Positions 1-64,000 of a stretch of DNA of 64,000 nt are shown here, piece after piece; positions within the stretch are counted from its first letter, which is position 1; every line of letters begins with the position of its first letter. Location: the NCBI GenBank assembly GCA_002269645.1, contig NIVC01000031.1, positions 1-64,000 on the forward strand. Reading direction: 5' to 3'. Made by a program: the position numbers and the translations under genes. Below the pieces are notes generated by a model. That model made no database searches. It had not been told where the DNA came from and was given only the letters and a program-made list of their open reading frames with translations. Source of the DNA: Macrostomum lignano. Its lineage: Eukaryota.

Positions 1-12
1 ATAGCGGGGATG

Positions 13-717
13 CAGAGAGTGAGAGGGTAACATAGAGAGTGAGAGGGTAACACAGAGAGTGAGAGGGTAACACAGAGAGTGAGAGGGTAACACAGAGAGT
101 GTGAGAGGGTAACACAGAGAATGAGAGGGTAATACAGGAGAGGGTGACACAGAGGGTGAGAGGGTAACACAGAGGGTGAGAGCCTGAGATGGTAACACAG
201 AGGTGAGAGAAGGACAACACAAGGGTGAGAGAAGGAAACACAGAGGGTGAGAGAAGGACAACACAGAGGGTGAGAGAAGGACAACACAGAGGGTGAGAGG
301 GTAACACAGAGGGTGAGAGGACAACACAGAGGGTGAGAGGGTGACACAGAGGGTGAGAGGGTAACACAGAGGGTGAGAGGGTGACACAGAGGGTGAGAGG
401 GTGACACAAATGGTGAAAGATGGAGAAGAAAGGTCAGATAAGGACAGCCGCACAAATGAGGTGAGAGAAGGACAACACAAAGGGTGAGAGAAGGACAACA
501 CAGAGGGTGAGAGAAGGACAACACAGAGGGTGAGAGAAGGACAACACAGAGGGTGAGAGGGTAACACAGAGGGTGAGAGGACAACACAGAGGGTGAGAGG
601 GTGACACAGAGGGTGAGAGGGTAACACAGAGGGTGAGAGGGTGACACAGAGGGTGAGAGGGTGACACAAATGGTGAAAGATGGAGAAGAAAGGTCAGATA
701 AGGACAGCCGCACAAAT
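13..717. repeat. Purine-rich minisatellite (~20-22 bp unit, GAGAGGGT(A/G)ACACAGAGGGT) with a ~260-bp higher-order duplication
   Basis: Visible tandem units; 241-457 is repeated at 501-717. Confidence 0.9.
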
Positions 718-762
718 ATTCAACAAGATTCGATTTTAAGAAACTGTCTCTGCCCCCCGCAG

Positions 763-1544
763 CCGTCCTCTTGAGACGCCGAGCCCCCCGGACGACGTGC
801 GCCTCCTCCTGGACAGCGCCGGGGACGTCCAGTTGAGCCCGGCCGTCTGCCACGTCGCCCGCATCGACGGCGTCGACCTGCCGCTGATCTTCGCCGAGGC
901 GGACCCGGGCACGCCGCGGGTGCCGCACTGGATGGCGGAGCTCAAACTGCTGTGGCGCTTCGCCCCAGCAGCATCGCCGAGCAAGCTGGCGGCCCTTCGC
1001 CATGCCGGCCGGCCTCGAGCCTTCGCCTGCCGACATCCGCGCCATCGACCTGGCCAACTGGCGACAGCTGTGCGAGTTCGGCCTGCCGCAGGTCGGCGGC
1101 AGCCTCGCGACACCCGAGATTGCAGCCTGCTGCCGCTGCACCAGCTGGTGCGCTGCTACGAGTCCGCCGCCTGCGGCACCTGGCTGGCCTCCTCCTCGCC
1201 TCCGAGCCGCCGGACTCCCTGCCGGGCGCTTCCGTAGAGCTGCTGCCGCTGACGCTGCCGAACTCTACTGAGGTCCTGTGCTCGATTCCCTGCGTGCACC
1301 GGGCCGGATTGGGGCTGCTGCCGGTGAGTCACCTGACGGAGCTGCTGCCCTGGGACCGTGGGGGCAGCTGGAGGCGCAGGGACTCGGCGTGGAGGCTACC
1401 ATGGCCGAGGCTCGGGCGATCGAGCGGCACTCGAAGTGGCCGGGAGGGCCGCAGCGGCTGCTGTCGGTAGCTGCAGTTGTCAACCTGCTGGCGTGCTGCC
1501 GGCCCGTCGCTGCCATCAAGGAGCCCTGCAGACAGTTGGAAGAT
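763..1544 (+). CDS. GC-rich putative internal exon of an unknown protein, with several frameshifts
   Basis: Acceptor-like ccccccgcAG before 763 and donor-like GTGAGC after 1544. Protein-like text hops between frames (DDVRLLLDSAGDVQLSPAVCHVARIDGVDLPLIFAE... / DIRAIDLANWRQLCEFGLP / ELLPLTLPNSTEVLCSIPCVHRAGLGLLPVSHLTELLPW / EATMAEARAIERH). No family recognised. Confidence 0.5.
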
Positions 1545-1659
1545 GTGAGCTGCTCTTTTGTACACCTGTGCCTGCTCATGCTGACGATGGTGCTTGGCAT
1601 GGCGCCACTTCTGAAGTTTCAAGGCCTGATTTTGGCGCCGTATCTGAAATTTATGATTT

Positions 1660-1874
1660 TGGCGCCATATCTGAGATGTCTATATTTTGGTACCTGATCT
1701 GAGATTTCTGTCTATGGCGCCATATCTGAGATGTCTATATTTTGGTACCTGATCTGAGATTTCTGTCTATGGCGCCATATCTGAGATGTCTATATTTTGG
1801 TACCTGATCTGAGATTTCTGTCTATGGCGCCATATCTGAGATGTCTATATTTTGGTACCTGATCTGAGATTTCT
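1660..1874. repeat. Tandem repeat, ~55-bp unit x ~4 (GGCGCCATATCTGAGATGTCTATATTTTGGTACCTGATCTGAGATTTCTGTCTAT)
   Basis: Direct inspection. Confidence 0.9.
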
Positions 1875-2384
1875 GAAATCACTCAAGGCGTCACTTTGCA
1901 TTCCGCTGGCTAATCCATTTTATCATCACTATCCCCATCATCCCATACTTGGTGGGCTTCTTAAGAGTCTCAATTCCCAAGAATTGCCTTGGAACCCTTG
2001 TAGATCAACTTTTCAACAGTGCTTGGGGCTGTCGAGCTCCCAAGCCTGTGAGATACGCATTGAAAATTGCTTTCTGCAATTCCATTATTTGGAATGAAGT
2101 CTGCTTACTGCCTGCCTGTGCTATGTGTCCAATCAAGATCTTTAGCATAAATTTTTTAACGGAGCATCGAGTTCGCGTGCCCATGGACTTTCAGACTTTC
2201 AGACAGAATAAATTCAGTCAGTAATTCAGTAAAAATAATTGCGTTTAGATTATTTTTAACTGAGCTGGGGAGATCTGCGCAGATCAGTACTTTGAATGAG
2301 GGAAATGTCCGTCCTTTGTGTCCAAACACTTTCTTGCCTCAAGAACAGATAAAGCAACCAACTCACGCTGTGGACCAGGTGAGA

Positions 2385-2597
2385 GTTGAGAGTAGAAAAG
2401 AGGAAAGAGGAGAGAAGAGGGCAGAGAGGAGAGAAGAGGGGAGAGAGGAGAGAAGAGGGTAGAGAGGAGGGAAGAGGGGAGAGAGGAGAGAAGAGGGTAG
2501 AGAGGAGGGTAGAGGGGAGAGAGGAGGGTAGAGAGAGAGAAGAGGGTAGAGAGGATAGAAGAGGGGAGAGAGGAGAAAAGAGGGGAGAGAGGAGAGA
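2385..2597. repeat. GA-rich polypurine low-complexity tract
   Basis: Almost only G and A; explains the spurious ORFs at 2256-2631. Confidence 0.9.
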
Positions 2598-3751
2598 TCC
2601 AACAACAACAGAAACAAGAAAACTCACTTGAATAGGTAAAAGTCAGTTAACAAAAATTTCTTATTATAGATCTGATAAAATGTGACGTTGTGGTTTGTGC
2701 AGAGCCGGGATTGAGAGCTCAGGTGCGTCAGCACTCAGGCTCCGGCACGCCTTGGCTGGTGGGGCTGGGCAAATGACTGCGCCCCCTATGCTTTGCTTCC
2801 CCGTTACTGCCTCAAGTTATGCCGAGATAAGAAATTCATGCATGGCAAATAAACTTGACTCTCTGTCGCTCCTTCCTCTTACGAGCCTCTACTAGTCTTA
2901 AAACGCAGGAAATCGGCCACCCCGACAAAAAGTTTTTAACGAATCTAAAAAAATGGAGCAGTTTTCGTTGCCAGATCATTGACACTTGAGGCTTCCTCAC
3001 ACACTCCATTGACATCCGCTTGTGGTTACATTCGTTCTGTTTTATGATCTATCACGGATGGCCACCCCCCCCCCCTAAGGCAGAGAAGGTCGTACATGTA
3101 AGTTTGGCGCAGAATGGACAAAATCGCCTCAGGGCTGATTTGTGTTGAACGAAGTGTTGCGGTCGGGGAGCCCACAGGCCTCACCTCCCGAAATGATGGT
3201 CATTTTTGTAGCTTATGCCGTACAAGGGTCGAAATGGGGGGGTTGGGGTAATGTCTGTTTATTTCTGTGGTCTGCGGGTCTTGCACAGGCTGGGAGCGCG
3301 GAACTCGGAAAAACTGACTCACAAACCTGCAAGCTTTGAGCATGACTCACCGCAGGGACGGCCCGTGTCTCGAAGATTTTCACGAATTTTGATCAGCCGT
3401 TGCCAGGGCATTTGAGTTCGAAGTTGAAATTTATGGGTTCAGTCTCAACTTATTCGGGGCCTTTGTTTGCCTGCCCATGTCAGATTTCCGTGTGTGCACA
3501 CAAGCGTAAGCGGGGTTCGGTCGCACACCTCTACCTAAACTCCTACAGTATTCAAATATCTGCCAAAGTGTGCAAACCTAATCTCTATTTAACTAAATTT
3601 TAACTAAAGGAAAGGGTTTCTCTGTGCTTTCCAAGCAGACTTAGAAGCTGAATGTTTGCGCTCGTCGTCATGTAATTAACAGATCCTGCCGCTCCAGGAC
3701 TCCTTAGTCCTGATTTGCTAATGGTCCACTTCGGTCAACTAATATAACTGT

Positions 3752-3755
3752 TGAC

Positions 3756-3794
<39 letters not shown>

Positions 3795-3846
3795 GTGTCT
3801 GTCTGTCTGTCTGTCTGGCTGTCTGTCTGTCTGTCTGTCTGTCTGC
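3752..3846. repeat. (TCTG)n microsatellite
   Basis: Direct inspection. Confidence 0.95.
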
Positions 3847-4424
3847 CTGAAATAATATCAAAAACCTCTTACGCCACCCGCAGGTTGCCTCAGAAAAGCA
3901 GTCGCAGCCGCAGCTCTTGGGGAGCAGCAGGGCGCGCAAGGCCGCCGCCTATCCCAGGAAGCTTCGGGCGAAGCGCCGCAGGCAGTTGCTGCCCGCGGTG
4001 ATAAGTGCGGTGCCAACCAGCTGTCAAACTGCAGTGCAGAGCCATGACTCGGCCGCGTGATGAAGCGGCATATGAAAGCTGACCTCTCATTTGCTATACC
4101 CTCCCTCTGCCTTGCTTTTACACTGTAGCTGCCGCTTGGCTGTTGATTTCCTGCCTGCCCTGACCTTTGTGTCAGTCTTTGCCCGCCTTGCAGCTTGGAA
4201 GTTTTTTAATATTGACTTTTCTATTTTTTCTTATGCTCGATTCTGCCAGAATCTGTTTACTTCAAAATAATATTTTTACTGTGTGACCACCACCGTATCT
4301 GCATTTGCATCTGTAATCTGCATCTGTAAATAAACTCTACATCTGGAACTGTGGATTTGAGTGGGTTTGGACTGCCGAGAATCAATACCTAACTGAGCAG
4401 CTGTTGAACTCTTGAACTCTTGGA

Positions 4425-4480
4425 GATAGATAGATAGATAGATAAATAGATGGATAGATAGATGGATAGATAGATAGATG

Positions 4481-4533
<53 letters not shown>

Positions 4534-4747
4534 ATAGATGGATAGATAGATGGATAGATAGATAGATGATAGATAGATAGATGATAGATAGATAGATGAT
4601 AGATAGATAGATGATAGATAGATAGATGATAGATAGATAGATAGATGGATAGATAGATAGATAAATAGATGGATAGATAGATGGATAGATAGATAGATAG
4701 ATAGATGATAGATAGATAGATGATAGATAGATAGATGATAGATAGAT

Positions 4748-4823
<76 letters not shown>

Positions 4824-4827
4824 GATA
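4425..4827. repeat. (GATA)n microsatellite
   Basis: Direct inspection; explains the IYLS-repeat ORFs. Confidence 0.95.
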
Positions 4828-4896
4828 TGCCGAATGCCAACGCAAAGCCACGCTCGCAGAGTTGGTTTCTTTAAATGATAAGTCAAATCGAACTTA

Positions 4897-4949
4897 TTTA
4901 AATTGACCGATATTTCGGCCAGAACTGGCCTTCTTCGGGGTTTATAATT
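4897..4949 (-). ncRNA. Minimal type-I hammerhead-ribozyme-like motif (U4C core variant), probable Penelope-like element remnant
   Basis: Minus strand: ..AAACC-CCGAAGA-A-GGCCAG(UU)CUGGCC-GAAA-UAU-C-GGU... Perfect 6-bp stem II, palindromic AUAU stem III, AUC cleavage triplet, ACC/GGU stem I. Confidence 0.55.
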
Positions 4950-5006
4950 GGGGGTATAAAAACAACGATTATTTTGGCAGTGAACTTATTTATCATAAAT
5001 TTAATA

Positions 5007-5927
5007 TAGGATTTTTCGTTTGATTTCATAAAATTGTCATTTGATTTCGTCCATAGAAGTTGGCAGTGCGGCCGTAGAGTCTATGGCAATAAAGTGCGCT
5101 GTTTTCCAATCGAATTCATAACTTTGCCACTTCATTTCGACATACCCAGTAGAAAGGCAACAGAAAAGTCGATGCGCTTGTCCAGTACAGAAAGAACTGT
5201 TAAAAACAGAAAGCGGTGTATTTAAGTCACATGAGGAAGTAGGCAGTTGCAACAGTGAAATCAGTTATGTCCGCCAAAGTTAATGCTCGTTCGTTGCAAC
5301 AAGCTACAAATTTCACATTATCTGCTGCTCATTGATGCACAGGGGCAGAAACTGCATCACATGTCGTTCCCAGGCAAGGCACTTCGCGGCGGAAATTTCC
5401 TCTAGTGCAACGTAGCCGCAGCGGAAAAGCACCATGAGTCTCCACTGCGTTGGGTTGATGCCATCAGGCGGATAGCTGAGTTCCTGTTGAAGCTCAGGTG
5501 TTGCTAGCTGGCGTTTAAGCGAAGCCTTGAGACAACTGTGTGCCTGCTCCGCGGCGTTAAGAAATGGAGAGTACGGTGGCAGAGTTCGCAGTTGAATACG
5601 ATTGGCCGCGTTTATACGTTTCCAATGGACGCGTATGCAGCCATTTTTAGGCACACAAGGAAGGTGACTGTTGCCCAAGAAGAGGACACGTTCATATAAG
5701 CTTTTCATTTCTATGAGAGGTTTGGCCATATATATTCACCCACTGATATCCCAGCCCCCTCTGGCAGTGTTTGAGTCACTCCGCGCGTCAAGTCGAAATG
5801 AAGTGGCAAAGTTATGAATTCAATCGGAAAACAGCGCACTTTATTGCCATAGACTCTATGGCCGCGCTGCCAACTTCTATGGACGAAATCAAATGACAAT
5901 TTTTATGAAATCAAGCGAAAAATCCTA
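5007..5927 (-). mobile_element. Internally deleted Tc1/IS630-like DNA transposon with ~135-bp TIRs
   Basis: TIRs 5007-5141 and 5792-5927 are near-perfect reverse complements (TAGGATTTTTCG...CGAAAAATCCTA), with TA on both flanks. Internal minus-strand ORF 5313-5729 contains LPPYSPFLNAAE, the DDE transposase C-terminal LPxYSPxLNPIE-type motif. Confidence 0.9.
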
Positions 5928-6365
5928 TATTTATATACCAGCTTTGGAGGGGTGCGCTGAGCAGCGTTGTGTAAAGATGTGTACGGATAATTAGTTTAAA
6001 AAGTGAACTGAAGCACGCTGATTGGTTAAAGTTTTGTGGTTAAAGCCTTGCACAAAAAGTATGGATGTTGTTGCAGATTTAAAGAATAGAAGTGTATGAC
6101 TAATTATCTTGAACAGTTCAACAAATAAGTTATTTACGCCCGTAGAAAAAACAAATATTACTGTAAATTAATACAGAGCACTGAGAACTTTGCATAAAAA
6201 AAGTGTAAATAATTAGATGTAAATATTCAATACATATAAAGTAATTAAAGAAATTGAGTAGCCAGTCAGGCCACGAGTCGCAGTTGGCGGCGTCTGGTCA
6301 CAAACCACCGTCGCCCAGGCCCTGGAAACAGGCGGCTGGGCACTGCCGATCGGTTGTAGATTAAC

Positions 6366-7340
<975 letters not shown>

Positions 7341-8329
7341 AAGCAGCCAGACAGGCCACGCAAGTCGCAGTTGGCAGCGTCTGGTCACAATATTAAGCAG
7401 TAAAAGCAAAAAAATAAAAGCTATTCGGCTATTAAAAGGATTCTAACGGTTAGCATGACCAGCAGGTCGACTTTTCAAGTGGTTTGGCATCGATGGCAAT
7501 TCTGTTTTTTATGCTACTCCAGACTGTAACTGCCTACAGTAAGTCAATTTTCTTGATACTCATTGGTTCATTTTTTCTTTCATACCTACAGAAAATGACA
7601 ATCCTCTATACTAAAAATGTTTTTTTATAGGTATATGTACGCTCGTATACAACAATATAATACAGTTCAGAAAAAAAACGATTTTCATGAAACTTGCTAG
7701 ATGCAAGCATTCGGAAGTTCGATCAGAAGTTTTCCGCGGTGACGGTACCTGCGCCGTAGCTAAGAAATTAAGACACAGTGCTAAGATCCTGGGCGGGTAA
7801 AGCAAGTGGGCTTTACCCGATTTTAATGGCGGAGCGACCCGCCTCGCTGCCGCCTTTTTTTATCGCCTTGTACTCATACTGGTTTTACGCGCTGTACATA
7901 CGTGCTGACTAGCACCCCTAACCCCGGTGTGCATGTGCTTTACGAGCGTATTTATATGTTGCTCAGCTCAGCGCGAAAGGGGCGCTGCTGCCGCTCAATA
8001 TTTTTTTTTATTTCTCTAATCATTGTAATCAATCAATTCTAATCAATACATTCGAACAATGCGTCCCCAAATCGCTTTGGGGCCTGCCTCGCCTCGATCG
8101 CCACTTGCCCCGTCTCCGCCTCGTCACTCCGGACATTAATGGGTTGAAAGACACAAGTACTCGCAGTTTCTGCCACATTGCGCAGAGTACATCAAACCCA
8201 CGACACTAAGACAAAACCCAGCGTTCTGGTACTTTGCTAAAATCGTAAACTTTAAGCTGGTTTGCACCGCCACAAAGAAAGGTATCGAATTAAACAAACA
8301 AAGTCCGTGTCACCGTGTGACAGGGGTTG

Positions 8330-8530
8330 CTTTCACAAGCTCGAAGTTTCACAACCTCGAAACCAGTTACTTTCATAAGCTCGAAATTTCACAAGCTCGA
8401 AATTTCACAAGCTCGAAATTTCACAACCTCGAAAACCATTCTAGCAGCCACTTTCACAAACTCGAAACTTCATAAGCTCGAAATTTCATATCCTCGAAAA
8501 TTTTAGCAGGCGACTTCACAAGCTGCTAAA
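8330..8530. repeat. Degenerate ~17-bp tandem repeat (TTTCACAAGCTCGAAA)
   Basis: About 8-9 units by inspection. Confidence 0.85.
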
Positions 8531-8627
8531 ATGGCGGAAATACATAATACTAGCAGGCTTTAGCCAATAGAAACATTTTCAGAAGTAGCATAGAACTAAA
8601 TATTTGAACTCGTGCATCTGATTTCAG

Positions 8628-8829
8628 CGAGGCTCCCAATGATGGAATGTCTGCAGTCTTCAACCGCTTCTGAAGGCGTCTGCAGTCGAGCCATCGACAA
8701 CAACGATCACCAATTATTTAGCCACAATTCCTGCTCTCACACCAAAAACGAGAAGGGCTGGTGGTAGGCGAGAACCAAGTCGCATTCGGGCGAATCGAAT
8801 CACCAACCGGATTGACTGTTGCTCAGAAT
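8628..8829 (+). pseudogene. F-type lectin (fucolectin) domain 1, 5' half, disrupted
   Basis: Acceptor tttcAG at 8627. Reads CLQSSTASEGVCSRAIDNNDHQLFSHNSCSHTKNEKGWW*A..., then after a frameshift ITNRIDCCSE. It parallels the intact domain at 10700-11107. Confidence 0.8.
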
Positions 8830-8915
8830 TTGCAGAGTCATTATATTTGCAGAGCCATTTTATTTGCAGAGCCATTTTATTAGCAGAGCCATTTTATTCG
8901 CAGAGCCATTTTATT
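8830..8915. repeat. 17-bp tandem repeat x5 (TTGCAGAGCCATTTTAT) at the 5' junction of the RTE insertion
   Basis: Direct inspection. Confidence 0.9.
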
Positions 8916-8939
8916 TGCAAACCTGTGCAAATAGTGCTG

Positions 8940-10395
8940 ACACCTCCTGGCATCGCGGCCAGATCACCAGGCGTCATAAACCGCGTGCTCGCCGGCGCTC
9001 CTGAACCCTCCGAGTGGACCATCGCGCACATCGTGCCGATCCCGAAGAAGGCAGGAACAACGTGGAAAGAAGACCACCGCGGGATCTAGCTGATGTCCTG
9101 CACCGCGAAGCTTTTTAACCGGCTGCTGCTCAATCGTCTGCAGTCTGTGCTAGACCCGTACCTGCGGTACGAGCAAAACGGATTCCGGCCGCAACGCGGT
9201 ACAGTGACACAGATCCCCACACTCCGCCGTGTCATCGAGGAGGCGCGCATCCGCCAGTCTACGCTGATCATTGTCTTCGTTGACTTTCGAAAGGCGTTTG
9301 ACTCGGTGTTGAGAGCCGCGCTCCCCTTCGTCCTTCGAGCCTACCGGGTACCCCAGCAGCTAATCGACGCTGTCATAGCGCTGTATCGTGACACTCGAGC
9401 TGCTGTGGTGACGGCGGACGGCCTGTCTGACCTGTTCGATACTTCATCAGGAGTTCTGCAGGGCGACACGCTAGCGCCGTTCCTCTTCGTGCTGCTGCTG
9501 GACTGGGTGCTTCGGACCGCACTCCCCTCGGCTAACGACGGCTTCCTGCTGCGCAGACGCATCGGTCGCCGCCACGGCGAAAAGCGCCTAAGCGTGCTTG
9601 GCTCCGCCGACGACCTCGCCCTCCTGTCCTAGCCCGTTAAAGGCGCCAAGCGCCAGATAGACAAGTTGGTCGAAGTGGCATCGAGCGTCGGTCTGGTTGT
9701 CAACACGCTGAAGACCGAGGTGCGGACTGTGCCGGCCGACATCCCAGCGGACCTGATATGCCGCGGTGCAGACTGGCAGACGACCAAGCTCGCACGCTGC
9801 CAGCGGTTCACCTACCTCGGCAGTCTGGTGCCTCACGTGGACGAAGACCTCCTGCGGCGGCGAGGCCTTGCCTGGGCGGCTTTCCGTTCAATCCGGGCCG
9901 TCGTCGAGGTTGAAGCGCTAGAGGGTTCGGCTGTCGCAGGCGGTGGTCGAAACCGTCCTGCACTACAACGCCGAGACGTGGACGCTGACGGCTACGCTGG
10001 AGCGGCAGCTGGACTCGGCGCACTCAGGGCTGCTCCGTGCGGCCTTTCGAGCTGACGAGAGCGTCGGGACCGAGGCCCTGTACGATCGGGCCAAGCTGCA
10101 GCTCCCGTCCACCATCCTGCGCCGGCGGCGACTTCAACTAGCGGGCCACGTGATCCGGGCAGAGTGCTACTGCCCCCAACCTGTTCAGGACGTCCTGCTG
10201 CTCACCCTGCAGGCCCGCTCAGGCGGGGCCAGGCCCAAACCCGTCGATACGTAGACTGCCTGCTGTGCGACGCTGGGGCGCCCGACACTGCCAACGGGCG
10301 GACTTCGTCCGTTCTCAGGCTCTGCGGCGCGCCATCTGACGCTCCCTGCTCTGTGACTTTATTTGCGGGGCTGCGTATTTTGTTGCTTTTGTTGT
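8940..10395 (+). mobile_element. 5'-truncated, degenerate RTE-like non-LTR retrotransposon (reverse transcriptase)
   Basis: RT motifs IVPIPKK, YEQNGFRP, VFVDFRKAFDSV, GVLQGDTLAPFLF, SADDLALL, FTYLGS and RRRLQLAGHV, with in-frame stops and frameshifts. (TTG)n tail at ~10379-10400. Probable TSD TGTTG(C)TCAGAAT at 8817-8829 and 10396-10407. Confidence 0.92.
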
Positions 10396-10404
10396 TGTTG
10401 TCAG

Positions 10405-10602
10405 AATGGCTTAACAACTTCGTAATCATGGTCGATGGGCACGATTACGCGTCGTACAAGTCCAACAGTTTCTTATCAATTCGCGATTTCAGATGTGACA
10501 GGATCGGTCAAGTTGTGACTGTGAGGAACCGTAAAACGTCACCGCTGACTCTCTGCGAAGTACAAGTGTACGGAGAGGAAGTCAAACTGCCTACCCCAAA
10601 GA
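10405..10602 (+). CDS. F-type lectin domain 1, 3' half
   Basis: EWLNNFVIMVDGHDYASYKSNSFLSIRDFRCDRIGQVVTVRNRKTSPLTLCEVQVYGE matches the FTL C-terminal LxLCEVxV motif. Phase-1 donor GTAATA at 10603. Confidence 0.7.
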
Positions 10603-10699
10603 GTAATACAGGGTGTCAATCCGTTTTTATCCATACTGATGCTTAATAGAGTACTTGTGTAACCTAGCTTGCATTTAAACAACTCTTTCCTTTTTTTAG

Positions 10700-11107
10700 A
10701 CCGCCTTGCTCTCGTGTCATGCTCTCAAAGTTCTACAGCAATCAATGGTGTTTGCCAAAGAGCATTCGATGGTAACACGAGTCCTAATTGGCACTTACAA
10801 AGCTGCACTCACACAAAATCTGAGTTGGGCTGGTGGCAGGCCACTCTCAAAGAGCGATCGCTCGTTAAGCAGATTCGAATCTACAACCGACTCGACTGCT
10901 GCTCAGAGAGACTCAACGACTTTTCCATCACATTGGACGGTCAAGAGTGCGCCTCGTTCAAGTCGAGCGGCTTCTTCTCTGTGAAGACGTTCCAGTGCAA
11001 TAAGGTCGGCCTGCAGATTCGCATCAACAATCGGAAGCGCTCACCCTTGACTCTTTGCGAAGTTCAAGTCTTTGGAGAAAAGAAGAAAAGTGCCATCAAG
11101 GCCGGAC
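10700..11107 (+). CDS. F-type lectin (fucolectin/FTP) domain exon, intact
   Basis: SCSQSSTAINGVCQRAFDGN...SCTHT...WWQATL...IYNRLDCCSERL...LTLCEVQVFG, containing the His...RxDxxxxR fucose-binding motif. Acceptor tttttttAG (10699), donor GTAAGT (11108), phase 1-1. Confidence 0.9.
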
Positions 11108-11148
11108 GTAAGTGGTTTTTAATATTTTATCTATCTATCTATCTATCC

Positions 11149-11181
<33 letters not shown>

Positions 11182-12301
11182 CTTGTATGTATGCTATGAT
11201 AATTTGAATAAGCTACATGTAGTTGCAACGTGGATTAAGTAAATAAGCAATAGGATTTTGCGTAGTTACGCAGAGCACTTAACTATATGGACAAGGCATT
11301 TATCGCCAGCCTATTATGCAGCGAGAACGTGCAAGACCAAGTTGAAGATGTAGGGCTAAAAGTCAGCGGCAAGAATTTCTATAGATAGATAAGTTGCTAT
11401 TTTGCGTCGTAGCTGTTTGATTTTTAATACTTGTAAATTGTCAACTTGTCACTTGTACTTGCTTCATGAAATCGGCCCCAGATGTGACAGACTTTTAAAA
11501 AAATGAGCAATTAAATACGCTCGCAATAGTTCGTAGCAATAAAAATCAATAAATCGTCATTTAATGAAAAAACACAGTTCTTCGAAGCTGGTTCTTGTTT
11601 ATTTTCTGCAAATTAGCAATCTCCAGTGATCTCAATACACGATTAATAAGTTTACCAGACGTAATTAGTTAATTAGTTAGCTAATTATGCCTTGGTAATT
11701 AACAGTTTGTAGTTAGAAGCAGTGTGTCAACTGTAAAAAGTCAATAAAAATCTCCCCACTAGTTAGTCTATGTATATATATATATATATTATTATTAAGG
11801 GCATAATGAAAAATAACCAACAGCTTTTAAATGAGCGCTTCATTTTAACGAAAAGTAAAAAAAATTTGTGTTGCACTTTGTACTATTTAGTCCTTATTCC
11901 AGTGCATCAGTATTTTCAGTTTTGTTATAGTTTCAAACTAAGAGCCTTTTAGTGCGCTTTTTAACAAAGCAGTTGATAACTTTCTTCGTTTTCACCATGA
12001 ATAAAAATTTACTAAAAGTTATACAGTTAAATAGAGTTTGAGCAGCAGTCGAAACAAAAAAGGATTTATTGTGCTTTTAAGAATCATTGTGTCAGCTGTG
12101 TTCTGCTCCTGCGTCATCAGGCCTTCGATTCGTCTGCCGTCCTTTCTGAAAAGCGAAAATGGACGAGCTTTATTAAATTTAATCTCTTTTTCAGTTAATC
12201 AATGCGAAAATTATTTCTTGAGCAGTAACACAGAATGCGAATTGAAAAGCGGAAAGGTGGAATAAAATGGTTGGTTACCCTGACAGTACAAGAATGTTAA
12301 T

Positions 12302-13042
<741 letters not shown>

Positions 13043-13521
13043 AGAAGGTAGTTCCTCTGGATAAAAGCGCTTACCGCGCCCATTGGCTTTCCAGCTGCCT
13101 TAATCGTTTCCGGTGATCTTGTGTGCGTGCTTTCAGCTTGATTGGCTGCGGCAAGCAAGCTCGAAAGAGCTCGCTTCGCTCGCTCTTTCTCGCTATCTAC
13201 TATCTATCTATCTATTTATCTATCTATCTATCTACTTGTATGTGTGGTATGATAAGTTAAATAAGCATAAAATTAAATGTTTAGAAAGTGTGGCGAAAGT
13301 ACACGATCTACATACGCACGTTAAGTTGAGACATGCATAAATGCGTGCGGAAAGACTGTAATAGATCTAGCAAATCTAGGAAAAAAAGTTGAAGTGTTTC
13401 AAATAGGGCACCTTAAATTGATTTTTTCGACAAGTTAATCCTTTGAAGTGTTAATCATTTGTTCGTCACTCAATCCGGGCGACAACTTTGTCAAGCTCTT
13501 CCTCTCTATTTCTCGGAGTCG

Positions 13522-16253
13522 TTAAGCAGAATCGTTGGAAACCCTTTGAGTGTCTCTGCTGGACTCAGATTTTTCTGGCTTCCCTTGGTCTTCATTTAAA
13601 ATCTCATCGGCTTTCGTTGTGTCCTCAGATGTTTCTTGAGACGTGTTCTGAGCTGGTCTCTCTGTTGCGTCCTCAGCTTCTTTCTCAGTTGTGTCCTCCG
13701 CGGGATTCTGTGGTGTGTCCTCAGCTGGTTCCTCAGCTGTGTCCTCAGCTGGTTTCTCAATAGTGTCCTCAGCTGGTTTCTCAATAGTGTCCTCAGCTGG
13801 TTTCTTAATAGTATCCTCAGCTGGTTTCTCTGGTGTGTCCACAGCTGGTTTCTCAATAGTATCCTCAGCTGGTTTCTTAGTTGTGTCCTCAGCTGGTTCC
13901 TCAGGTGTGTCCTCAGCTGGTTTCTCAATAGTGTCCTCAGCTGGTTTCTCTGGTGTGTCCTCAGCTGGTTTCTCAGTAATGTCCTCAGCTGGTTTTTCAG
14001 TGATGTCCTCAGCTGGTTTCTCAGTTGTGTCCTCAGCTGGTTTTTCAGTAATGTCTTCAGCTGGTTTCTCAGTGATGTCCTCAGCTGGTTTCTCAGTAAT
14101 GTCCTCGGCTGGTTTCTCAGTAGTGTCCTCAGCTGGTTTATCTGGTGTGTCCTCAGCTGGTTTCTTAATAGTGTGCTCAGCCGGTTTCTCTGGTATGTCC
14201 TCAGCTGGTCTCTCAGTAGTGTGCTCAGCTGGTTTCTCAGTAATGTCCTCAGCTGGTTTCTCAGCAGTGTCCTCAGCTGATTTCTCAGTAATGTTCTCAG
14301 CTGGTTTCTCAGTAATGTCCTCAGCTGGTTTCTCAGCAGTGTCCTCAGCTGATTTCTCAGTAATTTTCTCAGCTGGTTTCTCAGCTGCTGCATATTCAGA
14401 GTTTTTCGTTGTTGTTTCTCTAGGAGAGTTCTCAACAGGTTTTAGCGTTGAACTTACAGATGTTTCCTTGTTGTTGTGTGCAAAACTAACTGCAATCTTC
14501 TCAATACTTTCCGAGTCATTAGCTGTTTCTGTCTCTGAGTGACTCTCCATTGATTTAGAATTGTCACTTGTATCGTCTACTGTCTCGGAATCATCAGGGG
14601 ATTCTAAATCACCAGCTGTCTTCTCAGCAGCTTCTGAATCATCAGCTGTCTTCTCAGCAGCTTCTGAATCATCAGCTGTCTTCTCAGCAGGTTCTGAATC
14701 ATCAGCTGTCTTCTCAGCAGGTTCTGAATCATCAGCTGTCTTCTCAGCAGGTTCTGAATCATCAGCTGTCTTCTCAGCAGGTTCTGAATCATCAGCTGTC
14801 TTCTCAGCAGGTTCTGAATCATCAGCTGTCTTCTCAACAGCTGTCTTCTCAGCAGGTTCTGAATCATCAGCTGTCTTCTCAACAGCTGTCTTCTCAGCAG
14901 GTTCTGAATCATCAGTTGTCTTCTCAGCAGCTTCTGAATCATCAATTGTCTTCTCAGCATGTTCTGACTCGTCATCTGTATTCTCAGAGGATTCTGAATC
15001 ATCGGCTGTCTTCTCAGCAGGTTCTGAATCATCAGCTGTCTTCTCAGCAGGTTCTGAATCATCAGCTGTCTTCTCAGCAGGTTCTGAATCATCAGCTGTC
15101 TTCTCAGCAGGTTCTGAATCATCAGCTGTCTTCTCAGCAGGTTCTGAATCATCAGCTGTCTTCTCAACAGCTGTCTTCTCAGCAGGTTCTGAATCATCAG
15201 CTGTCTTCTCAGCAGGTTCTGAATCATCAGCTGTCTTCTCAGCAGGTTCTGAATCATCAGCTGTCTTCTCAACAGCTGTCTTCTCAGCAGGTTCTGAATC
15301 ATCAGCTGTCTTCTCAGCAGGTTCTGAATCATCAGCTGTCTTCTCAGCAGGTTCTGACTCATCAGCTGTCTTCTCAACAGCTGTCTTCTCAGCAGGTTCT
15401 GAATCATCAGCTGTCTTCTCAGCAGGTTCTGAATCATCAGCTGTCTTCTCAACAGGTTCTGAATCACCAGCTGTCTTCTCAGCAGGTTCTGAATCATCAG
15501 TTGTCTTCTCAGCAGGTTCTGAATCATCAGTTGTCTTCTCAGCAGCTTCTGAATCATCAATTGTCTTCTCAGCAGGTTCTGAATCATCAGTTGTCTTCTC
15601 AGCAGCTTCTGAATCATCAATTGTCTTCTCAGCATGTTCTGACTCGTCATCTGTATTCTCAGAGGATTCTGAATCATCGGCTGTCTTCTCAGGGGATTCT
15701 GAATCATCAGTTGTCTTCTCAGCAGCTTCTGAATCATCAATTGTCTTCTCAGCATGTTCTGACTCGTCATCTGTATTCTCAGAGGATTCTGAATCATCGA
15801 CTGTCTTCTCAGAGGATTCTGAATCATGGGTTGTCTCCTCAGAGGATTCTGAAACAATTTCTGCCTTATCAGAGGGTTGTGAAACGGTAACTATCTGCTC
15901 TGCTGATTGCGAATCATCAGTCTTCCCCCGTGTCTTTGTCTCGGCTGCAGTATTGGCAGTCCTTTTTGTTTGTTGGTCGCTAGATTTAAAACGATTGCTA
16001 ATTTGAATATCTGAAGCTAAGTGTGGTTTCCGTTGTCGAGCGTTAGTTTTACTCGGAGGACTCTGTTCTGCTGCTTTGCTGTTGTCAATTTTTTTCTGTC
16101 TCAACTGGCTACTCTTGGTTTGGACTGGTTGGCCCAGGGATCGATGCCGATTTTGCTGCTGTATTTGTTGGTGTCTTTCGTCGCTTTTGATGGCAACTTG
16201 ACTTGCGGTTGACTTGTTGGAGTCAGGCTGACTGCTACCTTGAGCATTGGTGT
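13522..16253 (-). CDS. Dynein-like gene terminal exon: ~910-aa acidic low-complexity repeat tail
   Basis: Phase-1 acceptor cttccttcttaccgaAG; open frame to the stop at 13522, in frame with the preceding exon (donor GTGTGT at 16494). Confidence 0.75.
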
Positions 16254-19200
16254 CTTCGGTAAGAAGGAAGGAAAGTGAGGAGGTTAGTACGAGCTAGTGG
16301 TTTAGTTTTGGTTAGTATGGCTAATCTGTATTAGGATGATACCTGGCGCTTGTTATGAATTGAGTTGAAAATTTCAAGCATAGTTTTTTAGTATGAAATC
16401 TACGGTTAGTGTCGTTGATTTGTCTCTATGCTGCTATTATAAAGCGTCCTATTAACGAGCTAAGTAATGAATATAATAAAAACTTGGAACACACCTGCTT
16501 CCTTATCCTTCTCCACGCTTTCTTCCTCTGATTTTTTATCTTCATGAATATCGTCTTTCGGTCCTTCGTCGTCTTGATCTCGCTGCTGCTGTGCGTCGTC
16601 ATTCTTCTGCACCTCCTGCTCGTCCGCATCCTTGCCATCCTCCGCTTTTTCGGTAATGTCGGATACCTCCGGCTCGTACGCTGATCGGTTTTTATCCCCG
16701 TCTGGCTGTTCTTCCTGTTCAGGTTGACTGTCTTTGACTGGCGTGCCAGTCTCGTCTTCCGTCGCAGCCTCGTCCTCGGCAGCTTCATCTCCGATCGGCT
16801 TGGTTCGCTCGAGCTGCAGCGACTCCGGCCGAGTCGAAGCTTGCGGCGAGAACGGTCGGTAGGACGCCTGGTCAGATTCGCGCTTCGAGCTTGGCGCCGA
16901 GGCGCCGTTCTGTTCGGCACCCGTCGAGCCACTGCCCTCCTCGTCGATGCCTTCCAGTCTTTGTTTCTGGCTAGTTTCGCTTTGTTGGTCCCGATCAGCT
17001 GACGCATATTCATCCAGTGGATCGAGCTCGTCAACCAGCGGCGTGCGCACGATGGGCACCCTCGGTCTGGTCGGATAGGCCCCGTCTAAGAAGCCTGGAT
17101 CGAGGATGAAAAAGCCGCGCTCGGTAGCGTCCGGCGGCTTCACGCTGCTCGGCAGCAGAACGGTGGCCACGTGGTGCTGCTTGGACTGTAAATTGTGGGT
17201 GAGACGACAGTATTTTAAACGGCTAATCAGAGATATTACGGAGATATTTCTAAAGGTCCTTTTTCTGCTCTAAATATTCCTGTTTGGAGAAGGGGAGAGA
17301 CGAGTGCATGAGAGCCATTACTGTCCCTGAGCCTTCGCCTAAGATTCATGATTTGGTCAATCTCCAATTTTTGTCGGAAAACATTTCTTTTCGTCGAATT
17401 TTTGACTATCTTGCTGTATGATGCTATCTCCGTAGTGATTTTCCTATGAACTTGATTCACTCACCCAGGTGGTGTAGATCTCGCATTCGTAGAGCTCGTC
17501 GCTGCCCTGATCGTCTTCTACTTGGGCACTCTCGAATAGTACAATGAGTTCGTAGCCTTGCAACGGTGAAATTGTGCATCTGAAAAGAATTTGTTTATAA
17601 AAGAATAAATAATACCACTATGTTAGGATCCCTTTCTTACTGAGCCAAAAGAAAATTGTAAAGAAGCAACAAAAATTCCCGTAAGTCACCTGTCGCTATA
17701 CACCAGCTTTGGTCTGCTTGCAGCTTCATTCCCAGACTCCATCTCCTTGTCGCCTCCGTCGCTGGCAAGCTCCATTCCGCACATGTGCACACCCTCGAGC
17801 CGCAGCGACGAAGAGTTGCCAAATCTGCTGCTGGAACGCACCATGCGACTGTCGCCGCCTCCAGCAGCACCGGTGACAGGTAGAAGCTCGCAGCGTAGGC
17901 GGACATCTTCTAGCCGGCAGCGATGCACTGCTTCGGACAGTGCCAGGCGTTTGTCGAGACGCATGGCGGCCAGCAGGCGTCGGGGCTCGTACAGACCACC
18001 CGGCCACAGACTGCCAATCAGTCCGGTCGGTCGTAGGCGTCTTAGTTGGGCGTGTCGACGTCTGAGTCGCTCTAGCCAAGCTTTCAGTGGCAACGAGTTC
18101 GGTTGCTCGTTGCGGTGCAGCCAGTCTTCAGGCACCAACTCGATGGCCAGTCGGCTAGCGGACGCGGCAAGAGCCGGGGGCAAGTTCGCCAAGCCGGCTG
18201 GCAGATGACGGCGAAGCTGTTGAACATCGCGACCTACAGCTAGGATTTGGATTGTACACGGCGCACTCTCGCTGTACAGCTTCTTCCACGGCTGGCGATC
18301 TGGTTTGCTGATGATCGGTAAACGAACCAGCTGACGACAATGATGTCGAGCTGGCAGCTGAGCTCGGCGGATGATAGGCAAAGTTGAACTGTCGAGAGTC
18401 GGCTTCGCTGGTGAAGCGAACCAGCGGTGGTAGCTGCTCAGCTACCAAATCCAGCACTGTGAACAGCTTTGCCAGACGACTTGCCGGACGAATCTCGAAT
18501 TCGAATACCGACGGTAAAGATGACGAAGAAGAATTTAGTGTTAGCGACGTGGACGGCGGAGGACTATCGCTGAGCCATGTTGCGTAGAGGCGCTGCATGC
18601 AGGCTGCAAAGGCCTGGCCAGCCGGTTCGCCAGTCCGAGCGGAAGTCTCCCAGGGCAGGAGTTTCAGCAGTGATTTTTGGGCGCCCAGTCGCGTAGAAAG
18701 TCGAGCGTCTCTACACCGTTAGGCGACGGCGGAGGGCAAAGGCCGCTAGCTGACGCTTCCGTAAGCCAGAACCGCATCAGCTTCCTGGTGTCCTGACCGC
18801 TGTGCAGGTGCTCATACAGTCGGCTCATAAGATTGCTCTCCGAGGATTCGCTGGTCTCTTCAGCGGACAATAGTCTAGCCAGTTTGGCAAGAGTAGCGTC
18901 GCCCAAAATCTGCCAGCGGCTGAAGTGACGGGCCCCCAAGCGTTGTGCGTAGGCCGCCAGCGCGTGCACGTAGCCGAACATCAGAATTTTGGCGTCGTTG
19001 TCGAGCTGAGCGGCGCGAATCTGCGGGAAGAATTTTTTAACAGTAAGGCGTTTTATTATACATGAACAAGCGACTTTCAGAGGAAGTGTTCACCACCTCA
19101 GATCCGGTTTCTCTACGAACAAATTCAAATCTGTATTGAATAAAAACCATTGGGTTATGAACGCTCTATCACGGATGGTTCTGATTTTGCAACTTAAGAT

Positions 19201-22200
19201 GTTGCCTTGTTTAAAATACTTATATTTGTCAAGTCTGGCATATTAAATCCTGTTGCCAATAGGAAAAACGCTAGCTTCACCTGCTTAAATGCCGCTTCTC
19301 CAGCAAGCAGCAGCTGCCGATCGCAGTTGCCACCAGCTTTAGCATCGGTCGACTCCTCCTCCGGTCGGATACCATCAAGATAGTCGGAGCTGATTACTCG
19401 CAGGTGCCGAATCAGCGTAGCCGGCAACGCGGCACCGGAGCCCACCTGATAGGTAATCCAAACTGTTGGCGACTGCTGCTGCTGCTGGCTACCTTTCTGC
19501 TCTTCATCCGGTTGTTGCTGCTCTTGCTGATCCGGCTGTTTATCGCCGGAGACTGTCGCTTCGTCGCTTTGGAACAGAAGTCGCAGCTTCCTCTCGAGGC
19601 GTTGAAAACCACTCCGGCTGCCGCAGTGAGCGTCGCGCAGCAGTACCCACGGCTGGGCACCACCGTCAGCTGAATTAAACACTCTCTCCAGTTGGCTGAG
19701 TGCCTGCTGTTCTGAACGCGAACCGTAGTCAATGACAACTAGCTGGCGACCTTTGATTTGGGCCGCTTTGTCAAGCAATTCAGTGACGTCGCGTCGCGAG
19801 TAGAAGGCTGAATCGCGGTAGGTCTCGCGTGTAGCGCAGCTGGGCAACAAAACCAATGTTCCGAAGCAGCGGGGACCTAGACCGGTCTCCAGATCTTCGA
19901 GGAATTCGGTCAGCGGAGGCAGCATCAGCGTCATTTCTTCCAACGGCTTGTTCGCTGCTGCATTCGATTGAATAAATTAATGGGAGAGCATGCGTTTATA
20001 TGCGATTTGAGATTTTTTAGTCTAAGACAAACTGCAAAGGACTAATTCTGAAGTAGACTATTTACTACAACACCAAAGTATCAAACGAACCTGTGTCCGA
20101 TTTTTGTTGCTGCTGATTATTTTCTAGTTGCTCCTCTTGTTGAACTTCGTCAGCCGAAGCGTTACGGGCGGCTGCCGAGGCAGCCAAAAACTCTTCAATG
20201 CCTGCGAGCAGTCGATCCGGTCTGAGCAGCTTCAACAGCAGCAGATCGCACAGAAGTAAAACTCTCGGCTCGAGATCATCGCGCTGACTAGTTCGCCTTG
20301 AACTGAGCGCTGCCAGCGTAGCGCTTTCGGCTGCTCCTGTGCAAAATTTACTCCAGAAGGAGTCCTCATCCTTAGCCACGGCCTCGTGCAAGTCGACCAG
20401 GGTCCGTCTAAGCTGCTGAGTGCAACAATGTCATCCCATCGATCGGCTGGGCAGAAAACTGGACGCTGAAGTCCACTGGTATCTGCTGGGATGGAGCTTC
20501 GAATGCCCCTGTCCGAGTACGCTGAAACCAGGAAAAAAGACTTCTAAAAAACCGAGACCATCAAGCCAACTGCCGAATTAGTTAGTTTGCAGAAAGGTTT
20601 TGGACAGCCAGTAAGCAAGCAGTTATGGATATTTATACAAACACGCACTCCCTCAGCGTGCACTGCGGTCTGATTTGAGAGTCAGACGGACCACCCGCAG
20701 AGCTACTTCCCCCCACCTACTGACTACCGAGCCAACTCACCTTCAAACAGAAAGTCCAAGTACCCATCTGGAATTCCTGTCACACGCGGTAGCTCTGTCA
20801 GCCGAAGTAGCAGACCGAAGAGCAGCTGATCCTCGTGAAACAGTGACGGTCCGAACCGATGATAGACACCGTTGCGAAGGCGCGTCAGCGCTTTGTCGGT
20901 CCAACCGTCTGGAGGCTCTGAAGCGTCTTGCTGCTGCTGCTCTGGCTGACTCTGCTCATATCCATCTTCAGCTGACTTTTCGCCCGTTTCGTTGTTTTCG
21001 TCGTTGGCTGTTTTTTCGTCTCGCTTCTGTAGCTGTTTCTCAGGTTTCGCAAGCAGCTCAGCTTCGTCGAATTCAATTTCAGTCTCTAGCTCGTCATCTT
21101 CGTTGGAGCTAGCCGCTGCTGCTGCGCTAGCGGCTGCAGCTGCTGATGCTTCGAGTTCGGCAGCAGCAGCTGCCTCTTCGGCATCTGGTGGCAGCACGCG
21201 TCGAGAGCGAAGAGAGCCGCGTTTAGTTAGGTAAGCTTCAAGCGGTTGCAGAAGCTCCACGCGCCTGCCAGCAGCTCGACCAGTGATTTCTTGCATGAGA
21301 CGGTCGCGCTGCTCAGTGGCTTTAGCCGAGAGCACCTCCTGGACAAAAGCTTCGTCGTCTGCGAAGAGAAAACATAGGAAGTTGTGGGTTTATGAGGTAT
21401 ATTTTTTCTAACTAAGTAGCCTTTCATTAAATAATGTATGGAAAGTAAGATAAATAATGCTTACTCTCTTCTCCTTCTAAAATTTTGTAAGCAGCTTCAT
21501 CTGACGGCCCCTCGTCGCCTTGGATGGACTTGCGACGTTCCTCTGCCGTCGCCTTCGACTCGTCCTGTTTAGATACCGATTTGGCAGTTTTTTTCTTGAC
21601 CAGCGTTTTCTTCAAACTGCCCGATTCCATCACCTCTTCGAAGTCTTCCGGCAGAGGTTCACCATCAGGGTCAACAGCCAGGTCGAATAGTCGCAGGAAT
21701 TCATGTAGTGGATAGCGGTACTCAAACTGGAGCACACCGAGGCCGCGCAGCGCATTGTACACGTCGGCTGCAGCGGCACCGAGACCGGCGGCCAAATCGC
21801 GACGCCGTTCAACGCCCGATGCACGTCGTTGCTCGCACCTAGTAGCGGCAGATACGGCGTCGATTCGATTGGCGGTGTCACTCATCGCTTTCATGCTGTC
21901 CTCACTCCACAGAGATTGAGAGTTCAGAGCCCCAGCTAGTTGGCTGCGTATCCGACGGACCAGGGCAGCCAGAAGGACTCGCAGTCTGGCTACTCGGTCA
22001 AGCGACGTCGCACGTTCCGCCAACTGGTCTGGCCAGAGTTTTGCAAAGGCGCGACGTTTCAACGTCTCGCCAAGACTTTCGCGCGACGCAACGCAATTAA
22101 CCAAAGTCAGCTGGCTGCTGAAGTCTGGGCTGAGTAGGCGCTGCTGGGTGGCACCGGTGGCGAACATGGGAAGGAAATTGCGGCCGCAGAGCATCTTGCG

Positions 22201-25200
22201 CTGGTAAAAACGGATCCGTCGGCTCTCTGAAAATACAGGTTGAGACCATGCACTGGCGATGCTATTATAGAATTTATTTTACAATACGAGACACAAACTA
22301 AACGGATCTGTTTATTTGGTTCAATAGTTAGTTATTGTAATAAATAAGAAAAACGGGTATGATGAGATAATTATACGCCTGTTCAAGAAAATCTTGGAGC
22401 CCATTTCGTGCGTTTAACATTGATCGTTACCTGGTTCATCCTGGCCGAATGGGTTTCGCATGTTCATGAAGTGAACCAGCGGCTCAAAAAGATTGTCCAA
22501 ATTATCGTTCAAGTTGTACATTAGAAGAGGCCGGCCTTCAGTGATAGCGCGTCGAACTTCGTCGAGAACTGTGGTCTCTCGTCTGCAAGGTGGTTGTAAA
22601 CAACTATTTAGAAACATAAGTTGGATTAAAACGAAAACTGACTCAATAAAAACTTTTTGCAGCCTAAGTAAACCTTTGATTCATGTCGATTCGGACAAGA
22701 TCAGCAGCTGTCTCTGTCGTAAGCAGGTGCTTCAACTCCTGCTTGCGACCTCGGCTGTGCGGATCGATAAAGCACACCGGGCGATCGTTAGAAGCGCTGA
22801 TGATTGCCGCATTGATCAGCTGGTGTGCGCTTAAATCTGAAGAAAAGTGAAAACAAAATTGAAAATTTTCCCTGCTAAATCCAAATTTATAGCCAACAGT
22901 GATTCGAACTCACCTTGTCTGTACCAGCACTGAGCAGTTGCTTCTCCGACAATAACAAAGCACAGAGCCTGGTAATAGCGGTACAAACGGCTGCGTGACC
23001 AAACGCCCCTCTTTCCATCGGTTTCCAACGCTTCAGCTGCAGTCGAGGACATCAAAGAAGATGGTGCCCTCTCCTCATTGGTGGCTCGTCTAGATCGCCG
23101 TGTTGGGCTTGCTCGTGGAGATTCTTCGACTTGATCTTGTTCCTGCTGCTTGAGCTTGTCATCTTGCTCTTCACCATCATTTGGCTCTTTTGCAGCGCCC
23201 TGTTTCTGACCTTCAGATTCGTCTTCGTCTTTGTCGAGATCGCGACCTTCGGCGGCCTCGACATCACCATGAGCTCGTTCCTTCTCACCGATCTCCTCTT
23301 TGCGCGCCTTCTCTAACTCGGCATCCTCTTCCTCATCTTCGTCTTCATCCAGGTCGTCTTCTTCATCGCCTTCATCAAGAGTCTTCTCGGCAGCGCCGAA
23401 GTGGAAAAGAATTTCTCGCCCACTAATTGGGTCCACCGAATCAATAGCCAGCTGAAGGCCACGCTCTTGCAGACACTCTGGCCAGACCTCTGTAAGCACT
23501 TGCTGCCGGAACTCCTGTTGGAACCGACCTAGATAAGTCACCAAGCCGGCTGCAACTGCACAGGCGCCAGGTATAGAGCGGACTCGATCAGCAAATGAGC
23601 GACAGGTGCGTCGACACTTGCGCAACTCTTGGCGCATGATTCGACGAAGCTTTTTAGCTGTGGCTAGCATCTCCTCCATCTTGCGCGTCTTCTCGTCTTG
23701 ACTCTTCTTGTCGATCGTGGCCTCTTCAAAACCGACAGCAAGCTCTTTTAAGCGAGCTTCTAAAGCGATACGCTTCTGCTCCAGCGCAACGTTGCGAGTC
23801 TCCGCTTCTGCGACGCGCTTTGCAGTCTCTTCCATTCGTCGGTGCAGCGGGCGAACTCGGTTGTGCATCATGTCTTGATAGCGCGCAACGCCGCCGATCC
23901 ACTTGGCCAGTGACTGGCAGGCTACGAATGGCTCGCTGAGGCGTTCAGGCTGAAGATCTTGACGCGCTACGTAATCTTGCAGCATCTCCAGAGTCTCAAT
24001 TGGCATGTCGTGCTCGCTGAATCGCTGCAACTCCTCTAGAAAGCGATCGATATTGGCCATCTGCCGCTTTGCACCTTTCTGCCACGTATTGTCAGCTTCG
24101 GGACCTTTTAATGCCAAAATGACCGCTTCCATTAACTGTTGCATCTCGGGTGTCGGTTTCTGCTCAGCTCTGAGCTGCGCTAGAGAATCCTTGTCCATGT
24201 CCTGGACCACCTGCTGCGTGTCCTTGATGATTGCGAGAGACTTGTACGCGGCTCGCTCGTGAGCCAGACTGTACTCCGGCAACAGTTTCTTCAGCTTGGT
24301 GATTTCGCCCATTTGTCTGCGAACTATTCGCATCTGCGACTGAGTGATAGCGGTGTCTTGGCCTATCTGGTATAGTAGACGTAACGAAGCACTCTGACGC
24401 TCTTTCTGCACAGTGCGTTCGTGCTCCAGCTTGGCTCGGAGCTTATTGGCTAGCGCATTTTCCTGTTGTATCTGGGTAAGGGTCGCCTCAGCTTTTTGAT
24501 GCTCTTGCACAACTAGTGCGTGCCTGGTAGCCGCAAGAGCGCAAAACTTTTCTACGAACTTGCTGTATGACGTATTGTTTACGTCAATGAGGCAAGCCGG
24601 TTGGCTTTTTCTAGTTGAGTTGTCCGACGCCGCTGAGCTCAAACAGGCGCGTCGCAGCGCCGAATGCATCGAAGCCAATAAATGAGCGAGGTTTTCTCGG
24701 ATCAGCGGATCCTTGAGCCAGTCTATGGACTCCAGATGGTAGGCAGCATGCTCTACTAGCTGGTTGGGGTGCCAGTGCTGTAGCCAGATAAAGTTGATGG
24801 TGCTAATGAGCACAGGGAACTGCTGGCAGAGTCGGTGGAACGGCTGTTCAGCGTCAGTAACAATTAGACAGATGCGGAAGTTGCGACGTACTCCTCTAGA
24901 GAAAGAGAAATGGGAGCATCGATTTTAATGATTTACTGTAAGCTACTGGTAGCCAGTCGCCAAGATTCTTACCTGAGGAAAAACTCCCAGGCTACTTCTC
25001 GATTGTAAGTTAGCCCAGCCTGCGCCACGTCGGTCCGTACCGAGTTGACGATTTTAGTCTGCTCCTCCGGCGAGAACAGGTGGTTAATATTGCCGTGGAT
25101 GGAACTCCGAGGTAGACAAACAGGCTGTTCGAGGATTTCGTGATCACGCAGGTAGGAACATCAGCTTTTCATTTTAATGTATTTAGTAAAATGAGCTAAC

Positions 25201-28200
25201 ACACTGATAGATTTTAATGATTTAAGCTTCGTAAAATCTATAAACAAGAGCAGAAATAGAAAATTTGTACTAATTTGAGGTTGCCCGCTAACTAACAAAC
25301 TACAGCAAAGTAGCTCATATTGAAGAATTTTAATGATTATACTGTAAGCTACTGGTAGCAATCGCCAAGATTCTTACCTGAGGAAAAACTCCCAGGCTAC
25401 TTCTCGATTGTATTAGCCCAGCCTGCGCCACGTGGGAGGCCGCCAATGAATTCATATGGCAGAGCTGTTTGGGTTTGTATCTGCCAATCACATTACCAGT
25501 GGGTCATTTATCCGGTGCCTTTTGTCAATAGTTGCCAACATTTAGGCTCTCCTTAAATTATCGACAAGAAATTGGCAAGCAATAGGCAAACAGGTTTTTG
25601 TAGTACATTTTTTTGTTGGAAATATAGTCACTACTTCAAGCAGAGCCCAAGCGCCTATTTTTAAAATAATGTAAACAAAAATAAAGTATTTTTCATTGTA
25701 CACCTCGTACTTGCAGTAGGTTCTCGGATTAAAAAAAGTTGCGTTAACGAAAAACCCGGAAAAAACAAACAAATGCAAACTTCAGCTGCAAACAGAAATT
25801 ATGCAGCAATAAGTGCTAAGCAAAAGCAAGCATCTTGCAAATGAACAAAAAGCCGGATAGATAGAGAGTTAAATTATCGAATAAATGGTATATCTTATAA
25901 AGGTTGTTTTCCTATAATTTTTTTCTCAAAAAACAGACCGTCACGACACCACCGCTTGAGTCTTCTACTCGAGACTCTAATTCGTCCTGGAAATCACAAT
26001 GCAAATAGAAATTCGTGCATTGAGGTGTTAAGGTATGTGTTAACCTTTATCTTTGGTTATATCGTTCCAAATCACGAATAGCTGAACTGTTGTACTAATT
26101 AAAACATTTTTTATTTAACACAGTAGACTCAAGCAATAAAGAGTATAAAGAGTCGTCCAAGAATCGCTGTATTGGCGTTTTAATTTTCTAATAATTAGCC
26201 AGAGACCCAACTCAGTGACCTAAAGTGACTTTAGCACGCCTTAAATATGACTTTCGGCCCCGGAGTCATTTCAGAGTCGCAAACAAGAAAATTCTTTAAA
26301 GTGATTCTTTGGCGACTCTGTGGCGACTTACGATTTACTTCGTAGGTACGTCAGCTTTTCCAGCTGATGGATAAGTTTCAAATTTAAAGGTAATTAGGGG
26401 CAATTATGTATAAAACTACTATAATCGCAAAGTCAGGACCTGAATTGAGAGTAGGTTCAGCGAGTAAAACAAAAAGTTCATATTAGCTTTATAAATTCTC
26501 ACCATATCTTTGTGAGAAAGTTTAGATACACAAAACTTTCTGAAGTATTTCAAAACTGACAATTAATTAATAATGACATTTCAAATAAAAAATATTTCTC
26601 ACCTTGACGCCAGCATTGGTGTAAGCTGCCACCAAATCTCTTTTGAACTGTTCAACCTTGTTGTTGCCCTCGGATGTGAGACTAGCAGGCGTGGACTGGA
26701 TAACCTTGAAGCCAGCCAGGTGGGCAGCTAGTCGAGCCAACAATGCCGAAATACCCGGATTGCCTTCGGCAACTACAGCGATGTGGCCGAAGTTGTGCGG
26801 CGACAGCAGGGTCCGAGCGATGCGCGAAACCTCGGCTAGCGTGCGCTGGCGAGGAAAAGAGCGGGGATGGAAGCACTCTGCACAAGGTAGAAAGTTAGAA
26901 AATCTTAACCAACCCTATTCGTGGCTAGCTTATTGTTTTTAGAGGCAGGGGCTGCGTGCACTCTGGCGCACTTTAAGCGACATTGTCACTTAGGCACGCA
27001 AGAGCAGGCACACAAGCGTACGCAGTCATACGCACGGGCACATACTTACACAGGAGTGTACAGCGGCCCTAACTTTATTTCTATTCAGGCATGTACACTT
27101 CACTGTGTCTTGGGGGGTTGGCACAAGCCGAGATTCCAATTTAGTCCCAAATTTATGTGACTGATTGGAATCGAGCCTGGGCCGCTGGCACATCAGAACA
27201 CTAGGCTACGGGCCCTGTGGCTATCCAAATAATGTTCAATGTTTACAATATTCTATAATAAGAGGCTTAAAAAGGTCGATCTGAGTTTTTCTTGATGAAA
27301 ATGCAAATCAGCTTTCGCAGGTTTAGGATACCTTTTGATTCAGTCAAGGTTATTCAAGGTTATTCATCTGTATCTCGGTTTGAATTTATTCTTTCTGATT
27401 ATTAATATTATTTTTAATGTACTTTTTAATATAAACCTACCTGCCAAGTTCCAAAACCAAAATTTCAAAGCAAAGAAAACGAAAAGAAAGTGAAAATTAC
27501 ATTATACAGTGGAAGACGAATAGTTGGATTATTCTTATTAAACTCGGCGATCGCGTCAGTGATCAGCTCGCGCAGTCGATCGTTGCTAGACACGATGGCG
27601 TAGCCGTCGCCCCAGGTCCAATCTGGATCGTTTTGAGTCTTCGTGCTGATTGCGGACACAAGACCGCTGTCTTGCAAAGCTATGCTCGAGCATAGCGGCG
27701 GCTTTGGCTGCAGTAGAATCTCCATCTGTGATATTTGAAGAGAAATGACTTACTAAGAAGGCCGCGTTTGTTTCATAAAAATTTACATCTATTGAGAAAA
27801 AGGACTTCAAACTCACAAGTTCATCAGCCAGTTTCTGAAATAATAAAAAGGAAGATTAGAATGTTCTTAAACTTGTTTTTGGTAAATACTCAGAAAATAA
27901 CTATTTACACGGGAGTTGTGGGCACCCTGGTGCAACGCCTTCAGTGACAACCAAGCGCGCCAATACTGTAGACAGAGTCACACACACGCTCACACAGGGT
28001 GTACAGGGGCCTTGACTTTCTAATCGTCAGGCATGTACATTCTCTGTGCCTTGGGGTTGACCCTTATGGATTTGAATTGCACGACAACCCCAAGGTCAAA
28101 GTTTTGCACAAGCCTCAATTTAATTTGGCCTAGCAGGGGAGTCCAATCACGGATCATAACGCTGAGCTGCTCTGCACAACTGGTAAATGCGCAATTAAAA

Positions 28201-31200
28201 AAATCCGTATATAAACGCGTAAGATTGCTTACGTATTCCTCCGCAAACTGTTTCTTCACGGCGTTGGCAAAGGCTCGCCTGTACCGATCCTTGTCGACGT
28301 AGTCAACCATGCGTTCGGCGAACACCCAGTCGCATTCGTTGCGCCACAATTGCAGAAGTGGCTTTTTCTGCACGTCGCTGTTCAACGATTGGCAGAGGTT
28401 GCGGAAAACGGTGCTCAGAGTTCGCAGCGAGAACACGTAGTGACTGCGACGAGCCGTTGGTAGGAACATCGAACGGAGGTTCTCCTGTCGAAAGAAAATT
28501 ACGTAATGTTATTTTTGCAGCAATTAAAGGAACTTGCGCAATAAACTTTAGAATGTTTCATCAACATTTCTTTTCAAAAAGAACGAATTAATTACTTTCA
28601 GGTATGTTTGCTATCCTATTTCAGACTTTTAGTGCTCGAAATTTGTATCATAAACTGATGCAGAACATCAAATTTTCGATTCAGTAAATTCTTAAAACCC
28701 TCGAATTAAAAATCAACTATACCCGAATTTACCTGCAAATCCACTGTAACCCGAACCAGTTGATCCAGCAGCGATCGAACCGATCGATCTGGCCCGTAGC
28801 TGTGCATGACGCGAATCTCCTCGGGCGATAGCGCCGTCTCATTGTGCTGAAAGAAGTGCGCCATTATCATCGTGGAGAACAAGCGGCACTGCTCAGCTTG
28901 GCTGGGGTAATTGACCGCCAGCACGCTGAAATGATTCACAAATCGCTGCTTGACAGTGGCGCCCGCCTGGCGGCGTTGGCAAAGGCTCGCCTGTACCGAT
29001 TTGTCGACGTAGTCAACCATGCGTTCGGCGAACACCCAGTCGCATTCGTTGCGCCACAATTGCAGAAGTGGCTTTTTCTGCACGTCGCTGTTCAACGATT
29101 GGCAGAGGTTGCGGAAAACGGTGCTCAGAGTTCGCAGCGAGAACACGTAGTGACTGCGACGAGCCGTTGGTAGGAACATCGAACGGAGGTTCTCCTGTCG
29201 AAAGAAAATTACGTAATGTTATTTTTGCAGCAATTAAAGGAACTTGCGCAATAAACTTTAGAATGTTTCATCAACATTTCTTTTCAAAAAGAACGAATTA
29301 ATTACTTTCAGGTATGTTTGCTATCCTATTTCAGACTTTTAGTGCTCGAAATTTGTATCATAAACTGATGCAGAACATCAAATTTTCGATTCAGTAAATT
29401 CTTAAAACCCTCGAATTAAAAATCAACTATACCCGAATTTACCTGCAAATCCACTGTAACCCGAACCAGTTGATCCAGCAGCGATCGAACCGATCGATCT
29501 GGCCCGTAGCTGTGCATGACGCGAATCTCCTCGGGCGATAGCGCCGTCTCATTGTGCTGAAAGAAGTGCGCCATTATCATCGTGGAGAACAAGCGGCACT
29601 GCTCAGCTTGGCTGGGGTAATTGACCGCCAGCACGCTGAAATGATTCACAAATCGCTGCTTGACAGTGGCGCCGCCGGCTATGCCTGGGTTGAGTGCGGC
29701 GATGAAGTGCAGCGACTTCAATGTTCGCCAGGATTGTGTTGCTGCAAAATGGTGCCCGCCTTCGTCGATGAGCTGACGAAGCAGTTCACTGGAAGTCTGA
29801 CGTCCCGCATCGTCTGTGGCGGCTAGATTAAGATCGTCAACAAAGCACATGAGTCGCTTGCCGCCGAGAGGTACATACAGCTTGCCGTCCTTCCATTCGA
29901 GCTTCTCGTCGAGCCTCTCGGTAATGAGGCGAGCATTTGTGTAACGGTTCGCGTACACGCTGACGTTCAGAATTTCGGACACTTCACTGCTGCAGACGGT
30001 ACGGATGCGCTCGCCGACAATGGCCGACTTGCCGCAGCCGCGAGGCCCAACCAGCAGCACCGGGGTGCCCAAGTCAGACAGGAGGCTCAGACAGTAACTC
30101 ACCGCCTGACTAGACGGTGTCTGGACAAAAGCGTGCGTTGGAATGCCGGAATTGATGGTGCCCTGATACATAGGTATCAGCTCTTGCCAGGGCTGCCACT
30201 CTAGCCGATCCACATCCAAGTAGTATTCGAATATTGAGCCTTGCTGCGGTATTCTCTCGTTTTCAAACGTAGCTCGCCACCATTCGCTCATTTTTCGCTG
30301 ACTATCTTGAGTTAAATTGGCGCCGAAGCCCCACACAGCGGCAAACACGACCAGCTGCTCATAGTCTTCGTCGCGCAGTTGATGCAGCGAAGCTGAATTG
30401 ATGAGACTTTCCAACAGCCGTTGTGTTGTACGCAACGAACTCTCGTACGATTGGTTGATAAGTCGCTCAAGCCTTGGTAGTCCTCCCATCGGCCGTCCCA
30501 GCGTTGGCTGCTTCATGGCCTCGGTGACGAACCCGTGCAGTTTCGGCAAATACTTGTCAAACACAGTCATCAAGCTCAACGACTCATCGCCAGGACGATC
30601 CTCCAGCCAGCGCGTTAGAAACGGTGGCACCGGGGAGGAATCGGGACCGACGAACATGAGTTGCACTCTCGAGGCCAGGCCTGGACTGCAGTCCTCTAGA
30701 GTTTCCATCTCCCAGACGACGCGAATAGGCTCTGGAAAGATAAGCTTCTGACCACTAAGAAGTGTGATGAAGTTTGGTTTATCTAACAGGCTCTGGATAA
30801 CTTCCCACTGGGCTGCGCTGCAGGTACCGTCAAGTCGCAGCAAATTGCGCCGAGTAGAATCGTTGCTACTAGTTTCGTCAGTTGAGCATGACGTAAACTG
30901 ACTCAAAAGTGCCCCTAGCACACTAGGTTGCCATCGGCCTTTTTCAAATGCTCCAACGAGCTCTTCGGCTGAGAGAGCACCCGGATAGAGACACTGTACT
31001 TGCATCGGCACTTGCATTAGCTGCATTAGGCGCTCGTAAGCGCGGAATACTGTTGTCTTGCCAACGCCGCTTGGTCCAACGATGGCAACGGCGTTTGAGT
31101 GTTCCGCCATGTTGTAAAGCTTTGTCAAGCTGCACTCGAAAGGGACGCTGTTGATGAAACGGTCCCCGTTCAACACATGATCGAGAGCCGCCACCAGGCT

Positions 31201-34200
31201 TAGAGGTGTCGTTTCGACTGCAGCACTTTCGGGCGTTCTCTTCGCACCAGCGGTGGTAGACGCAGCCGTAGCTGGCGGCTTTGCATCTGCTCCATCTTCT
31301 GACTTGGGCGTCTCAAAGCGCTCTTCAGCACTGTTAGCCTCGCGAAAGTCTAAGCTCGGAGGGCAGCCGGGGAATAACTCAACGGCCAGCTGCTCAAAAA
31401 GCTGACCCTCAGACTGGCGTCGAAATGCAGGCGCTAGCAGGTCCCGCAGGCCGAGCAGTAGACTGTGGCTTTGAACTTCTGGCAAAACATCCTCTGGTAG
31501 TTTAGTCAGGGGCTCGGGGCGTGGCTCCGACTGAGCCATCAGGCTGCTCATCTCCGTTCGCATGCGCTGGTTTGTCACAAACTGATTGTGCATGTGAACG
31601 TTGATTTTGTTGAGGTGCAACTCCACCTGCCTCGGATAGTGCCGCTCCGCCGCATCCACGACTTGGCTGAGGAACTGTAGTGTGCGGAACTCCCGGTCGC
31701 GATCAGCTGAAATTTCAATTTATTAATGAATTTTTTCTTTGAGTACTAGATTTCGAATATAATTTTACTTCAATCAGTCTACATCAATTGTTACGCGCAT
31801 TGCACTGATTAAGCCCTGTCACTTACCGAAGGAGTCTTCCAGACGGTCGCAAATGCTTCTGTAACTAGCCAAAAAGTCCACAAGTCTATCAGCCAGTAGT
31901 TTAGGATGCTTAAAACCAATTAAGTCTAGTTTAGCTTCAGCCTGAGCGCGTTGGGTGAAGACACTCGGTTCCGTGATGCGCAGAGGCACAAGTCGAGTGA
32001 GCAGCGAAATAGGCAGAGCGGCTGCAAAATCTTCAAATTCGATGGGTCTCACAGCGAACGGTACAGTATCGCTATGTCGCTTCTGAGACCGGGTGTTACC
32101 TCCCAAAGTGCAGAAACATGCGCTGTTCTCTGTCATGACTGCTTCTTGCTCATCGTCTTGCTGTTGCTGCTTTGAAGGAGCGTCCTCTCCGTCATCTACT
32201 GAGTCTTTGGGCGCTTGAGACGCAGCCGCCGGAGCGACATTAACTTGTGTCAGCAAGCGAGCCAGCTTGTTCGCCGACTCCAGACAGAGAGAGTCCACCG
32301 AACGAAGGCACAACCAGATGCCGTCCGCTGTAGTTAAGCCTTCAAAAGCGTACTCAAGACTGAGGTCTGGCAGCTCCGGTGAGCAGGCGACGCAGTAGAG
32401 CGGACGTCCGGCAGCCACAGCGAGATTCCACAATGCCGCGAACAATTCCATGCTACCCCCAGAGCTTCCACTGTCACTATTGTCCGAATGGCAGAGCGTT
32501 GGGAATCGATGCTTAGTATTATAGATCAGATTGCCCGCCACATTAGTGCTCTGAGGACAGCGCTCAGCTGAACCGATGTACTCCCAGCCGTAGGAGAGAC
32601 TTTGTCCGCAACAGTGCAACTGCACTGAGCCGTCTTCGGAGGACCGGGTGTAGCGCAACTCGCCGGCCCACTGGTCTAGGAAGCGCTGCCGCACGTCTGC
32701 CTCACTGCCGCTGTTTTCAGTGTCTGGTGCCTGTGGAAAACGTAATTTATAACCTTATGAACTTTTCTGTACTGTCTAAGTAAACTCATGACTAAAATAC
32801 TATAGGCATGTTACCTCATCTGCGTTCTCATGTCCATCTTTCTCCTGCCCGGTCCACGCGTCAATAAGGGCAATCTGGTAGCCAAACAGGAGAATGAGCT
32901 GGCGCAGCTTAGCCTGCTGTGCCGGAACTAGCAATAGCCTGGCATTAGCTCGAATCTTCACCATCGGATCTTCTACGGGCTTGTCGCTGAAGTCAAATTG
33001 ATTCACTTCGTCGATGGTTTCTGCAGCAGGCTCCTGAGCTGCTGATTCGTTGTCTTCTGGCTTCTCTTCATCGCCTTGTCCTTCGATTGGTTCACCTGTC
33101 TCATCATCATCGCCAGATGCTGGCTTCTCCGCGTCGTCTTTGGCGGCTTCATTGCCTTCTTCTGTTGGTTCGTCAGCATCGGGCTCTGCGTGAGCAGCTG
33201 CGCCTGAAGCCGCTGGTGTCGCTGCACTTGCGGCTCTCTCTCGAATGGTGTCCGCCAGACTGCGGTCCTCCGCGGCCTCATCCTCCAGATCCATATATTC
33301 CTCATCGTCGTCCGAATCGGCATCGTTCTCTTCCTCGCCTTCATCGCGCGGCTGCCTCAATCGGACGGCTTTTTTTGACGCGGCTCTCGAGATGGCCGCC
33401 GCCTCAGCTGCTGCTGCTCGCTCCTTAGCTTTGATGGACTCGGCTTCAGCGATAATTCTGTCGAAAAGTATAAGCAAGCGTCGACAGAGGTCCTGGCTTC
33501 CTCGCAGGCCAGATCGAACCTTGCCGAGCTGTTCCTTCCAGCCATCGCTGGCGTAGGCAGCTTGATCGACTTGAGTTGAAAAGTCAATCTGAGCTCGCAG
33601 GTGGCACACTTCCGCTACGCTGTCCAGCAGCTGGCTTGCTGACAACTCAAGCTTTTCCGAAGCCTCATCTTGCTGCTGCTGCTGCTGCTTATTTCCCTTG
33701 GGGGCTTCCAGTCTTTCCAGCGCGTCGTTAAACACGGAACTGATCGGCTCACCAGCCATCATTGCTAGCGCCTCCCTGTCGTTCTTCGGCAACCGACGCT
33801 TTAGAATGGACTGAAGCTGCTGCTGCTTTTCTTGCTGCTGCTTCTGATAAGCTGACTGCGACTGTGACTGAGGCCTCGAATTAACTTCTTTTTTGCTTCC
33901 TTCAACGACTTCATTCTCTTCTTCTTCTTCTTCTGGTGTCGGCTCGTCATTGTGCTGTTGCTTCGTCTCGAAATTTTCATATTCGTCTGCGTCGGGTGAC
34001 TTCGCCGCCTCACCGAAAGTAGCGGCGAGTTGCGTTTTGAGGGCGGCTCGAATCGCCTCCAGTAGATCGCCAAGCCAACTGCAGTCGAGGCCGCGGCAGA
34101 CTACTGGGCTGGTCAGCGGCAGTTCTTCGCCAAGTCGGCTGCGAATCCCAGTCACCTCGCAGACGGCCGGATTGTCCTCCTGTCTGGTGAACACCAGCTC

Positions 34201-37200
34201 GCCGACGTTCTCGAACAGTTTGCCAATGTGACGGTTTAACAGCTCCGCGTCGTGGCAACTGCCGTACACCAGGAACAGATCCTCGGCTGACAGGAAGTTG
34301 AACCGAGGAAACTTGGCGCGTATCTGGCCGTCTAGATAGGATACCAGCTCTTCCCGGCACTTGCGAAGCAGGCTGTCCATGCGGTCGAGGATTGGCACGA
34401 TGTCTGTTGAAGGTGACAGGTTGAGGTAGTCAGCGAGGCATTCGTTTTCTGCTAGATAGAGGTTTGTCCCAGAAATGTCAGTGTGACAGAGGTATCGATC
34501 GGTACATGATGACGGGACAGAGGTACCGATACCCGGAGCATTGGACTAAAGGAAACATTGGTAAGGTGCCGATTTGACACAGGTATCGATATCGGGATGG
34601 GGGCGATGATGTTGGTAATATGCTGCAAAGGAACCGACAATGACAGAAGCAGCCAAGTGACCGGGGTAACAATGCTAATTTCATAAAGACAATCTACACA
34701 AGACGGTAAAGAAATTCTGCATCATAAGCTCATGTTCTACTTACACTTCCGATTGCAGCATTGCAATAAATTCTGATTCTTCTTAGTCGCCTGCATCAGC
34801 CGTTTAAAATCGGCGCTAGCAATTTGAAATTTGGCGTACTCAGGCAGAGCAGAGAATGCCTTCTCCGACTCGTAGATGTTCTGCATCTGTAACCACTTGT
34901 CTTGCACGCGCAGCCACAGGATGAGCACTGTCTCAATGTGCTGCAAAGTTCTCTGCCATTTACCAATGTCATCTACGTAGCTTCCAGCAGTTGAGCTGGC
35001 CAGCATTTCAGCCAGCGAGGCCTGGTGCTCAGCCAGCTCAGCGAACACTTTGTCGGTGTTGTCCAACAAGTAGATCTGAGTATCGGATTCCATCTCGACA
35101 CCAATGAGGCTGCTTGGAAGCGAGGCGATGCTCTGCATGCCGGCACTGCGACCGGACATCCGGCTGATCGAAGTTCGTCTGGCCGAACCGGCACCTGAGC
35201 CCTGCGGATTCGAGGAAGAGATTATAATATTTTTATGCGATTTAAATTTGATTAATATGCAATTAATACGTTTCTGAGTTAGTTTCTCGGTAAACGTAAA
35301 AAGGATACGTGAAATACAGGATGAGTTTTTTTCTCGGTAAAAGGGTTACAGGCGAACTCTAGAGTGTACACAAAGTAAAGATTGACAATATCACTACTGA
35401 TTTACTCGTATTACATTTAGTTAGTAGAGAGCGGGACTATCATTTGCTTCAGATTTTCTTCAGATCTGATTAGTAACAAATGGATTGTACAACGCTGAAA
35501 AGTGTGGCAATTCACTAAGGACAAGTTGTGGAACATTTTGCTATTAAAATATGCTTTACAAATTTTTATCTCCTTCTATTAATCAATCAGTTTACGAGCA
35601 AAATTAATATTTTTCCTTGTCTGATTACTTGTCTAAGCTTTCGTCTCGAAACGTGTGGCTCAATTGAGGCTACTGTCATCTGAAATAGAAATAGAGCATA
35701 GCAGAAGTGCATGAATGGTAGGTATGTAAGTGTCTTAGGCGTTTGAAATTTCAGCTTTTATAGAGAGATTTAAACAAAAAGCAATGGAGGTTGTGACCGA
35801 TAAAATATTAACTATCCAAAGAAAAAAGACAACTTACAGAAAGCTACATGCAGCTCAGAGAAAAGACGTGTTGTGGAAAGAGTCTTTGTACATAAACTAA
35901 GGTTTTGTTCCCTTTTCTGACTTTTTCAACAACAAGTTACTATAGTTACTCAAGTCATAAAGCAAAACTGAAGCGAGATGGCAGTTTCTCGTTTTGAATC
36001 TAGCACTAATGCCCCAGTGGTCCAGGCTTACATTCGGCCCTCGTCCGTCGGCGTCTTCTGAGCTTTCGCCGACCGGCGTCATGTAGTGCAGCTTCAAGTC
36101 GAACACCTTGCTCATCCACAGGTTGTCAAAGTTTTTGATCGCCTCCTCGATCTCCTTGTCACTTTTCGCTCGTTTCACAATCGATGTCACGTGATCCGCA
36201 TTGTCTGAAATTTGGGGATAACTTTTTAGTGAAGCATAAATATTCGCAGTAGGGTTCTTGCCACCCTGGTGCAGCCAGCTGTGATGCAATTCTGTCCATT
36301 TCACTGACTACTGAGCACATACAAGCGCGCAGATAGAGAACTGTTACTGGCAATTTACTCACTTTGCAGTCCCAATTTGAGCAGTTCTCCAAGCGTCATG
36401 ACCTCGAGTGACTCGGAGTTGATCTGGATCACACCGCCAGTCAGCCGAACCAGCTGCTTCCAGTGCCGCGGCTTCATAGCCGGATCTTTCAGCTGGTCGA
36501 TGAGTTCCAGCACACGTTTGATTGCCGCGATCTCGCCGCAGATTCCCTCGAATACGTCCCAGTCGTGGCACTGGTTCGGCAGCCGTTCTAACCTTGCCAG
36601 TTGGGTGCAGCAGGCCTCGATCAGCTGCGATGGACTCAGCCGCTTCCATCGGAGCTTTTTCCAGTCAGCCTGCTCGGAGAGCAGCAATCGGACCGTTTCC
36701 CAGGTCATCTTCAAATTGTCCAGCGTTTCCCGACACTCGGTAATCATTTCGAACTCGATGACGTCACTACCGAGAAGAGTTTGCACCTCTCGAAGATCCT
36801 GAGCCTCTTCTTCAACGTCGCGCAGAGTGCGCGAGAAGTCAGCGAGCAACTCCTGAACTTTTGACAGCAGGCAGGAATAGTTGAAGACGTTCGACTCGAA
36901 CAGATCGTCCGACAGCGACTGCACGTTGGACTGGAAGTTGACCAAATCAGTCTCGATAGTTTTTCGCTCGTTGTGAATTCTGGGGCCGAGCTTCTGCTTG
37001 GCGGAGATGACTTTGTTCTTCAACTGTTGCCAGCGATGAACGCTCACGAGACCGTCTGGATCGCGAATCTCCTCCGGCAGCTCGCATTCGTACGTGTCTA
37101 ATAGTCGAATAGTTCGTCGCATAACGTCAAATCTGGCGTCCATTTCCACCTGCTTGGATGAAATTTCATTGAACAGCCGCATCAGCCGCATGAAGCTGTA

Positions 37201-40200
37201 AGTGTCCTTCTCCTGGCCACTGATCCTTTCAATCTGAGGCTCGATTTTTTGCAGAAATTCGTCCAACTCGCGTAGTGTTACAAGCACCTGCTCAGTCAGG
37301 TAAGACGTGAATTGGTACACCCATTTATTGGCTAGTGTAATCAGCACTTGCTTCAACGGCCGCATGTTGATTAGTAGCCAACCCTGCAGGGTGAAAAAGT
37401 AGAGAAGCACGTGAAAGTTTTAGATAGGATAATCCTGGATAATACTCGTAAATTAACATCGCAACAGAACTTTACCTGATTGCTGCTATCTGGCATCTCC
37501 TGGATTTCCTGTCTAGCCTCCAGGTAGAGTTCGATTTCGTCCTGGAATTCGGCTAGCGACGGCACACAAGTGCCAGCTTGGCCAGACGATTTCGGCGTCA
37601 GGAAGGCTCGCTCGCCAAGCGAGAGCTCGCCGCCTCCAGCTTCGGCGTCCATGTTCTCCTCCTGCTGGGCAGTCAAACGCGATCTCACTGAGCTCGGCCT
37701 CGATCTGGACGTCTGAAATACCGTCGACGAGGCGTTTTGCATCGATCGACTAGGCGTTCGAGCCGGGTTTGGCGATGCTCGACCCTGAAGGAACTGTTGA
37801 AAGGTTTCAGCGATATCCGGCACCCATAGGTAGCGATAGTCGTTCAGGTACTCCACGTACTCGATGCAGTTGGCGGAGTTATTCACCACCGCTTCGAGAA
37901 TCTTAGCGCGAGCGTCGGTAACTTCGACATCGGCTAGGATCTTGTCTAGGAACGGCGCTCGCTCCTCCTTAGTTAGTTGATCATCGTTTTCTGGCAGATC
38001 GGCCAGTAAGTTTGTTAGGAGACCAGCTCGACTCAGGAAGTCAGTAATCCAGCTCTGAGCCATCTCTGTGACGCTGCTCTCGTAGCTGAACTCGTCCAAT
38101 GGCGGTCTGAAGCTGATGCGGCACTGGACCAGGTCAAGTCTGACAGTCAGGATCGGCGCAGTTGGGTTGTGCGGCCCGGTGAGCCCCGCTAGCGCCAGGC
38201 AGTTGGCCATGTTGTCCAGGCTAGTCATGACCGACTCTTTGAGCTGGGCGAACACGATGTCTTCATTGATAACACGAACGTAGGCTAGCCAAACTGGGGA
38301 GGCCTTGCTGATGCTCAACGATTGGAAGCTGGACTCGACTAGCGCGTGGATTCGATTGTTGCTTGGCTGCATTCGAGCCTCCAGACTGTCAGTGAGCTGT
38401 CGGTGCATGAGTTTGAGCTGCTCTGGTTCGTAGCTGACGCCCGGCTCGCGACCCTACAATATGGTCAATGTATTGGAGTTCCGTAGTTGTGTGCTGAACT
38501 CGCATGCAAACAAACACTTTACCTAAGAGTTTTGGCCTTCATGCTCATTACTTTATTTTCAGGCTTTCATTATATTTTATAAATGGCGATTTAATTTTCT
38601 AGCTACCCATCGAAGTCTGAGCCTTACCTGAAAAATATCCAACACTCCGGACGTCCACGCGTCGGCAATTGATCGAATCTCGTCGCAGTTGCTCTTCAAA
38701 GTTCTCAGCGTCTTAGCCAACAGTTCCAGCACCAGAACGTGCGAACGCTCGACAAAGTCAGCCGACTCCTCTAACTTCCAGGTGTACGCGCTGCACCCCT
38801 GTCGGAATAGTTGCTGAGCGTCGAGCACGTGACTCTGGAGCAGGAAGAACTCGGACTCGGTGAGGCTCTGCATGATGCCGTTGTACGTGGCAACGATGGT
38901 GTCCAATCGGGCGGCCAGGGTGCGCAGCTTGTCCAAGTCCGTCAGGCGAGCCAGTCGACGACCAGCCGCGGTCAGGCCGAGGTTGAACGGCTCCCCGGTC
39001 ACGTGACGCATCTCGCGCAACAGTCGCACCAGCCTCGGATCCAAGTTGACCTCGTACTGATCTAGGTCACCAGTCTCCTTGCACACTAGCAGAGAGTTCT
39101 TCATGTAGTCGAACAGAGAGTCGGTGACGCCGTTTTGCCACTCGCTAACCAGTGCAGCCTCCTCGCTAGTCACCTGTTCGAACACCTCGGCGTAAAGGGT
39201 CTTAAGCTGGTAGCCCAGCTCGCCAGTAAGCATGTGCGGCGACACCTTGTGAATTTTGAGCCACGGCTGCTCCAGACGCTGTCGTAGGCCGCGCAACCAG
39301 TACAGCGTCGAGACGAACCGCGGCATGTGTCGGATCGGCGGTGGGTTAGCGCGCTGACTGCGGAAGATCTCCTGCACCACCATCAGATCGTCAATAAAAC
39401 TCTTCACTATTAGCTCGTCCTTGTCTTTGAGAACCTCCTGGTAAAAGGTAAAAGTAGGAAATGTGGACTTTAACAAAATTTTTAATAAGTTGAAAAGTTG
39501 AAAGTGTATCGCACAAAAGTGAGTTCACAGATGGAGACCAGTTGAAAACGAGCTCAGGATCTCAGAACTCAGATCTTGACATGTATCTTAAGTCGTTAAT
39601 ATCGTTTTAGCCACACATTAAGAATTGCTCTCACAACCGCTGGGGTCTGCTCACCTACCTGTACAATTTCTCGTCCGCTGATGCCCTCGAAGACCTCCAG
39701 TAGTCGTAGCTGAGCCAGCACTGTTGGGCACTGTTGCAGACTTTGGCTAAGAATTTTGGCCAGACAACGTTCGAGTTCCTGTAAGATTTGAATGATATTT
39801 GACATAAATTTAAAGCTTTGAGATAAATTATTTGGATCCTGAAAATATATATAAATTTGTACTGTAAAATATTAGTACTTTTGAGTCAGTAAATAAAAAA
39901 ATGCGTTTAGTAACTGTTTTGTTAGTAATATCTTGAAAATTCGCGTGCATTCAAATTTGACTTCGGTGGAACGTTTTTTTACATGAAATCGTACTTAATT
40001 TGGTACATGAAAATTCTTTTTTTAATTTTGACATCTATGGATGCCTGTAATTCAAACGGGGAATTTAATAATAATGGTTGTTAGTACTGCAAAGGACTTA
40101 CAGTACGGCAACGGGAAGTGTCTGGCTCAAGGACCCCCGACGAACCCCCGACCTTCAAGTGGCGAGCCTGACGTGGCTAGAACCACGTAAGACACAGAGT

Positions 40201-43200
40201 ATATTTCAACCCCGCTAATAGGAAATGGCAATAAAAATTGAAAAGCTAAAGTCTAATTCCTGACATCGTAGTGATGATTTATTTAGTAGCTAGTAAACAC
40301 TGACGCAAAACAGGAATTTTCTGGCGGATTTTAGTACAACAAATTCATTTTAAAAGTCAAACCTACTCCTTCGGTATATTTTCCACCGTCCTGAAAATGC
40401 AGTTTTTATATAGTTTTTCTCGTAGATTTTAAAAAAAATGCTATTAGATTCTGTTTACTGGCATACTACTGATCAGTCAGTAGCCCTGTTGTGCGTTTTG
40501 TGTGCGATTTTGTGATTTAAGTATCAATTGTGTGATGTGAATTGGCAACCGATTTCATAGGTAAATTATTTCTTCAAGCGACCATAACATTTATTCAAGA
40601 GCTATCATTCCTAGCAGTATGCCGTGACAATAAATACAGCGACAGTGACAAAAGTACAATTTGACAGATATCATATAAGTGCAATTACAATTTTGCAATA
40701 TTTCCAAGTCCTTGCGTATAAAATATTGCATCTAAATAACTTACTTTTTGCAAAGTTGAAGACTTACCAACAGGTTATACAGATAATTGCAGACCTAAGT
40801 TGTCTTTGTTATGTTTATAGTAGAAGATTTATTAGATTAGATTTCTGCGATAGTTAGGAATCTTTAGGAATGAAGAGTATGCACAGGCTTCTGCCAGAGT
40901 CTCATGGGGGCTGCTCGTGTGTGCATTTTATATCTTTAAAACTCTGTATTTGAAATGCGTGCACACTCACACACTGTAGTTACTTTCAGAATTACTTCCA
41001 ATGCAAGGGCGTAGCCATGGAAACGTTTATTCAATGGGCTGCGCTTTACAGCGTCTCCTCTTTGTTCGTGTTGAGGCGCCAGCACCAGAGGCGCCAGCAC
41101 CAGAGGCGCCAGCACCAGAGGCGCCAGCACCAGAGGCGCCAGCACCAGAGGCGCCAGCACCAGAGGCGCCAGCACCAGAGGCGCCAGCACCAGAGGCGCC
41201 AGCACCAGAGGCGCCAGCACCAGAGGCGCCAGCACCAGAGGCGCCAGCACCAGAGGCGCCAGCACCAGAGGCGCCAGCACCAGCGCCAGCACCAGAGGCG
41301 CCAGCACCAGAGGCGCCAGCACCAGAGGCGCCAGCACCAGAGGCGCCAGCACCAGAGGCGCCAGCACCAGCAAACGCCAGCACCAGAAGCGCCCAAAGCT
41401 ACTGCAACCAGACTGTAGCTGGAGACCCCTTCTGCACCAAGGCAGCCTGTCGCCAGCACCAGAAGCACCAGAGGCGCCATCGAGGCGCCATACTGCAAAA
41501 CTGTACTGGATGACATGCGAGCACAGATTAGTGCCAGCACTCACCCGAACCACCGTCCGAAAATCGAAAAACGCTCTCTCAAACTCTTTCGGCCGGTTCA
41601 AGTCGAGCACGTTAGTGACCTGCTCAAAGAAGTCGCTCATGGCTGAGCTGTATTTCTCGTGTATCTCTCGAACGATCGCGTCCAATGACTGACTGCCGGC
41701 GCCGCCGATCTCTGCAGCATCGGCCAGAAGGCGAAAGTGTTGCGTTGTCTGCACCAGCTCCAGACAGTCTGTGCAGCGCTCCATGAAGGCGTTGAACAGG
41801 GCGAAGCACGGGGCATTCCTAGCTGGCCAGGGACTGTCCAGCAGCACCGGGTCAACCTGATACTCCGGGTCGTTCAAGTACTCCGACCGTTTCAGTCCGT
41901 GCTTGAAATTGTACTTGTGCGGTCCGTACATCCGAACTGACCAAATCTCCGGCTTTGGCATGTGATTGCTGCAGGTTAAAGTTGAGCATTGGGCATTGGA
42001 TAAGATTGTTAAATCAATAAATCGACAGATTAGAAGTCAAGGCTGGGAAAACCTTCGCCAGCTAAATTGGAACAGGTTATGAATGGGATGTAGGTTAAGG
42101 ATGCATCAAATTGCAGGCACTTAAAAGAAAACTGAATCAAATTTGATGTGCACAGAGAGTACAAAATTTAATTAGTTCACACAAAAATTCATGCACGTGT
42201 TTTCTAAGTTCTTAATTTCATGTAATTTGATGCAACCTCATGTAGGTACTATGAGTAGTACATGCAAAGGCAAATCTGTTAAATTAGTAGCTTAAATAGA
42301 GGGGTGTCTACTGTCTATAAGTTTGAGAAAGTTGTAAACAAAAATTAAACAGGCAAAATAAAAACAAAATGAACTTTCTAATAAACAAACAAAAATTCTC
42401 AGCATCTTTTGACTGAACTTCGGTTTCTCCTTACGCGAATGCATGGTATGAAGACTTGTAGGTTGGATCATTTTTCCTGTAGATAAAAATAGAAATATCA
42501 AGAACTGTTGTTGCGCGGCAGACTGCTAAGTGGCTGACGCTCGCTACAGAGTCAACCCCGGGGTTCGAATAAGTCAAGTATGAGATTAGTCTATGAGCGT
42601 CAAGCATGAGATTAGTCTATGAGCGTCAAGCATGAGATTAGTCTATGAGCGTCAAGCATGAGATTAGCCTATGAGCATCAAGCATGAGATTAGTCTATGA
42701 GCATCAAGCATGAGATTAGTCTAAGCCTTATAGTCTAAGCCTTCTTGAGCGGGAGATCAGTCTGAAAAAGCAAGCATGAGATGTCATGAATCAAGCGAGA
42801 TTTCTATGACGTCAAGATTGTCAGAATCAAGCATGAGATTTCTCTCCATTTGTCGGCCACATTTTCTATGAGCCTCGAGCGTCCGTTAGGCCCTGTGGCG
42901 CCAGAACGAGATGTCTGAGCGCATGAGATTAGTCTGAGCGTCTGCAGAGATCTTGAGCTCAGCATGAGATCTTGAGTCAAGCATGAGATTAGTCTTGCCA
43001 AGATGATTAGTCTATGAGCCAAGCATGGATTAGGAGGCAGAGATTGCAAGCCCGGTTCCGTCTGAGATTAGCCTTTCTTGAGTGCTGATTATCTTAGAGC
43101 GTAGCGTCAAGCATGAGATTAGTCTATGAGCGTCAAGCATGAGATTAGTCTATGAGCGCCAAACATGAGATTAGTCTATGAGCATCAAGCATGAGATTAG

Positions 43201-45275
43201 TCTATGAGCATCAAGCATGAGATTAGTCTATGAGCATCAAGCAGATTCTCGCCTTATAGTTATGACCTTTTTGGATCAAACCTGAAAAAGCAACGATGCA
43301 TAGAGAACTCTCAGATGGCTCACATTTTCTCCAAATTGTCGGCCACATTTTTCTTATTGATGGCGTCGGCCTCCTCGCGGCAGTCCACGTAGGCGCCTTT
43401 GAATGCGGCCCAGAACTTCTGAACGTCTTTCAGCTTGTGAAACGACTGCAGTCGGATCTTTCAGTACGTCCTTGCCAACGTAGTCGATGGCTAGATGGAC
43501 AACTTCGTTAGCCAGCAGTTGGAGCATGATGTCACAGGTGCCGGCTCTGGAGAAGGGGAAGGAAGGCTTGGTGCTGGATTATTCTGCTTACGAATTCCCG
43601 GATTCCCTTAGTGATTCCCTTGGATTCCCGAGATTCCCTTGAGTATTCCCTTTAGATTCCCAATACTTGCAGCAGATACCCTTGGATTCCCTTAAGATAC
43701 CTTGGATTCCCTTAGAGATTCCCACTTGCGGTTACCCTTAGAGATCGCAAGTTTCGATTTCCTTTGAGATTCCCTATTCTTACGGAGCTATTCTTAGATT
43801 CCTTTGGAGATTCCCCTTGGATTCCCTTATAGATTCCCCTGGATGTTTGGAGATTCCTTAGGATTCCCTTGGAGTTTCCCTTGGATTGGAGATTCCCTAG
43901 ATTATAGATTCCCCTTGGATTCCTTAGAGATTCCCTTGCATCGTAGATTTGGATTTAGATTACCTTTTCCCTTTGACTTCCCCTTGGATTTAACTAGAGA
44001 TTCTTGTTGGATTCCTTTAGTTCCCTTAGCATTCCCTTAGAGAAAATCTCTTATTCCCTTAGAGATTCCAACAGATTCCCTTGTAGTTCCCTTAGAGATT
44101 CACCCGAATCTGCTTCATCCAGATACCACGGTAGTCTTCTAAGATTCCCACGGCCAGCCCTGGATTCGCCCTGGTCACTTAGGATTTCAACGACAGCACA
44201 GTTCGCCCTGCGAGGTATCAGAGTTCCCCTGAATTCTTAGCTCTGTGGATTCGCCTGAAGAACGACAGTTTGACGCCCCTGCGGCGGCTGCTCGGCATTG
44301 CTCGGCCTCGCTAGATGCGTGTACGAAGACCCGTGGCGAGGTCACCTGCGGCGGCAGCTGTGATTGCGCACAGCAGCAGGAAGATACGCAGTAGCATCGA
44401 TGGCCTCGTCAGCGTGAGCCTCCCTGCTGTGGCCTCTGAGAGGTTTTGAGTATGTTTGAGCATGTCTGCGTCAGTCGATTTCAAAATCATGCTGAACAGC
44501 AGCGTAGGGGCTGGCCGCGAACACCCCTCCAACCAGTGCCCCCACAAAATAAGAGTCAGGGGCACCCACAAAGAGACAGGGGCACCCACCAAGAGACAGG
44601 GACGCCCACCAAGAGACAGGGACGCCCACTAAGAGACAGGGGCGCCCACCAAGAGACAGGGGTGCCCACCAAGAGACAGGGGCGCCCACCAAGAGACAGG
44701 AGCGCCCACCAAGAGACAGGGGCGCCCACCAAGAGACAGGGGCACCCACCAAGAGACAGGGGCGCCCACCAAGGGACAGGGGCTCCCACTAAAAGACTTT
44801 GGTCGATTCTCACATAGAACCCCTCTTTGATTTCCCTCTGTAGTTCACATAAAATAAAAATTTTGTGTTGAAATAATCCCAAAATAGATGCATCGAAGGT
44901 TGCATATTTCACGTACTGATATTTTCTGGCGTTATTTTAATAGGACTCTTCTTGAGGAAGAAGACAGATTTCCCTTGGAAATCGTACGGTGGATACAGGG
45001 ACACCTGCAAAGCTCCGTTGCGTCTGTAGGCGTACAGCTTCTTGACGTCCTCATTGTCGATGAACTCGTAAAATGCGAGTCTAAAATAATATTGGATATA
45101 AAAGTTTCAGTACTATATAAGCATCAGCATTATCAGCAGTGACTTAATTAGATGGCAAAAATGCGCAAACATTCTTACTTGTATTCATCTTGTTCAATGA
45201 GATTTTTTGTTTCTGGATAGTTGCTTGCACCGCGAACTCCAATTTTCTTTCGAACCATTTCACACACTCATCCAT
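13522..45275 (-). CDS. Giant divergent axonemal-type dynein heavy chain-like protein (multi-exon), AAA1-degenerate
   Basis: Exons traced by GT-AG and phase (5' to 3'): 45179-45275, 44917-45080, [garbled ~44100-44450], 43324-43546, 41545-41968, 39659-39778, 38628-39437, 37476-38453, 36363-37383, 36032-36204, 35629-35679, 34745-35201, 32815-34403, 31827-32730, 29443-31706, 28233-28484, 27501-27725, 26603-26845, 24973-~25175, 22914-24895, 22674-22836, 22431-22582, 21465-22226, 20741-21358, 20091-20521, 19281-19954, 17690-19020, 17465-17579, 16495-17185, 13522-16253 (~19.8 kb CDS). Motifs: DHC_N1-like tail, RAKFPRFNFLSAEDL (DHC_N2), YGWEYIG, GPSGVGKT, GPRGCGKS, FVDDLN, RSHYVFSLRTLSTVF, MTBD-like helices, ECEIY...RGFFILDP C-terminal domain. 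Confidence 0.92.
13720..14390 (-). repeat. Coding 24-bp tandem repeat (EKPAED(T/I)T)n, ~27 units
   Basis: Visible periodicity in DNA and protein. Confidence 0.9.
14600..15850 (-). repeat. Coding 30-bp tandem repeat (SEPAEKTADD)n, ~40 units with higher-order blocks
   Basis: Unit GAATCATCAGCTGTCTTCTCAGCAGGTTCT on the + strand; the block ESSENTDDESEHAEKTIDDSEAAEKTTDD occurs three times. Confidence 0.9.
22914..24895 (-). CDS. Dynein-like exon: end of AAA4, stalk coiled coils and microtubule-binding domain
   Basis: GVRRNFRICL, FPVLISTINFIWLQHW, then DKDSLAQLRAEQKPTPEMQQLMEAVILAL...TWQKGAKRQMANIDRFLEELQRF...ACQSLAKWIGGVARY (MTBD pattern), and AAGLVTYLGRFQQEFRQ. Confidence 0.9.
28261..29673. repeat. 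Near-identical tandem duplication (~703 bp x2) inside the dynein-like gene
   Basis: 28261-28963 matches 28973-29673; 9-bp linker CGCCTGGCG; a 2-nt difference near 29000. Confidence 0.95.
29443..31706 (-). CDS. Dynein-like exon: AAA2 and AAA3
   Basis: Walker A GPSGVGKT (31054-31077) and GPRGCGKS (30025-30048); Walker B-type LRLDG and FVDDLN. Confidence 0.92.
31827..32730 (-). CDS. Dynein-like exon: degenerate AAA1
   Basis: YGWEYIGSAER...NLAVAAGRPLYCVACSPEL...FEGLTTADGIWLCLRSVDSL aligns by eye with canonical YGYEYLG...GPAGTGKT...LGxxxYVFNCS...GLAQTGAWGCFDEFNRI, but GKT and DE are absent. Confidence 0.85.
32815..34403 (-). CDS. Dynein-like exon: linker (DHC_N2) with a large acidic insertion
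   Basis: RAKFPRFNFLSAEDL, HIGKLFENV, GIRSRLGEELPL, WLGDL. Confidence 0.88.
36363..37383 (-). CDS. Dynein-like exon: tail/neck (outer-arm beta-like)
   Basis: GWLLINMRPLKQVLITLANKWVYQFTSYL...AMKPRHWKQLVRLTG...TLGELLKLGL. Confidence 0.9.
38628..39437 (-). CDS. Dynein-like exon: DHC_N1 tail
   Basis: HMPRFVSTLYWLRGLRQRL, YEVNLDPRLVRLLREMRH. Confidence 0.88.
40080..40195 (-). mobile_element. tRNA-derived SINE-like fragment (intronic)
   Basis: Minus strand GTGGTTCTAGC...GGGGGTTCG followed by TCCTTGAGCCAGACACTT, resembling a SINE head plus core. A similar head ending in a B-box GGTTCGAAT lies at 42514-42570 (+). Confidence 0.4.
41074..41400. repeat. Intronic 15-bp tandem repeat (GAGGCGCCAGCACCA) x ~21
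   Basis: Direct inspection; lies beyond the donor at 41544. Confidence 0.95.
42575..43245. repeat. 26-bp minisatellite (CATGAGATTAGTCTATGAGC(G/A)TCAAG), two clean arrays around a garbled middle
   Basis: Direct inspection. Confidence 0.85.
43590..44100. repeat. Degenerate GATTCCCTT(A/G) low-complexity repeat
   Basis: Direct inspection. Confidence 0.75.
44557..44792. repeat. 20-bp minisatellite (GGGCGCCCACCAAGAGACAG) x ~12
   Basis: Exact 20-bp period. Confidence 0.95.
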
Positions 45276-46292
45276 CTGGAATTAATATTGGAATTTCTTA
45301 TAAGTTTGATATGCATTATGATAACAAGCGAAGTCACATGGATACAATACTATATGTTATATGAAACTATTCTAAACAGCTTTCTTTACTTATTTTTTTC
45401 TTCATTTTGAAATTACGTGGTCTTTTGCTAGATTGAGTAAATTGCAACAATTATGGCATCTAATATCTGAAATTTCCATATTACATATTCAAATTAAGAC
45501 TTCATGACAATCTTATAAAAACCAAAAATTTAATCTGATAGTTCTCTGAATATGTGGGAGTAAAGAACTAACTTTATTCGTCTACAATTTTTTTAGGTGT
45601 CATGCCTAAAACACTTTCCAGGAAGTTTATATTAAGAATAAATAATTGAAAAAAACTTTATACTTATAAAAAGTCGTTTGACAAAAGCAAGATAAAATAT
45701 AATCTAAAAAGTAATGCCTACAATTACAAGTCTATAATCTAAATAGGCGACCTGAAAACCGAGTACAATCAGACAAACTTTTGTGAAAGTAGAAGATATC
45801 TGGCCCGGTTAAATAGATCCCATTTTGCAAATGACAAACAACATGAGCTCGAGTTTCAAGTCTTTGAAAAAATGTAACTATAACTTGCTAATGTTAAATC
45901 TGCGCGAATCTGTTTTGCTAAGGAGCCACGGTTGTAAAACAAAAAGGAAACTAAAAACTCAAGTATCTGGCGTTAAATTACAAAATTTTAAGTAAAGGCT
46001 AGATAAATAGCAGATAATTATTTTTTTAAATTAATAAAATGTAAACATGAAAATAAAACTATTTTCCGCTTTCAACTTGTGCAGATTCTAAGAAAATGCT
46101 TTCTGCAGTACATATTTTGTAAGCCTCCTGTAGGCATTTTAACGAAATTTGTAGTATTTTTTGTCTTTCGTATTCTGTAAGACAATGCTAATAAATACTA
46201 GGTTCGAGGTAAGGTACATCGTTTGAGCAAAGCCAGGAAAACGAAAGCAAAAACGAACATTCGCATTTTTCTTTAATTATACCAAATTACAA

Positions 46293-46350
46293 TTTATTAA
46301 TCTTCGCGCGACATGTTTCGCCGAACAATCGGCATCTTCAGGCAATAATA
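46293..46350 (-). ncRNA. Minimal type-I hammerhead ribozyme motif (canonical core), probable Penelope-like element remnant
   Basis: Minus strand: UUAUUGC-CUGAAGA-U-GCCGA(UUGU)UCGGC-GAAAC-AU-GUC-GCG..AAUAA. Core CUGANGA and GAAA, 5-bp stem II, palindromic ACAUGU stem III, GUC triplet (cleavage between 46310 and 46309). Confidence 0.75.
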
Positions 46351-47251
46351 TAAATGCAGAGAGATGGTAGCCTACAGGAGCTATTGCTAAATTTTTGTAG
46401 TCTAGTAAGCCAAAATGATGCAAGTATAGCAGAGTTAGATGGCCCTAAATAATAGGTTATAGTTTACTTTGTTTATAAACTATAACTAATACTTGGTTAT
46501 AATTTATATAAAATATTTTTCTTTATAAATTAGCTCGTACTCGTAGGCGTCGTCGCTCGTAATTTCTGAAACTTCCAAAGTAAATTAATACAGCTTTTTA
46601 TTAAACATTATAATGCAAATTTGCAACTAAACAAAATACTTCATATGCAGTTTTTTAAAAATTGAGATACAAATTGCATCCCAGTTGATAGGCCTACTAA
46701 TGCAATTTTTAAATAAATATAATACAATTAAGAATGTATTGTTTAAAAAAACTATTTTATTAGAAAGCAGTTAGTTTTCTATCAGATTTGTTTAATGGAC
46801 AAAGAAAAAAGAGAGAGAAGAGAGGAAGAGTGAGAGTCAGAGAGAAGAGGAAAAATAAAAAGAGATGGGAGAAAAAAGGACAAGAGAAAGAAAAGCCAAG
46901 ATAAGGGAAAGGAAAAAAGAAGCAAAGAGAGATAAGACATAAACCTTGACAAGGCCAGATTTCTATTATAAAGTTTCAAATGACTTAAGGACCATATAGA
47001 GAGGCTTTGTGGGCTGAATGCAACCTATAGGCTAGAGCTAGCTAACCCTTGATTGGCTTGAACTTAAATGATTTATTTTTATTGACCTAGATTATTCAAA
47101 ATCTTAATTCCTTTATAACTAGAATATTACTTATACTTGATATTTAATAAATGTTTAGTTCTAATTAAAAATTCATTTACTCTAATCTGACAAAAAATTC
47201 ATGCCAATTGTTTGCATATCAAGATTGTAAAAAGTCTTTTTCGAAAAAAAC

Positions 47252-51956
<4,705 letters not shown>

Positions 51957-52574
51957 TCAGCAACGTGATTGATTGGTTGATTTTTTTGAAAACCATGAAG
52001 CTTCAAAATTTTTAGTTTTTGTGTTTTAAACTTTGTTATTCTGTTGTAATTTTTTTCAAACAAACAACACTGCCAGTCCACTACGTACTGCAATAAGTTT
52101 AATATTTGTTTATTGGTCTTGTCATTTCTTAGAAATTGAAGTTTTTCGTTTTTTTCTTTAAATTTGCACCATTAAGTAGTCGTAGAATAAATTAGTTAAT
52201 TAGTTATTATAAATCTAACGCAATTAAATTAGGCTTTGGTAGATGTTCAAAACTTTTTTTCCGCTCATTAATTACTAGAATGCATGATTTTCACGACGCT
52301 ATATCCCATTCATCTTGCAACACCGTAGCTTACAATTCTTGTCTCATTCTACGAGCTAATTTAGAAATTTCGCCAACAATTCTTTTCTGCAATCATAAAA
52401 ACTACTTTAAAGAAAATTAATTACAAAGAAGCTTTCAAATCATTCCTAATTATTTTCCAAGCGTCTTAGTTAAACTTAGCACCCGATTAATGCGCATATT
52501 TCTAATTAGCTTTAACAACTTTTGTTTTTTGTATCTGATTGTGCGTAAAAGAAGTGTAGGCTGTACCAAAGTAG

Positions 52575-54810
52575 TTGGGGCGTGGCGGGTACTGCCTGCG
52601 TCCTCACTCTCGGATCACAAGTTCATCTCCTTCAACCTGATGGCCACAGCGCAACTCGTGTTACGTGGAGACGGAACGCCAGAAACACTGATTGGGAAAC
52701 CTTCGGGCTCGCCCTGAAGGAGTTCCATCGGTCTCCTGGCCAACCATCCACGATCACGTCATGCCAAGAAGCGACCATGAAGCAATCCATGAGTTTAAAA
52801 GGCAGGTTAGGAATGCAAAAGCTCAAAAATGGCGACAATACTGTGATTAGCTAGGGGGCTCACGCCCCACCTCCAGAGTTGTGAAAGCGCTCACGCTGGA
52901 CAAAATGTCTAAGCTCTCCTGGGTCAAACGCACCGACGGTACGTTCACGGACAACCCAGGGGAAACGCTTTGATGTAATGCTCACTGCGCTTTTACCCCA
53001 ACGAGCCAGCTAACCCAACCACTCCGGATCACTCGGAGGGAGGTCACGCCCTGGCTGCCTCTATCATCACGGAGGACCGCATCGTGAGAGCGGCAAACTC
53101 CTTCAAACCTTTCAAAGCCCCAGGACCCGACGGTATTGTACCGGGAGGCGGTTAAATTCCCATGCAGGCTTCCTGCGTAAACTTTGCAGCCTTTTTCGGG
53201 CGTGCGTCACGCTTGGTTATGTCCCACAGGCATGGACGGAGGCAAAGGTGATTTTTATCCCTAAGCCAGGGCGTCCGGACTACCATTCTATCAAATCCTT
53301 CAGACCGATCAGCCTGACCTCCTCCCTGCAGTCAAGCTGATGGAGAGACTGGTGCTTTGGCGCCTTCTCTCTGTTGAGCTGAAGAACAAACCTCTCACAG
53401 AACCAAGTGGCAGATTCGGCCGCTCACGCTTTACGGAAGGGAAATCCCCTTCTGCAAGCAGGCTAAATGTCTAGGTATTACCCAGGACCACAGGCTGGAC
53501 TGGTCACCCCACTTTATTTCATGCGAAAGCCAAGAGGGCCCTTTCCGTCCTCGCGCAATTGCGCAGGGCTGTCGGCACCACCTGGGTGGGGGCTCAACCC
53601 CAAGCGCCTCTGGTTCATCTACACTGCAATGGTTAGGCCTGCTATCTCGTATGGCGGCCTGATCTGTGGTTAGCGCCTTGCAGTTAAAGACCTGCCTGGA
53701 GGCTCTCAGGAGAACGCAAGGGCGGGAATGCCGCAATGATCTGAGCGCACCCCCGTCTGCTCCTTTACGATGGCCTCAACGCCTTCCTCAACATTCCCCC
53801 GCTGGACGTCTTTGTCCGCAGGGAAGCGGCTAGGACTGCCCGCCGTCTAATTGACACTGGCATTCCTATCCTGTCCCACAGGGCCATGGCTAAGCGCAAG
53901 CTCCTGTCTCACGCCTACCTCTGCCTCAAAGACTTGAGAGACGGCGGCGGGCGGGCTCCACGTCTTATCTGACGGTGAACCCCGAACTCTCAACCTCTTT
54001 CAGCGCTACAAGCAAGTTTCTTTCGAAAAGATACATATAAGGTCACCATCCCCTCTAGTATAGGGATGCTGCCATGCAATGACCACTGGAATTTCCAGGA
54101 GGTCCACTGCTACACGGACGACGGATCCATCAAAGATCGCCTCGCCGGCTTTGGGGTTTGCATCATCAACGGCCGCGTCATTGCCACGCATGCCCAGCAC
54201 ACTGGCAGACTCTCCACGGTCTTCCAGAACGAAGTCCTTTTCATCAGCTCCTGCGCTGCAGAGCTGAACGCCAGTTAAGGGTACGAGAGGATCGAGACTA
54301 TATTTTATTGACATCCACTCTGATAGCCAAAGCGGCTTTACAGGCCCTTTGCCACACCACAACGAACTCCCGGACAGTCGCCGACTGCGTCTGGCAGCTC
54401 AACCTCCTGGCCAGTAGCAATACTGTGCTTTCTCCGAGCTAGGCGACCTCGAGAGTAAACTCTGCCCTTTTTTGCGAGAGTACGACAATGAAGATGCTCA
54501 GCACTTTGTTTTGTCACATGCCCTTTCTTTACCAGAGGCCGGCTACGCTACCTGGGGCCGAACCCGTCCATTGACGAGGTCTGCCAGCCTGACAGCATCC
54601 CACGGCTCATCAAAAGTTCCTTCGGGCGACAAATAATTAAGACGAGCCACTTTCTTCCCCACGGAAGATCACACTGCAGCAGGACGGACCGGCGGACCAC
54701 CCTGACCGGCCCCACGCCTCTGCCTGTCTGTGGGCCTTCAGGGGCTAGCGGAATGGGCCACCCTCGCTTTTCCCGCTGTGTATACGGACCATATGCACCC
54801 TGCAGCTGAG
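52575..54810 (+). mobile_element. Degenerate non-LTR retrotransposon of the I group (LOA/R1-like) with RNase H
   Basis: Endonuclease tail SDHKFISFNL...NTDWETF; RT start FKPFKAPGPDG, YVPQAWTEAKVIFIPKPG, KSFRPISLTS; KCLGIT..DHRLDW; IYTAMVRPAISYG; RNase H YTDDGS, TVFQNEV, IHSDSQAAL; C-terminal CPFC...H zinc-knuckle remnant. Many stops and frameshifts; RT core deleted at ~53400. Confidence 0.88.
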
Positions 54811-56082
54811 TCAAATACAGTTAGTCAAGGCTGTACTGCAATTATGATTTGATATGAGTTCCTAAAATGCTTTTAAAGCAAACTCTAAATGCAATTTGAC
54901 CTAATTAATGCAGCATACAACAGAAATAGAAGTTTTACCAAGCAAACAGTTATCAATCTCTGTAAACTACATCCTACCGATACGGAGCCCTCGTGCAATA
55001 TCCATGGATATTCGAGTCTCAGATAAACAAACTGATGAAAAAATCTAAATTGAATAGAATTCTATATTTTTCACAGTGATTATGTCTACTAAGTGACACA
55101 CTGGAAAAAATAATAAATCAGAAAATGCGCTACTTTGTTCTAACTGGAACTTTTGCGTATAAATTTAACATATACTGTTTACAGGAATTACGAAAACCAG
55201 GAAGCAATGGAGGGTCATGTTGATAAGAAATCGTCACCAGAACCTAACCTGGCAGAACCTAGACTTATTTGGGAAGTGTTAGCAATGACAGACGGATAAA
55301 AGTTAAAGCAATAAGAGAAAACATGTAGTTGCTTTATTAATTTTTGGGTTTGCTTGCTTTATTTAAAACAAACCGTTTGGTAGGCCTAATGGTATCATAT
55401 CATACATCTACCTTCGATTAGAGATTCTTGATATTGTTGTATCATATAGTGTCGATATATTAGTCACATCAGCTGCAGTATTGCTCATCGATTCGTAAAT
55501 TTTCAACTTCAGACTTATTTTAGCTTTTAAATGGCTTCCTTTAATGACCTTTTTTACTGGTGTTAGGTTAGGATAAGCTAGGGCCTAAGGATTAACTTAA
55601 GATAAGTGTAAATGTAACTAATAACAATTTTAGTATTATTTTGACTGTACATAACTATTATATTGTCTTGGATTTAGACTTAGTATCAAAGCCAAATTAA
55701 AGTAAATACAATAGTGGCATAGGCCTAGTGGCCTCCCATAGTCAGAATCATATAGCACAACTGTGCTGGAACAAATCTTAGAGAGCTGATTAAGAGAAAG
55801 CTGTAACAAGTCATATACTATAACAGATCCTAATGTTCTTGCATATCAAAATAAAAATTTAAGAGTCAAATACTTAGTAAATCAGAATAAGACAAGTTAA
55901 TATCTTAGACAAACAATAAGCCTAGGCCTACCTGAGTTTTTAGTTAAAGTATATTTTTAGCTATTAGGAGATAGAAAACTATCAGTATTTATAACAAGTT
56001 GTATTATAGCATTTATATTATATTTTTATTTATGTATTTATAATATTATATGCTACACTAGCATACTATAGCCTTATTTTAT

Positions 56083-59000
56083 GGTTGACAATGATTTTGT
56101 CTGCTATGTTTTGTCTGCCACTTTTTTGTCTGATAATATTTGTAAAGTCATTTTATCTACCAAGGGGGTCATTTTGTTTGCCATGAAAATTTTCAAGTAG
56201 GTCTATTTTATACAATCTACTTATTCAACTTTTACTTATCTTTTATTGGGCTGTAAAACTGAAACTAATATTTGTTTATTTGATAATATTTGAAATTTTA
56301 AATTGGTAATATTTAAATTGGATAGTTAATAAATAAATTGAAAGTAAAACTATTTTAAATTGAGCATTAAAAAGTAGAAAGATAAAGTAAAAGATGTAAA
56401 GTAAAAATTGGACAGCTGATATCCTATAGTTAGATAGGCCTATAGTTAAAGTGACATGTAGCTATGTAGTTAAAGTGAAACAACCTTGTTACAATGTTCC
56501 AGAAGACTAGCAGCAGTAAGATAACCAGCCTAATAAGGCTGTCCATGCAACTTGTAGTGTGGCATTATGACATCTGCCACTTTGATTCAAGTGTGGTGTT
56601 GGCAGAGGTGCTAGGCCACAAAGCTGCAGCCCTAGCAGGGTTGTTTGATCTGCTAGGATACCTTTTAGAGCAAAGATATTCATACATGCATTAGTATGTC
56701 TTTTTAATCCCATCCTAAGTGCCAACCCTCAAAAGCATTGTTTGTCCTGTCAACAAGCAGGTATGCTGAGAGGGACTAAATACTCCTAATGGAATGTGAC
56801 AGCCATGTAGAATCAATATAATTAAATAGATCTGTAATCGGCTATGATGTTGACAGTGGCCGCAGGCCTTCAAATGCAGCTTTAATGTTGCTAGCTAGGC
56901 AAATATGGCAGGGCTATTAGCTGTCTACACAAAGCGCAGGTAGGTCTATGTGTTGCATATGCTAGGATAAGGCCAAGCAGGCCAATTCTACAATAAACTG
57001 CTTGGCTAGAATAAAATATGCAGCTATTTAGTTCCACATTTGGGAAGACTTCTCTCAGTGCCTACCAGATAGCAAGCTTAAAGTCTAGCATTGCATGCAT
57101 CACTGCAGCTTCAAAAAGCAACAAATAAAGCCACATAATCAGCCTTTGCACATCTAGACATGATTATGTATGCAAGTGCACAGATCCATCTTGTTCCACC
57201 AGATTAAACTACACCATGTATGCTGTATAATTGTACAAATGGCTCCTTAACTATGCTGAATGTCCCATCAAGAAACTAGTCTAGGCAGTGTGATAGTGCA
57301 TTTAGCTGCTTAGGACTTGACAGCACAATGTGCCTCTTCCTTGTCCATGCAACTGCCACATCTGCATGCAGAAAAGGTTGAGGGATGTCGTCATTGCTTA
57401 AGTGGAATTTGAGTGTTGCTGGTTGCTGTTGCCTTTGATTCTGTCAGAGCCAATTTGCCTGATGTGCCAACTGGTCTAGGTTTGGAGCCTGGACTTGAAA
57501 CTTGTCTGTATGCTTGCTCATGGCTGCCTCAGATAGAGCCTTAGCCAGAACATATTTTGCCTTCTTTGCAGCACCCTTGACTTGTAGTGCAATTATTCTA
57601 CACAAATCAGCATCAGTGTTAGGCTCACAAGTATGCCTCTTCGATAGGTGATATGTGCCACCAGGTGACTCAGTAACATTGCCAGCACACCTGACTGAAT
57701 GATTGTATACTACACATTTCTAATACTTGGAGCCACTTTTCTCTCCATTGCATCTAAGAACATAGCCCAGACATACATGCGCAACAGTCGGCCGAGTCGG
57801 CCGATCTGGCCGACCAATTTGGCGGCCAACCAAGGAAGTCGCAAAAATGCCCACCCAAAAAACCAAAGTAGTAGTACTAAGTAGCTGACGAGGCATTTTG
57901 ACTAAATAAGACAGTCATAGTTACTCCTGCCGTTTACCTAAACTTGCGTTAATTTTGCTTTAGGGTTTTTTTGCATTTTTGGCCAAAAACTAAGTCGCAT
58001 TTTTGTTAAAACTAAGTCGCATGGCCGACTGAATTTTGGAGGTTGCGCATGTATGAGCCCAGAGACAATATTAGTAAATTGCCACCTCGCTTGCTAGCAC
58101 CAAGCTGCAAATTGAATGCCCCAGCCTCCTGCACATCAGCCTCATCAGCTTCCTGAATGACATCAGCCTCATTAGCTTCTTACACGACATCAGCCTCGCC
58201 TCTTTAGTCACTTTAACACTGAAAACCTCAGCATGTAGAACATCAGCCACCTCAGCCCCCTGCATATCAGCCACCTCAGCCTCCTGCACATCAGCCACCT
58301 TAGCCTCTTGCACATCAGCCACCTTAGCCTCCTGCATATCAGCTACCTCAGCTTCCACATCAGCTTCTTCAGCATTGAAATCCATCACTTCAACCACCTC
58401 AATATTGATAATCTCAACGCCATAGTTCATGGCGATTCCAACTTCCAAAGGTGTTACATCTAAAGTTTTGTAATGTGTGCATAGCCAAATAAACACAGTC
58501 ACTTTTAGCACTCAGCTTGCGGTACTCATCCTGTGAGATGCCTGCAATGCAACTTTAAACTGTTAAACTGTAACCAAAATGTACATATAGGTCTACTTAG
58601 TACATGTATTTATATCTCTACATTACTAAATTATTAAGAATTAGGAATTTTAAAGTTTCACTGTTTAGGAATTTACATGAATGACATGTCCAATATTGCC
58701 ACTTGTCATATCTATTGTACTGAAAAGCTTGTTGCTTTGTTCTGACAGCATTTAGACATGCAATACATTTGCTCATTTTGTTGACAGGACCAAGTTAGAA
58801 AAGTTTTGATTGTCATTTTGCTATAGCATGCCAAATTTAACACAATAGTCAACTGACTCTTGATTTAATGTACAGTGTACTAGGGGGTGTTGCATGCATC
58901 ATAGTATGGCCCACATTGCTAATAGGCACCTACTGCCTAGTGCTTGCATGACAAAATTAATGTTATTCCTGGCACGCAAATGCTATGTACATCTAGTGTG

Positions 59001-59157
59001 TGTCTGCACACAGTGTTGCTGATAAATAAATATAGACACACAACTCTCAGGCTCTCAATTAGTTTCACTCTCTACAATTGCATCCAATTTGTCTGCTAGA
59101 AAAAGCTGTCTTGTCTCCTAGCAGACAAAAAGGTGGCAGACAAAATCACTGCGTACC
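56083..59157 (-). mobile_element. Decayed MULE (Mutator-like) DNA transposon
   Basis: Minus-strand remnant ~57690 to 56500: FLHADVAV...RHIVLSSPKQLNAL..*FLDGTFSIVKEPFVQLYSIHG...MSRCAKADY...LDFKLAIW*ALREVFPNV...SQAVYCRIG...LIALPYLP...DRTNNAFEGWH. Imperfect TIRs with GATTTTGTCTGC/CCAC.TTTTTGTCTG at ~56083-56133 and ~59121-59157. Confidence 0.82.
57772..58055. mobile_element. hAT-type MITE (284 bp) nested in the MULE
   Basis: 14-bp perfect TIR CATACATGCGCAAC / GTTGCGCATGTATG; perfect 8-bp TSD AGCCCAGA (57764-57771 and 58056-58063). Confidence 0.92.
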
Positions 59158-60574
59158 TATTCTACATATATGTATATGCATATAACATATTTAGCCTTTT
59201 TGGAATAAGTTTTGAAAACCTGCAAATGTATGATATGGGGTCTAAAATTGTAGCTCAAAAATGCAATGCAACACAGATAATCTTAACTTTTGCATTAAAT
59301 AGAAGCATAGTTGTACTAATTAGATAACAAGGCATTTAGCCTTAATAAGACAATTATGGTTATTCCTGCTGTTTACCCAAAACTGTTCCATGCTGTGACA
59401 CTACCTGCCTTGACTCCAGTCACAATGTAATACTAGAAAATTCCCAAATTGCAACAGATGGTCAGACACCCTTTGTCCACTTATTCAAATAGGGCATACA
59501 AGCTATTAAGCATTATGACCAAAATCCCTATAGCTAAACTGGTTTATAGGCAAAATAGTTTGCAGGTAAATTCTATATAGCAGAAATCATTTGGATGCAA
59601 AATAGTCAAACTTCTATTGAAGTACTTTAAATACTTTTTATTTGATAAAAATAGAAAAGAAACAAGTTTTTAAGGGCACAAAGTTTAAAATTGTTTTTTT
59701 CTTATTCTATGTTCCATAATGACAGTATTGCATGTAGCGTATTCTATGTAAAGTCACTTTATTTGATCCTAACATGTATGTAGATATGTCATAGATATAA
59801 GCCAAAAAATTTCCACTGTATCATGTACACTGGGATGTATGCTAATGTATACAGAAAAATGACAAGTACCCTTGTATGCTAGGAAATCCTGACATACATG
59901 TTGCCTTCTAAACTATAAAAGATAAACAAGAAATCATTGGAAAAAATGTTCCACTTATATAGGGAATCTGAAACTCTTGATTTAGTGTTCTGCGGGTACT
60001 ACAACTATACTCATTAAAAGTAAGCAATGGCTATAAACAGTGGATAATAAATTTAGTAGGTAGTAGCCCTGATGTAGAATGTTACTGCCTTTTAAATTCA
60101 TGAAATTAAAATTAAAACTATATGTTTATATAAATTTTGATTAACCTTTTACATTATTTTTTATCCTATTTTATGCTTTGTTAGATACTCTATCACTTTT
60201 TGATATAATTAGCATTCATACTATTTTTCTTTAAAGAGTATTGCAAAGTTTGACAAATTTTGTTCATTCTAAATGTAAGTTATAAAAATATCAAAATGAG
60301 CTAAAAGTTAGCTACTGGTCTGTTTTACTAAACTGTAAATTTATAAAAAAATGTTTTATTATGCTAAGAAAAGCTAAAAATGTTTAATTCAATGGCACAT
60401 ATGCAAGGGATTGAGGCTAAAATTTTATATCATTTGAGTATTCATGTCATTCATAGTATAAAGTTTTAGTATATGGATAGTTTGAAAATACTGTTGTAAT
60501 CAACCCTTGTGTTAATTGCTATATTTTTATAGCTGTCGGTGGTTTTAAAATGTACTAAAAACAAATCTAGTAAA

Positions 60575-60707
60575 CTAATCTCAGTATCTAATCTTACTAT
60601 CTCTAAGGACATCTAGTCTCATAATATTTATACATAAATTGTATCTCACTATTTATACAGAAATCTAATCTCATCATCTCTACAGATATCTAATCTCATC
60701 ATCTCTG
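60575..60707 (-). repeat. Degenerate inverted copies of the 25-bp minisatellite found at 63170-64000
   Basis: CATCTCTACAGATATCTAATCTCAT here is the reverse complement of (G/A)TGAGATTAGATGTCTGTAGAGAT(G/A), apart from transitions. Confidence 0.7.
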
Positions 60708-60838
60708 AAACAAAAAATAAATTCTTTGATATATTACAGTAGCTTAAATAATCCTCAGGCTTCTCATGTATTTGGTATGTAATTTTTGTGTCAATTTTAA
60801 TTGCTTAATTCATTTTTTACTGTTACTGCCATTCCAAG

Positions 60839-63159
60839 ACACAAGCAGCACTCAAATGTGGCTTGACGACCAGTCAGATGATTTTGTAGACAGCCACCCA
60901 AGCTGGTCAGTAGTGCAGCTGGTGCTGGCCTCCCTGTGCTGCATGTCTCTGGCTGCATTTGTCAAGCTGCAGGAGTGCTTCTATTTTGGTTCGGGCTGGA
61001 CTTTGATGGGTTTTGTACTGTTCATGCTGATCATTGGCTCGCCAATGCTGTACATACAGATCCGGCTGGGCAATCAGTACCAGAGAGGCATTCTTGGATT
61101 GATGAAGAAATTCTTTCCATTTAGCTTTGGTAAGTTCATTGATCATCTTTGACTGCCTACTAATAAGTAGCAAGATATAAGATAATAAGTAGCAATTGTT
61201 CGTGAGAGGTTTCTCTTCTTTTTCATAAATCTGTCTATGGTAGAACCCTATTTGATGCAGCATATTCTACAAAAAATCACAGTTGAAAACGAGAAAAATG
61301 TGTTAAGTTTATTTAAATCCTAGATCTACTGTATTCTAAATCAATATCCTAAGGCCTAGAAAAGAACATTGAGTTTGCAAAAAATGTTTTAATATTAAAC
61401 ATCACTCAATACCCAGAGTCAATAATAATTACTTTATGAAAAAACAACATCTATTATGTATAATATTGATGATGAATTCTAATTACAACTAACTAAAATA
61501 CAAGCCTGCAAAATGTTTTCTCAAACACTTATAGTTGAAAATTGGTAAATCGTAGGAAAAAAATTGATCATAAAAAATAGTTAACAAATTTTTTTAATAA
61601 ATGAAATATAAATGATATATATCTTAATTAACATTTATTAATAGCAAACTAAATTTGATTAAATGCATCATTTTTTTCAAAAATCGCAGGTTTCGGTTTA
61701 GCCATGATCATTCGCAATCTAATTAGCATAATCTACATCTCGGGCGTGATGACGCACTGCCTGTCGTACATATTCTTCTCTGTTTACCCGTGCGATAGTC
61801 GCTATTGCGTTGGCGCCACCTACATGTGGGGCAGCTGCGCCGACGAGTGGAATAAGAAAATCGAGTGCCGCCCGTGAGTAGTATATATGGAGCTAAATTA
61901 TAGATGTTATAGATATCTGTCATATTAGATAAGGATGAAGTGAGATTAGATATCGATGGCAGGGAGATCGAATACAGTATGATCTGATATTAAATAGAAA
62001 AAGAATGAATAAATGAAAATTAGATATGAATGAAATGAATGAGGTTAGGGATATATGGATAGAGAAATTAAATATACATAAAAGGTGATTAGATATAAAT
62101 TAAGGGTATTAGATATGAAATAAATAAGATTAGATCTGGATGAAGTGAGATTAGTTATGGATGAAGTGAGATTTGATAGAGATGAAGGAGATTAGATATT
62201 GGATAAATGAGTTTAGATACGGATGAAGTGAGATTAGATACAAATTCAGTGATATTAGATAAAGATTAAGGTGATTAGATGTGGGATAAATGGGATTAGA
62301 TGTGGGATAAATGGGATTAGATATGGATGAAGTGAGATTAGATACAAATTCAGTGATATTAGATAGAGATTAAGGTGATTAGATATAGGATAAATGGGAT
62401 TAGATATGGATTAAGTGAGATAAGTTATGGATTCACTAAGATTAGATATGAATATAATGAGATTAGATATGGATGGAGATTAGATATAGATGGAGATTAC
62501 ATTTGAATGGCAGGGAGATTATATATAAATGAAGGGAGACAGAAATCAATAGTGGATGATAAACCCACTGAGTTCCGATTACTCCTTCAGCCTGATGGCG
62601 CAGACACAGCACGGGCCCACTCCAGAAGAAGGCTTCTACCTGTACTTCAACATGGACATCAGCAACAGCATCTCGGATATCTGGTTCCCGCGCTGGTTTC
62701 TAATGGACGGATTGAATGTTGTGCCGCATCTGCTGAACTGGATATTCATATTTCTGGTTGTACTGTGGGGACCTCGCGTGCTGGGCATCCTACTGTACAT
62801 CTTAGCCCCCCTGGCTCTGATTCTGTTCTTAATTCCATTCGGAGTTATCATTGGCAACGCGTCTCATCAGCAGTTGGACAAATACTGGCAAAGATTCTAT
62901 AAGAATTTTGCATCGACCATACCGTTGAATCGATTGGCTTGGGATACCTACGACTTTAGCCCGCCTCTGTGGGGCTTGTTCTCTACCATTGTACAGCTGG
63001 CCAGCATGATGCATATCTGGCATGGAGTCTGGCCCTCCGTCGGGTCCTGGGTGCCCAGGGGACGTAAGACTATGCAGTTCAGCTTTCTGGGAGTACTGCT
63101 CATCTTCGGTCTGGTGGTGCAACTGCCTTCTCTGCTGGCTGTTGTGAGCTATGCTGCCG
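60839..63159 (+). CDS. Atypical SLC6 (sodium:neurotransmitter symporter family)-like transporter, partial; continues beyond the window
   Basis: Exons 60839-61129, 61690-61873 and 62591-63159, GT-AG and phase-consistent. SLC6-like spacing: FMLIIGSPMLYIQIRLG (cf. GIPLFFLELALG), FFPFSFGFGLAM (cf. PLFKGIGYAM), WGSCADEWN..EC (EL2 disulfide), PEE...ISNSISD, NWIFIFLVVLWGPRVLGILLY (cf. WxxVYxxIxKGxxxxGKVVY). Confidence 0.8.
61930..62520. repeat. Degenerate GATTAGATATGGATGAAGTGA-like intronic repeat
   Basis: Direct inspection. Confidence 0.75.
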
Positions 63160-63169
63160 GTGAGTGCTC

Positions 63170-64000
63170 GGGGAGATTGCTGAGATTAGATGTCTGTAGA
63201 GATGGTGGCATTAGATGTCTGTAGAGATAGTGAGATTAGATGTCTGTAGAGATGGTGAGATTAGATGTCTGTAGAGATGGTGGCATTAGATGTCTGTAGA
63301 TATGGTGAGATTAGATGTCTGTAGAGATGGTGGCATTAGATGTCTGTAGATATGGTGAGATTAGATGTCTGTAGAGATGGTGGCATTAGATGTCTGTAGA
63401 TATGGTGAGATTAGATGTCTGTAGAGATAGTGAGATTAGGTGTCTGTAGAGATGGTGAGATTAGATGTCTGTAGAGATGGTGAGATTAGATGTCTGTAGA
63501 GATAGTGAGATTAGATGTGAGATTAGATAGTGAGATTAGATGTCTGTAGAGATAGTGAGATTAGATGTCTGTAGAGATGGTGGGATTAGATGTCTGTAGA
63601 GATAGTGAGATTAGATGTCTGTAGAGATAGTGAGATTAGATGTCTGTAGAGGGTAGAGATGGTGAGATTAGATGTCTAGAGATAGTGAGATTAGATGTCT
63701 GTAGAGATAGTGAGATTAGATGTCTGTAGAGATAGTGAGATTAGATGTGAGATTAGATAGTGAGATTAGATGTCTGTAGAGATAGTGAGATTAGATGTCT
63801 GTAGAGATGGTGAGATTAGATGTCTGTAGAGATGGTGGCATTAGATGTCTGTAGAGATAGTGAGATTAGATGTCTGTAGAGATGGTGAGATTAGATGTCT
63901 GTAGAGATAGTGAGATTAGATGTCTGTAGATATGGTGAGATTAGATGTCTGTAGAGATAGTGAGATTAGATGTCTGTAGAGATAGTGAGATTAGATGTGA
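63170..64000. repeat. 25-bp minisatellite (GTGAGATTAGATGTCTGTAGAGAT(G/A)) x ~33, running off the window
   Basis: 25-bp period by inspection. Confidence 0.95.

What the first reader, a model, noticed from the sequence alone, without database searches (positions are those of the whole stretch)
13522..45275. Giant dynein heavy chain that appears motor-dead but keeps its microtubule-binding stalk
Seen: at AAA1 the canonical GPAGTGKT is replaced by SDNSDSGSSGGSME (~32445-32490) and Walker B CFDEFNR by CLRSVDS (~32290-32320). The AAA4 P-loop (GVGGSGKQ in outer-arm chains) reads AEGNPGIS (~26750-26790). AAA2 and AAA3 P-loops are intact, but their Walker B segments (LRLDG, FVDD) lack the catalytic Glu. 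Tail, linker, stalk/MTBD and C-terminal domain are all recognisable, and exons up to 2.3 kb are fully open. Established: AAA1 hydrolysis drives the dynein power stroke. Inference: this is a constrained pseudo-ATPase dynein acting as a static microtubule cross-linker, brake or scaffold in cilia or sperm, not a motor. It may or may not be related to atypical chains such as DNHD1.
Basis: partly seen in the sequence, partly recalled or inferred. Interest (0 to 1): 0.8.

Follow-up and report, generated by a model that had tools for sequence, protein, structure and literature searches.

The report
Flatworm class-13 motor-dead dynein chain
This is a Macrostomum lignano (flatworm) copy of a catalogued but barely studied animal family of giant dynein heavy chains that descends from the outer-arm beta chain.

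Summary
A minus-strand dynein heavy chain gene runs 45275->13522. Its AAA1 Walker A/B and AAA4 P-loop are replaced, and its AAA2/AAA3 P-loops are intact.

The window is Macrostomum lignano contig NIVC01000031.1:1-64000. The nearest relatives are 5.2-5.9 kaa chains of gar, bichir, lungfish, salamander and a hemichordate. All lack AAA1 and AAA4 P-loops, so the loss is ancient and maintained.

The gene meets the three described traits of Kollmar's (2016) class-13 dynein:
- an outer-arm-beta-type tail;
- an AAA5 about 200 aa too long;
- a low-complexity acidic C-terminal extension (about 1,100 aa here).

The stalk/MTBD has canonical length and predicted fold. It is not DNAHX (alpha-derived, broken stalk), and by the literature it is not DNHD1 (class 11).

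The 'missing Glu' in AAA2 and AAA3 is the normal axonemal state and says nothing about activity.

Two Macrostomum copies differ by 38 synonymous and 16 non-synonymous changes, which indicates purifying selection. The window copy nevertheless lacks about 260 tail codons, carries a 710-bp tandem duplication, and has a wrecked AAA4 exon. This is either early decay of a redundant copy or PacBio assembly error.

The most likely role is an ATP-independent, microtubule-binding partner in an outer-arm-like complex, possibly with DNAHX. That role is untested.

The parts
44912..45275 (-). Start codon and first two tail exons (45275-45204 and 45106-44912).
   Evidence: tblastn of homeolog model P0154 (aa 1-89) and of the gar and lungfish proteins from their own residue 1.
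43570..44651 (-). Place where tail exons for about aa 90-349 are missing in this copy. It is filled with minisatellites; a degenerate exon remnant lies at 44208-44104.
   Evidence: The region has no counterpart of L001 10630-12850. Tandem Repeats Finder (TRF) arrays were found.
37422..43536 (-). Remaining tail exons (DHC_N1): 43536-43323, 41961-41545, 39778-39659, 39437-38628 and 38453-37476.
   Evidence: Pfam DHC_N1 E=3.6e-35 and 1.7e-11. Exact mapping of P0004. A PDB search of the tail hits outer-arm beta chains best.
32815..37383 (-). Linker (DHC_N2) exons 37383-36364, 36202-36032, 35201-34746 and 34401-32815. The last carries a roughly 350-aa acidic/Q-rich insertion (about 34020-32964).
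   Evidence: Pfam DHC_N2; P0004 mapping; composition.
31828..32730 (-). AAA1 exon with a dead nucleotide site. The Walker A position reads SDSGSSGGSME (32446-32487), the Walker B position reads CLRSVDS (32290-32310), and the sensor-I region carries an insertion.
   Evidence: The splice junctions are confirmed by 100% identity to P0004 across them.
29443..31707 (-). A single 2,265-nt exon covering the AAA1 lid, AAA2 (GPSGVGKT, LRLDG) and AAA3 (GPRGCGKS, CFVDD).
   Evidence: Pfam AAA_7 E=1.4e-40 and Dynein_AAA_lid E=2.9e-19; PDB best hits DNAH9 and DNAH17.
28291..29673 (-). Perfect tandem duplication: 28291-28963 equals 29001-29673, with a 37-bp junction. It spans the end of the AAA3 exon, the intron and the AAA3-lid exon, and is absent from the homeolog.
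   Evidence: The GenBank model bridges it with a non-GT/AG 'intron' at 28999-28290.
28233..28487 (-). AAA3 lid exon (the copy that continues correctly).
   Evidence: Pfam AAA_lid_1 E=2.7e-12.
26582..27725 (-). AAA4 exons 27725-27501 and 26845-26582. The P-loop position reads AEGNPGIS (26747-26770).
   Evidence: Pfam AAA_8 weak.
24972..25173 (-). AAA4 Walker-B exon, damaged in this copy. The acceptor AG is lost and there are +1, -2, -2 and -2 indels relative to the homeolog. A partial duplicate of this exon lies at about 25500-25333.
22870..24894 (-). About 675-codon exon: AAA4 lid, stalk CC1, MTBD (about 24159-23842), CC2, and the start of AAA5 with an acidic insertion (about 23448-23094).
   Evidence: Pfam MT E=2.1e-22 over profile positions 3-340 of 344. 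37-38% identity to orthologues with 3 gaps. AlphaFold2 (AF2) pLDDT 88 and a Foldseek full-length match to dynein stalks.
17690..22680 (-). AAA5 (enlarged), AAA6 and the C-terminal cap: coding blocks 22680-22417, 22278-21430, 21389-20727, 20543-20068, 19976-19197 and 19089-17690. 1-2 bp deletions relative to the homeolog lie at 20391, 18684 and 18251.
   Evidence: Weak phmmer and tblastn matches to orthologues; Dynein_C E=1.4e-06; motif reading by eye; indels. Exact splice sites were not resolved.
13522..17269 (-). Low-complexity acidic C-terminal extension of about 1,137 aa (pI 4.1, 31% D+E). It contains 30-nt x ~42 and 24-nt x 32 in-frame tandem arrays. The stop codon is at 13522-13524.
   Evidence: Orthologues also carry non-conserved acidic extensions. 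Joining to the cap exon is inferred from GT-AG candidates only.

Best explanation
**Identity.** The gene is a Macrostomum lignano member of the orphan dynein heavy chain family that Kollmar (2016) called class 13 (DHC13). This family is an ancient duplicate of the outer-arm beta chain (the DNAH9/11/17 lineage).

**Shown here**
- It has a beta-type tail, the part that in outer arms binds intermediate and light chains, pairs with the second heavy chain and docks on the A-tubule.
- It has a recognisable linker.
- Its AAA ring has lost the Walker A and B motifs of AAA1 and the P-loop of AAA4, while the AAA2 and AAA3 P-loops are kept.
- Its stalk and microtubule-binding domain have canonical length and predicted fold.
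- Its AAA5 is enlarged.
- It carries a very long acidic, repetitive C-terminal extension.
- The same pattern of dead and live sites occurs in hemichordate, gar, bichir, lungfish and salamander orthologues. An ichthyosporean sister sequence shows an intermediate state: AAA1 Walker B lost, P-loops kept.

**Inferred**
- Without AAA1 binding or hydrolysis the chain cannot run the ATP-driven linker swing. It is therefore a pseudo-motor.
- The tail places it in a two-headed outer-arm-like complex.
- Its intact MTBD lets it hold the neighbouring doublet, or a microtubule, largely independently of ATP.
- AAA2 and AAA3 serve as structural or regulatory nucleotide sites.
- The natural partner is the alpha-derived non-motile chain DHC12, probably the same as DNAHX, forming 'dynein-X'.

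**This locus.** The window copy shows lesions that are either assembly errors or early decay of a redundant copy.

**Likelihoods**
- Family assignment: about 0.85.
- Catalytically dead AAA1: about 0.9.
- ATP-independent tether or partner role: about 0.45.
For: **Source and copies**
- The best hit of the exhaustive HMMER search is PAA93228.1 of M. lignano, 100% identical over 1,056 aa.
- Window coordinates equal NIVC01000031.1 coordinates.

**Orthologue clade**
- The next hits are Saccoglossus, Pleurodeles, Protopterus and Lepisosteus, and also Erpetoichthys and Polypterus. They are 5,254-5,930 aa long.
- They are collinear with the window from the start Met to Dynein_C. Identity is 35-50% in tail, linker and stalk, against 21-27% for DNAH11.
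- All have only the AAA2 and AAA3 P-loops.
- The AAA1 and AAA4 alignments show shared degeneration and shared indels.
- Neighbour-joining (NJ) bootstrap support for the clade is 50/50 in two partitions. Chromosphaera is sister at 49-50/50. The clade is nested among beta chains in the tail+linker tree.

**Class-13 traits** (Kollmar, PMC5100056)
- Tail: best PDB matches are outer-arm beta chains at 319, 279 and 167 bits, against 92 bits for DNAH5.
- AAA5: the span is 659-693 aa in the vertebrate orthologues and Chromosphaera, and roughly 830 aa in Macrostomum by hand count of the coding blocks. Canonical chains have 473-484 aa.
- C-terminus: all members carry acidic low-complexity extensions.

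**Stalk**
- The span is 391-398 aa against 394-395 canonical.
- The prolines and tryptophans that frame the MTBD are invariant.
- The AlphaFold2 (AF2) model has pLDDT 88 and gives full-length Foldseek matches to in-situ dynein stalks.

**Constraint**
- The window and homeolog L001 differ by 38 synonymous and 16 non-synonymous changes (pN/pS 0.13, binomial p=4e-13).

**Concept**
- Non-motile heavy chains with degenerate AAA1 are documented for DNAHX and suggested for DNHD1 (bioRxiv 10.1101/2025.01.18.633724).
- A class-12/class-13 heterodimer at outer-arm positions was proposed by Kollmar.
Against: - No reference class-13, DNAHX or DNHD1 sequence could be obtained. The family assignment therefore rests on described traits and on beta affinity, not on a tree that includes the type sequences.
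- The trees are simple NJ trees and contain no outer-arm alpha sequences.
- No expression, localisation, ATPase or microtubule-binding data were available.
- AAA5 and AAA6 are too diverged for Pfam, and their splice sites are unresolved.
- Attachment of the 2.8-kb repeat ORF to the gene is inferred.
- AAA3 keeps Walker A, a DD Walker B and sensor-I Asn, so some nucleotide-driven change cannot be excluded.
- The window copy lacks about 260 tail codons, has a 710-bp duplication, has a disrupted AAA4 exon and has three 1-2 bp deletions. This locus may not make the protein described.
- From my own recollection, not checked here, Macrostomum sperm are aflagellate. That would argue against a sperm-flagellum role in this species.
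Confidence: 0.65

Rival explanations
1. The window copy is a decaying duplicate, that is, an incipient pseudogene. M. lignano carries several near-identical copies. This one has begun to lose exons and reading frame, while another copy (L001 or a third locus) supplies the protein.
For: - Tail exons for aa 90-349 are replaced by repeats, leaving a degenerate remnant.
- A 710-bp tandem duplication is absent from L001.
- In the AAA4 Walker-B exon the acceptor AG is lost and four indels occur within 90 bp.
- Deletions of 1-2 bp lie at 20391, 18684 and 18251.
- The GenBank model is truncated at both ends.
Against: - Exons from 41961 to 26585 are identical, or differ by one base, from L001.
- L001 has its own frameshifts (+1 near 23860, -1 near 19657) and an N-gap. 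Both contigs come from a PacBio assembly, so indel errors are a plausible cause.
- Substitutions between the copies are mostly synonymous.
- All other long exons are open.
Confidence: 0.3
2. It is a member of DNAHX, the non-motile subfamily found in sea-urchin sperm.
For: - The general look is shared: over-long, many disordered insertions, degenerate AAA1.
- The taxon range is similar: aquatic invertebrates, non-teleost fish and amphibians.
Against: - DNAHX is reported to branch from outer-arm alpha (DNAH5/8). Here the tail and AAA2-3 score far higher with beta chains.
- DNAHX has stalk and MTBD insertions and an AAA4S insert. Here the span from the AAA4 small domain to the end of CC2 is canonical (391-398 aa), and the stalk is predicted to be extended.
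Confidence: 0.03
3. It is the flatworm orthologue of DNHD1 (Kollmar class 11).
For: DNHD1 is also said to lack AAA1 Walker B residues and to carry disordered insertions.
Against: - Kollmar separates class 11 (DNHD1) from class 13 and describes for class 13 exactly the traits found here.
- DNHD1 exists in mammals and zebrafish.
- No DNHD1 sequence was available for a direct test.
Confidence: 0.03
4. It is still a working motor, driven by another site (AAA3) or by unconventional nucleotide binding at AAA1.
For: - AAA3 keeps GPRGCGKS, a DD Walker B and sensor-I Asn. AAA2 keeps its P-loop.
- The vertebrate orthologues keep a Gly-Lys in the AAA1 loop, for example GPEGSGKR.
- Linker and stalk are conserved.
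Against: - In all studied dyneins AAA1 hydrolysis is required for motility (established knowledge).
- Every clade member lacks the AAA1 Walker B acidic pair and has a disrupted sensor-I/Arg region.
- The flatworm has no Walker A lysine at all.
Confidence: 0.05

Closest known systems
Class-13 dynein heavy chains (DHC13; Kollmar 2016, Mol Biol Evol 33:3249, PMC5100056)
   Same: - The tail is of the outer-arm beta (class-4) type.
- AAA5 is longer than normal.
- There is a unique low-complexity C-terminal extension conserved only in composition.
- It occurs in animals and is absent from humans.
- It shows very low TBLASTN similarity to canonical chains.

All of these were tested here on the window gene and its relatives.
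   Different: - Kollmar states that the ATP sites were not analysed. The loss of the AAA1 and AAA4 sites is therefore an addition.
- An ichthyosporean sister sequence (Chromosphaera) suggests that the lineage predates animals.
- The flatworm extension (about 1,100 aa) and total length (about 6.5-6.9 kaa) exceed those of the vertebrate members.
- No class-13 reference sequence was available, so membership rests on traits.
DNAHX / dynein-X (Chai et al. 2025, bioRxiv 10.1101/2025.01.18.633724); probably Kollmar's class 12
   Same: - It is a non-motile heavy chain derived from an outer-arm chain.
- AAA1 is degenerate.
- It carries many disordered insertions.
- The taxon range is similar.
- It forms a two-headed complex with a second heavy chain that is still unidentified and has a normal extended stalk.
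   Different: - DNAHX is alpha-derived, still binds ATP at AAA1, and has a folded-back stalk, a disrupted MTBD and an AAA4S insert.
- The window gene is beta-derived, has no AAA1 Walker A lysine, has also lost the AAA4 P-loop, and has a canonical stalk/MTBD.
DNHD1 (class 11; human orphan heavy chain needed for sperm flagella and nodal cilia)
   Same: - It is an atypical heavy chain reported to lack AAA1 Walker B residues and to carry insertions.
- It was once dismissed as a 'ghost gene' but is functional.
   Different: It is a different class according to Kollmar, is present in mammals, and could not be compared directly here.
Canonical outer-arm beta heavy chains (DNAH9/DNAH11/DNAH17; Chlamydomonas beta)
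   Same: - The tail is the best match in the PDB.
- Overall architecture is the same.
- The AAA2 'LDG' and AAA3 'DD' Walker B forms are the same.
- Stalk length is the same.
   Different: - The canonical AAA1 motifs GPAGTGKT and CFDEFNR and the AAA4 motif GVGGSGKQ are absent.
- AAA5 is about 200-350 aa longer.
- There is a large acidic C-terminal extension and there are further insertions.

Membership tests
Class-13 dynein heavy chain (Kollmar 2016) | [quoted passage not shown] | tested here: met
   - PDB phmmer with the tail gives Chlamydomonas beta 319 bits, Tetrahymena beta 279, trypanosomatid beta 199/196 and DNAH9 167. In contrast IAD-f scores 116/108, DNAH5 92 and Chlamydomonas gamma 72.
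- The clade is nested among beta chains in the tail+linker NJ tree.
Class-13 dynein heavy chain (Kollmar 2016) | AAA5 domain longer than in other classes. | tested here: met
   The span from the end of CC2 to the start of AAA6 is 659-693 aa in the orthologues and roughly 830 aa in the flatworm. Canonical chains have 473-484 aa.
Class-13 dynein heavy chain (Kollmar 2016) | Unique low-complexity C-terminal extension, conserved only in composition. | tested here: met
   - Acidic extensions follow the cap in gar, bichir, lungfish and salamander.
- The window has about 1,137 aa with pI 4.1 and in-frame 24- and 30-nt arrays.
- The splice joining it to the cap exon is inferred.
Class-13 dynein heavy chain (Kollmar 2016) | Groups with reference class-13 motor domains in a phylogeny. 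| not testable with these tools
   No CyMoBase class-13 sequence could be fetched, and the paper's supplements are not held.
Class-13 dynein heavy chain (Kollmar 2016) | Restricted to Metazoa. | tested here: inconclusive
   - All named clade members are animals.
- The ichthyosporean Chromosphaera perkinsii is a strongly supported sister and also has the long AAA5.
DNAHX (Chai et al. 2025) | Closest canonical relative is outer-arm alpha (DNAH5/8). | tested here: not met
   Beta chains score far above DNAH5/DNAH8 for both the tail and AAA2-3.
DNAHX (Chai et al. 2025) | Insertions in stalk CC1/CC2 and in the MTBD (folded-back stalk), and a PS2 insert in the AAA4 small domain. | tested here: not met
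   - The span from the AAA4 small domain to the end of CC2 is 391-398 aa, against 394-395 canonical.
- There are only 3 gaps against the orthologues over 356 aa, and the H2-H3 loop is shortened.
- The AF2 model shows an extended coiled coil plus a six-helix MTBD.
DNAHX (Chai et al. 2025) | Reciprocal best hit to L. variegatus XP_041462850. | not testable with these tools
   The sequence was not obtainable. It is not in the PDB hit lists, and the paper's accessions are placeholders.
DNHD1 / class 11 | Sequence orthology to human or zebrafish DNHD1. | not testable with these tools
   No DNHD1 sequence was available. The literature keeps classes 11 and 13 apart.
Canonical outer-arm beta heavy chain (DNAH9/11/17) | Intact AAA1 Walker A (GPAGTGKT) and Walker B (CFDEFNR), and an intact AAA4 P-loop. 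| tested here: not met
Pseudogene (this locus) | Frame-disrupting lesions and relaxed constraint. | tested here: inconclusive
   - Lesions are present.
- The homeolog contig also has frameshifts, and the assembly is PacBio-based.
- pN/pS between the copies is 0.13.

The most novel reading that the evidence does not exclude
Class 13 is the missing second heavy chain of 'dynein-X'. Under this reading animals, and possibly their unicellular relatives, keep a complete motor-dead paralogue of the outer dynein arm. The alpha-derived chain (DHC12/DNAHX) has lost microtubule binding. The beta-derived chain (DHC13) has lost the AAA1 and AAA4 nucleotide sites but keeps a fully competent stalk. The complex would then act as an ATP-independent tether, brake or assembly/transport adaptor. 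Its presence in a flatworm whose sperm are, to my recollection, aflagellate would point to a role in somatic motile cilia rather than a sperm-only role. The ichthyosporean intermediate would record the order in which the sites died: AAA1 Walker B first, then the AAA1 and AAA4 P-loops.
Probability: 0.3. Interest if true: 0.7.

Novelty: new member of a known kind. Interest (0 to 1): 0.45.

Why it matters
Orphan dynein heavy chains were long dismissed as 'ghost genes'. DNHD1 (human infertility and laterality defects) and DNAHX (2025) changed that view.

This finding shows that a second outer-arm-derived family is conserved from flatworms to lungfish, has dead AAA1 and AAA4 sites, and keeps an intact microtubule-binding stalk. 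That gives a concrete, testable candidate for the unidentified partner of DNAHX. It also offers a natural experiment on what a dynein ring does when only AAA2 and AAA3 can hold nucleotide.

M. lignano has working RNAi and transgenesis, so the function could be tested there.

The current GenBank models cover less than half of the gene.

Tried and rejected
- **Word-indexed protein searches.** The search with the 747-aa AAA2-3 exon returned nothing, presumably because common P-loop words filled the 8,000-candidate limit. The linker exon gave only three fragments. A clade profile of AAA1 gave only two fragments. These tools also did not return the organism's own proteins.
- **Obtaining DNAHX and DNHD1 sequences.** Neither could be fetched. 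The DNAHX PDB codes are placeholders, and a text search finds only that one paper.
- **Kollmar supplements.** They are not held.
- **Expression evidence.** A text search for the locus tags found nothing.
- **Literature on Macrostomum sperm axonemes.** The searches gave nothing usable.
- **Automatic GT-AG junction search for the 3' third.** Results were ambiguous. Three apparent frame changes turned out to be 1-2 bp differences from the homeolog rather than introns.
- **Pfam on AAA5/AAA6 blocks.** No hits.
- **Rfam and tRNA scans.** Nothing found.
- **Rejected: a missed AAA1 exon.** No other Walker motif exists in six frames.
- **Rejected: an assembly artefact of the AAA1 motif.** The motif is identical in three models.
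- **Rejected: AAA2/AAA3 Walker B as evidence of inactivity.** These forms are canonical.
- **Not run.** A second structure prediction, of AAA1, was not run. A homology-driven model would not show whether the pocket binds nucleotide.


Full report
**1. Observation**

The region 45275->13522 on the minus strand holds one very large, intron-containing dynein heavy chain gene.

| Peptide | Coordinates |
|---|---|
| SDNSDSGSSGGSME | 32446-32487 |
| CLRSVDS | 32290-32310 |
| AEGNPGIS | 26747-26770 |
| GPSGVGKT | 31054-31077 |
| GPRGCGKS | 30025-30048 |

Pfam finds these domains:
- DHC_N1
- DHC_N2
- Dynein_AAA_lid
- AAA_7
- AAA_lid_1
- weak AAA_8
- MT (E=2e-22, profile positions 3-340 of 344)
- weak Dynein_C

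It finds nothing for the AAA1 exon.

phmmer against the PDB still aligns that exon, weakly but in register, with AAA1 of Chlamydomonas outer-arm chains. GPAGTGKTE falls on SGSSG-GSME and GSWGCFDEFNR falls on GIWLCLRSVDS.

I fixed the splice junctions around the AAA1 exon by eye (32730..31828, then 31707..29443). The spliced 1,056-aa product is 100% identical to a database protein across both junctions.

No other Walker A or CFDEFN-like stretch is encoded anywhere in the window in any frame. The degenerate AAA1 is identical in three independent gene models. The 'missed exon' and 'assembly artefact' refutations therefore fail.

**2.

The AAA2 'LDG' and AAA3 'xxDD' Walker B forms are what canonical axonemal beta chains have. 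DNAH11 reads WIVLDGD and FIDDMN, and protist beta chains are alike. Only AAA1 and AAA4 are abnormal.

**3. Source and relatives**

An exhaustive HMMER search of 1.84 billion representatives gave 2,459 hits.
- The top hit is PAA93228.1 (BOX15_Mlig011306g2) of the flatworm Macrostomum lignano.
- Sister models come from other loci of the same genome.
- The window is NIVC01000031.1:1-64000 of assembly GCA_002269645.1.

The next-best hits (30-33% identity) are:
- a partial Saccoglossus protein;
- very long proteins of Pleurodeles (5,410 and 5,702 aa), Protopterus (5,930 aa) and Lepisosteus (5,254 aa);
- fragments from Erpetoichthys and Polypterus.

They are annotated 'dynein beta chain-like' or 'DNAH9-like'.

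tblastn shows the flatworm gene is collinear with these proteins from their first residues to the C-terminal cap. Identity is 35-50% in tail, linker, AAA3 lid and stalk, against 21-27% for DNAH11.

All of these proteins carry only two P-loops, those of AAA2 and AAA3. In alignments they show:

| Site | Clade members | Canonical |
|---|---|---|
| AAA1 loop | GPEGSGKR, GPEATGKK, GPERIGKK, GPNWSGRR | GPAGTGKT |
| AAA1 Walker B | CFNGLEQ, CLNGIDQ, CFDSIDR, CLNNIAN | CFDEFNR |
| AAA4 loop | GEGCPxxx | GVGGSGKQ |

They also share an insertion at the AAA1 sensor-I region and an insertion between AAA3 and AAA4.

NJ trees of tail+linker and of AAA2-AAA4 give the clade 50/50 bootstrap support. An ichthyosporean protein (Chromosphaera perkinsii) is its sister at 49-50/50. 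In the tail+linker tree the clade sits among beta chains (DNAH11, Trypanosoma beta).

Chromosphaera keeps the AAA1 and AAA4 P-loops but has already lost AAA1 Walker B. That suggests stepwise inactivation.

**4. What family it is**

Kollmar (2016, PMC5100056) defined 17 dynein classes.
- Class 11 is DNHD1.
- Class 12 has an outer-arm class-3 (DNAH5/8-type) tail and a stalk without a typical microtubule-binding site.
- He proposed a class-12/class-13 heterodimer at outer-arm positions.
- He stated that the ATP sites had not been analysed.

I tested the three class-13 traits.
- **Tail.** The best PDB matches are Chlamydomonas beta (319 bits), Tetrahymena beta (279), trypanosomatid beta (199/196), DNAH9 (167) and DNAH17 (131). 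DNAH5 scores 92 and Chlamydomonas gamma 72. The AAA2-3 exon also prefers DNAH9/17 (199/198 bits) over DNAH5 (119).
- **AAA5.** The span is 659-693 aa in the relatives, and roughly 830 aa in the flatworm because of acidic insertions. Canonical chains have 473-484 aa.
- **C-terminus.** All relatives continue beyond the canonical end with non-conserved acidic sequence. The window has about 1,137 aa at pI 4.1, including in-frame arrays of 30 nt x ~42 and 24 nt x 32.

All three traits are met. I could not place the gene in a tree with reference class-13 sequences.

**5. Why it is not DNAHX or DNHD1**

DNAHX (Chai et al. 2025) is a non-motile sea-urchin sperm heavy chain. It branches from outer-arm alpha, has insertions that fold back the stalk and disrupt the MTBD, has an AAA4S insert, and has an AAA1 that still holds ATP. 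It probably equals class 12; that equation is my inference.

The window gene is beta-like.
- Its span from the AAA4 small domain to the end of CC2 is 398 aa, against 391-395 in the relatives and 394-395 in canonical chains.
- The prolines and tryptophans that frame the MTBD are invariant.
- An AF2 model built with a 12-sequence alignment has pLDDT 88. It shows two helices of roughly 120-130 residues flanking a six-helix MTBD.
- Foldseek matches it over 350-360 columns to dynein stalks solved in situ.

DNHD1 could not be compared directly. The literature keeps it in a separate class, and it exists in mammals and zebrafish.

**6. Is it constrained?**

At family level, yes. The pattern of dead and live sites and 35-50% identity are shared between a flatworm and vertebrates.

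Within Macrostomum I fetched a second, syntenic locus (L001, NIVC01000168.1).
- Exons from 41961 to 26585 are identical or differ by one base.
- From the stalk onward the copies differ by 38 synonymous and 16 non-synonymous changes. pN/pS is 0.13, and the binomial p is 4e-13 against neutral expectation.

**7. State of this locus**

The window copy differs from L001 in ways that would damage it.
- **(a)** About 2.2 kb holding the tail exons for aa 90-349 is replaced by about 1.1 kb of minisatellite-rich sequence, with one degenerate exon remnant.
- **(b)** A perfect 673-bp tandem duplication (710-bp period) spans the end of the AAA3 exon, an intron and the next exon. The GenBank model jumps it with a non-GT/AG 'intron'. 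This suggests that the transcript used for annotation lacks the duplication.
- **(c)** The AAA4 Walker-B exon has lost its acceptor AG and has +1, -2, -2 and -2 indels.
- **(d)** Deletions of 1-2 bp lie at 20391, 18684 and 18251.

L001 has its own frameshifts and an N-gap, and both contigs are PacBio-derived. I therefore cannot separate assembly error from early decay of a redundant copy.

Neither locus has any gene model over the 3' half of the gene. The intact protein would be roughly 6,500-6,900 aa.

**8. Mechanism**

Shown here:
- a beta-type tail;
- a conserved linker;
- AAA1 and AAA4 without nucleotide-binding motifs;
- AAA2 and AAA3 with them;
- a canonical stalk/MTBD;
- an enlarged AAA5;
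- an acidic tail.

Established knowledge: AAA1 hydrolysis drives the linker swing and the cycle of microtubule affinity, and beta tails assemble with a second heavy chain and intermediate and light chains on the A-tubule.

Inferred:
- The chain is a pseudo-motor incorporated in an outer-arm-like complex.
- It binds the neighbouring microtubule largely independently of ATP.
- AAA2 and AAA3 act as structural or regulatory sites.
- Its likely partner is DHC12/DNAHX. The dynein-X complex has an unidentified second head with a normal extended stalk.

Whether it acts as a tether, a brake, a positional marker or an assembly/transport adaptor is open.

**9. Novelty**

The family is catalogued, and the idea of non-motile heavy chains is published.

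What I did not find in the accessible literature:
- the class-wide loss of the AAA1 and AAA4 sites with a preserved stalk;
- the ichthyosporean intermediate;
- the flatworm member.

This is a new member of a known kind, with a useful hypothesis attached.

Noticed in passing
window 28291-28963 and 29001-29673 (junction 28964-29000): A 100% identical tandem duplication inside the dynein gene, absent from the homeolog. The junction is really the continuation of the next exon with a 2-bp deletion. The GenBank model skips it with a non-canonical 'intron' at 28999-28290.
   Followed up: yes
window 43570-44651: Tail exons present in the homeolog (aa 90-349) are replaced by minisatellites: a 20-nt array at 44551-44797 and 12-42-nt arrays at 43594-43921. 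A degenerate exon remnant lies at 44208-44104.
   Followed up: yes
window 25333-25500: A partial, frame-shifted duplicate of the AAA4 Walker-B exon sits in the preceding intron. This stretch (26344-24921) is only 93-96% identical to the homeolog, while its neighbours are 99-100% identical.
   Followed up: partly
P0013 (Chromosphaera perkinsii, EukProt): An ichthyosporean heavy chain is the strongly supported sister of the animal clade. It has the long AAA5, keeps the AAA1 and AAA4 P-loops, but has lost AAA1 Walker B. It is a possible intermediate and would push class 13 outside Metazoa.
   Followed up: partly
window 13522-25147; L001 32205-42204: The deposited gene models stop in AAA4 (this locus) or in the stalk (homeolog). 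No model covers the stalk, AAA5, AAA6, cap and acidic extension, so the annotated proteins are less than half, or little more than half, of the gene.
   Followed up: yes
window 41073-41393: A 15-nt minisatellite (21.5 copies, GAGGCGCCAGCACCA) lies within a tail intron. It is open in several frames and easily mistaken for coding sequence.
   Followed up: no
window 47252-50654 (+): The neighbouring gene is saccharopine-dehydrogenase-like (Pfam Sacchrp_dh_NADP in the gene tables of both loci). It confirms synteny of the two copies. Its introns hold long (CTGT)n and other microsatellites.
   Followed up: partly
window 9093-9632 (+) and 5313-5729 (-): Mobile-element debris: a reverse-transcriptase fragment (RVT_1, E=4e-18) and a weak DDE_3 transposase fragment.
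   Followed up: partly
window 10164-11199 (+): Two adjacent ORFs appear to encode F5/8 type C (fucolectin-like) galactose-binding domains. The second has E=8e-11. The first is similar by eye but has no Pfam hit.
   Followed up: partly
window 60766-63224 (+): ORFs with a weak match to sodium:neurotransmitter symporters (SNF, E=0.005, below the cut-off). This may be part of an SLC6-like gene.
   Followed up: no
window 4276-4886, 6915-7409, 12267-13064: Long microsatellites, (TCTATC)n and runs of T/A-rich triplets, give spurious ORFs of 150-265 aa on both strands.
   Followed up: no
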